A stretch of DNA of 64,000 nucleotides from Eledone cirrhosa (lineage: Eukaryota), in contig OZ024741.1 in the NCBI GenBank assembly GCA_964016885.1, positions 76,818,001 through 76,882,000 on the forward strand. The letters run 5' to 3'. Below are positions 1 through 64,000 of the stretch, piece by piece. The notes under the pieces are model-generated. The model saw nothing but the letters and a program-made list of their open reading frames with translations, was not told the origin of the DNA and did not search any database. How positions within the stretch are numbered: position 1 is the first letter of the stretch; each line of letters starts with the position of its first letter. The translations under genes and the position numbers were made by a program.

Positions 1-290
1 TTTTGGTCATTTTGGAAGCCTCAACAATGCAGATGGGTAAATCTCCATGTAACAGAATCCGGTGGTGAAGAGAGAGATGTAAGGGAATGTAGAATGAGAT
101 GTATAGTGTGTAGAGGAACGTAGGAAAGAGCGTAAAAATAAAAATAATACCACGAGATAGAGTTACCTTGGGAGAGATTTAATTGTCCCTATATTTCGGA
201 TTCGCATCTATCAACTGGGGGGTTTTCCGGGAGGGAAAAGTTATCTGTCGGAGAGGAACGGTACGTGTCCTCTGCTGTCCGCTGTTTGTG

Positions 291-327
<37 letters not shown>

Positions 328-405
328 GGAAAAAGTATGACCCCAATGGCAGAGCTCAAGCCGTTTCGATGGCTATTTCTGGACTCTAATTTGTTATATA
401 TATAT

Positions 406-1167
406 GAATGAAAGGCAGACTGTATGATGCATGTATCCGAACAGCAATGTTGCATGGTAGTGAGACCTGAGCGCTGAAGGTGGAAGACTTACGTAGATTA
501 GACAGAAATGAAGCCTGCATGCTCCGATGGATGTGTAACAGTAATATACGTGAACGACAAAGCATAAATGAATTGAGAGAGAGACTGAGCATAAGAGGAA
601 TCAAATGCTGTGTGCAGGAGAGGCGGTTGCGCTGGTATGGCCATGTGATGCGTATGAAGGATGACAGCTGCATAAAAAGGTGCAGAGCACTAGAAGTTGA
701 TGGAAACCGCGGAGTGGGGAGACCCAAGATGACCTGGGATGAGGTGATAAAAGCCGACCTTACCCAATTACACCTCTCAAAGGCGATGACACATGACCAT
801 GACCGTGACCTCTGGCGTCATGCAGTAATACAGAGTACCCGACCTCCCATGGGTACAAGCTGAAGCATATAGACAATATGCCCCCCCCCCCCCCACTGCA
901 AGGTGGTCGTGGAGGTGCCACGGCAAAAAAGCACCCAGCCCACACTGTAAAGTGGATGTGTAGGCGCCACGAAAAAGCACCCCGCACTCACTGTAAATGA
1001 AGTTGGTGTTAGGAAGGGCATCCAGCTGTAGAAATCAAGCCAAATCAGTTCCTGTATGGGCAAGGCATGGTCAGCCGACCAGACACTTCCCACAACAGAA
1101 CAACCCGTCTAACCCATGCTAGTGTGGAAGAACGGACGTAAAACGGTGATGATGATGATGATGATGA
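406..1167 (+). mobile_element. RTE-clade LINE (family A), 5'-truncated 3' fragment with 3' UTR and (GAT)n tail
   Basis: Encodes MKGRLYDAC...LHGSET*...MLRWMC...RRLRWYGHVMRM...GRPKMTW, typical of the RTE ORF2 C-terminus (ORF 480..863). The 3' UTR is shared with other copies, and a (GAT)n tail lies at 1148-1167. Confidence 0.93.
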
Positions 1168-1176
1168 CACCTCTCT

Positions 1177-2135
1177 CATCATCATCACTCTTATACGTCC
1201 ATTCTTCCATGCTAGCATGAGTTAGACGGGTTGTCCTGTTGTGGGCAATGCCAGGTCAGTTGACCATCTCTTACTCATACAGGAACTGATTTGGGCTTGA
1301 TTTCTACAGCTGGATGCCCTTCCTAACACCAATCTCATTTACAGTGAGTGCTGCGTGCTTTTTACCATGGTGTCTACACGACCACTCTACAGTGTGAACT
1401 GAGGGTTTTTTTGTTGACACCTACATGATCACTTTACAGCGGGAGGGGCGTGGGGGCATACTATCTATATGCTTCAGCTTCGGCTTGTACCCATGGGAAG
1501 TCGTGTCTTCTGTATTACTGCGTGATGCCAGAGATCCCAGTCATGTGTCATCGCCTTTGAGAGGTGCAATTGGGCAAGATCAGCTTTTATCACCTCATCT
1601 CAGGTCTTCTTGAGTCCCCCCCCCACTCCAAGGCTTCATCGACTTTTAGTGCTCTACACCTTTTTATGCAGCTGTTATCCATCATATGCATCCCATGTCC
1701 ATACCAACGTAATCTCCTATCCTGCACACATCTCTCTCTCAATTCATTTATGCTTTACCGTTCGTGTATATTACTATTACACATCCATCAGAGCATGTAA
1801 GCTTCATTTCTTTCTAATCGACACATGTCTTCTGCACACAACGCCCAGGTCTCACTACCATGCAACATTGCTGTTCGTATGCACGCATTATACAGTCTGC
1901 CTTTCATTTTGAAGGGAAAACCTTTTGCAGCTAGCAGTGTTAGTAGCTCCCTGAACTTTTTCCATCCGTTCTTACCCTGGTTACTGTACTTTCAGAACAC
2001 CCACCTCCACTGCTAATTCGGTCACCTAGGTAGCAGAAGCTGTCTACTGTTTCTACAGAGCCCTTCCAGAATTTGGTAGTGCTTATTTCCTGCTTACTGT
2101 CCCAGTGCAACTGCTACATGTAAAGCCTCCATTCT
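1177..2135 (-). mobile_element. RTE-clade LINE (family A) 3' fragment, tail-to-tail with the previous copy
   Basis: Reverse complement of the same 3' UTR and C-terminal coding region, with a (CAT)n tail at 1177-1187. Confidence 0.92.
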
Positions 2136-2159
2136 TAACTATATATATATAATTATCAT

Positions 2160-2455
2160 CATAGGGTAAAGAGCACCTTCAGTCCTGATTGACCATGGCT
2201 TTTGCACCTAGAAAGTTCCCCTTTGAAGCACAAGCCCAGACATACCAGTCTACCCTCTTCACCGATGTCTAAGGAAAAAGCTTGCCACCAGTAATGTGAT
2301 ATCATAACTCAATTTTTTCCATCCAAGTGAACTAGTGAAATATGAAATAAAGTGCCTTACTCAAAGACACAACACACTGTCCGATCCAGGAATTGAACTC
2401 ACAATTGCCATGCACTAGGATTGAACAAAGAACATTTAAATCATATAGACATGCC
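2160..2455 (-). mobile_element. Degenerate tRNA-derived SINE related to SINE family 2
   Basis: Contains GAAATAAAGTGCCTTACTCAAAGACACAACAC...GGAATTGAACTCAC, matching the reverse complement of the head and core of the SINE at 12679-13020. Confidence 0.7.
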
Positions 2456-3229
2456 TGGAACCCATGCATTTGCATCTACAAGTGTGAGAAATATATACTA
2501 AACGCATGTAGTAGTTTCATAATTTATTTGAAGTGGAATCTTCAACCCATCCAACACTGTCATCTTCCTACAGCTGCCTGGAGTTATGCAATCCATACAG
2601 AAATCTCAGAACAGTATTAGAGTGAAGCATCAGGTTTGATTACATAGACATAAATGATATAAGAGAGAACAAATACAAGTTTGGACCAGAAAATGTACAA
2701 CAGTTGCTCTCACTGTACTAGAGCCAGAAATTTATCACAAGTTTGGTGATTACATTACCGATTATATTACAAAGAGCCAGCCATTCTTTGTGGCAATGTA
2801 CAGCAACTGGAGACATTGTAACTACTTCCAGGCTAACCAGCAGTGGATCACAGAGATACAGTATGCAAGCTCCCCATGGTGGATATGCTGCGGCACATAT
2901 CATTTTCCCGCTACTTCGTAAGTTAATCTAAGAAGAAAAAAAGCTAGCAGAGTACACCTTATAGAAAAAAAAAAGATATGGCAGACAGCTTTAACCCTTT
3001 TGATACCAAAACACCTGAAACTGCCCTAACAACTTTGTCAATCCATCAAAAATACCTTCTCATATGATTATTGATTGGACCAGTCTTTAAATGCGTAAAC
3101 AGATATTTAATGCAAGTTTGTGATTCCATAATACACAGACATGCATTATATACTCATACATGCACATACACATGCAAGAAAATATATGCACATACAGACA
3201 CACATATACATACAAGCCAACAAGACAAC

Positions 3230-3625
3230 TTCAATGTGCTAGAAATAGAAGCCAAATCTCCCTCATATTACATTCTTTAAAAATATCTAAGGGAACTTTG
3301 GATTATGTAGTCCAACTTATGAGGGTGGGCTGAAAAGTCCATAGGCTGTCTATGAAAGAGTGATGCTAGACCTGTGAAATCTTGCATACATTAATTTCAA
3401 CTCTTCTTATTAATAACTACATTGTTTCTTTCCAAGGACCATGTTGAAAAATAAACTTCATTTGGTCATTCCTTGAGAGTATCTTGGTCAGCCTATGAAC
3501 TTTCAGTTGACTCTCATACACTAATCATGTTCAAAACAACAACAAAATAGATGCCATGGTCATAGTTGGAATACCATTGATCATAGTTCTGCTGGATAAG
3601 TGCTGACTTAGAGCTAAACAACAAT
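3230..3625 (+). repeat. Unclassified ~200-250 bp dispersed repeat (family X, (CAA)n tail) interrupted by a mariner-like MITE
   Basis: Starts TGCTAGAAATAGAAGCCAAATCTCCCTCA and ends GGTCATAGTTGGAATACCATTGATCATAG...GCTAAACAACAA. The same motifs recur near 3930, 29930, 43950-44705, 47960-48135 and 50995-51170. Confidence 0.7.
3318..3518. mobile_element. Tc1/mariner-like MITE
   Basis: Imperfect TIRs TGAGGGTGGGCTGAAAAGTCCATAGGCTG / CAGCCTATGAACTTTCAGTTGACTCTCA flanked by TA; no ORF. Confidence 0.8.
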
Positions 3626-4025
3626 TCACAAATCTTTTTCAGTTATGGATCCTTTGAAGACTGTACTTCTTAAAGAGCAACAACAATGCAAGATGCAGCC
3701 AAGTGAGTTACTAAAGAAAAAATGGCAGCTACCACCTACATTAAACCTACTACAGAAGTGGTGGTATTTCATCATTGTAGAAGCACAGAATATCTGAACC
3801 ACTGCAACAATAAGAACAACCACATTTGAGATTCAAGGTCCATAATCCTCATTGCAGAAAATGTCTGCACAACAGAGCTTTTTAATGGTGTTGGGGTGTG
3901 CATTTCTCAGCATCAAACTCATCATTCAACTAGCTAGAAATAATCCTACAATTTTAACAAAAGAACATATTAAAGAATGTAGCCCTAGTTATACAAAAAT
4001 CCAGGATGGCTAAAGCTGGATAAGT

Positions 4026-4255
4026 TTAACCCTTTAACATTTACATTACGCTATATATATACTATTGTATTTTCACAGTAAAGGCTTACCTCACATAATT
4101 ACTTCACATAATATCAAACCTATGAGATTTTGATATTATTTATTTTGAGAACAATACCTTGATATCAGTATGAGTGGTTGGTTACAGCTGGTTTGAACAG
4201 AAAGAAGTGAGAGAATTCTGGCCTGATTCAACCGGTTTAAATTATAAAGGGTTAG
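4026..4255. mobile_element. piggyBac-like MITE inserted in a family X repeat
   Basis: Ends TTAA-CCCTTTAACATTTA and TAAATTATAAAGGG-TTAG give CCC/GGG termini with a TTAA-type TSD. A similar end lies at 2991-3010. Confidence 0.72.
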
Positions 4256-4448
4256 TCATAGGTTTGTTTGATCAAGTCTAATTCGGGGCTAAACAAAAAG
4301 AACAAAAGATACAACATACATTTTATATGGAACATAGATTTTATATGGAAAACCATTTTAGGAATGAAATTCTCATTAAATAGATCAATGAGTTGTAAAG
4401 TTATTCGGTAGAGTTTCAACAACTGAATTCATGTTTTATTTTATTATT

Positions 4449-4636
4449 GGTGAATTGGCAATATCGGTAGAGGGTCGGACGCTATGCTTTGACGCATAGA
4501 GTTATGGCCCTTGCCATTCTGAGTTCAAATCCCACCGAGGTTAACTTTGCCTTTCATCCTAACGGGGTGGATAAAATAAAGTACCAATAATGTACTGGGT
4601 AATTGCTGGCCTTGTGCCAATAATAGAAACAATTAT
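4449..4636 (+). mobile_element. tRNA-derived SINE family 1 (~185 bp)
   Basis: A-box-like TGGCAATATCGG, B-box GAGTTCAAATCC, central GCCTTTCATCCT..GGGGT.GATAAAATAAAGTACCA block, and 3' end TAGAAACAATTAT. Many near-identical copies occur in the window. The central block resembles the MetaSINE domain from memory (unverified). Confidence 0.88.
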
Positions 4637-4654
4637 ATATATATATATAGAAAC

Positions 4655-4689
<35 letters not shown>

Positions 4690-4717
4690 CAAAGATGAGT
4701 ATGGTTCGTTGATTACT

Positions 4718-4789
<72 letters not shown>

Positions 4790-4792
<3 letters not shown>

Positions 4793-5052
4793 CTGATGGT
4801 AGCTAAGATGCTTCCATAGGCGGTATGCCGGTTGAGCACTCTATGCTCTTACAGAGCAGAGTATGATATAATAGAAAACGGAAAATCAAAAAAGAGAATA
4901 TGCTCCGAAATCATTAGACGTATCCGTCGAACCTATGGGTCCATAATCAGACAAATCCACACAATGATCACGTCTCGAGCTGTCCACCGGCGAAACAATG
5001 GTAACACACAATAAATTAAGTTCAGATGCATCACTGATTTTTCGTTTTCTAT

Positions 5053-5058
<6 letters not shown>
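4790..5058. repeat. Unique island in (TA)n with a 22-bp inverted repeat and a ~76-nt unpaired extension
   Basis: TATAATAGAAAACGGAAAATCA (4867-4888) pairs with TGATTTTTCGTTTTCTATTATA (5035-5056) with 1 mismatch. Confidence 0.65.
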
Positions 5059-5096
<38 letters not shown>

Positions 5097-5115
5097 ATAT
5101 AATATATATATAGAG

Positions 5116-5303
5116 GGCGGTGGATTGGCAGTGTCGGTAGAGGGTCGGACGCCATGCTTTCCAGCATAGTTACGTCCCTTTACGATCTGAGTTCAAATCC
5201 CGCCGAGGTTGACTTTGCCTTTCATCCTTACGGGGTCGATAAAATAAAGTACCAGTAATGCACTGGGTAATTGCTGGCCTTGTGCCTAAAGTAGAAACAA
5301 TTA
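5116..5303 (+). mobile_element. SINE family 1, full length
   Basis: GGCGGTGGATTGGCAGTGTCGG...GAGTTCAAATCCCGCCGAGG...GTAGAAACAATTA, inserted in (TA)n. Confidence 0.9.
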
Positions 5304-5330
5304 TATATATATATATATATAAAGTAATAA

Positions 5331-7035
5331 CGTAACTAATCAGAGAGAGAATTGATCTAGATGAAATGCAGTTCGGGTTTGTGTCAGGCAAAAGTACAAC
5401 AGACGCTCTTTTCATTGTACGACAACTACAGGAGAAGTACCTAGCTAAAAGTAAACCCCTATACTTAGCTTTTGTTGACTTGGAGAAAGCCTTCGACAGA
5501 GTCCCCCGTTCCATTATCTGGTGGGCTCTTAGAAAACTAGGTGTTGACGAATGGCTTGTGAGAGCTATACAAGCCATGTATAAAGAAACAGTCAGCAAGG
5601 TTAGAATTAACAACGAATATTGTGAAGAGTTTAGCGTAAAAGTTGGCGTCCATCAGGGCTCTGTTCTCAGCCCCCTACTATTTATTATTGCCCTTCAGGC
5701 TATAACAGAGGAGTTCAAGACCGGTTGCCCATGGGAACTCCTATACGCAGATGACCTAACACTCATAGCTGAATCAATGGCCGAGCTAGAGAAGAAATTC
5801 CAAACATGGAAGCACGGCCTAGAATCAAAAGGCCTTAAAATTAACCTGGCTAAAGTTCTAGTTTGTAAGAAAGAAAATAAGGTGGCGGTCCCTTCCGGGA
5901 AGTGGCCATGCTCAGTGTGTAGGAAAGGCGTAGGTAGAAACTCCATTTTGTGTCCCAGATGCAAAGTATGGGTGCATAAAAGATGTAGTGGGATCACAGG
6001 TAAGCTAACTAAGAACATAGATTTTACATGTGGCCGGTGCTCTGATGCAATAAGTAGCAGCAAGTGCCCACAAAATACTAGCTCTTTCAACTGCGCAGAG
6101 GGTTCTATAGAAATAGTGGACAGCTTCCGTTACCTGGGTGACAAAATCAGCAGTGGGGGAGGGTGCTCTGAAAGTACAGTAGCTAGAGTCAGAAGTGGAT
6201 GGAAAAAGTTCAGAGAGCTTATACCACTATTAGCCGCTAAAGGGTTCTCCCTAAAAATGAAAGGCAGGTTGTATGATGCCTGCATATGAACAGCAATGTT
6301 GCATGGCAGTGAGACCTGGGCATTGTGTGCAGAGGATATACACAGACTAGAGAGAAACGAAGCTTGCATGCTCCGCTGGATGTGTAATAGTAATATACGT
6401 GAACGGCAAAGCATAAACGAACTAAGGGAGAAATTAGAAATAAGAGGGATCAGATGTTGTTTACTCGAGAGAAGGCTACGTTGGTATGGTCACGTGATGC
6501 GCATGAAAGACGACAGCTGTATAACAAAGTGCAGGGCAATAAAGATAGACGGTAGCCACGGAATAGGCAGACCCAGAAAAACCTGGGACGAGTTGATAAA
6601 TTCCGACCTCACACACTTACACCTCACCAAGACAATGTCACTGGACCGAGACCTTTGGCGGTACTCAGTAATAGAGAAGAGCCGCCTTACCTAAATACAA
6701 AAACCTACTACAGTCAGTAGGCATCTCTAACAAAATACACCCCCGTCCCACCACCCCCACCCCATCCACACTGCCCCTTTCAATGTAAAGTTATGTTGGT
6801 GCCACAACATCCAGGCCGAAACAAATGAGATCGTGTAGGCAACACGGTAAAAACCTCCCAGTCCCACACTGTAAATGTGGTTGGTGTTAGGAAGGGGATC
6901 CAACTGTAGAAAACCTGCCAGACAGTCCTATGCGAGCAACATAATCACTCTTGCATCAAGTGGGAAAACCCCCGTCCAAACCCATGCAAGCGTGGAACAC
7001 GGATGTTAAACGTTGATGATGATGATGATGATGAT
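5331..7035 (+). mobile_element. RTE-clade LINE (family A), 5'-truncated within the RT
   Basis: RT motifs QFGF, AFVDLEKAFDRV, GVHQGSVLSPLLF, LLYADD and FRYLG, followed by the 3' UTR and a (GAT)n tail at 7015-7035. Confidence 0.96.
5366..6694 (+). pseudogene. RTE ORF2 remnant (RT, embedded PHD-like finger, C-terminal domain) with one in-frame stop
   Basis: ORFs 5366..6289 and 6296..6694 are in the same frame. TGA at 6287-6289 corresponds to CGA in the copy at about 22623. Confidence 0.92.
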
Positions 7036-7055
7036 ATTATATATATATATATATT

Positions 7056-7577
7056 ATAAAGTTAAATAAAAGTCAAATGATTAAAATTTAGCTTCGTTTA
7101 TTACTGCTATATATATTTCAGTGACAGCCATCTTTGGCTGTGACCTCTTCAGGCAGTTTGAATTAGTATGGTATAGACAAGTACATATGTTGTTTAGGTG
7201 TATGATATTGTCAATACTCTGATATGCCCAGTTCCTTGTTGGGTTGTTAATTCACTGGGGAACTGGAGTCATATCAGTGAATTAACAACCCAACAAGGAA
7301 CTGGGCATATCAGAGTATTGACAATATCATACACCTAAACAACATATGTACTTGTCTATACCATACTAATTCAAACTGCCTGAAGAGGTCACAGCCAAAG
7401 ATGGCTGTCACTGAAATATATATAGCAGTAATAAACGAAGCTAAATTTTAATCATTTGACTTTTATTTAACTTTATTTTACACTACTCCGGAGTAACCAA
7501 ACCAACCTGCGCACTTCGTCGAGTGCTCCAGCCTGCATACTGAGGTGTTGGTATACAACCAACATAAACTCAAAATC
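7056..7577 (+). mobile_element. Penelope-like pseudo-LTR insert: perfect 202-bp inverted repeat plus a 101-nt unpaired tail
   Basis: 7056-7257 is the exact reverse complement of 7275-7476 (17-nt spacer). Each arm contains a hammerhead motif, and the insert is flanked by (TA)n. Confidence 0.8.
7375..7429 (+). ncRNA. Minimal type I hammerhead ribozyme (mirror copy on the - strand at 7103-7157)
   Basis: ACTGC-CTGAAGA-GGTCACAGCCA-AAGA-TGGCTGTCACT-GAAA-TATATA-TA-GCAGT: 5-bp stem I, intact core, stem II 10/11 paired, palindromic mini stem III, AUA cleavage triplet. Confidence 0.85.
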
Positions 7578-7586
7578 TATATATAT

Positions 7587-7618
<32 letters not shown>

Positions 7619-8850
7619 ATATTATATATATATATATAATATATATATATTATATATATATATATATATTATATATATATATATATTATATATATATATT
7701 ATTTATATAATATATTATATATATATATTATATATATATATATTATATATATATATATAATATATATATATTATATATATATATTATATATATATATATA
7801 ATATATATATATTATATATATATATATAATATATATATATTATATATATATATTATATATATATATATAATATATATATATTATATATATATATTATATA
7901 TATATAATATATATATATTATATATATATATATAATATATATATATTATATATATATATATAATATATATATATTATATATATATATATTATATATATAT
8001 ATATTATATATATATATAATATATATATATATATATTATATATATATATTATATATATATATATATAATATATATATATTATATATATAAATATATTATA
8101 TATATATATATATTATATATATATATCTAATATATATATATTATTGTTATACTTTGGGAGGGTCATGTTGCCAATAAAAAACAATATATATACATTATAT
8201 ATATATAATTTATATATATGATATATATATATATATTATATATATAATATATATATATTCATATATATATATATATTATATATATAATATATGTATATTA
8301 TATATATATATTATATATATATATATAATATATTTATATTATATATATATATTATATATATTATATATATACTATATAATATATATATATATTATATATT
8401 ATATATTATATATATATAATATATATATATATTATATATATATAATATATATATATTATTGTTATACTTTGGGAGGGTCATGTTGCCAATAAAAAACAAT
8501 ATATATATATTATATATAATGTATATATATGATATATATATATATATTATATATATATATATATAATATATATATATTATATATATAATATATGTATATT
8601 ATATATATATATTATATATATATATATTATATATATTATATATATATATTATATATATATATATTATATATATATATATTATATATATTATATATATATA
8701 TTATATATATATATATTATATATATATATATTATATATATTATATATATATATTATATATATATATATTATATATTATATATATTATATATATATATATT
8801 ATATATATTATATATATTATATATATATATTATAAAATATATTATATATA

Positions 8851-8891
<41 letters not shown>

Positions 8892-9031
8892 TATATATAT
8901 ATATATATTATATATATTATATATATATATTATATATATTATATATATATATATTATATAATATATATATATATTATATATATATATATATAATATATAT
9001 ATATATATTATATATATATAATATATATATA
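7578..9031. repeat. ~1.45 kb (TA)n array with phase shifts
   Basis: Almost pure alternating A/T with TT/AA slips; it contains two copies of a 43-bp unique motif. Confidence 0.97.
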
Positions 9032-9590
9032 TTATTGTTATACTTTGGGAGGGTCATGTTGCCAATAAAAAACACACGCACCAGTTGCTTTCACTTCAAT
9101 TTATTATAAATTTATAAATTTCTGGTTGGTTGGTTGGTTCCACAACCTGATGATTGTGTATATATTGTCAAAGTTCTTTCGTCACACATTCTGTGACCTC
9201 TTCAGTGACTGGGGATTCTTTTCTTTGTTTTTCTGCCTCTCCTTTGTTCTATCCTACGCCATCTTGTTTTTGTGTGTGTTGTGTGCTTAGTTTGTGCATG
9301 TGTTACATCCGGGTGTCTGTGTCTGTTTATATTTGTTTATTTATTTGTTTATTTACATGTTATTGGTTGGTTGTTTGTTCTATGTGCGTGTGTGTCTTCA
9401 CAATGCTGTACTAGTTTCAAGCTTATTAGCTATCGTCAGTAACGTATACCTTCCTGCCAGATGGTTAGTACAGCTTTCCTTTGTCAGTGTTGAACAAATG
9501 AGCAACGATGGTTGCTAGACACTGTATGGCTTAATTTGGGATGTTTGTTTACAAACACACCGAGCATTATAATAAATGTTCGGTGAAGCC
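9032..9590 (-). mobile_element. Probable Penelope-like 3'/pLTR fragment with a hammerhead motif at 9167-9209
   Basis: Minus strand reads GTCA-CTGAAGA-GGTCACA-GAATG-TGTGAC-GAAA-GAAC-TT-TGAC. It shares CTGAAGAGGTCACA with the 7375 ribozyme and ends in (TA)n. Confidence 0.62.
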
Positions 9591-9760
9591 ATACGTACAT
9601 ATATATATGTGTGCATGTATGTATATATATATACATACTACTGTACGTCTGTATACATATATGTATGTACGTATACATACTTATATTTAAGTAACAGCCG
9701 CACTAAGAGTGGGAAATGAAATTTCGTTTCATCTTTTCCATATATATAATATATATATAT

Positions 9761-9993
9761 AATTGTTTCTACTTTAGACACAAGGCCAGCAATTACCCAA
9801 TAATATATATATATATAATTGTTTCTACTTTTGGCACAAGACCAGCAAATACCCAGTACATTACTGGTACTTTATTTTATCGACCCCGTAAGGATGAAAG
9901 GCAAATTTAACCTCGGCGGGATTTGAACTCAGACTGTAAAGGGACGTAACTATGCTAGAAAGCATGGCGTCCAACCCTCTACCAATACTGCCA
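9761..9993 (-). mobile_element. SINE family 1 (9817-9993) plus a duplicated 3' fragment (9761-9800)
   Basis: Reverse complement of the family 1 sequence. Confidence 0.88.
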
Positions 9994-10175
9994 ATATATT
10001 ATATATATATATATTATATATATATATATTATATATATATATATTATATATATATTATATATATATTATATATATATATATATTATATATATATTATATA
10101 TATATATATATTATATATATATATTATATATATATATTATATATATATATATTATATATAAATATATATATATAT

Positions 10176-10244
<69 letters not shown>
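9994..10244. repeat. (TA)n array
   Basis: Direct observation. Confidence 0.97.
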
Positions 10245-10245
<1 letters not shown>

Positions 10246-11630
10246 GTGAAAGGTTTATTAGTTTCATGCTCTTGAGAGTGAGGGGGGGGGGTAACGACGT
10301 TTCGGGCATAAGCTATTCTTCAAGCGAAAAGTGGGTGGGAAGAGAGTTCCGAGGGTTTGTAGGGGAGCGGAGGAGAGACATTTAGGAAGGGGGGGGGGGG
10401 CGGTGGAAGGGGTACAAATAAAAAAAAAATTTTTTAAATAAAAATAAAAATAAATATGAAGATAAACAAGTGGTGGAAGGGTGTGGGGCGTGTAGGGGTG
10501 GTGGCGGGTGGAGTGGGGAGAGGGAGGCAGGGTGTCCGAGCGGGGAGGGCTGAAGGTGGTGTATGTGTGTAGGTGTACGTGTGTGTGTGTATGTGAATGT
10601 GAGAGTTGGGGGAAGAACGAGGTTCCATGTTCAGGAAAATGCGTGTGTAGGGTGGGTGTAGGTCGGTGTGTGCGTGTGCGTGTGGATGGGGAAGGGTCAG
10701 AGGGGGGATTCCGGAGGCTGAGTGTGTATATATGTGGGGGTACGCACGTGTGTGTTGGTGTTTATACGTTTTGTGGATGTAGGTGGCGTGGTTCGAAAAA
10801 AATTTGTGTGAGTGTAGAGGGTGTGAAGAGTTGCCGGATATTTTCCATGTTATGGAGTAGATAGTAGGAACGATGGCCAATAGTGTGTAATCCGTGGTTG
10901 TGGTAGTCGGAAGAAGGGAGATGTGGGGTGCACGTGAAACAGGACGTGGTCAGAGGGTCAAGGCAGGATGAGGATTAGAGGAGAATGACAGGTGGAGAGG
11001 ACTGTGTGTATGTGTGTGAGGAGAAGTGGTCAGAGGGTCAAGGCATAGCAGCAGTAGAGGAGAATGGCAGGTGGTGAAAGTCAGTGTGTGCGGAGGTGCA
11101 GTGGACAGGGGAGAGGATGGGTAGCTGTGAAAGGTGGAGTGGGAAGGGGGTCATGCAGGGGGATGGGTGTGTATTAATAGAGGTTTTAGTGGGATGTGTG
11201 TGTGTGTGTGTGTGTGTGTATGAAGGGGTGTGGGTGGAGCAGGGAGAGGGAGAGAAAAGGTGTGGGGGACGGTGGAGGGAGTGTATTGTACTGGTGTGTG
11301 TGTGCGTGTTTGGATGAGTGTGTGTGTGGTGAAGGGGGTGTCAGTGGGTGTTAGTATACTGGTGGTGGGGAAAAGGTTAAATGCGGGTGTGTTAGTGGGG
11401 TTCAGGGGTGGTAGGGTGTGTAGAGTGGGTGTGGGTCGGTGTGTGTGTTCGTGTGATCGGGGGGATGTTAGTGGTATTAGTTGTGGGGTGGTTGGAGTGG
11501 ATGTGTGGGTGAGGGTTATTTGTGGTAGTAGGGTGTGTGGATAGTGTGAGTGCGTGTATATATGTACCGGTGCATGTGTGCGTGATAGGGGGAGGGGTGG
11601 GGATGTTAGTATTGTTAGTTGGGGGAGGGG
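10245..11630 (-). mobile_element. Strongly strand-skewed (G/T-rich on +) segment, probable Penelope-like 3' region
   Basis: Degenerate hammerhead on - at 10294-10326 (TTGAAGA..GC-TTAT-GCCC-GAAACGTC) followed by AATAAA. The minus-strand peptide YSITWKI...HSHKFF is reminiscent of the end of PLE GIY-YIG domains. Bounded by (TA)n. Confidence 0.45.
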
Positions 11631-11663
<33 letters not shown>

Positions 11664-11762
11664 ATATATATTATATATGTTATATATATATATATATTAT
11701 ATATATTATATATATTATATATATATATATTATATATATATATTATATATATATATATATAT

Positions 11763-11819
<57 letters not shown>

Positions 11820-11820
11820 A

Positions 11821-11863
<43 letters not shown>

Positions 11864-11871
11864 ATATATAT

Positions 11872-11942
<71 letters not shown>

Positions 11943-11948
11943 ATATTA

Positions 11949-12005
<57 letters not shown>

Positions 12006-12043
12006 ATATTATATATATTATATATATTATATATATATATATA
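11631..12043. repeat. (TA)n array
   Basis: Direct observation. Confidence 0.97.
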
Positions 12044-12414
12044 TTGGGGCACCCACTGATGATGAATTATAGGAGCCCACTTGAATATATATCTATTGAT
12101 GGTAGACAAGCTCCTACATAAATTGGTATAATTTCACCCAAATTGTAGGAATCCTATAATGAAACGAGACATCCATCTGGGAAGAGATATAGTAGATATG
12201 TCTCATATGAAATAATACAGCCAATTTTCCACGCAATACTTTTAGTTAGCACCCCGAACGCATAATTGGGAATATAATCACTTATTTCCTAATGGTTGTT
12301 GAGTGAGTTGGAATTTGGCCGGAGTATCGCTAAAAAGCTTTCTCCGATATTGTATTTATTTATATATATTATATATATATTTATATATATATATTACATA
12401 TATATATATATATT

Positions 12415-12443
<29 letters not shown>

Positions 12444-12447
<4 letters not shown>

Positions 12448-12631
12448 TGTTTCTACTTTAGGCACAAGACCAGCAATTACCCAGTGCATTACTGGTACTT
12501 TATTTTATCGACACCGTAAGGATGAAAGGCAAAGTCAACCTCGGCGGGATTTGAACTCAGATCGTAAAGGGACGTAACTATGCTGGAAAGCATGGCGTCC
12601 GACCCTCTACCGATACTGCCAATCCACCGCC
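12444..12631 (-). mobile_element. SINE family 1, full length, with an (ATT)n tail
   Basis: Reverse complement of the 5116-5303 copy, with (AAT)n at 12418-12446. Confidence 0.9.
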
Positions 12632-12678
12632 CTAAGCCATGTGCCTTCATATATACATATATATATATATATATATAT

Positions 12679-13020
12679 GAAGGCACATGGTTTAGTGGTT
12701 AGAGCATTGGCCTTGCAATCGAAAGGTTGTGAGTTCAATTCTCAGACCGGGTGATGTGTTGTTTCCTTGAGCAAGACACTTTATTTCACATTGCTCCAGT
12801 TTACTCAGCTGTAGAAATGAGATGATAGGGACTGGGGTCCATATCATTCCACTGCAAAGTGGTTTTGGAGGTGCCCTGTCGAAAAAGCACCCAGCACTCA
12901 CTGTAAATGAGGTTGGTGTTAGGAAGGGCATCCAGCTGTAGAAATCAAGCCAGAATCAGTTCCTGTCCCACCCTTGCAAGCAGGGAAAAAGCGGACATAA
13001 AATGAAATGATGATGATGAT
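12679..13020 (+). mobile_element. tRNA-derived SINE family 2 (tRNA head, CORE-like block, RTE-derived 3' tail)
   Basis: A-box TGGTTTAGTGG, B-box GAGTTCAATTC, and TGTTGTTTCCTTGAGCAAGACACTT. The 3' half matches the RTE family A 3' UTR and ends in (GAT)n. Confidence 0.88.
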
Positions 13021-13469
13021 ATATGTGGTTTTCTGCTAGCTTGTGTAGTGTGCATATTGATATTATATGCGAGTATATATAATAAAATCGTAATTGACAA
13101 TATACACAGAAATTGAACGAAGACTGTGTTACACTGTCTTATGTAATCAGTAACGTAATCCATGATACATTAAAAAAAGATGATATTATATATAAACTGC
13201 ATTAGGAGAAAATTAGTGACAGAAATATATGAATGTTTATTTAAGCGATCGCTAACCAGAAGTGTTGACATTTGAACATTTTAAAGTGAATCTTTAAATA
13301 AAGAATAAAATATATTTAATCAACAGCCACGAAATTTAGTAGATAAATTATGTAATATTCATTCATTATTTATTCAAAGTAATCCAACTTATTTTACTAA
13401 CTGGATTAAAAGAAATAAACCGTACGCAGTCCCGCACTCTTTACTTTATTATAGTTTAGATAATAATAA

Positions 13470-13596
13470 ATTTGAAGACTAAAATCCAAAGAGGGCTCGA
13501 TAAGGATAAATATATAAGAACCCTAGAGCAAATATTTATTAAAATAACAGATTAAAGTTTAAGCAGCGATTCTTTGCTTAAACTTTAATCTGTTAT
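13470..13596 (-). repeat. Inverted-repeat cassette (22-bp arms), same family as 35842-36070
   Basis: ATAACAGATTAAAGTTTAAGCA (13544-13565) pairs with 13575-13596. The left extension matches the reverse complement of about 35980-36070. Confidence 0.8.
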
Positions 13597-13675
13597 ATAT
13601 ATATTATGTAGCATCAAGGTTTTTCATAGAATAGATAAAGGAAAAAGAGGTTCTATGTTATGTACAGATATATTA

Positions 13676-13900
13676 TTATAAATAATTTCTCAACACAGTT
13701 GCTTGCTACACAAGGTTTCAAAGCCTACTCTAGCATAGGTCATAGTGACACTGTATATGCTAGTATTACTTATCATTGGCCATCCTATTTCTTTCCTGAT
13801 CGACAAGCAGCACTAGCATAGATAGTGTCACTATCACCTATACTAGAGTAGGTTTTGAAACCTTAGGTAGCAAGCAACTGTGTTGAGAAATTATTTATAA
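13676..13900. repeat. Diverged ~100-bp-arm inverted repeat with a hammerhead remnant
   Basis: TTATAAATAATTTCTCAACACAGTTGCTTGCTAC... pairs with ...GTAGCAAGCAACTGTGTTGAGAAATTATTTATAA. GAAACCTTAGGTA resembles hammerhead stem III plus the cleavage triplet. Confidence 0.78.
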
Positions 13901-13917
13901 CAATAATATATATTTTG

Positions 13918-14065
13918 GGGGCTTCCAGACTGTTCCGTCAGTCAAATTCATTCACAGGACATTAATAAGTCTGGAGATATAGTAGAAACTTGCCGAAAGT
14001 GCCACATACTGGGATCCAACTGAAAATTATGTTGAGATGCAAACTTCTTAACTGCACAGCTTGCC
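13918..14065 (-). mobile_element. Degenerate tRNA-derived SINE (third family)
   Basis: AGTAGAAACTTGCCGAAAGTGCCACATACTGGGA...AAACTTCTTAACTGCACAGC reads as a decayed tRNA head plus CORE-like block on the - strand. Confidence 0.5.
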
Positions 14066-15720
14066 ATCTATAGACAATGAATGTTTGCAACTCAATAGCA
14101 AAGTAGTAAAAGTGAAAAATAATGATTTGTTTTTCCTCCATAAATATTATCTATTCTGCATCTCAATGCTACAATATCTCTTCCCAGTGAGTGATAAATT
14201 AGTACTTGATCAGTAAACCATGCATTAGACTCTCACTTTGTTGTTGTTGTTTTTTAAAGTTTCACATTCTCTTTGTATTTCTGCACATAAATTCTGTGTT
14301 TAAAACAAAAACAGAAGATGTGGACACACACTGTATAACTAAACAAAGACTACTTCGAAATTATTGATCAACATAAATGCAAATTTACCTGCTTTATAAG
14401 CACCAATTACTGAATATATAATGTAGACACATACAATTTCCAAAGTAAATTAATGCTTACTCATTCTGTTTTACTAAGTTATAAGAATAATTAATAAATT
14501 TATAAGAATAAAAAAAAAGAGTAATAATTATAATAATACAGACAAACAAATAAATAAAAAATATCACCAGCAAAAGAACAGTGATGGATATTAGGAATGA
14601 TAATGATGGCAGAGACTGGAAGGAGTGCAATGACTTCCATTGTAATTATGTGGAAATTACCATGTAAGATATACTTTTATATGATGAAAATTTACTGCAA
14701 ATGTCTTCCCCCTCTTCTCCATCTCTAATCTCTTTCTTTTTCTCTAATTTCTCTTTCCCTCCCCTTTAAATAGTAATGTTACTGTTGTTGTTTATTTAGT
14801 TAGTCAGATCGGTCATTGATAGTTCTGTACATATATGTAATGAAGCTAATTTATAGTCCTTACTTTGAAATGGCAATTCTCACTGGAAACGATGGAGGGT
14901 GGGTGGGTGTCTTGGGTGGTGAGGTATCCATGGCTATACAAAGAGTCCAATCAGTGCAGTGGCATAATAACATTCAACAGATCAAATGTATACTTCATGA
15001 AACATGCAGCTTTTAGACGGCACACACAAGTCTTGAATTTCAAAACCATACACACCATCTGCATTATCGATCTGTCACTGGCTTTGCTATAAAAAAAATA
15101 AAAAAATTCCTGGGCCCTCATAAAACAGAATAAAAACGATGATAAATTACTAGCAGAAAACAAAGGCAAATAAAGACTTTTTGTATTATTACCCATTGCA
15201 TAAATACTACACAAACAGTCCACATGCCCACAATTCAACATGAGAACCCCTGTGGTTGCTCAGCAGCCAAATGTTCTTCAAATTATTCCCTATGATTATT
15301 TAAAAAAATTTTTTAAATGTACGAAAACCATAGCCATATCTGGAATGTTCTCCATTGTATAGCTGCTTGAGCAGATAAGCATCGATAATAATAATATTAT
15401 CTACATTAGATCTGTCAGTTATTATCTCCTATTATAGTTAGTACTGCTACTATAATGATCTGTATTCCTATGAACTAGCAAATTTTGTACCACCTAAAAT
15501 TCATAAACCTTTAATTGCAGAATGGCTGCTGTTTGGCTTCTGAGTTTATTTCACTGGATTGAATGCAGTTTAATACAAGTAATAGTGTAACTTAGCAAAG
15601 CTCTCCAATCTTTGATACCAACACAGTTATGGTAGGCTACAACTCATGTTAAACCATGTTCAACTTGATGAGGTATGCATTGGAGGAGAGCAGAGGCTAT
15701 TTTAATGAATGAATAATTAT

Positions 15721-15906
15721 ATATTTAATATAGAAATGGCTTATACAGGTCTAGAACTGATTCATTCTTTTGAAATCAATGGGAAAGAATGAAACAGCTA
15801 TAGTCCTGTAGAAGCCATTTCTATATTAAATATTGATGTTTTCACTCAACTAATGTATTGAGTACTTTATTAACTGTGGTTTCTCCTGATTTAATTTGGG
15901 ATCTAC
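15721..15906 (+). repeat. Imperfect 50-bp-arm inverted repeat plus a ~73-nt tail; family also at about 59035-59080
   Basis: 15721-15770 pairs with 15784-15833. GAATGAAACAG.T.TAGTCCTGTAGAAGC is shared with 59035-59063. Confidence 0.75.
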
Positions 15907-16018
15907 ATATATAATAGGTAGTTCAGTAGATTCATGGTTTACTGAGGAAAGTACCAAAATCAGCACTCTATGCTGAGGCAAAGTGTGTAGATGAGATTTT
16001 GGCTTTGCTTAAATAACA

Positions 16019-16102
16019 AGTCTGACGAGCAGATCAGGCTGGAGTCTGGTCTACAACATTTATATAGATCCTGAGCCACCCATCTGTGAAAGGATCGTAA
16101 CT
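16019..16102 (+). ncRNA. Hammerhead ribozyme-like motif with an extended stem II
   Basis: AGT-CTGACGA-GCAGAT...(47 nt)...ATCTGT-GAAA-GGATCG-TA-ACT, with AATAAA about 10 nt downstream and one mismatch in stem III. Confidence 0.65.
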
Positions 16103-16847
16103 GTGTATACTCAATAAAGACCTTAATGTGAAACCTCGCTTTGTTTTCAGTATATTGTATATATATATATATATATATATGCTAATTTTAGGTTTAATCA
16201 ATACATATAAAATGTATATTGATGTTTCTTGGTACAAAGCTCAGTAAACTTCAGTTCAGAGAATCTATAATATAAGTATAAATGATATTTAACAGGATAT
16301 ATCAATTGAGAAACAAACTAGTATTTTGTACATATATACAGAACAAATAATATGTAAATTTAAATACATACTCCTAGATGTTAAATGGTCTATGCTCTCA
16401 TAGACAGATCTCTTTCTGGAGATCAAAAAAAAAAAGTGCAACCCTTTGATCAGTCATTAGTATCAATCACCAATTATCAATTTTGGTAAACATCCAAAGT
16501 CCATGATATCCTTCATCAGTATGATTAGGTCTTTGCTATATATATATCTCACACTGCATAAAAATACTAGCCATCTACCCTTAGAAGAAGTTTTAAAATA
16601 TTGTCCACATGGTGTAAAGATAAAGCTTAACAGAAGGGTAGATAAAACATAAAGCATGTACATATATATATATATATATATTCCTTTTTTTTTTTTAATT
16701 TCTATTTCCTGTTCTAGCCAAGAGGCTGAGGCCATGCTAGGGCACCACCAATGATGCTACATTTTCTACAATTAGCTTTCCTTGGTTTGGCCACTGAAGC
16801 AAAAGGGAATTTGCTGCTGCTGCTCTTATTTGCGCTTTTAGTTTTCT

Positions 16848-17128
16848 GTTTACCACCTGCAAGGGATCTTCAGAAGAGTATTTGCAGTGGTTTTGCTAAT
16901 GTTTACTTGCATGTTTTAGGAGGATTGCTTGGAAACCATCAGGACCAGCATCTGAATTTCGTCTATGGCTGATATTACATCTTTTACCTTTATATCTGTG
17001 GTTGATGGTTGCCATTTCTCTGCAGTTGTGTTAAATAACTCATCTGGTTTGTTTATTTGCATGTGTCTGATAGGAGGTGTGAAAACACTTTTGTATTGTT
17101 CATTCAGTACCTCACTTATCCCTTGGGG
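16848..17128 (-). mobile_element. CR1-group LINE ORF2 fragment (degenerate)
   Basis: Minus strand translates to SEVLNEQYKSVFT...DVISAIDEI..AGPDGF..ILLK..LAKPLQILF, the EN-RT linker and RT domain 0 typical of CR1. Confidence 0.75.
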
Positions 17129-17914
17129 GGTCTATAGTCAATTTCTTTTCTTTCCTTTTTTTCAAATTCCTGATTTCTTTAATACAATATTTATTCTTTT
17201 TAGAAAATGTAAAAAATCTCAAATGCAGAATATGACTGTAGACACAACTGTGTTTCTAAGAATTTCAATATACTCAACACTCTGTTTATTTACAAATATC
17301 TATTGTGTTTGGGCATAAGAAAATATGAATCATTCTAGCCAAATGCAGACAAAATGAATGAATTTATTTATTTTTCATATATATATATTTCTTATTTGTA
17401 GTTATATCTTTATATATTTTTTTTACTCACAGTGGTTAACATTCACTCCCTAAATTACCTGTCATATGAGAGGTAACATTCTAGTGTGATATATAATATA
17501 CAACAAAGTATCAAAGAGTATCAGTTTCTGATAATGTTGTCTCGTGTTTCTCTCATTTGTCAGCTTTAATATATTTTATAGTCTGCAATTTCATTAATAT
17601 ATTCTAGTCTGCAATTCAATTCTGTTCTGCCATTTGCTGGTTAGAGTAATTGATAATTCTAGTCAGATAGTAGGGCCAGTTCAATTGTGAATCTCAAGTA
17701 TCTTAAATTAATTAGCTGAAACAAGAACTTATAAAGAGGTCAATACCAGTTAGTTTTTCAAGAATTAGAATGTCACTGGTACTAAATCTGAAGTGTGACT
17801 TTGTTTTGCTAGGCACAGGGTTCCAATGTGTACAGTAGGAGAAAACTTTATGTACTGACAGACATGTTGGGGGAAGGGTTGATATTGTTGTTTTATTTAG
17901 CACTAAGTCCACAC

Positions 17915-18092
17915 TGTATGGTGATCTGATGCTACAACAACAAAAGCACCCAGTCCATCCTATAACGTGGTTGGAGTTAGGAAAGGCATCCAGCTGTAGA
18001 AAATATCATGAGCAAGACCTGGTCACCTGATTCGACATGTCTCATAACATGACAACCTATCTAACCCATGCAAGCTGGGGAAAATAGATGAT
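17915..18092 (+). mobile_element. Old RTE 3'-UTR/tail fragment
   Basis: AAAAGCACCCAG...GTTAGGAAAGGCATCCAGCTGTAGAAA...TCTAACCCATGCAAGC. Confidence 0.7.
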
Positions 18093-18575
18093 TTTTCTTA
18101 TGCATTTCTGATGTTATTGCATCCTCATCATAGAAAAGCTATTCTTACAATTCTGTGTTCAGAGAAATATTGCTGTAGCAACACTATATATGTCATACAG
18201 AATATAGAAAATACCTGAAATGGTCAATCTAATTTGCATGACATGCATATGTTTAGCAATATAATTAAATAATTTATATGCATACATTTGAAGATCTTAA
18301 GGTAAACTTAAAGTTGATATACTACCACTTGTGAAAAGAATGAAGTGTGAAGTGTAAACAGAGAAATCATTTTTATGCTTTTCAGACATTATTATGACAT
18401 CATCAGAGAATAACTCCACCTATGATTCCGTGTAAGGAAGAATATTGCTGTAGCAACACTATATATGAAATGACCAAGCTGAATCTTTGAAGTCACTGCC
18501 ACAATTTTACTTAGGAAATAAAATCTATACTGTACCCACAAGTATTGAATGCTCATTCAGTTAATATTTAAATGA

Positions 18576-18788
18576 TTTCTACTATAGGCACAAGGCTAGC
18601 ACTATTTTAGGGAGGGGAAAGTAGATTAAATCAACCCCAGTGCATTACTGGTGCTTTATTTTATTGACCCCCATAAGGATAAAAGATAAAGCTAACCTCG
18701 GTGGGATTTGAACTCAGAATGTAAAGGGCCATAACTCTGTGTTGCAAAGCATGGTTTCCGATGCCCTACCAATTCTGTCAATCCACTG
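18576..18788 (-). mobile_element. SINE family 1, older subfamily with a longer 3' region
   Basis: Diverged reverse complement with an extra GGGAGGGGAAAGTAGATTAAATCAACCCCAG segment. Confidence 0.8.
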
Positions 18789-19077
18789 ATGATGATATTT
18801 GTCAACATTATCATCACCATTTTACATCTATTTTCCATACTTGCATAGGTTACATGGGTTGTCAGGCTCTCAGATTAGACCACATCTTGCTAATACCTTC
18901 CATTCTGGCATGGTTTATATGGTTTGATGTCCTTCCTAATTCTAAACACTTTAAAGTGTGTATGAGATACATTTTACTTTGGCACCAGTACTATCACCTT
19001 ACAGGGTAGACATGGTGCTTGTTATTACACCACCAGCATTACCACTTTACAGAGTGAGCTGAGTGCATTATTTTATA

Positions 19078-19240
19078 GGGTGGATTGGCAGTATCGGTAG
19101 AGGGTCAGACGCCATGCTTTGACGCATAGAGTTACCATTCTGAGTTCAAATCCCGCCGAGGTTAACGGGGTCGATAGAATAAAGTACCAGTAATGCACTG
19201 GGTAATTGCTGGCCTTGTGCCAAAAGTAGAAACAATTATT
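19078..19240 (+). mobile_element. SINE family 1 with two internal deletions
   Basis: Matches family 1 except for missing segments before the B box and in the central block. Confidence 0.85.
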
Positions 19241-19379
19241 TTATAGAATATTCTCACTAAGGTGCTTCTCAGCCATGCTGAGTAATGTAGTAATTTGAAT
19301 TTGGTTGTAAGATGAGAGCAATGGGAGGAGGGGGCTAGATGCTGCTTGCCAAGCAAGAGAGTCATCCCCCATTGGGAGA

Positions 19380-19700
19380 TGGAAAAGGAGAGTGAGCTAA
19401 TTTTTCCCCTTCCTCCCAGGTAGCAGAAGCTCTCAACTACCTCTAAAAAGCCACCTGAGCCTTCGATAGGGCTTGTTTCCTATGAACTTTTTTTGCTTTT
19501 ACCACATTCTTTGTTAGCCTGCCCAAGATCCTGTTACATCCCTTGTGTACCTTTAGTTTACATTTTGTACACAGTAAGTATTTCTACCAACTCCTCTTTT
19601 GCATATTGAGCATGCCCATTTCCCTGATGGAAAAAGGGTCATGTCATCTTTCCTATTTCCTAGCACTTCACTAAGTTAACTTTGCGGCCTCTTGATTCCA
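19380..19700 (-). mobile_element. Highly degenerate RTE RT/PHD fragment
   Basis: Minus strand reads GKWACSICKRGVGRN and later SFCYLG. Confidence 0.6.
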
Positions 19701-20814
19701 CACACACACACACATATCTTCTTGTACTGTCCCAAATGTCTTGAGCCTTTGTAGCCAATAAAAGAAATCATTTTTATTGGTTCCAGCTCTCTACATTCTC
19801 AGTTCATAATATACTGAATGCAACTTTGTCTTTCATCCGTCTAGGGTTGATAAAATAAAGTACCAGACATGGACTGGGGTCAATTTAAGCAACTAGCCTC
19901 ACTCCCTGATTTTTGGCCGTGTCTAAATTAGAAACATTTATTATTATATGTACTGGGTAATTGTTGGCCTTGTGCCAAAAGTAGAAACAATTATTATATT
20001 TATTATCAACATAAGCAGAGGCTTAGCTGTATGGTCAAGGAGTTTGCTTCCGAATTTAAAACAATTTCATTTTACACTCATCTAAATCAATTACAATAAT
20101 TTTCTTTTATATCCTCATTAATCATTTACATGCCCTCAAAAAATTGTTAATTTTTATAACATTATTAATTACAGACAATATGAATTCTATGATGGATAAC
20201 ATTCTGTTTTTATACTAAAGTTAATTCATTATCCAATATTCCCTTCTTCTTAAGGACAATTGGGTATATTTAGAGAGATTTTGGCTGCTATTTCTAGCAT
20301 GTTTTCAATATTTAAAAGCCTTACACCAATAATTATATCAATCAGAAATTACATGCTGTTGTAGACATTACGTAATTATGTAAATTAGAAAGCTGACTTA
20401 ATTGTGTTGTACTATGATGTATGTATACATGCATGCATAAATAAATATGGATGGTTGACTTATGGAGTATATTTATGTATTCATTGTCATTCTTCATAAG
20501 TGAGAACTTATATTATTGCTAACACATCCGGTTTACTAGCACATTACAGCTTCCAAGACATGAATCAAAAGAATACCACATAATCATGTGTTTTATATAA
20601 ATAGATATGTATACATATATGGGTACATCATCATCATTGCTTTCATCATTTAACATCCGTTTTTCCATGCTAGCTTAGGTTATATTTATATGTGTGTGAG
20701 TGTGAGTGTGTGAGTGTGAGTGTGTGTGTGTATGCATATATATATACAGCAAGGAAAATGGACGTTAAACAGTAATGATGATGATGATATATACATAAAT
20801 ATATATATATACGG

Positions 20815-20925
20815 AGGAGATGACGAAGACCGTGACGGGTAGAGAGATGCTGTGCAGAATAGGACCCGTCCAATCCTTGCAAGCAGGGAAAAGCGGACGT
20901 ATGATGATGATGATGATGATGATGA

Positions 20926-20927
<2 letters not shown>
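20815..20927 (+). mobile_element. Extreme 3' end of a second RTE subfamily with a (GAT)n tail
   Basis: Encodes DRDG*RDAVQNRTRP, homologous to DRDLWRHAVIQSTRP, then CCTTGCAAGCAGGGAAAAGCGGACGTA(TGA)n. Confidence 0.7.
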
Positions 20928-20989
<62 letters not shown>

Positions 20990-21002
20990 CCACACACACA
21001 TA

Positions 21003-21303
21003 TATATAAATGTACATATTGCATATTGAATAATATACAGGATTTTTATGAGAAACATTTGAAGGCCTTTATTTATGAATTTTTAAGGTTGTAACAAACG
21101 TCACACACCTAACCTCAGTAAAAGCTGGGGGAAGTAATCGACAATGCATCGTTTCTCACTGTTTTGCAGTTATCAAGACTATATATATCTCTACTTTTGC
21201 TGAGGTTAAAATACGCTACAATCTTATAGAACCTTAAAAATTCATAGCGAAAGGCCTTCAAATGTTTTTCATATTATTCAATATACAATACCTACATTTA
21301 TAT
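21003..21303. repeat. Diverged inverted repeat (~110-bp arms) with a hammerhead remnant
   Basis: AAACATTTGAAGGCCTTT..TATGAATTTTTAAGGTT..AACCTCAG pairs with CTGAGGTT..AACCTTAAAAATTCATA..AAAGGCCTTCAAATGTTT. GAAA-GGCC-TTC forms a palindromic stem III. Confidence 0.72.
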
Positions 21304-22534
21304 GTATATCGCTATATAGGAACACCAATACAAATTTATATATATATATATTAGTGTAGTTAATACGTAGCATTGTGAGATATGTAGTAAATGACTGATA
21401 AGATTTTTTTTAAAGCTGGTACAATGCAGTAGAAAATACGAAGGGCAAATGATGAAACAAAGCCGATGCAGGGCTGAAACAATATATATATATATATATT
21501 TAAATAATTTTGAAATGATTTTTTTGTTATCTTGGCGATTTAATGTTCTTCCTAACACATTGTTTGGTTTGCAAAATTATTTAAATTTGTGTTTCCTATT
21601 CAACAATGCTTCAAGCAAGCTACAAAACTCTGCTATATATATATATATATATAGATAAAGGCTACCACGTGAATAACCCACAGTGAAATTTGAACTTGGA
21701 ATACAAACAGCTAGAACAAATACAACAAGGTGTTTCATATGATGTTCCAACAATCCCACTAATCTATTACCTTGAATATGTACTTTATTTTATTGACACT
21801 GGAACCATGAAAGTAAAGTTCACCATGGCAGGATTTCAGCTGTGAGAGCCAGAACAAGGCAAGCCAATTTGTCGTATTGTTTAATTTACATAAAATCATA
21901 GCACCAACTACTTGTTCAGTCACAGTGTACTCTCTCTTACTGATTAAATATCTTGCTCAGATCAACTAAAGTTGCACTACTTTATGTGCATCTATCAACT
22001 ATAATTATGAGTGTCTGTGTGTGTATATATATATATATACACATTATATATATGTGTGTGTGTGTGTGTGCATGTGGTTGTGTGTATACACATTATATAT
22101 AAATATCAGGATTAAACCAGTATTAAACTAGTTAGACCATTGTTCAACAGAGTACTCGATACTTGGGATAGCAGAGTACAAGTAAGAAGTAACTATAAGG
22201 TTGTATCAAATACATACAAACACATAGGTATCTCTAGATTTATACACACACACACACACACATATATATATTCATATATATATATACATAGACATAGGTG
22301 ATGCTATTAAGTTAGACATGGCCTGGGCCAATACTGGCCAAAAGTTATCAAATTTTTAAAGTTATATATATATATATATGTGTGTATGTGTCTGTAACGA
22401 TGATATACACTCTTTTACTTGTTCAAGACCATGAGCTGAGGCACCACCATTATGTGTATATATATATATACTAGTAATAGTAATAGTTTGGTAAAGATAT
22501 CCACGGTAAGGAGCAACTGACCTTAATAATTGTG

Positions 22535-22575
<41 letters not shown>

Positions 22576-22576
<1 letters not shown>

Positions 22577-23368
22577 AGGGTTCTCTCTAAAAATGAAAGG
22601 CAGGCTGTATGATGCCTGCATACGAACAGCAATGTTGCATGGCAGTGAGACCTGGGCATTGTGTGCAGAGGATATACGCAGACTGGAGAGGAATGAAGCT
22701 TGCATGCTCCGCTGCATGTGTAATAGTAATATACGTGAACGGCAAAGCATAAACGAACTAAGGGAGAAATTAGGAATAAGAGGGATCAGATGTTGTTTAC
22801 TCGAGAGAAGGCTACGTTGGTATGGTCACGTGATGCGCATGAAAGACGACAGCTGTATAAAAAAGTGCAGGGCGATAAAAATAGACGGTAGCCACGGAGT
22901 AGGCAGACCCAGAAAAACCTGGGACGATTTGATAAATTCCGACCTCACACACTTACACCTCTCCAAGACAATGTCACTGGACCGAGATATTTGGCGCTAC
23001 ACAGTAATACAGAAGACCCGCCTTACCTAAGTACAAAGTGAAACCTACTACAGTCAGTAGGCACCTCTAACAAAATACACCCCCGTCCCACTACCCCCAC
23101 CCCATCCACATCACCCCTTTCAATGTAAAGTTATGTTGGTACCACAACATCCAGTCCGAAACAAATGAGGTCGTGTAGGTGTCACGACAAAAAAACACAG
23201 TCCACGCTGTAATGTGGTTGGTGTTAGGAAGGGCACCCAGCCGTCGAAAACCCGCCAGACAGTCCTATGCGAGCAAGACAACCACTCTTGCCTCAAGTGG
23301 GAAAACTCCCGTCCAAACCCATGCAAGCGTGGAAGATGGACGTTAAACGATGATGATGATGATGATGA
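22576..23368 (+). mobile_element. RTE-clade LINE (family A) 3' fragment
   Basis: ORF 22593..23030 is nearly identical to the end of the 5331-7035 copy and is followed by a (GAT)n tail. Confidence 0.94.
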
Positions 23369-23399
23369 TATATACATACATACATACATACATACATAC

Positions 23400-26300
23400 A
23401 TGATGGCTGTCCCCTCGTTATCGAATATGGCCATTGCACGAAAAGAAAAACCCATAATAACAACAACAATAATAATAATAATAACAATAATAATAACGAC
23501 AACAACGACAACAATAATAATATACATATATATATATACACACACGCACTCACATAAACATATCTACACACACACACGATAGCAATTAACAGCGCTGCGA
23601 TCGAATGTGACTTTTTAGCCCAGCCAATGATCTAAAATGTCTTGAACAGAGTTGGCAACCAAAACATTCACAGGGAATAGCCGGCTGTGGTTGGAGTTCA
23701 TGTACTTTTGCACGTTGTTTGAGCCTTCCTGCTGATTTACATTCTCTACCACGTGCTTGGCAAGCATGATGAGTAGCATCTCCAACAGCAGCCTGGTAGT
23801 CAACCACTGGTCTCACTTTATGACTGTGAAGATGACTTTCGAGTCCAGCTTTGCTTAGGCAGAGTCTCACACAGATGCTGCATGTCAGCGCCATAGAAGG
23901 ACCTTCGCCGTCTGGAAATGCAACAGCAATGCCCTTCCTCACATCCCACTTTACTTTCTCGTATGCAAATCGAGATGCCTCAAAGGCAACTTTCCCCTCA
24001 TATACAGTCTTTCTCCATTTATTACGATCAGCAGCAACATTTTCCCATGTTTCAGCAGAGATGTTAGCGACTTTCAAAGAGGCTTTCAAGGAATCCTTAT
24101 ACCTCTTTTTTGGTTTATGTGGAGGTCGTTTTCCTTTAACTAACTCTCCATAAAAGAGTTGTTTTGGTATTCTAGAATCCTTCATCCTGGCAAGGTGACC
24201 ACTATATCGGAATATTTGCTTAAGCACAAGAGCTTCTATACTTGTACACAGAGAGCTTTCCAAAATCTCAACATCACTGATGTGGTCTCTTTAGTGAACG
24301 CCATGGATCCATCTGATGGAAACATTTCAATTGTTTAAGGTGGTGTCGATATGTGACCCAGGTCTCGCAAGTATAAAGAAGAGAAGAGAGCACACATGCC
24401 TTGTACACCTTTAACTTTGTCTTCTTGCATATGTCTCGCCTACCCCAGAGTCGCGTTTCTAGCTTTCAGAAAGCATCACTTGCTTTCCTAATCCTGAGTG
24501 GGATTTCATTATCAAGGTTGCTGTATCGATTGACAGTGCTTCCCAGGTAGACAAACTGATCAACCACTCCAAGTCGTTTACCATACACATAGATATTTGG
24601 TTCACTGTACTGCTTACCAGGGGCAGGTTGGTACATGATGACGGTTTTCTTGAGACTGACAGTCAATCCTAGGGCAGTGCAAGCATCAGAAAATGCATTC
24701 AAAATGTACTGCATATCAATCTCTGTGTGTGCTACAAGATCGCAATCATCTGCATACAAGAGGTCTCTAATGATTGAGGTAAATACTTTTGTTTTTGCAG
24801 CAAAGCACTTCATGTTAAATATGCTGCCAGTGGTTCGATATCGGATGTAAACACCATGCTCGCAATTCCTGAATGCAATATAGGAAACCATTGCAAAGTA
24901 TATGGCAAACAGGGTCGGTGCTGGAATATCCCCGTCTCACTCCATTTTTTACTGAAATAGGCTCCGACATGTTACCTCCGACATTAACCCAAGCTTTCAT
25001 GTTGTCATGGAAAGACCTAACTAAAGCAAGCAACTTATCAAGGCAACCAAGTTTCTGGAGAACCTTCCATAATGCATTTCTGTTAACAGTATCGAAATCT
25101 TTTGTCAGATCGACAAAAACCTGATACAGATCCAAACCTTGTTCCATGCACTTCTCCTGGAGCTGTCTAGCTGAGAAGATCATATCAGTAGTGCCGCGTC
25201 CAGCACGAAAACCAGATTGACTTTCAGGAAGAACACAATCTGCAATGTGTGTCAGCAGATGGTCCAGAAGCACCCTACATAAAACTTTCCCTACGACAGA
25301 AAGCAATGATATATGTCTGTAGTTCCCACAATCATTTCTGTTACCCTTTCCCTTGTACAAGACCACCATTACTGCATCTCTCCAATCTTCAGGTATGGAT
25401 TCATTAGCCCATATCCTGCCAAACAAAGAGTGAAGATGTTGTAGAAGTCTCTCACCACCATATTGTAGGAGCTCTGCATGTATGCCATCCATACCTGGAG
25501 ACCTTCCACTGTTCAGCTTTGAGATAGCCACTGCAACCTCCACAAGCGTCGGAAGTTCTGCGAGAGCTACTTTCACAGGACTTTCTGGAATGAGATTGAG
25601 GAAATCTTCATTGACGACAGACAGCTGATTCAAAAGCTCATAAAAGTGCTCTCGCCACCTTCGTAGAATTCCTTGTGAGTCACGAAGAAGTTCTTTGCCA
25701 TCCTTGCTGCGAAGCGGTGTCACCAGAAGAAGACAGTCCATAAACTTCACGTAAGAGACTATACAACAGCTTTGTGTTATTGGAATCTGACGCAGTTTGT
25801 ATCTCATCAACCTTCTCACCACACCACTGATCCTTCATCTGAGAAAGACTCCGCCTAACACGTGATTTCATATCCTTGAGTTCCTTATGCAACATATTCT
25901 TCTTCTGTGGTTTTGCTGTCAAGTAGCGTGACAGAGCACGCCTCTTATCAGCCAACAAGTCTTCTATATGTTCATCATTCTCATTAAACCACTCTTGATG
26001 TTTTCTCTGCACCAATCCCAGAACACACCTGCCTACATCATAAACCGACTTTTTAAGGGTTGGCCAATCCTCACCAAGATCTGCAACCTGCATCTCTTCT
26101 CACAATGTCCTCTTCACATTTTTATCCCTAAGACGAGCAGCATTCAATCTTCTGAGCAGGGTAACACCAGGAGCCCGGATTTTACGTTTAGTGATTAGTT
26201 TCACTTTTGCGTGTACCAGGCGGTGGTCCATCCAGCACTCAGCTCCACGAAGAGCACGAACACACTGCACATCCCATCTGTCACGCATCCTGATAAGGAC

Positions 26301-27030
26301 GTAGTCCAAAAGATGCCATTCCTTAGATGCAGGATGCATCCATGTAGTCTTAAATTGTTCTTTTGTTGGAACATGGTGTTGGTAACACACAGATCCAGCT
26401 CCTCACACATCTGCAGCAGGAGCATACCATTGCTGTTACACTTTCCCACCCCATGCCTTCCGATTACATTCCATGTGTTAAAATTCCTACCCACTCTAGC
26501 ATTAAAGTCACCAAGCTCGATGACTTTGTCTGCCTGAGGGATATTTCTTTAAACACCTTTAAAAGGACACTTTTTCTTCATCGACAGAATTCATAGTTGG
26601 AGCATACACACTCACCAGGGTCGCATATCTTCCTTTGTCCAGCGGAATTCTCATGGACATAAGACGCTCACTAATCCCTACTGGGAATTCTTCTAATTTA
26701 TCCACAAGAACAGTCTTAACAGCAAATGCTACCCCAGCCTCTCTTCTGGTTCCTTCATCTCTTCCTTTCCAGAAGAATGTATATTCTCCACAAAATTCTG
26801 TAAGATGACTATCTCCAGCTAACCTCGTCTCAGATAAAGCTACGATGTCAAGATCGTAACGTCGAAGCTCCTTTGCAACAAGAGCGGTCCTTCGTTCAGG
26901 ATGCTCCAAGGAATCCCTGTCAAGCAGCGTCCATACGTTCCAGCAGCCAAGACTAAATGCCTTGTTTGGCTCTATTACAGTGGCACGATGACGAGCGGGC
27001 CCAGGCTGTGATAACCTGGGGCCCCTGCCC
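23400..27030 (-). mobile_element. Near full-length BovB-like RTE LINE (APE, RT, three C2H2 fingers), frameshifted
   Basis: APE motifs GCWNVWTLLD..PERRTALVAKELRRYDLDIVALSETR, SVYAPT, WHLLDYVL, DHRLV. RT motifs PESQSGFRAGRGTTDMIF, FVDLTKDFDTV, LLYADD, FVYLGS. C-terminus RIPKQLFYGEL plus zinc fingers. 3' end TCGTGCAATGGCCATATTCGATAACGAGGGGACAGCCATCA. Confidence 0.95.
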
Positions 27031-27191
27031 TTATTGCCAATTATCTCTTTTATTCCAGAACTCTTATTACCAATTATTATCTCTTTTATATTGTTTTGGA
27101 ACATCATTGAATTGGGAAAATAAAAATAAAAATAGTAATAGTAATAGTTTGGTATGGTAAGGACCTTAATAATTGTATATATATATATATG

Positions 27192-27271
<80 letters not shown>

Positions 27272-27288
27272 CATACGTACATACATAC

Positions 27289-28525
27289 AGTTGATGTTGG
27301 AACTCGAAAAATACTAAATAACACCAGAAACTTCCACATCAACAGTGACATAGACCACCTTTACTTGAAACGTAAGCAGGGAGGTAGAGGCCTAACATCA
27401 GTCCAGACAGCATTTGAATGTCGCATCATATCTCTCCGACAACATCTACGAACCTCGAAGCATAGGAGCCTGTCTATCTGTATGAAACAGATAAGATCAT
27501 GAGAGTTGGGAAGGAACTCCTCGAGAGATATTCCATGTGTGATAATCAAAAACTCACACCCAGGGAAGTCGCTCAGCAGTATCGCAGTGAATCCATGGAT
27601 GAAAAACTGCATGCTTATCAGCAAAAAATCATGCATGGATATGTTGCTAGGAAGCTCCAGAGTGAGAGTAATATAGATAAGGAAAGTAGTCTATCTTGGA
27701 CCAACAACCGCTATATTGGCTCCCACTTTGAAGGATACGTTTTTGCAATCCAAGAACAAGAGATTAACACGAAATACCTGATTCACAAAAGAGATAGGGA
27801 TGCAGGCAAAACAGCTAGATGTGATAACAAGTGCAGACTCTGCAGAACTAACGTCGAGGATATCACCCATGTCATCAGCAGCTGTCCAAAGATGTCATCG
27901 TGGTACTATCTACCTATGAGGCATGATGTTATGGCCAAAACACTGTACAATGCAGTTCGTAAAAAAGATAGCCCCAATAATAAACACATTAAAAGCTACA
28001 GCAATGTGGAAGACATCCATGTACATAATATAAAAGAGTACTGGTGGAATGTTCCAGTAAAAACCCCAATAAAATGCAGGCATTTCAGACCAGATATTAT
28101 AATATGGGACAGGGAGAAGAAAGCATGCACAGTAGTGGAAATTAGCTACCCAGCAGATGCCAATATAATATCAAAGATTAGCGAAAAGGAGAATATTTAT
28201 GCAGAACTGATGAGAAATCTGCAGATACTCCACCCTGATTACACCTTCAGATTTATGCCTGTGATTATTGGGGCACTGGGGTATGTTAGTAACTGCCTCA
28301 ATACAAATCTTGAGAAGCTAGGCTTCACAGGAACAGAAAGAACACAACTAGTTAGTAAATTACAAGTACAATCCATTAATGGAACAGTAAAAATATGTAA
28401 AACATTCCAAAAATTTTGCATCTAATAACTGCATATACACATGTACAGATACAAAGCGTATACACATGCACACATACAACTCAAAACATCCACATCCACA
28501 CAAACAATAACATCCATATCTACAC
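27289..28525 (+). mobile_element. Dong/R4-clade non-LTR retrotransposon, 5'-truncated (RT thumb, CCHC, restriction-like endonuclease)
   Basis: LYLKRKQGGRGL, AIQEQEINTK, CRLC..EDITHVISSC, RHD, RPDIIIWD..VVEIS, K..Y, PVIIGALG (ORF 27499..28425). Flanked by (TACA)n. Confidence 0.92.
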
Positions 28526-28598
28526 ATGCATGCATACATACATACATACATACATACATACATACATACATACATACATACATACATACATACATACA

Positions 28599-28837
28599 TC
28601 ATTATTGGTGCTACGGGTTATATATATATGGACCAAAGTATGACCGAACTTGGATTTGCGGACAAAAAGCGCAGCTCCCTAATTCATAGTCTACAAATGG
28701 CTGCGATAGCTGGCACCTTCAAAATATGCAAAACATTCTTGCGATTCAAGGGATGACAATTTCTTTTCTTTTACAACCTTGCCACCAGGAAGGTGGCCGG
28801 TCAAAAAAATATACTCGAAATTAAGAGAAAGAGAAAA
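28599..28837 (+). mobile_element. Second Dong/R4 subfamily 3' end
   Basis: IIIGATGY...LQMAAIAGTFKICKTFLRFKG* is homologous to VIIGALGY...INGTVKICKTFQKF of the upstream copy. Bounded by (TACA)n on both sides. Confidence 0.82.
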
Positions 28838-29235
28838 CATACATACATACATACATACATACCTACCTAGTTGATGTGTAAATTCCAATGAGAGTGTCTT
28901 GTGTCTGTTAGAAACTGACTCTCTCTATTGGGAAAAAATTTGTGAAATTATAAAACCAGAACATACATACATACATACATACATACATACATACATACAT
29001 ACATACATACATACATACATACATACACAGCATTGCAGGGGCCCACCGTAGTATTTTAGGGGCCAATGCTTTGTTTTAAAAAAATATCTTTAAAAAAAAG
29101 TCTTACAGAAAAAATAAAATTTTCTTTTAAATAAATAAACAAATAAGCAAAGCATTTGGTTAAATCAAAATATATGATAGTGCTAACAGTTGGAAACACT
29201 GGTTACTCTATTCATTCATGAATGCATACATACAT

Positions 29236-29270
<35 letters not shown>

Positions 29271-30369
29271 CATATATATATATACTTACACATACACATG
29301 AGCTGTTGGCCAAATATTGTTTGATATCAATGGGTTAAAGACATGTAAAACAAATTAGTGGTCAGTTCTTCAGTTTAATGTCCCTAGGAAGAATGAGTTG
29401 CCAAATAATTTTTGTACCAGTTAAAAACATGTATATAAATACATACATATAAATCTATATATACACATGAACATGTACACACATACACACACTCCTGGAT
29501 ACATATATTGAGTGAATATGAAAGACCAAAGGTCATTATTGAAAGTCTCTGGATGTGTATACTTTTTATTGGAGAGGGTAAGAATGGTCACTCGCATACA
29601 CTACTCAAAATAACAGTATACTATACATTCACAATTATTTAAAAATTCAATTATAACATTCTGTATTAACATTTAGTATTACTGTATGCTGCCGGTAATA
29701 TGTACAGTATATATATACACTATAATTAGTAAAAAATATACATTTTTTTCTGCACTGTTTTGTTTTCATTTATGTATTTTTTGAAAATGTTATTTATTCA
29801 TTATAAAAATTAAATGATAGCATTCAATATGTGGTTGGGTCCCCTTTATCTCCTGGCAACCAATATTTTTAGACCCAGTCCGCCACTGTACATACATATA
29901 TATGGGAAAAGAGATGGGACAGTTATAGCTGAAATGTTATTGATCATAGGACAACTCAATGAGATTTGACCTAGGGTTAAACAACAACAACAGCAACTAT
30001 GGCAGCAGCAGTAGAAACCAGCCAATAGTACTTACACAAAGGTATATAGTTACACTATAAAATATTCGTACGAATACAAAATAGATTATTTTTAATAACT
30101 TTTCCCTGACACCAATAATTGATATTGTAATATTATAGCAAATTCTTCCCAAGGGGGATTTTGTAACCTGCTATATTCGATATCGTGTAACAGTATAAAA
30201 AATTGAGGCAGCTCTACTGTTGATTAACCTGCGATTCAACAGTGAATACGTGTTTATATTTTAAACGTTAAACGTGTTTCTATTTTAAATGGGAGAGAGA
30301 GAATGAAAGGGAAAAATGAAATATATATGGACCTTGGTTCTCTATTTTTAATATACTTTATTTGCCTTC

Positions 30370-30750
30370 GCCACTACCATCACTGAAACAACCACAACAA
30401 CAGCACCACCACACCAACCATTATTGTTTCCAGTGCCACGACCACTATTATCACAACCATTACCACCATCATCATTGCTAACATGATCACCACTACCACA
30501 AACACTACCATTAACACCATCATCATCACTACCATCAGCACATCATCACCTCCACTAAAACAATCTCCATTACCACGACCACAACAATCATCATAACAGC
30601 AACAACCATCATCATCATCACTAGCAACTCCACCATTAATGGTGGAGCTTAGTGTTACTGTTGACTGCTGAGGCAGTGATAGTGATGATGGTGATGGTAA
30701 TAGTAAGGACACAAACACATTGCTGTTGCTAATGATGATGATGATGATGA
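30370..30750. repeat. Low-complexity (CAC/CAT/CAA)n and (GAT)n tract
   Basis: Degenerate trinucleotide repeats. Confidence 0.85.
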
Positions 30751-30850
30751 CAGCTGTTACTGACTAACAACAACAGTTATTTCTCACACAGCAACAAGTA
30801 CTTTTAACAAGTTTGCAAATTATGGAACATATTCATCACAAACATATATA

Positions 30851-31660
30851 ATCATCATCATCACTGTTTTACGTTGATTCTTCCATGCTAGCATGGATTA
30901 GACGGGTTGTCCTGTTGTGGGCAGTGCCAGGTCGGGTGACCTTGTCTTGCTTATACGGGAACTAACGTTGGCTTGATTTCTACAGCTGGATCCCCTTCCT
31001 AACACCAACCTCATTTACAGTGAGTGTTGGGTGCTTTTTTACCGTGTCACCTCCACGACCACTTTACAGTGTGGGCTGGGTGCTTTTTTGTCGTGACACC
31101 CCCACAACCACTTTGCAGTGGGGGGGGGGATATTGTCTATATGGTTCAGCTTCGGCTTATACCAGTGGAAAGTCGTGTCTTCTGTATTATTGCGTGACGC
31201 CAGAGGTCACGGTCATGTGTCACCGCCTTTGAGAGGTGCAATTGGGCAAGGTCAGATTCTATCACATCATCCCAGGTCTCTTGGGTCTCCCCACTCCAAG
31301 GCTTCCATTGACTTTTAGTGTTCTGCAGCTTTTTATGCAGCTGTCATCCTTCATACAGATCCCATGTCCATACCAACGCAACCTCCTCTCCTGCACACAG
31401 CATTTGATTCCTCTTATGCTCAGTCTCTCTCTCAATTTGTTTATGCTTTGTCGTTTGTGTATATTACTATTACACATCCATCGGAACATGCAAGCTTCGT
31501 TTCTTTCTAATCTACACAAGTCTTCTGCACACAACGCCCAGGTTTCACTACCATGTAACATTGCTGTTCATATGCACGCATCATACAGTCTGCCTTTTAT
31601 TTTGAGGGAAAAGCCTCTTGCAGCTGGCAGTGGTAGTAGCTCCCTGAACTTCTTCCATCA
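30851..31660 (-). mobile_element. RTE family A 3' fragment
   Basis: ORF 31262..31561 MLHGSETW...RRLRWYGH, with a (CAT)n tail at 30851-30863. Confidence 0.92.
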
Positions 31661-31667
31661 CATTATA

Positions 31668-32314
31668 TGCAAAGCGTAAATGAACTAAGCGAGAAATTAG
31701 GTATAAGAGGGATCAGATGCAGTATGCTACAGAGGAGATTGCGTTGTTATGGTCATGTGACGTGAATGAAGGACAACAGCTGTATAAAAAGGTGCAGGGC
31801 AATCAAAATTGATGGAAGTTGTGGAGTAGGAAGACCTGGGATGAAGTAATAGAAGTTGACTTTGTGCAACTGAACCTCTCAGAGACAATGACAAAGGAAC
31901 GACATCTTTGGCGTTATGCAGTAATACAAAGGAGATGCCTCCCCATGCGCACAGACTCAAACATACATCTAGTAGGCACCTCTTAACCACTATACTCCCA
32001 CCCACCCAATCCTGTCTACACCACCCGTACACTGAACAAAATATCTCCAGCCCACACTGTAAAGTGGTCATGATGGTGACATGACAAAAAGCACCCAGCC
32101 CACACTGTGTGTGGTCGTGTAGGAGTCACGACAAAAAGCACCTAGTAAACACTGTAAATGTCGTTGGCGTTAGGAAGGGCATGCAGCTGTAGAAACCTAG
32201 CCAGAAACAGTTCTACATGAGCGAGACACAGTCACCTAACCTAGCATGCATCAAATGGGACAACCCATCTAGCCCATGCTAGTGTGGAAAATGGACGTTA
32301 AACGATGATGATAA

Positions 32315-32318
<4 letters not shown>
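31668..32318 (+). mobile_element. RTE family A 3' fragment, head-to-head with the previous copy
   Basis: QSVNELSEKLGIRGIRC..RRLRCYGHV, followed by the 3' UTR repeats and a (GAT)n tail. Confidence 0.88.
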
Positions 32319-32354
<36 letters not shown>

Positions 32355-32387
32355 GTGTACCATATACAGACATAACATACATAACAT

Positions 32388-32770
32388 ACCATCTCGCTAA
32401 CAACAACCCTGAGCACCTTTTTGGTCTCCATGTGTCTAACACACGTGGACATGACTACAAAATCAGAAAACAGCACAGCTCCCATGACTTTCGTAAACAT
32501 TTTTTCATGCTTAGAGTTGCTGAAGCATGGAACAAACTGCCTCGTCAGTTGTTAACTGCCGAGACACTGCATCCTTTAAAACCCTCATGCTTCCCGAAAT
32601 TCACCAAATCTACACCTGATGTCCCCCTTCCATACACATGCACACATGTGTATATCATGACTCATGCACTGTTCATTTTCCTGACGTTTGTACATTACCC
32701 TATGTACTATACATACACTTTTGATGAGTTGTAGTGCACTTGAGCACTGTACACAATATTTTCATTATTA
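32388..32770 (+). mobile_element. CR1-group LINE 3' end
   Basis: SNTRGHDYKIRK...RKHFFMLRVAEAWNKLP, the canonical CR1 C-terminus, followed by a 3' UTR ending in (ATT)n. A second copy lies at 52612-52895. Confidence 0.88.
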
Positions 32771-33079
32771 TCATAAATATTATATCACACACACACAATC
32801 TAATGCTACACTACCATAATAGTGTAGATAAACATACATGCCATACATACACACCACACATCACACATACACACTATACACATCAATACATACAAATATA
32901 AACCCATATTAAAAATTATACATATCACCAAATCTATTTAAATTAGTCACACACCAAAACATTGAAATGTCTGCTTACATATACTTCAACATTTTATAAA
33001 TGTGTGTGTATGTATGTATGTATGTATGTATGTATGTATGTATGTATGTATGTATGCATGCATACATACATACATACAC

Positions 33080-34138
33080 ACATAAACCAGAAGGGAGGTA
33101 TAAGGATTCCTTGAAAGCCTCTTTGAAAGACGCTAACATCTCTGCTGATACATGGGAAAATATTGCTGCTGGTCGTAATAAATGGAGAAAGACTGTATAT
33201 GAGGGAAAAGTTGCCTTTGGGGCATCTCGAATCGTATGCGAGAAAGTAAAGCGGGATGTGAGGAAGGGCATTGCTGTTGCACTTCCAGACGGCGAGGGTC
33301 CTCCTATGGTGCTGACATGCAGCGTCTGTGTGAGACTCTGCCTAAGCAAAGCTGGACTCGAAAGTCATCTTCCAGTCATAAAGTAAGACCAGTGGTTGAC
33401 GACCAGGCTGCTGTTGGAGATGCTACTCATCATGATTGCCAAGCATGTGGTAGAGAATGTAAATCAGCAGGAGGGCTCAAACGACATGCAAAAGTACATG
33501 AACTCCAACCAAAGCCGGCTATTCCCAAAGACATTTTAGATCATTGGCTGGGCTAAAAACCCACATTCGATCGCAGCGGGCTAAAAACCCACATTCGATC
33601 GCAGCGCTGTTAGTTGCTATCGTGTGTGTGTGTATATATATATATATATTATTATTGTTGTTGTTGTTGTCGTTGTTGTTATTCGGTGGATTGGCAGTAT
33701 CGGTAGAGGGTCAGACGCCATGCTTTCCAGTATAGTTACGTCCCTTTACGATCTGAGTTCAAATCCCGCCGAGGGTGACTTTACCTTTCATCCTTACAGG
33801 GTCGATAGAATAAAGTACCAGTAATGCACTGGGTAATTGCTGGCCTTGTGCCTAAAGTAGAAACAATTATTATTATTATTGTTATTGGATTGGCAGTATC
33901 GGTAGAGGGTCGGACGCCATGCTTTCCAGCATAGTTACGTCCCTTTATGATCTGAGTTCAAATCCCGCCGAGGTTGACTTTGCCTTTCATCCTTACAGGG
34001 TCGATAAAATAAAGTACCAGTAATGCACTGGGTAATTGCTGGCCTTGTGCCTAAAGTAGAAACAATTATTGTTATTAATATATTATTTTTTTTTTCTCGT
34101 GCAATGGCCATACTCGATAACGAGGGGGCAGCCATCAT
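33080..34138 (+). mobile_element. BovB-like RTE 3' fragment whose 3' UTR microsatellite hosts two SINEs
   Basis: RYKDSLKASLK..CSVCVRLCLSKAGLESH..CQACGRECKSAGGLKRHAKVH, with the terminal TCGTGCAATGGCCATACTCGATAACGAGGGGGCAGCCATCAT at about 34097-34138. Confidence 0.9.
33685..34050 (+). mobile_element. Two tandem SINE family 1 copies (33685-33868 and 33886-34050)
   Basis: Each matches 5116-5303; they are separated by (ATT)n. Confidence 0.9.
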
Positions 34139-34220
34139 GCATACATACATACACACATTCATGCATACATATATACACATGTATATACATATATAAACAT
34201 ATATATACATATATACACAT

Positions 34221-34310
34221 GGAGGCACATGGCTTAGTGGTTAGAGCATTGGGCTTGCAATCGAAAGTTTGTGAGTTCAATTCTCAGACCGGGTGATGTG
34301 TTGTTTTCTT
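34221..34310 (+). mobile_element. SINE family 2 tRNA-like head only
   Basis: GGAGGCACATGGCTTAGTGGTTAGAGC...GAGTTCAATTCTCAGACCGGG. Confidence 0.82.
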
Positions 34311-34323
34311 GGAGTTATATATA

Positions 34324-34422
34324 CAAGGTGTCCCAAAAATGTCTACACACTTCAACAGCATTCTAATAAATACTGCTTGTACAGGTAATCAAAGTGTGTA
34401 TACATTTTGGGGGGACATCCTG
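34324..34422. mobile_element. ~100-bp Tc1/mariner-like MITE
   Basis: TIRs CAAGGTGTCCCAAAAATGTCTACACACTT / AAGTGTGTATACATTTTGGGGGGACATCCTG, with a TA on the left. Confidence 0.72.
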
Positions 34423-35105
34423 TCATCATCATCATCATCATCATCATCGTTTAATGTCCATCTTCCACGCTTGCATGGGAATTTGGACGGGAATTTTCCC
34501 ACTTGATGCAAGATTGGTTGTCTTGCTCGTATAGGACTGTCTGGCGGGTTTTCTACGGCTGGATGCCCTTCCTAACACCAACCTACATTTACAGTGTGGA
34601 CTGGGAGGTTTTTACCGTGTTACCTACACGGCCACATTACAGCGTGGACTGTGTATTTTTTTTTTCGTGACACCTACATGACCTCATTTATTTCGGACTA
34701 GATGTTGTGGTACCAACATAACTTCACATCGAAAGGGGTGGGGGTGGTGGGACGGGGTGTATTTTTGTTAGTGGTGCCTACTGACTGTAGGTTTCGCTGT
34801 GTGTAGGCAAGGCGGGTCTTCTCTATTACTGTGTAGCGCCAAAGATCTCGGTCCAGTGACATTGTCTTGGAGAGGTGTAAGTGTGTGAGGTCGGAATTTA
34901 TCAAGTCGTCCCAGGTCTTTCTGGGTCTGCCTACTCCGTGGCTACCGTCTATTTTTTATCGCCCTGCACTTTTTTATACAACTGTCATCTTTCATGCGCA
35001 TCACGTGACCGTACCAACGTAATCTTCTCTCGAGTAAACAACATCTGATCCATCTTATTCCTAATTTCTCCCTTAGTTCATTTATGTTTTGCCGTTCACG
35101 TATAT
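34423..35105 (-). mobile_element. RTE family A 3' fragment
   Basis: ORFs 34942..35136 and 34698..34904 encode the RTE C-terminus; (CAT)n tail present. Confidence 0.92.
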
Positions 35106-35530
35106 TATATATGTGTGTGTGTCTGTGAGAAGACAAGAAAAACAGCAGTCCATCTACTGAAAGAGAGCTAATTATTATGATTCATACACGTAACATGTAC
35201 AGCAACTGTACCACTGCTTCATGTATTCTGTGCCATTGTGAACAGACTGCAGTCGCTGCCACACCTATGTTTTGAAATCTAAATTAGATTTCAAAGCATA
35301 TGCTTTGAAACATAAGGTAGCATAATACATGTGTATGAATCATAATAAATGTATGTGTGTGAGTGTCTATAATAATGTAAATAACCCGTGAGCAAATATT
35401 TATTATTTGAACAGGGTGAAAACAAAAGTCATTTGCTTAAACTTTTAATGTTCAAATAATAAACAGATGCATATGTATTTTTCCAATTCCACCCCGCCTG
35501 TTCCTTCAATCTATCTTATTTCTCATTCTT

Positions 35531-35566
35531 TCTTCTGATGAAGGATTAGTGTCCGAAACGTTAAGA
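35531..35566 (+). ncRNA. Minimal hammerhead ribozyme in a ~175-bp repeat (35478-35653)
   Basis: TCTT-CTGATGA-AGGA-TTAGTG-TCC-GAAA-CG-TT-AAGA with palindromic AACGTT. A second copy of the repeat lies at 54150-54322. Confidence 0.75.
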
Positions 35567-35841
35567 CCCTCTTCTTGCTATTTCAAGTGTTAACCTAATA
35601 TATTCCTTCCATATACTGTACCTATTGTGTTGTTATTTCTGTTTACCTTTAACATATATATATATGCATTTTATATTATGTAAAACTCATAGCAAATTGA
35701 CATATACTTTCCTAGATACTTGGAATTTCCCAAAGCAAGTTAGCCATGTGTTTTACATAATATAACATTTATGTTCATGTATTGAGGGCTCATTCTTTAG
35801 TGATTACAACCCCACACTCAGGCAGCTATATAATCATATAT

Positions 35842-36070
35842 ATATTTATTAAAATAACAGATTAAAGTTTAAGCAAAGAATCGCTGCTTTCACCCTTAAC
35901 GGTATCTTCTGAAGATCCTGTTAAGGGTGAAAGCAGCGATTCTTTGCTTAAACTTTAATCTGTTATTTTAATAAATATTTTAATAAATATTTGCTCTAGG
36001 GTTCTTATATATTTGATATATATTTATCCTTATCGAGCCTTCTTTGGATTTTAGTCTTCACATTTATTAT
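35842..36070 (+). repeat. Perfect 59-bp-arm inverted repeat plus a ~90-nt tail, with a hammerhead-like core
   Basis: 35842-35900 is the reverse complement of 35920-35978. CTGAAGA-TCCTGTTAAGGGT-GAAA spans the spacer and right arm. Confidence 0.82.
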
Positions 36071-36097
36071 TATTACTATACATATCATATATATATA

Positions 36098-36285
36098 CAT
36101 AGTGAGGCAAAAGTCGCACACCATAGGGGTTAATTAATTAATGATGTTTTAAATTTTCATGTGTAATTATCATATGGGGGGTATTTTTCTACATATTGTT
36201 TACTCTATGTAATTGGTCAATATAACATTTATCATTGTCTTATCAATAAGTTATCCCTATGGTGCACGACTTGTGCCTCACCCTT
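36098..36285. mobile_element. Tc1/mariner-like MITE
   Basis: TIRs GTGAGGCAAAAGTCGCACACCATAGGG / CCCTATGGTGCACGACTTGTGCCTCAC with TA flanks. Confidence 0.8.
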
Positions 36286-36310
36286 TATATATATATATAT
36301 ATATATATAT

Positions 36311-36349
<39 letters not shown>

Positions 36350-36914
36350 GTTTAACGTCTATTTTCCACAATATATATATACTAGCAATATATATATACT
36401 AATTCAAAATCTGAGCACACATGACATGGACAGACAATGGAAAAAACAAAGACACATCCCTTTATTCTAGATGACTGCTGGAGACTGTCACAATCATGGT
36501 ACATTGAAGACAGTATTGCTTTCTCTAGTGCCACAGGGTTACAATACAAGACAAAACAACAAAATATAGAGTGAGTCTTTTCGAATGAATATATATATAT
36601 ACTTGACAGCTACCAGTGGATGAAAGCTGCAGTAGAGGTAGACTGAGAAAGATCCGGGCAGAGGTTGTGAGAGCTGACCTCAAATCACTGAAACTTACAG
36701 AGGGGATGATGAAGAAACATAGTGAGTGGAGAGATGTTGTGCTGAAAAGACACATCCAACCCATGCAAGCGTGGAAAAACAGATGTAAAACATGATGATG
36801 ATTATGCGATTGACACTTATGACAGTAAAACTCCAGAGAAAAATTGTGAATTTCTATGGTATAAATTTCTGGAAAGTACAAACCAGGTCTGTGTCTGGAG
36901 CAAGATCCCAGTAA

Positions 36915-38900
36915 GAAGGAGGGTGATGTGGTGGTGGAATGATAAAGTAGATAGAGCCATAAAAACAAAAAGGTATAACTGGAGTGTCGAAGGAAAGAGA
37001 GAGACAGAGAGCAGTACAAAATACCTAAGAGAGGCCAGGTATCATGTATACCTTGTAAGGGGAGAAACAGAAAAGAAAAAGTTTGCACATGTCCTGCATC
37101 ATAAAGATCACACGTGTGAAGTGTTCTGGATAGCAAGTCAGTATGCTAGAGAAAATCATGAAGTAGTTGGGGAAAAGTGTGTCTGAAATGATAGTGGAGC
37201 ATTTGCCCTGTCTGATGCCAAAAAGAAAGAAGCATGGATGACTTACTATGAGAGGTTGCTGAAAGAAGGGAATAAAGAGGACAGCAAGAGTCTAACCTAT
37301 GTAGGCCCAACCAAGAGACCAGCCATAACATTTGACAGCAGTATGATAAAGCAATTAAAGACATGAAGGTAGGGAAGGCAGCTGGACTATCTGGTATAGT
37401 TGCTGAAATGCTAAAAACATCAAGAATGGTAGGTTATGAGCTAGTGAGCTGCATAGTTAATCAAGTAATACAGGAAGGGGCCATAACCAATGATTGGCAC
37501 AATAGTACCATAGTAAATTACGACAAGGGCAAATGAGACACCCTAGAGAAAGATAACTACAGAGGCATCAAGTTGATGGATAAGGTCATAAAAGTTGCTG
37601 AAAGGGTTATAGCACAATTAATTAGGGATAGAGTTAAGTTAGATGAGATGCTTTATGCTAGGCAGGGCTACTATCAATGCCCTCTTTTCAGTGAGACAAC
37701 TACAGGAGAGTTACTTAGTTAAGAGTAAGCCACCATATCAAGCAATAGTAGTTCTGGAGAAGGCTTTTGACAGGGTCTCATGCTCTATAATTTGGTGGGC
37801 ACTCAGGAAGGAAGTGTCAACAAATGGCTTGTGAGGGTCATGCAAACTATGTATAAAGGTGCAACCAGCAGAATGAGAGTTATTATTGAGTGCCGTGATG
37901 AATTTCAAGGACTCAGTCCTCAGTCCACTTCTGTTTATCATTGTCCTTCAGGCCATTGCTAAGGAGTTTAAAACTGACAACACTTTATGGGAACTCATGT
38001 ATGCTGGTGACCTAGTCCTAATAGCTGAATTCATAAGAGAGTTAGAGACAAAGTTTCAAGCATGGAAGAACCTAAAGTTGAGAAATCTAAAAGTACACTT
38101 AACAAAGACAAAGGTGTTAATAAGTACAAAAGAAGAAATGAAGCTGATACCATTGGGAAAAGGACCCTGTTCCATATGTCAAAAAGGGATGGGTGGAAAG
38201 TCTATAAGATTCACAATGTAATCTATGGAGTAGGATTGCAGGTAGGCTAATGGAAAATATAAACTTTGTATGATGCATAAGAGAAGTAAGCACTAAGATT
38301 ACACGGGAAATTGTAACCCTCAGTTGTCATGGAGGCTCCTTATAAATTGTTGACAGATTTTGTTACCTAGGTGATCTAATCAAAGGAGGCTCTGAAAGTA
38401 TGATAACCAGGATAAGAACAGGCTGAAAGAAATTTAGAGAGCTGGTAACTCTCCTGACAACAAATGGCTTCTCACTCAGAGTGAAGTGTAGACTATGATG
38501 CCTGTGTGCAAATTGCAATGCTACATAGCAGTGAAACATAAACCTTGACTGCAGAAGACCTGAAAACGCTAGAAAGAAATGAAGCAAGTATGCTCTGGTG
38601 GATGTGTAATGTTAGTGTGCATGATTGATATAGCAAAGTGAACTGAGAGAAAAACTCAGCATAAGAGGAATTGGCTGTAGTGTGTTGGTATGGACATGGA
38701 TGTGTACGGACGATGGCAGCTATACAAAAGAAAAATATGCAGAGATATCCCAGTGACTTGACTGGGACTTATGGAAGAGGCAGGCTCAGGAAGACTTGGG
38801 ATGAGTTAGTGAAGACCTTAAGAAACTAAACCTCACAACTTAGATGATAAAAGATTGAGTGGATTGGTGCAATGTCGTGCTAGTGAAAACCTGGCCACCC
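36915..38900 (+). mobile_element. Old, heavily mutated RTE LINE (linker, RT, C-terminus); 3' tail remnant near 39850-40070
   Basis: MWWWNDKVDRAIK, VVGEKCV, LEKAFDRV, SVLSPLLFIIVLQ, LMYAGD, KGPCSIC, GRGRLRKTWDE. Confidence 0.88.
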
Positions 38901-40090
38901 ATGTGCAATGTCTGACTCATGCCCATGTCCCCAAAACGTCCACTAGCACTTACTAGTAGTTATCCTCCCCATCACTGCAAACGCCCACTCGATCTATGCT
39001 CCCTCCAGAATCACTCCTTAGCTACACACACACACACACACAATTTTCTTTATACAGATAATGGATAGTCTTTCTTTCTATTTATTTAACATAGACATTG
39101 GTCATAGCACCATCTCATTCCTAATTAGTTGTCAAGCACTCTCAATAATAACTTTGTGAAGTTCTTGCATGTCTAGCTACCACACGCATGCACACACACA
39201 CACACAAACACAAACACACACACACAAGCACAATCAATCCTCATCATCATTTTCTCCATGAAATGTAGCTCTTATCCACAACTCTCCCCATCACATTTCT
39301 CTGTTACTATACATCACTAGCTCTCTTCCACTATGATACACTCCTTTAGTTCAATTCTCAACCCACAAGCAGTATCTAACTATTATCCCCCCCCCCCCCC
39401 CTACAATCCTACTAGTTTGTCCCCCACCCTATTTAAATTCATATTGATATTCTCAGCTTCTCCCCAATAAGACTCTTAGCTGCCATTCACTACTCCCACC
39501 CTCACCTTCCCCACCTTTCTGTTATCCATCACTAGCTCCCTTATTCCTTAACCCACCTTCCTCCTGCCAACTAGCATGTAAGTACCATTGTTTTTCTCTC
39601 TCTTTTAACATTCTACTCCCACCCGCACTGCAACACACATTCTATCTTCACTTTAATTCCTGCCCATCACCCCACTTCAAATTACATTCTAGGATTTTTT
39701 TTGTTTTTTTTTTGCTATGTTAGGGCTAAGTAACCCCTCCAGCACAATAATAAGCACCTACTACAATCTGTAAAGTGATTGATGATTGTGGACAATGTAG
39801 AGTAAAGAGAGTCTTCCAGACATGTTGAGAAGAAGTCAACCTCTCTGGTGTGGTTGCCATGATAAACTGCATCCAATATACTCTCTTAAGTGGTTTGTAT
39901 GATAAAGGGCACCCAGCCATAGAAACTGCTAAAAAATTGGAATGTATGAATGACACATGGTCCTCTGATTCATATATGAAAGCATTAGCTTCAAATAAGA
40001 ACTGATTCAGACTATAACAAAGTATCTAACCCATGCCAGCATGAAAAACAGACATAGAAAGATGATGAGGACATCTATCTATCTCACACC

Positions 40091-40145
<55 letters not shown>

Positions 40146-40364
40146 CAGCATCAGTTGAACGGGAGAAGTGTATCAGGGATGTGAAAAGAAAGGGGTTGGA
40201 ACGAGGGGAACAAGTATGCAAGTTGGACAATGATGAAGTGTGGTCTAAAATTGAATACTTAGCTTGTGAGGTGGATATTAAGATTGGGAAGTGTGTGTTT
40301 GAGGGAGAGGGAAGATTGGTGCAAGCTAGTGTCTTCAATATGTTTGTTTCATTTTATTTTGTGC

Positions 40365-42725
40365 ACATGGGAAGGCAGGTCATCTGCATAATGCTAGAAA
40401 TCTCAATCCAGTGTCATCCCCTTTGAGAGGTTTAATTATGTGAGGTCAGCTTTTATCACTTCATCCCAAGCTTTTCTAGGTCTTCCTCTTCCATAGTTTC
40501 TGTCAACTTTGAGCGCTCTGCAGCTTTTTATACAGCTTTTGTCCACCATATGCATCACATGTTCATAACACCGCAAACTCCTCTCATACACACTGCATCT
40601 GACCCCTCTTATGCCCAGTTTCTCTTTCAGTTCATTGATGCTTTGCCGTTCATGTACACTACTATTACACAACCATTGGAGCATGTAAGCTTCATTTCTT
40701 TCCAATCTTCAGAGGTCTTCTGCATATATTGTCCAAATCTCATGTCCATGTAGCATTGCTGTTCATACACAAGCTTCATACAATCTGCCTTTTTGTAGCT
40801 AGCAGCAGTATTAGCTCCCTGAACGTTTTCCATCCTGTTATCACTCTGGTTACTGTACTTTCAGAACACCCACTTCCACTGCTAATTTGGTCACCCAAGT
40901 AACAGAAGCTATCAACTACTTCTATGGAACCCTTTGGGCATTTGATAGAGCTTATTTCATGTGAGATTTTGCTGCTGACTGCTCCTATGCATCAACAACA
41001 TACAAAGCCTACGTTCTTTGCCAGCCTACCTGAAATCCCACAACATTTCTTGTGTACCCATAGTTTGCATTTAGAACATAGAATGGAATTTCTACCCACA
41101 CTTTTCCTGCACAGTGAGCACAGCTATTTCCCAGAAGGGATCAGGGCCCTGTTTCTTTTCTAATTACTAGGACTTTATTCTTTGCCAAGAGCTTTTGATT
41201 TCAAGTTTTGCTTCTGTGTCTGGAATTTCTTTTGTAACTCTGCCAATGACTCAGCTATGAGGACTAGACCATTCGCATATAGAAGTTCCTATGGACAGCC
41301 AGCTTTTAATTCTTCCATTATAGCCTGGAGGATAATAATATACAAGAGAGGTCTAAGAACAGTGCCCTTGTGGAACCCCACTTGTACACTAAATTTATCA
41401 CTACACCTTGCTGACCGCTCCTCTGTACATGGCTTGTACTGCCATCTCAAGCCAGCCGTCTACCCCTAGTTTCATAAGAGCCCACCAGAATATGGAGTAG
41501 AGAACTCTGTCAAATGCTTTCTCCAGGTCAACAAATGCCAAGTAAAGTGGCTTATGTTTAGCTTGGTACTTCTGCAGAAGGAAGAGGATATCAGTGGTAC
41601 TTTTACACTGCACAAATCCAAACTGCATCTCATCTAAGTTAATTCAGTTCCAAATCAGCTGTGTGATAACTCTTTCTGTAACTTTCATGACTGGGTCCAT
41701 CAATTTGATGCCTCTATAGTTTCCTCTGTCTATTGCATCTCCTTTGCCATTGTCGCAGTTGACAATGATGTTGCTGTGCCAGTCATTGGGTATAACACCA
41801 TTCTATATTGTTTTATGATACAGGTGGTTAAGATATGTCCCACCATTCCAAATGCTATCAGCATCTTAGCAACTATTGTCGATGGTCCAGCTGATTTGCC
41901 TGTTTCATATCCATAATTGCGTTACTACACTGCTACTGACTTATATGGCTGTCCCTCAGTTGGGTCCACTCGAGGCAGGCTATCTTCCTCACATACATTC
42001 TTTTCATTCAGGACTCTTTTGTAATGGCACAATTTTGGTGAGGGTAAGTACACACTTATCCAACATCCTGATATTCTCTGACTCACTGCCTTACAATCCT
42101 TAACACCTCACATCTTTGGCCCTCATGTCACAAAACATGCATAATTTTTTTATTTTCTGCTTGCCCCCTTGCAAAGAATCCTTGTCTCCTAGCTTCCAGG
42201 TAGTGCACCATGCTTTCCCCATTCTTCCCTTTTTTCCATGTCTGTCTCTTGGCCTTAATTGTATCATCCATCCTATTATTCCACTACCAGGTCACTTTCC
42301 TTATCCCTGGAACCCTGTTCCAGCCACAGATCTCGTCTATGGCCTTCAGCAGATTATCTCTCAGGAACTCCCATTGTTCTTCTAAACTGAAAGTCTGTAC
42401 TTTTTCTGCCTTACCGCTAAAAGTGTTAAGCAAGATACCTCTAAATTTGTTATTGGCAGAGGGCTCCGTCAACTTCTATATTATTCTCTTCCAAGTTGCC
42501 CTCTGTCTCCAAGTTCATCTAACCCTAACTTTATAGTCGCTAACTATTAGGTTATGTCAGGTGGTACATTCCTCACCAGGGAGGGATTTTGTGTTTACAA
42601 CTATCACTCTATCTCTTCTTCCAGCAAGCATAAATTCTATTTGGCTGATGTATTCACCTGATCTATTAGTGAAAAGGTTGGCTGGTTTTCTGAAGTTTGT
42701 GTCAGAGATATTAAGATCTGTTACA
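40365..42725 (-). mobile_element. Old RTE LINE (end of APE through C-terminus), degenerate
   Basis: SQIEFMLAGRRD, MQFGF, AFVDLEKAFDRV, CSLCRKSVGRNSILCSKCKLWVHKKC, GRPRKAWDEV. Confidence 0.9.
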
Positions 42726-43914
42726 GGTAGATACATATATACACACACACCTTTAAAACCTTCACTTGGCTTATTATTATTTATTTTTTGTATTCATATT
42801 TCTATTGTTATTGTCATGTAAAGGGTCATTTTACAGAAGATATTAACTGTTAGTGACTCAACTTTACCCACACACATATATACACACTACTGGCCAGAAC
42901 ACTGAAAACTTTTAACATTTAATGGGATCCTGAATACTGAAGGTTGAATATTTAAACTCTACTTTCATCCCCACCACCCCAATTACACAAACATATAGAA
43001 GGGATGTATATATTTATTTACCATACCACATTAACTGTTATTACGTTATTACAGCTTAGTGAGAGTTATTTTTTCCTCTCTGCAAGATGTGAATTTCAAT
43101 CATTTTTTACCTAAGAAGGGTATGCTGAAAAAAATGATTTTTAAATATATTTCTATGTATTTCTGCATTTATTTTTTACCTAAACACACACATATATATA
43201 TATGTATGTATATATATCATCATCAACCCTTTACATGGGCCTTCCCATGCTATCATGGGTTATACATACAAGATGTTTAAGGTTGGTTATCAAGCTTACA
43301 TGTAATGAATAACATATATGTGTGTGTGAATGTGCGTATGAGTGTATTTCTGAGAAATTACTACATTCGTTATTACAACACATACACTCACACTTTCTAA
43401 ATGTGTGTGTGTGTGTGCGCGCTCATTGGTCTGTTTAATTGTTCAGCATTGCTTCTCTGCTTTTGCCATCATCTCATGCAATCAAACAATTCCTGTACGT
43501 CTGTGTGTGATGTCGTGTGCGTGTGAAAGGTTGTGTATGTGTGTGAATGAATGTAAGTATATAACCTTATGTGAGAGAAAGAGAGAGAGTGAGAGAGAGA
43601 AACAGACAGACAGAGAGAGGCTGTCTGTGTGCGTGAGAAAAAGAGGTTGTGTAAGAGGCTGTTTGTGTATGAGTCTCTATATGTTAAGGACTGTGGACGA
43701 GAAAGAGAGGAGTTGTGTGTATGTGTGAGAGAGTCTGTCTGTGTTAAAGGCTGTGTGTGTGAGAGAGAGGAAGAGAAAGTCTATGTATGTAAACGTACAA
43801 ATACACCCACACTTAAACAACTTCTATGTAGTAAATTGTGATATATGTCATGATCGTGTGTGCATATAATTGCGTTAATGTTTGTGCACGCGCGTTTGTA
43901 TATACACACCTACC

Positions 43915-44705
43915 GACCAAGAGAGCCTCTATGTGGACTCTCGACCTGCCAGAAATAGAAGCCATCTCTCTTGCTCAGTCTCCTCTTGGATACACATAAG
44001 AAGTAGTGAGTTCACTCTATACTTAAAAAATGAAAGGACATATTAGCTAATATAATTCTACACCCCACCACCACCCAAAAAGTCATGGCTAGACTGTTAA
44101 TCGACAACTTACAGATCGTCAGTCGAGCTAGAAGTAACAGCCAAATATCCCTCAAGCCATTTCCTTATCTTAAACACATGAATGATGTCTGCTTAGCTAG
44201 GGCTTACCTGGAGCTAAACAACAATTTGGATAAACTTCTTTGAATATGTGTGTACACACCCACACGAACAACTTGTGTGCAGCCGACCCAACGGGGCAAG
44301 CCATCATGTAGTCGCTTAAACTGCAAGAAATGGCAGCAGAATTTCCGCCAAAGCATGCCCCATTTTCTCAGAAAACAACACAATGTGGTCTTAGTTTTTC
44401 TGTACATAGGGAAAATGATGAAGTGGATTCGGCTGGAATATCTTTGAATATATGTGCTTGATCAGTCTGGCCTGGGGTCAAAAGCAACAACTTGTATGCT
44501 GTTTGCACTGTTATTGTTTAACCTCAGGTTAGCTCTAAATCGAGTAGACCTATGGTCAAAAGCATTGCAGCCGTGACCATCCTATCAATTTAAAAGTATA
44601 TTGTATCCAGGATTACATTATATCCTGAATTGACATGTCTCCTATTTTTATGACAGTATGCTGTGATTTGAAGGTAATTTGGCTTCTATTTCTAGTATGT
44701 CGAAG
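43915..44705. repeat. Cluster of degenerate family X repeats in both orientations
   Basis: Repeated CGACCTGC.AGAAATAG.AGCCA and CCTGGGG..AAACAACAA motifs. The copy at about 44510-44705 is reversed. Confidence 0.65.
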
Positions 44706-44941
44706 AACCACACAGCGGCTCGTCGGTTTTTGTGGTGTGTGTAAATCATGATTGTATGTCTAGTCCTCTGCGTGAGTGAGAGAGAGTGTGTGCGTGTGTG
44801 TGTGTGTGCGCGCGCGTGCGTTCTGTGCATGTATATAGTCAGTCACTACCCACCCACTCACGGGCCAACTGTTGATATTTGCAATTATTTGTTGACACAA
44901 TTTCTGAGAATTGCATAGAAGTATATGTGTATGTGTGTGTG

Positions 44942-44976
<35 letters not shown>

Positions 44977-45554
44977 ACACATACATAAATAACCATGTAC
45001 ACATTTTACGTCTAATTTTTTGTTTCCATAATATGTTGAAGATATAAACATGTGTATGCATACATACAATACAAACACAAGTTTATGCACACGCACACAC
45101 ACATATGTAAGGCCTTCTCAAGAAGTGTTAAATCTCTTACCACCACCCAACGCCCATTCTAGTATATGCACTTTTTTCTAATCTCTCTCTCTACGTTGTT
45201 CAATTTTTAGTTTTCTAGCCCCTTTATCTTTATACCCTCTCTTTCGCCCTTTCTCTATCTATTCATCTTTCGATTTCTCTCAAATTTGTCTTCCTGTTTC
45301 GTCCCCCTTGAATACAATAACTGTTACTATATTATTCCATCTGCAGTTGGCCGATATAGATAGATAAAGAAATATATACAGACGTCTTCCTACATACATA
45401 GATACATGTATATTCTTTTTTTCTCTTTTACTGGTTTAAACCATCCCACTCTGGTCATACAAGTGCATTGCCACACACACACCACACATGTTTAAGCATA
45501 ATTACATCTTAAAGAAGATATCTCACATTCATTCACCTTTGGTGAATATATCCT

Positions 45555-46785
45555 TAACCAGGAAGTGTTGATGTCATCAGACGGTGTCCAACGTTCTTTG
45601 GGTGTTTCAACCCTTAACTGCAACACCTTCTTGTTAGTAAGTCAGCAATGGTGGCCAGATCAATGCCCATCTTCTGCTCCATAACCAAGAAGAGGCCCTT
45701 TCTGCTGCTTCCCCTATTCTGCGAGCTACTCACTTATCTCTTCTTGTCATTCCAATGACATTGACCATTCTCCATACTGATTGAACGAAGAATCCTCCAC
45801 AGCTCACATCAACTGGAAATAGCCATTCTAGCCATCCTTTCTCCCTCCACTCCTGCTCCCTTTTGCTCAAAAGTATGGCCACACTCTTCGCTGTGATTTC
45901 AGTCAGCATTATCTTTTTTGCCTTTTCAAGACCATAGAACCACATTTTGTCCCTGGAACACCTGGGAAAACTGCAATCTTTCTCCTTGATCAACCATCGT
46001 ATTCCACAATTAGACCATTTATAGCAGGCCACATATTGTTCTAACTATGGTAGATGGCTTCTCAACCTCTCTCACAAACCTGATTGCTGTTGTTTTCTTC
46101 TGTATTGTTTTTCTTGCAACTCTCTTGATCCAGAGTATTGACAAGAGCTATGAACACTTTGTTGTGGTGTGAGTGCTTTTTACATACTGATATAATGTAT
46201 GCCATAGGCCTCTCTTTCCACCAAGCTTACTTGATTCAACCTCCCTCATTCCTCACATGTGCAAATTTGTTGGAGTTAGAAGTGTCATACATTGCTCACA
46301 ACAGAAAGGAAATTTCTAATGGTTCCAACTCCATAGATCTGCCCAAGTGATCTTCCTCTTTGGGATCTTCTATTTGGTACAGACTCCCTGAGATGTTAGC
46401 TCCACAGCCCTTGATTTCTGTCCTTCCTCTTGAATAATAGCTCTCCTCTCCTTTTCGTTGGCCTCTCTTCATAGTTGGAAATGGGAAATTCAAGACCTCT
46501 TCCCATGCTTCCAGTAGCATCAGTATGCTTTCTGTTTGTGAGACAGAGGTGTAAGCTGCCCACTTGCACCCTGAGCTTGTAGTGACACCTGTATGTTTGA
46601 CTTCTGCATCCTGTGACTCCTTGAACATCATTGCTACTCTACACTTGGCCAGCTTGAATTCCTCCAACACAAATGACAGAGGAAATTGGAACTTTTCCTG
46701 GCTTTATGTACAGGACATCTTTAGTGAAGGTTGGAGGAATTCCAAACCACTATTGGAGGTATTTGTTCATCTTCCTCTCCTCTCC
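45555..46785 (-). mobile_element. Degenerate HERO/NeSL-like (restriction-like endonuclease) non-LTR retrotransposon 3' part
   Basis: LEEFKLAKCRV..SGCKWAA..SQTESIL, MELEPLEISFLL*AMYDT..TPTNLH, HNKV, KKIMLTEIT, WLFPVDVSCGGF. Confidence 0.75.
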
Positions 46786-46817
46786 ACTATACATATATAC
46801 ATACATACACACACATC

Positions 46818-46873
<56 letters not shown>

Positions 46874-46884
46874 TATACATATAG

Positions 46885-49520
46885 ATCATCATCGTAATCA
46901 GCTGTTTAACATCACTTTTTCTATACTTGCATGAGCTCGATGAGGCCAGACAGGTCAAGTGACCATATCTTGTACATATGATCCGTTTTGGGCCTGATTT
47001 TTCTATGGCTGGATGCCCTTCCTAATGCCAACCACCTTCAGAGTGTACTATGTGCTTTCTGTTAAGTCATTAGCACAATCATCCTACAGGATGGACTGGG
47101 TGCTTTTTGTCATGATACCAGAATATATCTTCACACAGCACACAAACTTATCTTAAAGAATGACAGGATCGTTAGAGCATCCTAGTGGCATTTAGTTACA
47201 GCCCTTTACGTTCAAATCTTCTTACGGTTAATTTTGTCTTTCATCCTTCTGGTGTTGAGAAAATATAGTACTAGTCAAGTGTTTCACTCAATATAATCGA
47301 CAGTTCTCTTCCACCATAAAAAGAAAGAAAACAAATTGCAGCCTTGTGCCTATCTGATGGAGTTATAGGGGCACTGTCCTGACACAGTAAGTATTGGACA
47401 TTTTAAACCTGGCAGAGTTCATCCCTCTTCAGGTTGAAACACTACTGATTTCTTCCAGATAAAGAGAAGGAGAGAAACATCCACCCCAATACTTGACTGG
47501 TGCTTTAGTTATCGACTGCAAAAGAATAAAAAATAAAGTTGATCTCAGTGGGATTTAAATTCATAACGCAATGATTCGGAACAAATACTGAGGGGTTTAT
47601 AATCCAATGTCTTAACAAATCATCGCCTTTATGCATATATTAAAAATCAATATTAATAATTTTATTTATCTTTTTTTTTTATTTTTTGCTAGCAGAAACG
47701 ATCAATCGTTTCCTTGGACTCTAGTTTTTTCCCCTCTTTCTGCTTAATGATCTGCTATCCCCCACTCTCCCTCTTTCTGCATATTTCCAATAGACATACA
47801 CTTTCTTCTTTCCTTTCTTCAAACACTGACACACACTATCACTCTATCACTGCCCTTCCTCTTTGTCTATTGTTTCCCTCACACACACTCTACTCTGCTG
47901 AGAGAGTTTTAAGCAAGAAATTTGATTTAAATTTGTATAGTCAGAGTTGAAGTGAGGGAATATTTGTTGTTCAAGCAAACCTATTACCAAAAGCATTCCA
48001 GATGTGTTCATCCCATGTCTACTTCATGCACAGTGAACTACATTATCAAATTTTTCAAAGATGTGTGTGTGTGATTTGAGAGTGATTTGGCTGTTATTTG
48101 TAGCAGGGCAAGCAATAGTATAGAGACTCCCTCATTGGCATGGATATGTCTTACTCTGTTGTAGAGATGCATAGGCAAATTGGCAGAATCATTAGAACAT
48201 CAGATAAAATGTGTTCAAATCCTGCTGAGATCAAGTTTGCTTTTCATCCTTTCAAATCAATAAAAAAAAAGTACCAATTTAATACTGGGGTTGATTCTTC
48301 CTCTATATCTCTTTCTTACTTCTTCTCTATCACCCTCTTTCTCTGGAAGAAAACAGCTGTGTTAAGACTTGACATTACAGGTTTAAAAGAAAAGTAGAAA
48401 TGCACTTGTTTCTCAATTTACCCATTAATTAGTGAAGGTGTTGTCTTAGTGATTAAGGTGTTGGACTTATGATCATAATATCATGGGTTCAACTACTGGA
48501 TTAGGTGGCATGTTATGTTTTTGAATAAAACACTTCATTTCACATTTCTCCAGTACACTCAGTTGAAAATGAGTACCAGCAGTAGCTGGGGGTTAACACT
48601 GCAATGGATTGGCATCCTGTCCACGAAGGAGTCTTGTACTCTCAATCACTTAACACTGATGAATAAGGAAACCAGGAATAAGCACCGACCTGATGAGCCT
48701 GATGGCATGGGACAGATTTTACCTTTTGTTTTTAATTATTCACATCTGTACTATTTTAGTTGTGACCATCAATACTTGATCATAGCCAGAAAGCAGGCAT
48801 ACTTCTTTAAGAAGACAACATATTGGCAGAAACATTAGAAGAAATCCTGATGAGGTCAACTTCGATTTTTATCCTTAGTAAGTGACCCCATGGAAATTCC
48901 ACAATTTAATTAAAGACAAGCACCAAATATTAAAGATCAATAGAACATTTTCAATGTTTTATACACAAATAATTATATACAGTACTTAATTACAACACAA
49001 CAAAATAAATTGAATAAATTTAACAAATGACTGAAACTACCAAAACAGAATATATTACTCATTTATAATTTGAGGATAAACAGTATTTTACATAAAATTC
49101 CTCTCTCTCTCTCTTGCCACCCCATTTCTTCAAAAACTTGTTACAGTGTGGAATTTGAAAAATAAATCTCAGAACCAGAACCACGCTCTCTCTCTCACAC
49201 ACATACACACACCATCCTTTTTCTAGAAATATATGAGATGGAAACAAATTTTCAGCATTCTTGTCACCACCACCAGCAATACACTCTTTCTCACACATAC
49301 TCTTACCATCCCCTTTCCAATGTGACAGACTTTTTACACCACAGACACACCAGCTTTAACATAAAAGTTTCTGATTTAGGCACATGACCAACAATTTTGG
49401 GAGGAGGTAAAAGTCGATTAAATCGACTCCAGTACATTACTGGTGCTTTATTTTATCGACCATGCAAGATTTGAACCGAGGCTAGCTTTGCCTTTCATCC
49501 TTATGGGGTCGATAGGCTTT
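46885..49520. mobile_element. Field of old SINE family 1/2, family X and RTE-tail fragments
   Basis: Degenerate TTTCATCC..GATAAAA.AAGTACC blocks (47225-47275, 48235-48290, 49430-49515), a tRNA-head SINE at 48435-48730, and an RTE tail on - at 46885-47110. Confidence 0.65.
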
Positions 49521-50009
49521 AATATAATATATGATAAAATACTAGTCAAGGGTGGTATACTTGTTAGTGCAATGGATAGGATGCCTTGGGTTTTTTCTGT
49601 CACTTTGCATTCTAAATTCAAATAGTTTAATCTGTTGCAAGCATTCAGAGCAGTTTCTAGCTTAGATACGTTCCTCCACCCCCTTTCCCACCAAAAGATT
49701 TCAGGCCCTTCTTTTCTGTCTAAGTGATAAAAATAAAGAAAACAAAACAAAATTGCCATTAATTTCAATATGTGGTCGGTGGATAGGTAATGAGAAAAGA
49801 AAAACAAACTGATACTGATGATATACCTGCAGTTCAGTCCCTCAGTGTATTGTATAAATGTTGATATATATCCAAGTATACCTACTTAGATAAATATACA
49901 CATATGTATCACAATAAGTGTTGCCATCTGTATGCATGTTCCGGAGAAATTCTGCATTAATCTATGAAGTTTCCTTTTTGCCATATTTAGAATTGTACAT
50001 ATACACATC

Positions 50010-50135
50010 ATACAGAGGCACTCAAATACAGAGGCACTCCAATAGAGGCACTCAAATACAGAGGCACTCCAATACAGGGGCACTCCAATACAGAGGCATT
50101 CCAATACAGAGGCACTCCAATACAGAGGCACTCCA
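50010..50135. repeat. 16-bp minisatellite (TACAGAGGCACTCCAA)n, about 8 units
   Basis: Direct tandem repeat with no spacers. Confidence 0.92.
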
Positions 50136-50258
50136 CTCAGGCATTTTCACTTCTTTTTTTTGTTGACACACATACTCAGTACATAATTCTGTTCCTCCTT
50201 CCCTATATATATTTAACTGTGTTCTAGTCTAGCCAATTTGCTATGTAAATATACTTCA

Positions 50259-50289
50259 CTGAAGAGATCTAATAAGATCGAAACATGTC
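50259..50289 (+). ncRNA. Hammerhead core lacking the 3' strand of stem I
   Basis: CTGAAGA-GATCT-AATA-AGATC-GAAA-CATG-TC: perfect core and stem II, palindromic ACATGT, GUC site. Confidence 0.6.
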
Positions 50290-51971
50290 CTTTGCTTTCA
50301 CCAAGTTGGCTTATAGACAAGTTCTACTCCCACTGCATTGTCTAAAAATGTTACAAAAAAAAAACTTGATCAGCTCAAGCTATAGGCATCCTCTCCTTTT
50401 CTCGGGATCCAAACATTCCTAAAGGGATTTTGGTTCTGAAATTCTGAGGATAGTCTCAGCTGATCAAAGAATTTTCTTATTTGCCATATTCAGAATGAGA
50501 AACTCTGTATGTATACTTTATGCCAAGGTACCCCCCCCCCCCCCCATTAAATATTTTTGCGTCTACTTTTTGTACACACACATGCACAGGTACACACACA
50601 CAAATACACACACATACACACACACATGTGCACACTTATAAGCACACGCACACACACACGCACACAACCTCATAATCAGCATCATTTCACGGCCAATTTT
50701 CCATGTTGGCATGAAATTGGATGGGTCGTTACAGACCAAGTTACACATCCACATACACTTACACACACACACACAAGTATATATATGCACAGTTGACCCT
50801 ATTTCAAGGTACAGAATGTGACCCACATTACAGTACAGCTCACATATTATCTAGGGCAGTGTAGCCACTCTCACTCTCTCCACACACATGCACATAATTC
50901 TGAATCACATACCAAAATAGTCAATCTGACTGACTGACAGACAAACCCATTCACTCATGGAGCTTGCAACAGCTCAAAACTCACTGATGTATTGTTTGGT
51001 TGTTGTTGTTTAGCCCTAGGTCATCTAAAATTGAACAGATCTATGATCAGGGGTATCCCATCCTTGATAAGTTCCAGTCATTTTGTATATCTAGGACTAC
51101 ATGTCATGTCTTTCTGCTTTAAGCCAGTAGAGTGTAATTCAAAGGAATTTAGCTGCTATTTCTACCAAGCAGTTTCTTCTGCTGTTACTATAATGGTTTC
51201 TTGATCCTCTCATCCAGAAAGCTGTGTACCTCTTCCTCCATATCATCATCTTTCTAAACCCACTTTATGCATCTGTCTCTCCTCCTCACACATTCCACAC
51301 TATATTTCACCCTCAAAATCCTGTGTACTGACCACTTTCTCCTGACCAGTCCTTCGACGCCCCCAGCCCTCCAACACACACACAACTGTAACTGTCTCCC
51401 CACCACCACCCCTAACTGACTATGACTTCCCACTTACATTACAGTGCTGAGGTTAAAATCAAACTTCTTAAGCTCCATATTTTTGGACTATATGTTTTTT
51501 GACTGTATGTTTTCGGACTGTACAATTCTGTACTCAATGCTTCTAGGCTTTCTATGCATGGGCTATATATTCTATTGCATGAACATTATAACTAATATTA
51601 TAAAACCTTTTGCCTAAAATCAATATATCTTTTGATATTTATAATTTTTAATACCTACATTATATGCTTTCACTATACCATTCTCTTACATATATTGATA
51701 TAATATTCTTGCTATAATATTTTTGTTATAATTTTTTGCTATAATTAATAACCATATCCTTATAAATAACATATACCTCCAATTATTTATATTATAGCTT
51801 TAATACAATTTTTCATTATAATCTTTCATTACAATGTTTATATCTCTTCAATTTTCTTATGCTCTTGCTCTTTAATATATTGATATTAACACTTATACTT
51901 AGTCTTCTCACCTATAATGTATCCTGCTAATGTTCTAGTGATTAGGAATATATTTGTTTTAACCTTTATAT

Positions 51972-52016
51972 GCTCTGATGATTCCAGACCTATATCTGGA
52001 TGAAACAATCATAAGC
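51972..52016 (+). ncRNA. Minimal hammerhead ribozyme (one stem III mismatch)
   Basis: GCT-CTGATGA-TTCCAGA-CCTATA-TCTGGAT-GAAA-CAATCA-TA-AGC. Confidence 0.65.
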
Positions 52017-52171
52017 TATTAAATGTTTTAAACACAATTTGATTGTTATTAATGTTGTATTTCTGCTCTGTATTATACTTGATATTTTACATTGAGCTAC
52101 TTTCTTACTGGTAATCGGGTAACACATAATATTACCCTTATCTTATTTATATTATTATATATAAATATAAT

Positions 52172-52224
<53 letters not shown>

Positions 52225-52335
52225 ATATGTGTTGATTGATCTTCGCAAACAATGAACTATATACTTAATAATAATAATATATATAGAAGATTGAACAATG
52301 AAAATAAATAAAACAAAGTTTAGTACTTAATTAAT

Positions 52336-52459
52336 CCATTGTTTTATAATCGTTTCAAAGGGCAAAATAAATTAAGATATTGATATATTGACTAATCGAG
52401 ATCATAGTATTAGTCTGGATAAAATACATCCATTCTGTCCTTTACCTCAGAAACAATGG
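52336..52459 (-). ncRNA. Degenerate hammerhead with a 9-bp stem I and a very long stem II
   Basis: Minus strand reads CCATTGTTT-CTGAGGT-AAAGGACAGAAT...ATTTTGCCCTTT-GAAA-CGATTA-TA-AAACAATGG; A9 is altered. Confidence 0.55.
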
Positions 52460-52611
52460 GTCAGGAAATTCTATTAAAAAGATACAAAAAATACAGGTAA
52501 AAGGACACATGGGAATATCTCGTCTATGAGGAAGAAGTGTGGTCAAATGAAGAGTGGAGAAAAAATTTAGAAGTAAAATAATAAGGATTACATAAAAGAC
52601 AGATAATATAG

Positions 52612-52895
52612 TAAAATAATAATAATGAAAACTATTGTGTACAGTGCTCAGGTGCATTACAACTCATCAAAGGTGCATGTATAGTACATAGAATAATGTA
52701 CAAATGTCAGGAAAGTGTACAGTGTATGAGTCATGATATACACACAGATACATGCTTGCGTTGGTATGGAGGGGGGAATATCAGGAGTAGTGTTGGTGAA
52801 TTTCAGGAAGCATGGAGGTTTTAAAGGATGCAATATCCCAACAGATAACAACTGATGAAGGTAGTTTGTTCCATGCTTCCGAAAGTCATGGGGGC
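52612..52895 (-). mobile_element. CR1-group LINE 3' end
   Basis: Reverse complement homologue of 32480-32770. Confidence 0.85.
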
Positions 52896-53084
52896 TGATT
52901 AAATCGATTAGAGTGTGTTATGGTAACAAATATCATTCAAATGTTCTGTGAGGAAATTAGGTAACCCTGGTAGTAGAATGACCATATATTTACACCTATA
53001 CATGTATATGTGTATACTATACAAACACAAATACATGTATATACACACATGCACACACACATACACACACTAAAGTATACATCA

Positions 53085-54070
53085 GCTGATTAGCCCGATT
53101 TGCATACAGAGCGATTTTACGGCTGGCTTTGCTGAAAATTAAAAACAAAATTAGAATTTCATTTCTCGTTCTCACATAGCGGGCTACATAAATGTATTTA
53201 TGAGTTTTATATCAAATATTAATAATTGTTTCTACTTTTGGCACAAGGCCAGCAATTATCCCAGTGCATTACTGGTACTTTATTTTATCGACCCCGTAAG
53301 GATGAAAGGCAAAGTCAACCTCGGCGGGATTTGAATATTAATAATAACACTCGGTTGGTTTGCAAGCAAATAGCTTCATTATGCTATGGTTTTTAGATGA
53401 CTATGATCATCCATTCTTTCTAGCGGTGGCATAGAAAAACAGTCAACATGTTTCTGGATTATTGCCCTTTGTCAAGACTATATTTCTCTGCCACTTGCTA
53501 GAACTGTTGAAAATATATAACATTTTCTGAAGTATACTTTGGCTGATTAGCCTCATTTGCATACCAGGCAATTTTATAGCTGACTTTGCCAAAAATTAAA
53601 AACAAAATTAGAATTTGATTTCTCGCTCTCACATAGCGGGGTTACATAAATATACTTCAGAAAATACTATATATTTTCGACAGTCCAAGCTAGTGGCAGA
53701 GAAATACATAGTCTTGACAAAGGGCAATAACCCAGAAACATGTTAATGAACAGCTGATGATGGTCATCTAAAAAACATAGTGTAATGAGGCTGTTTGCTT
53801 GCAAACCAATCAAATATTATTTGGCAGTATCGGTAGAGGGTCAGACGTCATGCTTTGACGCATAGAGTTACGGCCCTTTCCATTCTGAGTTCAAATCCCG
53901 CCGAGGTCAACTTTGCCTTTCATCCTTACGGGGTCGATAAAATAAAGTACCAGTAATGTACTGGGTAATTGCTGGCCGTGTGCCAAAAATAGAAACAATT
54001 ATTAATATTCAATATAAAACTCATAAATCAGCTATGTGAGAGAGAGAAATCAAATTCTAATTTTGTTTTT
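53085..54070. repeat. Compound ~1 kb diverged inverted repeat with hammerheads and mirror-positioned SINEs
   Basis: About 53140-53536 pairs with 53651-54070. A direct repeat links 53085-53195 and 53542-53655. SINE family 1 lies at 53225-53335 (-) and 53821-54000 (+). Confidence 0.8.
53441..53479 (-). ncRNA. Minimal hammerhead with a U3-A8 covariant core (mirror remnant at 53710-53744 +)
   Basis: Minus strand reads AGTC-TTGACAA-AGGG-CAATAA-TCCA-GAAA-CATG-TT-GACT. Confidence 0.62.
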
Positions 54071-54202
54071 ATATATATATACACACACGTACACATATAT
54101 ATATATACACATATACATACACACACACACATATATATATACATATGCATTTTTCCAATTCCACCCTGCCCATCCCTTCAATCTATCTAATTTATCATTC
54201 TT

Positions 54203-54238
54203 TCTGCTGATGAAGGACTAGTGTCCGAAACGTTAAGA
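54203..54238 (+). ncRNA. Minimal hammerhead, second copy of the 35531 family
   Basis: TCTG-CTGATGA-AGGAC-TAGT-GTCC-GAAA-CG-TT-AAGA. Confidence 0.7.
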
Positions 54239-54344
54239 CTCTCTTCCTGCTATTTCAAGCGTTAACCTAATATATTCCTCCCATATACTGAACCGATTGT
54301 GTTGTTATTTCTGTTTTCCTTTTACATACATATATATATATAAT

Positions 54345-54628
54345 CATCATAATCATCATTTTACATCCGCTTTTCCGTGCTTGCAAGGGTGGGACAGGAA
54401 CTTATTCTGGCTTGATTTCTACAGCTGGATGCCCTTCCTAACACCAACCTCATTTACAGTGAGTGCTGGGTGCTTTTTTGCCATCTCGTTTCTACAGCTG
54501 AGTAAACTGGAGCAATGTGAAATAAAGTGCCTTGCTCAAGGAAACAACACATTACCCGGTCTGAGAATTGAACTCACAACCTTTCGATTACAAGGCCAAT
54601 GCTCCAACCACTAAGCCATGTGCCTCCA
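54345..54628 (-). mobile_element. SINE family 2 with an internal deletion
   Basis: Reverse complement of 12679-13020 lacking about 50 bp of the middle. Confidence 0.87.
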
Positions 54629-57600
54629 TCAACGGACTGGGTGGAGTAGGAATTATGTTAGCTGAAAAATGGGTAGATAAGGTAATCGACGTAAATAGAG
54701 TAAATGACAATAATTAAAATAAGGCTAGTTCTAAATAAAACTACTGTGACAATAATATCCGCTTATGCACCCCAATCTGGTCTACTTGACGTTATAAAGG
54801 ACAGGTTCTATGAGACGCTAATGCACACTACCTCCCAAATAACCGACAGCGACTACCTAATTATTGCTGGCGATCTAAACGGCCACGTTGGACAACATAG
54901 TGATGGCTATGATGGAATCCATGGAGGCTATGGGGTTGGAAATAGAAATGAGGAAGGCTTCAGAATCCTGGAATTCTGTGACACCAATAACCTAACTATC
55001 TGTAACACAAACTTCAAAAAACGTGAAAACCACTTGATCACCTATAGATCAGGGGAACATGCCAGCCAGATAGATTATATCCTTACTAGAAGACGAGACA
55101 AAGTGTCTGTTGTAAACACTAAATCCCTCCCCTGTGAAGAATGCACCTCCCAACATAGCCTAGTAGTTAGTGACCTCACAGTCAGAAATAGACGTACTCA
55201 ACGACAGAGGAGGCCTACCTTGAGGAGAAGAATATGGAAGTTGAAGGACCCCATAGCCAGTGACAAATTTAAAAGCTTATTACTTGATGCCTTTGACAAT
55301 AAGGAAGAGCAATTAGAGACGTGCGATATAGAGGAACAGTGACAATTCTTGAAAGTGAACCTGCTGAAAGCAACGGATGAAATCTGTGGCCGGAGCAGAC
55401 CTATTGGCAGGAGGAGAGTAACTTGGTGGTGGAACAGTAAGGTAGAAGAGACAATCAAGACCAAAAAGCAGGCTTGGAAAGTATGGCAGGATGGGGGAAG
55501 TAGAGAGCACTATCAAGTGGCCAGGAGAAAAGCTAGGAGACAAGTGTACCTTGCAATAAGGGAAGCAGAGGATAGAAAGTTCAAGCATGTTCTACAACGT
55601 GAGGACCAAAAACGCGAGGTGTTCAGGAATGCTAGACAACGTGTCAAGGAAAACCATGATATTGTCGGGGAGAAGTGTGTCCGTAATGATAACGGTGTAC
55701 TTGCCCTCACTTATGCTGATAAGAAGATAGCCTGGAAGTGTCACTACGAGAGACTATTAAATGAGGAGAATAAGTGGGAAAAAGATAGTCTGCCCCAAAT
55801 CGATCCAATAGAAGGACCAGCGGTGCAAGTTAAAGGTAGTATAATAAGTAAGGTAATCAAAGATATAAAGACAGGCAAGGCAGCTGGGCCTTCAGAGATA
55901 GTTGCTGAGATGTTGAAGGCATCTGGAATGGTGGGACATACTATGGTCACCCGTATAGTTAACCAAGTAATACAGAATGGGGTCATACCAAAAGACTGGC
56001 GTAGCAGCATCATCATTAACTGCTACAAGGGTAAAGGAGATGCTCTAGATAGAGGAAACTATAGAGGCATTAAGTTAGTTGACCAGGTCATGAAGGTCAC
56101 AGAAAGAGTTATAGCGCAACTAATCAGAGAGCGAATTGATCTAGATGAAATGCAGTTTGGGTTTGTGTCAGGTAAAAGTACCACAGACGCTCTTTTCCTT
56201 GTACGACAACTACAAGAGAAGTACCTAGCTAAAAGTAAACCCCTCTACTTAGCTTTTGTAGACCTGAAAAAAGCCTTTGACAGAGTCCCCCGCTCCATTA
56301 TCTGGTGGGCTCTTAGAAAACTAGGTGTAGATGAATGGCTTGTGAGAGCTATACAAGCCATGTATAATGAAACAGTCAGTAAGGTTAGAATTAACAATGA
56401 ATATTGTGAAGAATTTAGTGTAAAAGTTGGTGTTCACCAAGGCTCTGTCCTTAACCCCTTATATTTATTATTGCCCTTCAGGCTATAACAGAGGAGTTCA
56501 AGACCAGCTGCCCATGGGAACTCCAATACGCAGATGATCTAACGCTCATAGCTGAATCAATGGCTGAACTAGAAAATAAATTCCAAACATGGAAGCATGG
56601 CCTAGAATCAAAAGGCCTTAAAGTTAACTTGTCTAAGACTAAAGTCCTAGTTTGTAGAAATGAAAATAAGGCACAGGTACCCTCAGGGAAATGGCCTTGC
56701 TCAGTGTGTAGGAAAGGAGTAGGCAGAAATTCAATTTTATGTCCCAAATGCAAAGTTTGGGTACATAAAAGATGGTAAACTGTCTAAGAACGTAGACTTT
56801 ATATGTGGCCGATGCTCAGGTGCCATAGGTAGCAAGTGTCCACAAGATACTAGCCCCTTCTATTGCCCAGATGGTTCTATAGAAATAGTAGACACTTTCC
56901 ATTACCTGGGTGACGAAATCAGCAGTGGTGGAGGGTGTTCTGAAAGTACAGTAGCCATAGTCAGAACGGGAGGGAAAAAGTTCAGAGAGCTTATACCGCT
57001 GTTGGCCACAAAAGGTTTCTCTCTAAAAATGAAAGGCAGATTGTATGATGCTTGTATACGAACATCAATGCTACATGGCAGTGAGACATGGGCATTGTGT
57101 GCAGAGGACCTGCGTAGACTGGAAAGGAACGAAGCATGCATACTCCATTGGATGTGTAATAGTAATATACGTGAACGGCAAAGCATAAATGAGAAATTAG
57201 TCAGAAATTAGGAATAAGAGGTCAGATGTTTACTCGAGAGAAGACTACGTTGGTATGGCCACGTGATGCGCATGAAAGACGACAGCTGTATAAAAAAGTG
57301 CAGGGCGATCAAAATTGATGGTAGTTACGGAGTAGGTAGACCCAGAAAAACCTGGGACGATCTGATAAATTCCGACCTTACACACTTGCACCTCTCTAAG
57401 ACAATGTCACTGGACCGAGATCTTTGGCGCTACACAGTAATACAGAAGACCTGCCTTGCCTATGTACAAAGTGAAACCTACAGTCAGTAGGGACCTCTTA
57501 ACCAAATATACACCCCAATCCACTACCCTTACCCTATCCTCCCACTCCCACCAACACCAACCTCTCTCTATAAAGTTGGTAACACAACATCCAGTCCAAA

Positions 57601-57878
57601 TAAATTAGATAAATGAGATCGTGTAGGTGTCACGAGAAAAAAACACACAGTCCACGCTGTAATGTGGCCATGTAGGTAACACGGTAAAAAGTTCCCAGTT
57701 CCACACTGTAAATGTGGTTGGTGTTAGGAAGGGCATCCAGCCGTAGAAAACCTGCCACATAGTCCTATATGAGCGAGACATGGTCACCCGACCAACCTTG
57801 CTTCAAGTGAGACAACTCCCGTCTTACCCATGCTAGCGTGGAAAATGGACGTTAAACGAAGATGATGATGATGATGAT
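54629..57878 (+). mobile_element. Near full-length RTE family A LINE (APE, RT, PHD-like finger), inactivated
   Basis: APE motifs GVGIML, ISAYAPQ, GDLNGHVG, SQIDYIL, QHSLVV. RT in ORF 55349..56488, with YADD near 56530. Stop at 55340 and several frameshifts. 3' UTR and (GAT)n tail present. Confidence 0.96.
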
Positions 57879-58207
57879 ATCATCATTTTACGTCCGCTTT
57901 TCCCTGCTTGCAAGGGTGGGACAGGAACTGATTCTGGCTTGATTTCTACAGCTGGATGCCCTTCCTAACACCAACCTCATTTACAGTGAGTGCTGGGTGC
58001 TTTTTTTTCTGTGGCACCTCCACGACCACTTTGCAGTGGAATGATATGGACCCCAGTCCCTATCATCTCATTTCTACAGCTGAGTAAACTGGAGCAATGT
58101 GAAATAAAGTGTCTTGCTCAAGGAAACAACACATCACTCGGTCTGAGAATTGAACTCAACCTTTCAATTGCAAGGCCAATGCTCTAACCACTAAGCCATG
58201 TGCCTTC

Positions 58208-58208
<1 letters not shown>
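57879..58208 (-). mobile_element. SINE family 2, full length, tail-to-tail with the LINE
   Basis: Reverse complement of 12679-13020. Confidence 0.9.
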
Positions 58209-58286
<78 letters not shown>

Positions 58287-58582
58287 CATATATAAACAAA
58301 CACATGTGTATATATATATATATATACACACATATATATATATATAAAGTTAAAGTTAAGGTATATATATAATTTCAGTTTTTTAATTAGAATCCTTAGT
58401 TGTGAAGTATAAACTCTTACAAATGTTACTCGGTAACACAGAAAAACTGATTATCATATGATGCTGTAATTATATAATGAATATTCTGGAACATATTTGA
58501 AAATTAAGAAAAATTCAAGGTAGATGTATCTGGAGACAGATTTGCCAACTGGTATAACAAATGAGATGCCCAGTACGCCCCT

Positions 58583-58742
58583 AATAATTGTTTCTACTTT
58601 TGGCACAAGGCCAGCAATTATCCCAGTGCATTACTGGTACTTTATTTTAACCACGGTGGGATTTGAACTCAGATCATAAAGGGATGTAACTCCATGCTTC
58701 AAAGCATGGCGCCCGACCCTCTACCAATACTGCCAATCCACC
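58583..58742 (-). mobile_element. SINE family 1 with a central deletion
   Basis: Matches the family 1 head and 3' end. Confidence 0.85.
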
Positions 58743-59089
58743 TAATAATACCCTCCTTTTATGCTATAGCAGCCGCCACATCCTTATATTCCCAAACCCA
58801 CCTTCTACCATATCATCTCTACAACTGTGACCTGACCCAGTCAATCTTAACCCCCACCCCTCCACCATCAGACCCATCTCCCCCACATACAGTAGAGAGC
58901 TCTTTAATCAAGTCAATGACAGCCAACCATATATATATATATATAGATATATACAGATATATATTTATATATACATTTATATATATATAGAGAGAGAGAG
59001 ATAAGTTATTCTGGGTTCAATCGGGGGTAACCACGAATGAAACAGTTCTAGTCCTGTAGAAGCTTTTCTATATTAAAATATATATATAT

Positions 59090-59369
59090 ATACAATATGT
59101 TGAAAAGGTAACACACTAGAGATATACAGTGCGCTATCAATAAAACAGGGAAAAAACCACCAATGTATGGAATCTATAACCTATGAAAGGCAGACTATAG
59201 ATTCCATACACTGGTGGTTTTTTCCCTGTTTTATTGATAGCGCACTGTATATCTCTAGTGTGTTACCTTTTCAACATATTGTATTTTAAAGAGCTCAGGA
59301 TTTCTTCTCCTTCGAGCACATTATTTACAGGGAATGGCGAAGCTCTATGGCTCCGTTAATTTATCGTGA
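59090..59369 (+). repeat. 89-bp-arm inverted repeat (1 mismatch) plus an 85-nt tail in (TA)n
   Basis: 59090-59178 pairs with 59196-59284 across a 17-nt spacer. Confidence 0.88.
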
Positions 59370-59386
59370 TATATATATATATATAT

Positions 59387-59562
59387 ATATAATTGAATAA
59401 ACAAGAGAGATGAACACTAATATAAACATATATGTGTTCGAATCGTAAGGACTAAAATTTGCTAGGGTGAAAAAAGTGTTCATCTCTCTTGTTTATTCAA
59501 TTATATTGTACGGGTTGGAAAAGCTTTTTTCTTAGAGCTATTTAATTGTAAGAGTTCTTAAC
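59387..59562 (+). repeat. Perfect 32-bp-arm inverted repeat plus a 56-nt tail
   Basis: 59387-59418 pairs with 59475-59506. Confidence 0.82.
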
Positions 59563-59588
59563 TCTCTCTCTCTATATATATATATATA

Positions 59589-59718
59589 TCATCATCATCA
59601 TCATTGTTTAACATCCATCTTCCACGCTTGCATGGGTTTGGACGGGAGTTTTCCCACTTGAGGCAAGATTGGTTGTCTTGCTCATATAGGACTGTCTGGC
59701 GGGTTTTCTACGGCTGGA
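59589..59718 (-). mobile_element. RTE family A extreme 3' end
   Basis: Reverse complement of 23235-23368. Confidence 0.85.
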
Positions 59719-61009
59719 TATATATATATATATGTATATACTTTTTTTTTTCAGTTCAAAAACACAAAACTGACACTTGGTCACTCTTCAGAAAAGGTTT
59801 GGGAGAGTCGAGAGAGAGAGAGGGGGAGTTATGTAAGGGAGCCATAGGTTAAGGCAGGGAGTGAGAGAGCAGAGGGACTAGAAAGAGATATAGTGAATGA
59901 ATTCTAGAAAGCAATGAAAGGAAAGTTATGTAAGGGAAATGTAGGTAAGACAGTGAGAGAGGAAAGGTGGTAAAAAGATAAAGATGAAAGCAGAGCTGAA
60001 TAAAAGCTTGGTGAGGTACTCAACTATATAAAGTGTGGTGTAGTGGGTAATGGAGGACCCTCATTATAAAACAACACAAAAAAATGAAAATATATAATAT
60101 TTTGATTATTTTGAAGTTCCTCTTTACTTGACGTCCTAAACACATTAGTGAATCAAGGGCTGGGTGAGAGAGAAAGGGAGAGGGAACAAGAGAGAGAGGG
60201 GGATGAGAGAAAGAGAGAGATAGAGAGAGTGAGAGAGAGAGGTGTGTGAGATATCAAGTGAAGATAAGAGAGAAGAATCCCAGAAAAAAATCTTTGCTTG
60301 AAAAATTGTTAAACAGTGAATTGCAGTGTGTGTGTATTTATTGTGTATGGGGGGAGGGGGTAGGCCGGAAGTCTATGAACTACTTTAAACTGGACAGGAA
60401 TGGTTGGAATGATTATGTAATATGGATATATAGAACAGTTTTAGTGATATGGTAAACTCTAGGAGTGGTGAGTGTATATTTTGTGGTGGCAGTGAAGGTA
60501 ATAGTGATAAAGTTGATGGTGTTGGGAGTGGTGATAATGTGGTTGGCTGCCTTCATGTCCACTCTCCTTCAATTTAGTACTGCCACCACTTCTTCCAATC
60601 TCCCTGACATCGCCCCAACATTCCATGTCCCAAATTTCACATAATATACTGGTCTCCACAGGGAACATCAGGCATTTGGCCATCATAAATAGACTGAACT
60701 CCTCCCTTGTTTCAATGGAGTTCCTTACCTGGAGTTTTGATAAGAGGGAGTGGGGAACCCCATGAGGTACTTTTTACTGAACCCTGCTCATATCGTATTA
60801 TTCTTTTTCTAGCAGTTTTATGGCTGAATGGCTTTCCTGACACCAACTTTTAGCTACCTCTTACAATATGCAAAGATATGGTGTACCTATTCTAAACCAC
60901 ATACACAGGGACACATATATTTATACACATATGTACATTCAACTGGTGTCTGATAGTTAATACAATATATATATATATTTATATATATACATTAAAAAGA
61001 AAGTAGCAA

Positions 61010-61416
61010 GGAAGAGCCATTATGAAAGATTATTAAATGAGGAGAATGAATGGGAGCATGATGGTCTACCAAGTAGACCCAACAGAGGGTTAAGTCATTC
61101 AAGTTAGCAGCAGTGGAGTAAGTAAGGCAATTACGGATATGAAGACAGGGAAAACATCTGGTTCATCAGGGATAGTCGCAGAGATACTGAAAGCATCTGA
61201 AATGGTGAGTCATATCTTAACCACTTGTATTGTAAACCAAGTAATACTAAATGGTGTCATACTAATGATTGGCATAGCAGAATCATTGTATTAGACAGTG
61301 AATTAATGCCGCGAATGTTTGGAACGCAAAAGTATTTGCTACAAGGGTAAAAGAGATGCACTAGATAGAGAAAACTATAGAGGCATCAAGTTGATGGAAC
61401 AAGTCGTGAAGGTCAC
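61010..61416 (+). mobile_element. Old RTE linker/RT N-terminal fragment
   Basis: HYERLLNEENEWE..MKTGKTSGSSGIVAEILKAS..CYKGKRDALDRENYRGIKLMEQV. Confidence 0.85.
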
Positions 61417-61723
61417 ATCGTTCCTGAAAATTTGGAAAAGTTGACATGCAGTGTCTGTAACCATCGCTGTAAAAATGCTACAGGCCTGAAATTACACATG
61501 TGTGCTCATCAAATGGAATAACGGAAGATTTTCTTTGCTGCAATTCTCTTTTCGTTTCTTACCTGGGAACTACTTTTGTTTCATCTTCTTTTGAATACTC
61601 ACATGTCCTTTTCGACGGGAGAGTCCATCATGCATACATGTATGTGTGTGTGCATATGTACTGTATGCATATATGTGTATATATGTATGTATGTATGTAT
61701 ATATATATATACATATAGAGAGA

Positions 61724-62122
61724 TGACCCCTTAGCCTTTGTCAAGGCAGAATTCTAGGAGAAGGAAAACTCTGATATAACACCTACAACCCTGATGGTAT
61801 CCAATGATGTTGACTTGTTCTTCTTTTTGGTAAATATCATCTTGGTTAAGAGAGTGGGACTGGCTTTGTGCAGTGCCTTTGCTCACTATAAAAGCTTCAC
61901 GGCACAGGCATTGCTTTATATCTGGAGATCTCTCTGCATTTGTCGTCACATGGTGCCATGGGCCCAGCACTATGTGTCAATAATTGTCACAGGTGCAGTG
62001 TTTGTGCCAGAGTTTTCAAGTCGTTGGCTGGACTAAGAAGTCGCACTCGTTCGGCGCATCGGTGGGGGTTCTCCTACATGGATATAAAGTAGTGGCCGTA
62101 CTCGAAAACGAGTTGGCAGCCA

Positions 62123-62125
<3 letters not shown>
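61724..62125 (+). mobile_element. Bipartite non-autonomous BovB/RTE derivative (5' UTR-like segment joined to a zinc-finger remnant and 3' end)
   Basis: TTCTAGGAGAAGGAAAACTCTGA resembles an RTE 5' UTR motif. Encodes the remnant [22 protein letters not shown]. 3' end TGGCCGTACTCGAAAACGAGTTGGCAGCCACCAT. Confidence 0.68.
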
Positions 62126-62206
<81 letters not shown>

Positions 62207-62221
62207 GTACATATATATATA

Positions 62222-62259
<38 letters not shown>

Positions 62260-62269
62260 TATATATATA

Positions 62270-62308
<39 letters not shown>

Positions 62309-62337
62309 ATTTGTATATATACATATGTGTGTGTAAG

Positions 62338-62386
<49 letters not shown>

Positions 62387-62409
62387 ATATAAATATGTAT
62401 ATACACATG

Positions 62410-62726
62410 TACCGTGCGGTTAAACCACTGGGAGTGAAGGACCCCTAGCCTTTCTCAGGGCATTCTTCTAGGAGAAGGCAACTCAGAAAACTGGGATAAC
62501 TCCGATATAAAACCTGCGGCTCAGTAGTTATTGATGATGTTGATCTTTTCTTCTTTTCGGATTATAGCTACTGTCGCTCAGAGAGTGGGATTGGCTCAGT
62601 GCACAGTCTTTCTTCACTTTAAAAAATATCTTCACGCACAGGCATTACACGATAGAATTAATTAATAATTATTAATAATGGTATATCGTGCAATTGCCAT
62701 ACTCGATAACGAGGGGACAGCCATCA
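62410..62726 (+). mobile_element. Second bipartite BovB/RTE derivative
   Basis: The 5' part is homologous to 61724-61910. The 3' end TATCGTGCAATTGCCATACTCGATAACGAGGGGACAGCCATCAT matches the BovB-like LINE terminus. Confidence 0.75.
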
Positions 62727-62772
62727 TATATATGTATACATATTTATATGTGTGTATATATATATATATATA

Positions 62773-64000
62773 TCATCATCATCATCACCATTTAACATCC
62801 ATTTTTCTGCATTAGTATGGGTTAGACGAGTTGTCTCGTTGTGAGACAAATCAGATCTGATGACCATGTCTTTCTCAAACAGAACTGGTTCGGGCTTGGT
62901 TTTTACGGCTGGATGTTTTTCTTAATCTCAACCATATTTACAGTGTGTACTGGGTGCTTTTTACTGTGACGCCTGCACGGCCACTTTATAGCGTAGGATG
63001 GGTGCTTTTTGTCATGGCACCACCAAAATGACCACTTTACTGTGTGGGGGAGGTGCATGGAGATTGGGGAGGGAGATCTAGGGACATGAGTGAGGGATGA
63101 GGTGTTAAGGTGTGGGTAGAGTGTTAGGATGTGTGAGGTGAAAGTGCATACTAGATGTATGCTTCCACCCGTGCACGGGAGAAGGTGGATTTTCTGTATT
63201 ATTGCATAATGCCAGAGATCTCAGTTCTCTGTCATCACCTTTGAAAGGTGCAATTGTGCAAGCTCAGCTCTTATCATCTTATCCTAAGTCTTCCTACTCC
63301 AAAGTTCCATCAACTTTCAGTGCTCAGCACCTTTTTATACAGCTGTTATCCTTCATTCATATCATATGTCCATACCATGTCCATATACATTCTCTTCTTC
63401 TGTACAATTCATCTGATCCCTCTTATGCCCAGTTTATCTCTCAGTTCATTTATGCTTTGCTGTTCCTTTATTGTACTATTACACATCCATTGAAACATGC
63501 AAGCTTCATTTCTTTCCAATCTGCACACAGTACCCAGGCATCACTACCATACAACATGGCAGTGTGTATGCACAGATTAAACAAACTGCCCTTCGTTTTG
63601 AGGGAAAAACCTTTAGTAGCTAGCATGCCATTCTCACTTTGGCTACAGTACTTTCAGAACATCCACCTCCACTGCTGATTTGGTCACTCAGGCAGCAGAA
63701 GCTGTCTATTGCTTCTACAGAACCCTCCAAGAATTTAATAGAGTTTGTTTCCTGTGGGCGTTTGCTGCTTACTGCTACTGCACAACAACCACATGTAAAA
63801 TCTATGTTCTTAATTAACATACCTGAGATCCCACATGTACTCATAGTTTGTATTTGGGACAGAGGATGGAATTTCTATCTACACCTTTACTCTACACTGA
63901 GCAAGGCCACTTCCCTGAGCGGATCAGGGGCCCTGGTTCCCTTCTACTTACTAGGACTTTAGTCTTTGTCAGGTTGACTTCAAGATCCTTTGATTCTAGG
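62773..64000 (-). mobile_element. RTE LINE 3' portion, degenerate, running off the window
   Basis: (CAT)n tail, 3' UTR repeats, IDFTCGCC..DSFCCLSDQISSGGGCSESTVA, GKWPCSV. Confidence 0.88.

Follow-up and report, generated by a model that had tools for sequence, protein, structure and literature searches.

The question raised by this locus is what the lopsided inverted repeats in a 64,000-nt stretch of the Eledone cirrhosa genome (the window) are, and what decides where each of them ends. These cassettes, examined across window positions 4,790-59,562, consist of an inverted half ending at a proximal site, P, and a direct half that runs on as an unpaired tail to a distal site, D (Table 1). All seven inverted repeats listed in a preliminary description are present, but they form six families and not seven unrelated ones, since 13470 and 35842 are 92-100% identical. 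Its arm and tail figures mostly hold, except that the arm of 35842 is 67 nt, not 59, and the family tail of 59387 is 74 nt, the 56-nt tail of the window copy carrying an 11-nt deletion. The flanking (TA)n, which it placed on both sides, is clear at both ends in five of the seven; at 15721 the flank is only ~(TA)3, and the tail end of 13470 has none. At 59387, (TC)n precedes (TA)n. The long "spacers" of 4790 and 59387 are the unpaired remainder of the inverted half, and the right arm of 35842 contains a 12-nt tandem duplication. One further cassette, at 59000, was missing from the preliminary description; it is armless and consists of an inverted D end (35 nt) and a direct P end (47 nt) from a 15721-related family, which meet at a CAC that they have in common.

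Table 1. Cassettes and their parts, in window coordinates
Feature	Position	Strand	Details
Family 4790 cassette	4790-5057	-	reversed; D half 4888-4790; tail 4865-4790 (76 nt)
Family 4790 inverted P half	4889-5057
Family 4790 arms	4866-4888/5035-5057		23 nt, 96%; reversed
Family 4790 stem	4862-4838		pair probability 0.90
Family 7056 arms	7056-7257/7275-7476		202 nt, 100%; tail 101 nt
Family 7056 inverted half	7056-7273	-	ends at P
Hammerhead core, 7056 inverted half	7152
Family 7056 direct half	7275-7577	+	ends at D; tail 7477-7577
Type I hammerhead core, 7056 direct half	7380
Family 7056 stem 1	7485-7524	+	ACTC...TC-GAGT-GC; weakly folded, pair probability 0.17
Second family 35842 cassette (13470)	13462-13596	-	reversed; 11-nt tail deletion; stem 13529-13495
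13470 arms	13544-13565/13575-13596		22 nt, 100%; reversed
Family 15721 cassette	15721-15906	+	arms 15721-15770/15784-15833, 50 nt, 90%; tail 15834-15906 (73 nt)
Family 15721 stem	15844-15863		pair probability 0.95
Family 35842 arms	35842-35908/35912-35978		67 nt (ungapped extension), 97%; tail ~90 nt
Family 35842 inverted P half	35842-35910	-
Family 35842 D half	35912-36078	+	includes 3' part of variant hammerhead
Family 35842 stem 1	35993-36038		pair probability 0.90
Armless cassette	59000-59078	.
Family 59090 arms	59090-59178/59196-59284		89 nt, 99%; tail 85 nt
Family 59090 inverted P half	59090-59195	-
Family 59090 D half	59196-59369	+	tail 59285-59369
Family 59090 stem 1	59293-59317		GCTC...GAGC; pair probability 0.99
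Family 59387 cassette	59387-59562	+	inverted P half 59387-59474; D half 59475-59562
Family 59387 arms	59387-59418/59475-59506		32 nt, 100%; tail 56 nt

Identity of the cassettes

Embedded in (TA)n, the cassettes represent ends of Penelope-like elements (PLEs) that are 5'-truncated and arranged head to head. Judged by their read-through into Hydra-clade ORFs, families 7056, 35842 and 59090 belong to the Hydra clade, which bears out the Penelope-type origin proposed earlier. The D end of 7056 runs on into a Hydra-type ORF with RWK and DKT motifs (locus L216), 59090 runs on into the start of one (L003), and 35842 is the pLTR of a 709-aa Hydra-type ORF with RWR, DKT and CNCx5C and no CxxC in the GIY-YIG core. 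By eye, the motifs resemble the published Hydra-clade consensi, and the 709-aa ORF has an IVYKC...AYIG motif; Pfam GIY-YIG was matched by only 1 of 46 homologues. This ORF was not recognised by Pfam, a PDB sequence search or pairwise BLAST, and the model of a 43%-identical homologue (pLDDT 89.8) had TERT as its best match (E=7.7e-9). Families 59387, 15721 and 4790 are assigned to the PLEs by shared signals only; an ORF link was sought for 59387 and 4790 and none was found, and that of a 15721 relative is 17 nt long. The pLTR, the inverted 5'-truncated copy and the one-ended tail were all found, as in EN+ PLEs. Under a strict hammerhead descriptor, 7056 and, as a CAGAAGA variant, 35842 were the only families to qualify; cores with long stems were read by eye in 59090, 59387 and 15721, family 4790 has no canonical core, and the Rfam matches listed (150 of 192) included no hammerhead, only sub-threshold miRNA hairpins. 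Two candidate ORF partners were rejected. The RT/GIY-YIG ORF in L004, a candidate for 59090, is part of a different family, outside the Hydra clade and with a tail of 41 nt that has no stem, which then served as a control, and the apparent tie of the stem-bearing family c30 to a non-Hydra ORF in L299 reflects a nested insertion.

Fixed ends at (TA)n

Inverted repeats and flanking (TA)n were scored in a blind sample, 800 kb of the genome taken at even steps. There, (TA)n adjoined one side only in 124 of 318 inverted repeats, and in 57 of these 124 the next (TA)n lay 40-99 nt away, as against ~6.5% of random points. The 197 element ends of the sample comprised 97 at D, 77 at P, 1 elsewhere and 22 without a microsatellite. 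A microsatellite thus adjoined 175 ends, in TA/AT phase in nearly all, in keeping with the earlier claim of (TA)n targets, and only one of the 175 was off P or D. Ends were paired as P+D in 37 of 39 cases (49% expected, p=9e-10), or in 68 of 73 when every locus that was not retrieved for its family is counted; families were defined from asymmetric cassettes, so that always-symmetric families would be hidden. The (TA)n flanks mask any target-site duplications.

The tails are conserved among family copies and are not mere flanking DNA. Their length is constant within a family, and only in that sense narrow, as the preliminary description had it, for it spans 33-172 nt across 16 mapped families (63-172 nt in families with the stem described below). 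Family 7056, for which a pattern search found 1622 exact genomic matches of one 42-mer, has inverted halves that stop at query positions 202-206.

Asymmetric sub-terminal inverted repeats also occur in fixed non-autonomous DNA elements of the Helentron/HINE or MITE kind, and the full 263-nt query of family 4790 is indeed spanned by 30 of its 30 top loci. An origin of this type is nevertheless very improbable: the inner joint of 4790 varies from copy to copy, the arms of 7056 range from 31 to 321 nt, the tail can be carried by the direct half or by the inverted one, and three families run into RT ORFs. For 7056, 35842 and 59090 it is refuted by this read-through and by termini and internal structure that are not fixed, and the earlier statement that the cassettes are not MITEs stands. 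Fold-back chimeras of long-read sequencing or assembly would suit the complete identity of the 202-nt arms at 7056, but their probability is close to nil, as the asymmetry is fixed by family over many contigs, the cassette at 15721 is an older copy with arms only 90% identical, and the same P/D-type ends recur in independent metagenome assemblies.

The ends share sequence with the target, as the preliminary description had supposed, the modal overlap with the TA repeat being 2-8 nt at 8 of 8 sites in four families, compared with ~1 nt at random positions. It would be possible to argue from this that short UA-rich microhomology alone fixes the ends, and that the stems described below are a neighbouring 5' UTR element for promotion, translation or packaging, both stems lying in the 5' UTR before the ATG. 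We think this improbable, since overlaps of at least 3 nt are available at 7-11% of positions in these AT-rich pLTRs and yet ends keep to P and D, and since ends follow stems even in unrelated metagenome elements. Microhomology is thus present but insufficient as the position-setter, a role for which the conserved downstream stem would account.

Stems behind the ends and a proposed mechanism

P and D are each followed, after ~0-15 nt, by a bulged stem, RCTC-XX..X'X'-UN-GAGY, given with a terminal (RC) for the stem after P. This first stem was found in 22 of 71 clusters (shuffles: mean 0.36, maximum 3); its bulge begins with T in 21 of the 22, and its outer pair is A-T in 12, G-C in 7, G-T in 1 and mismatched in 2 (Fisher p=5e-4), an A-U/G-C covariation. 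The second stem lies past D in read-through copies of 7056, 59090, 35842, 59387, c5, c0 and an L250 family; the element runs past the tail into this stem and, in families with an ORF link, into the ORF. Because these copies continue past the tail, both starts are internal and are not measured from the RNA end; the second fixed start of the preliminary description exists, but it is not set as proposed there. As the second stem follows the tail, tail length corresponds to the distance from one stem to the other. A search for the second stem gave no match in family 4790 and three in family 15721, none convincing; a read-through in L250 that resembles 15721 carries a GCTC that lacks its partner, and in L282 the second stem is degenerate. 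In the window, the 59387 cassette has GGTT at 59513 where the family has GCTC, and the predicted stem folds poorly in the 7056 (0.17) and 13470 (0.12) copies.

In a blind test on 56 metagenome Hydra loci, 46 had at least one stem (shuffles 1.45), 27 had both (shuffles 0.02), spaced 55-83 nt apart, and 10 had none. Although the pattern does not demand it, the inner pair was formed in 71 of 73 cases. Of 19 element ends that were informative, 15 lay -8 to +1 nt from a stem and the other 4 elsewhere. Published Hydra consensi from coral, sea cucumber and copepod show the motif by eye. Stemless families (c7, c8, c10, c13, c14, c31) keep the same P+D rule, so the layout in other PLEs does not need the stem.

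The reading that we prefer, at a probability of about 0.65, is that the two outer ends are two RT starts on one RNA, each placed by the bulged stem downstream of it. An RT-GIY-YIG protein, perhaps as a dimer, would bind both stems and nick both strands of the (TA)n target; upstream of each stem, cDNA would be primed at a site resembling UAU, aided by 2-5 nt of TA microhomology, and the two truncated cDNAs would anneal head to head. Tail length would then be the distance between the stems, and arm length would reflect RT processivity only.

Both halves of a cassette carry shared alleles, as expected of a common template: mismatches at polymorphic sites within as against between cassettes were 3/169 vs 11%, 0/17 vs 38%, 10/108 vs 27% and 3/32 vs 36%. 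This is compatible also with fold-back or with gene conversion between arms. In the fold-back account, priming occurs once, at D; the cDNA folds back on a palindrome and copies itself, and the hairpin is cut by the endonuclease at P. On this view the motif, for P at any rate, would mark where DNA is cleaved. We hold this account to be unlikely. Self-priming has been argued in PMC3846280 and EN-mediated resolution in PMC8557442, and symmetry is seen at 20 of 54 joints, often where a natural palindrome lies. The P half is, however, longer than the D half in 26 of the 54 and shorter in only 8 (p=0.003), and six D halves, as well as the cassette at 59000, never reach P, which excludes copying unless the centre was later deleted; the armless and P-longer cassettes favour two primings over self-priming. 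Moreover, the same stem stands behind D, i.e. outside the insert, and an RNA structure fits its variable loops, its 3' bulge fixed at 2 nt and inner pairs that covary. At the inner joint the overlap is at least 4 nt in 16 of 54 (against 2%).

Comparison with known systems

In the twin priming of L1, two primings on one RNA yield an inversion with a microhomology joint, the first site being the poly(A) end and the second variable. Both starts described here are, in contrast, internal and fixed.

The inverted pLTR, the one-sided tail, the (TA)n targets and two RT starts have been published (PMC3846280, PMC8557442, PMC11167929), so that the layout is not the new integration footprint claimed for it. 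The fold-back layout is known and ordinary; the stems behind both ends are the new part. No twin stem is described in the text and searchable supplements of PMC8557442, and none was found in the literature searches, which covered openly available papers and text-searchable journal supplements.

Arkhipova et al. (2013, PMC3846280) described inverted pLTRs with an optional tail and junction palindromes, explained by self-priming. Our cassettes have the same layout and palindromes at the inverted joint, and differ in that their armless and P-longer forms point to two primings. In the Poseidon element PAc, the only PLE reconstituted so far, the tail is delimited by a pair of internal RT starts, nicking and extension affect both strands at AT-rich DNA, the reaction depends on RNA downstream of the starts, and a dimer is predicted (Frangieh et al. 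2024, PMC11167929). The Poseidon starts lie inside the ORF, in an AC-rich stem-loop and without target homology, whereas those described here lie in the 5' UTR, have 2-5 nt in common with (TA)n and are each followed by the repeated stem. The non-homologous Poseidon starts (PMC11167929) weigh against the twin-stem explanation.

Hydra-clade PLEs, Hydra-1_Obim among them, are less than 3 kb long, have a C-terminal GIY-YIG without CCHH, RW[KR], DKT and a CxCx5C linker, a pLTR hammerhead and (TA)n targets (Craig et al. 2021, PMC8557442). Our families agree in (TA)n insertion and, where an ORF was linked, in the RT and linker motifs, the missing CCHH and the short length, with a candidate GIY-YIG and, in several families, hammerhead-like cores; their stem-family tails, at 63-172 nt, exceed the 30-40 bp of that account, which names the origin of PLE tails and inverted ends as open. 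Retrozymes of the non-LTR kind represent non-autonomous PLEs (bioRxiv 10.64898/2026.07.22.740005), and families 59090 and 59387 resemble them in also occurring as ~515-540 bp tandem units with hammerhead-like cores (~530 bp for 59090 at L008). The tandem units differ from these retrozymes in retaining the two stems as well as the P and D ends, an indication that Hydra-type proteins mobilise them.

With a short, covarying RNA motif behind each start, the mutants to test can be specified exactly, Hydra-clade ends and their non-coding passengers can be called without an ORF, and an abundant class of fold-back repeats missed by Pfam and Rfam would be explained. There is perhaps an even chance that tandem bulged RNA stems serve Hydra-clade PLEs as portable anchors, each fixing one RT start. 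If so, a dimeric RT-endonuclease would attach the two ends of an insert through two priming events on a single RNA, the stems would have been kept across cnidarians, echinoderms, crustaceans and the E. cirrhosa genome, and the cis code of the PLE tail would amount to a programmable signal for two-ended retro-integration.

Fixed ends and family membership of the cassettes

The genome is 3.0 Gb in size, and the DNA of the window is rich in (TA)n. The preliminary description, which read seven unrelated asymmetric inverted repeats as one Penelope-type integration footprint, was right about all seven repeats and their one-sided extensions, but there are six families (named here by window position) and not seven, because 13470 and 35842 are 92-100% identical. 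The (TA)n assigned to both flanks is found for most cassettes, two having it weak or absent at one flank. The shortest tail, that of 59387, is not a genuine short tail but carries an 11-nt deletion within a 74-nt family tail. In 30 loci per family, the tails proved to be conserved among copies rather than mere flanking DNA, and the copies fit the suggested second fixed priming site, in that inverted halves stop at a fixed proximal end (P) and tails at a fixed distal end (D), while the inner ends of the halves differ between copies. The AT-rich microhomology was likewise found, the ends overlapping the repeat by a modal 2-8 nt versus about 1 nt at random. A sample of 80 stretches of 10 kb, spaced evenly along five large contigs, contained 318 inverted repeats; 124 of them contacted (TA)n at one flank only, and the next (TA)n run lay 40-99 nt off in 57 of these, against about 6.5% at random points.

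All the families are abundant: family 7056 has 1622 exact genomic matches of a 42-mer, and each of the other families has 912-2294 first-look candidates, which are not copy numbers; 59090 and 59387 occur also as tandem units of ~515-540 bp. In read-through copies the element carries on beyond D, into ORFs with the Hydra-clade marks given in PMC8557442 (7056 in L216; 35842 in L221, L220 and L247; 59090 in L003). Open frames of 713 codons are numerous in family 35842, which also has 515 homologues, one of which gave a structure model whose best match was telomerase RT. No firm ORF link was found for 4790 and 15721, both short. The cassettes almost certainly belong to the Penelope-like elements (PLEs).

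Several side observations were made. The end points of the inverted halves of family 4790 (L151-L180) scatter by no more than ~10 nt about a single position, which may point to a short RNA whose 5' end is defined, though top-score selection may produce this. The hammerhead of family 35842 (window 35904-35960) has CAGAAGA in place of CTGAAGA; a recurrent fold-back joint regains CTGAAGA and loses stem I. At D ends of family 7056 (L064, L066, L078, L080), (TC)n often precedes (TA)n, which would fit slippage of the terminal TC in priming. Long (TA)n beside young inserts, such as the array at window 7578-9032, suggests expansion at insertion or slippage afterwards. The non-Hydra PLE of L211 and L181-L215, with 22,130 first-look candidates, has a 41-nt stemless tail overlying the ORF start. 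Two further PLE types lie at L299, L218 and L309, and at L286; one, with tail family c7, is by its motifs presumably Nematis-like, and the other Neptune-like. At least four PLE types use the same (TA)n sites.

Other features of the window and of a comparison locus
Feature	Location	Description
Abundant non-Hydra PLE	L211 3453-6077 (minus strand); L181-L215	Intact 875-aa ORF: RVT_1, GIY-YIG with CxxC, CX4C-X6-CC linker
Large diverged inverted repeat	window 407-1908	76-94% blocks; RTE-like LINE 3' ends and SINE-like repeat
Degenerate (TA)n array, 1.45 kb	window 7578-9032	Directly past 7056 tail
Further fold-backs outside the six families	window 13671-13905; 21000-21307; 53140-54071	94-nt arms; 37-44-nt blocks; nested 41-76-nt blocks
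Symmetric MITE-like element	window 36103-36283	~28-nt imperfect terminal inverted repeats beside TA runs; unlike cassettes
Armless D+P cassette	window 59000-59078	15721-related family; stacked with 59090 and 59387 in one microsatellite

A bulged stem beside both ends

Clustering of 226 cassettes from all fetched loci gave 71 clusters, 22 of which have the stem NCTC-XX..X'X'-bb-GAGN ~2-15 nt after P (shuffles 0.36, maximum 3); among clusters with more than one member the figure is 16 of 32. The outer pair covaries across the 22 (A-T 12, G-C 7, G-T 1, mismatch 2), and the first bulge base is T in 21. Pair probability is 0.90-0.99 in four window tails and low in two, and the stem is mutated in the window copy of 59387. 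Wherever a family had a clear read-through copy, seven in all, a second stem was present past D; a search for it in 4790 and 15721 found none. Hydra-type ORFs accompany the stem in seven families, and the stemless clusters c7, c10 and c31 are tied to other PLE ORFs.

The stem was also sought blind in 77 metagenome loci, reduced to 66 by requiring an N-terminal match and at least ~80 nt upstream, and to 56 by removing near-duplicates. At least one stem was present in 46 of the 56 (shuffles 1.45, reverse strand 17) and two in 27 (0.02 and 0), spaced 55-83 nt apart; the inner pair, left free in the search pattern, was paired in 71 of 73 stems. Once 14 rows at contig ends, 2 read-throughs and the TA-only rows had been excluded, 15 of the 19 remaining repeat ends lay between -8 and +1 nt of a stem, with six by stem 1 and nine by stem 2 or the sole visible stem. 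By eye, published Hydra consensi had the stem at the expected places in four of six, partially in one, and one sequence stops before it.

Origin of the head-to-head halves

For 16 families, the evenly spaced sample, taken blind, gave 97 D ends and 77 P ends; of the rest, 22 had no microsatellite, 1 lay at the edge of a locus and 1 fell elsewhere. Of the head-to-head pairs, 37 of 39 consisted of one P and one D, versus 49% under independent choice. This rule holds too for stemless, non-Hydra families. At polymorphic sites, alleles agree between the two halves of one cassette much more often than between halves taken from separate cassettes; thus, both halves derive from one template, unless later converted.

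Fold-back, in place of two primings, could less probably have produced the halves, and the inner joints of 20 of 54 cassettes are indeed symmetric (halves equal within 4 nt). However, the P half exceeds the D half in length in 26 cases and is the shorter one in 8, six D halves stop short of P, like window 59000-59078, and inner joints overlap by at least 4 nt in 16 of 54 cases versus 2% expected, all of which favours two primings. With ends, pairing rule, shared template, stems and microhomologies established, the two-priming pathway can be envisioned as one where a protein would bind the stems, two nicks would be made in the target, two primings would occur on a single RNA, and the products would anneal head to head. 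The stems quite probably set the start sites, and we put the full twin-priming model at roughly 0.65.

Comparison with published Penelope-like elements

The inverted truncated pLTR (the PLE repeat), the one-sided 30-40 bp tail and (TA)n targeting are described in PMC3846280 and PMC8557442, and PMC11167929 shows the tail as the stretch between two internal RT starts; therefore, the cassette layout is known. No description of the twin stem was found in the open literature and the supplement text that were searched. While the layout is thus shared with known elements, the twin stem, as a probable cis-signal, appears to be new.

What the first reader, a model, noticed from the sequence alone, without database searches (positions are those of the whole stretch)
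7056..7577. Perfect 202-bp hairpin carrying an intact hammerhead in each arm
Seen: 7056-7257 is the exact reverse complement of 7275-7476 (17-nt loop), followed by 101 unpaired nt. The insert sits between an RTE (GAT)n/(TA)n tail and a 1.4-kb TA array. Zero mismatches imply very recent formation or ongoing conversion between arms. Inference: a transcript from either strand would contain one sense ribozyme, and in the full hairpin it would pair with its own antisense copy. Self-cleavage and long-dsRNA formation (Dicer or ADAR substrate) would then compete.
Basis: partly seen in the sequence, partly recalled or inferred. Interest (0 to 1): 0.75.

Follow-up and report, generated by a model that had tools for sequence, protein, structure and literature searches.

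The report
Head-to-head ends of a Penelope retrotransposon
This DNA hairpin is real but not unique: it is two short end-pieces of a young Penelope-type jumping gene set head to head, one of over a thousand such pairs in this genome, and because nearly every pair joins one short end to one tailed end, they were likely made by copying one RNA from both cut DNA strands.

Summary
The hairpin is confirmed (202/202 nt). It is not a special ribozyme switch. It is a head-to-head pair of 5'-truncated terminal repeats (pLTRs) of a young Penelope-like element whose parent ORF carries Hydra-clade motifs, inserted into (TA)n. The 17-nt loop is the pLTR's first 17 nt; the unpaired stretch is the Penelope 'tail'. 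The genome holds 1,316 such pairs against 15 tail-to-tail. Zero mismatch reflects youth: 24 of 100 arms at other loci match the window's arm. The layout, and hammerheads on opposite strands, are published (PMC4209133, PMC3846280, PMC8557442). What the data add: 760 of 769 pairs join one short and one tailed end, 34 of 35 in a second family; arms share haplotype in 51 of 52 comparisons; either arm may be longer (18 vs 15). This favours double target priming on one RNA over fold-back. Self-cleavage versus dsRNA 'competition' is unlikely: read-through makes the antisense arm first. The locus is not read-confirmed. This scan noted the same double-priming idea earlier on other DNA.

The parts
5336..7015 (+). 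3' part of a LINE (RT frame with a PHD finger, one stop at 6287-6289, then 3' UTR); RTE label recalled. Neighbour, not part of the insertion
7016..7055 (.). (GAT)n LINE tail followed by (TA)n: left half of the (TA)n target
7056..7274 (-). Left arm: pLTR positions +1 to +219, short ('S', tail-less) 3' end joined to (TA)n
7103..7157 (-). Minimal type-I hammerhead motif, left arm; predicted cut between 7108 and 7107
   Evidence: mirror of the right-arm motif
7258..7274 (-). The 17-nt loop = first 17 nt of the pLTR, present only in the left arm; +1 lies in a CATATG palindrome and is the commonest 5' end (41 of 102 arms end at -1..+3)
7275..7577 (+). Right arm: pLTR +18 to +223 plus tail, tailed ('T') 3' end joined to (TA)n
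7296..7310 (+). 3' half of an internal inverted repeat of the pLTR (+1..16 with +39..53) used at recurrent junctions
7375..7429 (+). Minimal type-I hammerhead motif: stem I 7375-79/7425-29, core 7380-86, stem II 7387-7412 (G-U closing pair), GAAA 7413-16, self-complementary AU stem III, predicted cut after 7424
7481..7577 (+). 97-nt Penelope 'tail'; in a tandem copy it runs on into the 5' UTR and ORF
   Evidence: (L031)
7578..9035 (.). (TA)n-type array, right half of the target; holds two exact 39-nt copies of the end of a second family
9036..9460 (-). Short-ended copy of a second hammerhead-bearing, (TA)n-inserted family (core at 9205); right boundary approximate

Best explanation
The hairpin is a single, recent, non-coding insertion of a Penelope-like retrotransposon with Hydra-clade motifs, made of two 5'-truncated pLTR copies set head to head in a (TA)n tract, and it likely arose by double target priming on one RNA. 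Shown: family identity, copy numbers, the one-short-one-tailed rule, shared haplotypes, either arm longer. Inferred: the RT-GIY-YIG protein (probably a dimer) nicks both strands of (TA)n; one 3'-OH primes reverse transcription at the pLTR end (+223), the other at the tail end (+320) of the same RNA; both cDNAs stop early, most often near the CATATG palindrome at +1; their 3' ends anneal or are end-joined and each serves as template for the other. The hammerheads ride along as part of the pLTR. At this locus they are likely inert: read-through RNA would form a 202-bp duplex, a possible Dicer/ADAR substrate, rather than self-cleave.
For: Parent: pLTR, tail, 5' UTR and ORF are contiguous in L031; RT YxDD, RWK, DKT, CxCx5C, CxxC, CxH motifs; GIY-YIG E 7e-4 and 2e-3, below Pfam's cut-off. 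6,162 exact 28-nt hits; 1,316 head-to-head vs 15 tail-to-tail. End rule: 51 of 51 inspected pairs; genome-wide 760 short+tailed, 4 short+short, 5 tailed+tailed; 12 of 12 classifiable partners among 52 seemingly unpaired hits had the opposite end, some only a piece of tail; second family 34 of 35. Same source: 51 of 52 haplotype comparisons agree within 30 young pairs, 64% when shuffled, 0 of 5,000 shuffles reach it. Neither arm is a copy of the other: short arm longer in 18, tailed arm longer in 15, equal in 18; in L032 and L035 the short-ended arm is 2.8-3.9 kb and the tailed arm about 0.35 kb. Junctions: overlap of 2 nt or more in 22, blunt 16, insertion of 5 nt or more 13 of 51. Anole PLE protein cuts and extends both strands, starts RT at two sites bounding the tail, and is predicted to dimerise (PMC11167929, parts 1-2 of 4 read).
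Against: Snap-back does occur: 4 of 52 unpaired hits carry a 19-36 nt inverted piece around CATATG with no short or tailed end. 18 of 51 pairs are near-symmetric, as fold-back predicts. Asymmetric centres could be later deletions in perfect palindromes: the recurrent +1/+54 junction (14 of 30 loci) fits deletion between internal repeats equally well; asymmetric pairs are slightly more diverged (0.017 vs 0.011, p=0.11). Haplotype sharing could reflect one source active at a time rather than one RNA. [quoted passage not shown] No intact ORF was seen in the three long copies read. No read spans this locus's centre. All evidence is from one assembly.
Confidence: 0.72

Rival explanations
1. Fold-back self-priming: one cDNA starting at the tail end folds on the CATATG palindrome and copies itself; the endonuclease resolves the copy at the pLTR end; asymmetric centres come from later deletions. 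This is the published reading for rotifer elements (self-priming) plus EN-mediated resolution of the tail.
For: PMC3846280 (Discussion read) and PMC8557442 (passages). Perfect palindromes at CATATG are the commonest class; short snap-back pieces exist; arms share haplotype; it also yields one tailed end.
Against: The unique loop belongs to the short-ended arm in 18 of 51 pairs, including this one; short-ended arms kilobases longer than their partners; 7 of 14 loci of the +1/+54 class have the short arm reaching +1 while the partner has the tail; 9 of 33 asymmetric pairs have zero mismatches, leaving little time for remodelling; short ends occur without partners (16 of 52).
Confidence: 0.2
2. 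A locus-specific regulatory RNA in which self-cleavage and dsRNA formation compete, kept perfect by conversion.
For: Core residues present; ribozyme columns are the least variable part of the pLTR (0.7-1.0% vs 3-6% in flanks), which points to selection in the source element; the left arm alone is predicted to form stems I and II about half the time.
Against: One of 1,316 pairs; arms decay independently with age; antisense arm is always transcribed first and stem pairing is 0.000 in the full hairpin; monomers of this ribozyme type did not cleave (PMC4209133).
Confidence: 0.04
3. Fold-back sequencing or assembly artefact at this locus.
For: No read or contig bridged the centre; a perfect palindrome next to long AT repeats is hard to assemble.
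Against: An artefact would mirror flanks and both ends; here the ends differ by the family rule, the flanks differ, the same junction recurs at another locus with different flanks and haplotype, and many sister pairs have diverged arms.
Confidence: 0.03
4. The hairpin spreads as a unit (MITE-like or non-autonomous hairpin element).
For: A modal length recurs (perfect palindromes at +1); identical junction at two loci.
Against: Junctions vary widely among 51 pairs; the two loci with the same junction carry different haplotypes; this exact junction has 2 hits genome-wide.
Confidence: 0.01

Closest known systems
Insertion units of EN+ Penelope-like elements: pLTR, adjacent inverted 5'-truncated copy, one-sided tail (PMC3846280 passages and Discussion; PMC8557442 passages, section 11, supplement part 2)
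   Same: Head-to-head inverted pLTRs, palindrome at the junction, tail at one end only, partial tandems (L031), hammerhead in the pLTR.
   Different: Tail is 97 nt (about 58 nt in the second family) rather than 30-40; the one-tailed rule is counted here on 769 pairs; no TSD can be read in (TA)n.
Hydra clade of C-terminal-EN PLEs (PMC8557442), e.g. Penelope-13_HM, Hydra-1_Obim
   Same: RWK, DKT, CxCx5C linker, CxxC and CxH around the catalytic E/N, (TA)n targets, hammerhead near the 3' end. Supplement lists Penelope-13_HM with an inverted 5'-truncated copy and a hammerhead on each strand, also with a G-U closing pair.
   Different: About 3.9 kb in L031 versus generally under 3 kb; its hammerhead sequence differs from that listed for Hydra-1_oBim, so a different family; no tree was built.
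Minimal hammerheads of metazoan PLEs (PMC4209133, parts 1-2 of 4 read)
   Same: Long stem II, 5-bp stem I, tiny palindromic stem III; that paper already reports dual motifs 100-700 bp apart on opposite strands.
   Different: No extra nucleotide between 9 and 10.1 in the best register, G-U rather than G-C at 10.1-11.1 in the young subfamily; activity untested.
LINE-1 twin priming (recalled, not read)
   Same: Second nicked strand primes a second cDNA; the two are joined by microhomology, giving an inversion.
   Different: Here both cDNAs cover the same RNA segment from two fixed start sites, so the product is a palindrome, not a 5' inversion.

Membership tests
EN+ Penelope-like element | Single ORF with RT and C-terminal GIY-YIG endonuclease | tested here: met
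   RT YxDD frame then GIY-YIG-like domain in L031, L032, L035; Pfam GIY-YIG E 7e-4, under the curated cut-off; RT not hit by Pfam; all three copies are broken
EN+ Penelope-like element | pLTR formed by partial tandem, flanking the ORF | tested here: met
   L031: pLTR-tail-ORF-pLTR
EN+ Penelope-like element | Inverted 5'-truncated copy and tail at one end | tested here: met
EN+ Penelope-like element | Hammerhead motif within the pLTR | tested here: met
Hydra clade | RWK present, GxKF/Y absent, DKG changed to DKT | tested here: met
   (DKT in L031, EKT in L035)
Hydra clade | CxCx5C linker; CxxC and CxH around conserved E and N; CCHH absent | tested here: met
   only one Cys between the VY and YIG motifs, read by eye
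Hydra clade | Insertion into (TA)n | tested here: met
   outer flanks of 51 pairs
Hydra clade | Generally shorter than 3 kb | tested here: not met
   ORF start to 3' end about 3.9 kb in L031; a tendency in the paper, not a defining rule
Hydra clade | Phylogenetic placement of the RT | not tested
   no reference set aligned; closest database hits are unnamed proteins of a brittle star and a sea anemone, 36-39% identity
Type-I minimal hammerhead ribozyme | Core CUGANGA / GAAA / UH with stems I and II | tested here: met
Type-I minimal hammerhead ribozyme | G10.1-C11.1 pair | tested here: inconclusive
   G-U here, G-C in 28 of 102 arms; G-U also listed for Hydra-clade motifs
Type-I minimal hammerhead ribozyme | Self-cleavage (as dimer or with protein) | not testable with these tools
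   needs an in vitro assay
Non-LTR retrozyme | Head-to-tail tandem hammerhead monomers, no coding parent sequence | tested here: not met
   arms are head to head and trace to a coding PLE
MITE | Fixed terminal inverted repeats moved as a unit | tested here: not met
   ends differ by the tail and junctions vary

The most novel reading that the evidence does not exclude
Penelope-like elements integrate by an obligatory asymmetric double priming: one RT dimer on one RNA, one subunit starting at the pLTR end and the other at the tail end, the two cDNAs completing each other's second strand. The 99% one-short-one-tailed rule in two families is its genomic footprint, and every insertion, including 'solo' copies, is such a two-armed event with arms of variable length.
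Probability: 0.6. Interest if true: 0.65.

Novelty: new member of a known kind. Interest (0 to 1): 0.38.

Why it matters
The locus itself is an ordinary stub. Its value is as one of about 1,300 records of how Penelope-like elements make their inverted ends and second strand, a step that the biochemical paper read here leaves open (PMC11167929) and that was earlier ascribed to self-priming (PMC3846280). The strict pairing of end types gives a sharp, cheap prediction for the existing in vitro system. Secondarily, thousands of young, near-perfect 100-220 bp hairpins (1,316 and 2,845 pairs in two families) are a potential source of dsRNA in this genome, though no expression was tested.

Tried and rejected
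DNA search of the own genome with 7275-7577 returned nothing (common words are skipped), so patterns were used. Rfam: no hammerhead among 33 weak matches. Pfam: no family for the 481-aa RT frame. Sequencing runs: no RNA holder listed. Two read layings were swamped by the repeat; no listed piece bridged the centre; contigs of one sample did show both 3' ends followed by TA. A first end pattern for the second family caught only 9 loci because I mis-set its short end; not used for the rule. Conversion between arms: rejected. ADAR scar in DNA: at most 2 A>G or T>C changes on one strand in any of 51 pairs. Idea that the three bases after the loop were templated from the internal hairpin: fits 55 loci with that junction start but no control pattern was run, so left as a guess. 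Age difference between symmetric and asymmetric pairs: not significant. Literature searches for a published twin-priming account of PLE inverted ends and for PLE hairpins as dsRNA listed none by title or abstract; the library lacks most subscription papers, so this is not proof of absence. Look-up of earlier findings by sequence gave nothing.

Full report
Observation. The arms 7056-7257 and 7275-7476 are exact reverse complements over 202 nt with 17 nt between them. My motif scan of the whole window found type-I hammerhead-like motifs at 7380 (+) and 7152 (-), plus three others. The isolated 76-nt motif folds into stems I and II (z -2.8, 1 of 200 shuffles as good), stem III does not form. Rfam gave no hammerhead among 33 matches at E<=5. 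Upstream is a LINE-type RT frame with a (GAT)n end; downstream a TA array to 9036.

Family. A 28-nt piece of the ribozyme has 6,162 exact hits in the 3.0-Gb own genome. Two 17-nt anchors 60-400 nt apart give 1,316 head-to-head pairs and 15 tail-to-tail pairs (exact anchors, so lower bounds). In L031 the arm sequence, the unpaired stretch, a short 5' UTR and an ORF are contiguous, and the ORF is followed by a second arm copy: the arm is a pLTR of about 223 nt, the unpaired stretch the 97-nt tail. The ORF has RT YxDD, RWK, DKT, no GxKF/Y, a CxCx5C linker, a GIY-YIG-like domain with CxxC and CxH (Pfam GIY-YIG E 7e-4, below cut-off). These are the features given for the Hydra clade in PMC8557442 (section 11 read), which also targets (TA)n. 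No tree was built, the element is longer than typical, and all three long copies read are broken. Numbered on the pLTR, the window's left arm runs +1 to +219 and ends short; the right arm runs +18 to +320 with the tail. The loop is simply +1 to +17.

The end rule. I inspected the first 50 listed pairs (all on contig C1, of 1,316) plus the window: 51 of 51 have one short and one tailed end, nearly all against (TA)n or TC/TA repeats. Genome-wide, 16+16-nt end anchors give 760 short+tailed, 4 short+short and 5 tailed+tailed (none dropped, although several of the 9 are complex loci). Among 52 hits not paired within the first list, 12 had an inverted partner with a classifiable end and all 12 were of the opposite type, three holding only part of the tail; 8 had unclassified partners; 32 had none seen, 6 of them running off the fetched stretch. 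A second family, whose short end sits at window 9036, has 2,845 pairs; of 35 inspected (of the first 50 listed; one apparent duplicate skipped, 14 not fetched) 34 follow the rule. I did not trace that family to an ORF.

Age and conversion. 16 of 51 pairs have no mismatch; the window's right arm has no mismatch to 24 of the 100 arms at other loci over their overlap; older pairs differ by up to 10%; variants private to one arm number 60, those private to a pair and shared 22. So identity reflects a young subfamily and arms drift apart afterwards; occasional conversion is not excluded. Within 30 young pairs, three polymorphic sites agree between arms in 51 of 52 comparisons, against 64% on shuffling, with 0 of 5,000 shuffles as high: both arms come from one source, likely one RNA, though serial activity of single sources would also give this.

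Mechanism. A fold-back of a tail-primed cDNA requires the tailed arm to be at least as long as the short arm, and a short-primed cDNA cannot supply the tail. Yet the short arm is longer in 18 pairs, the tailed arm in 15, equal in 18; in L032 and L035 the short-ended arm is kilobases longer. Junctions show overlap of 2 nt or more in 22, are blunt in 16 and carry insertions in 13 of 51; 41 of 102 arms end at -1..+3, in a CATATG palindrome. A recurrent junction joins +1 to +54 through the pLTR's internal inverted repeat in 14 of 30 loci examined (of 55); in 7 the arm reaching +1 is short-ended with a tailed partner, in 4 it is the tailed one, 3 are unclear. PMC11167929 (parts 1-2 of 4 and passages read) shows a PLE protein cutting and extending both target strands, starting RT at two sites that bound the tail, with a predicted dimer, and leaves second-strand synthesis open. 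I infer double priming with annealing or end-joining of the two cDNA ends. Against it: 4 loci show short snap-backs with no defined 3' end, and later deletions inside perfect palindromes could mimic asymmetry (asymmetric pairs slightly older, p=0.11; but 9 of 33 have zero mismatches).

The ribozymes. The core and stem I columns vary least (0.7-1.0% against 3-6% in flanks), consistent with selection in source elements. At this locus the arms point outwards, so read-through from either strand makes the antisense copy first. Predicted pairing of stems I and II is 0.000 in the full RNA on both strands, about 0.02 for the right arm with tail and about 0.5 for the left arm alone. PMC4209133 (parts 1-2 of 4) found no cleavage for a single minimal motif and low cleavage for dimers; PMC11167929 found the anole motif protein-assisted and dispensable for insertion in vitro. 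A real kinetic competition is therefore unlikely; a duplex is the expected product if the locus is transcribed, which is untested. No A-to-G scar was seen in 51 pairs.

What is known. PMC4209133 reports dual minimal hammerheads 100-700 bp apart on opposite strands in Schistosoma. PMC3846280 (passages, Discussion) describes inverted pLTRs with junction palindromes and a one-sided tail, and reads them as self-priming. The supplement of PMC8557442 (part 2 of 59 and term searches) lists a Hydra element with an inverted copy and a hammerhead on each strand. 10.64898/2026.07.22.740005 (part 1 of 5) and PMC13282606 (passages) were background only. Searches listed no paper on twin priming in PLEs; subscription papers and unread supplements may hold one. 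After forming my reading I found that this scan had noted the same double-priming idea on other DNA; these are unchecked AI notes and not support.

Verdict. Real feature, new family member of a known kind, ordinary as a locus; moderately interesting as a countable record of an unresolved step in PLE transposition. The single locus is not confirmed by reads. Interest 0.38.

Noticed in passing
window 9036-9460 (-), 8145-8183, 8460-8498: Short-ended copy of a second hammerhead-bearing (TA)n-inserted family; its terminal 39 nt recur exactly twice inside the TA array (array duplication or tiny separate insertions). The family has 2,845 head-to-head pairs and a tail of about 58 nt.
   Followed up: partly
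window 35830-35990: Small head-to-head inverted pair (80-nt arms, 91%) of a third family with a hammerhead-like core; one arm ends at (TA)n, the other runs on.
   Followed up: partly
window 35535 (+) and 16022 (+): [quoted passage not shown]
   Followed up: no
L003, L030, L169, L173: Short 19-36 nt inverted pieces centred on CATATG with no defined 3' end: apparent aborted snap-back synthesis.
   Followed up: partly
L053, L082: One arm carries a short run of older-subfamily letters near the ribozyme while the other does not: possible template switch or conversion from another copy.
   Followed up: no
L057, L076, L085, L093, L095, L096: Junction insertions that repeat nearby pLTR sequence, like templated end-joining insertions.
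   Followed up: no
window 5336-6289: The upstream LINE RT frame contains a PHD finger (E 2e-6); a similar frame occurs in L201.
   Followed up: no
window 7481-7577: The tail holds three small hairpins, including a 12-nt perfect palindrome at its start.
   Followed up: no
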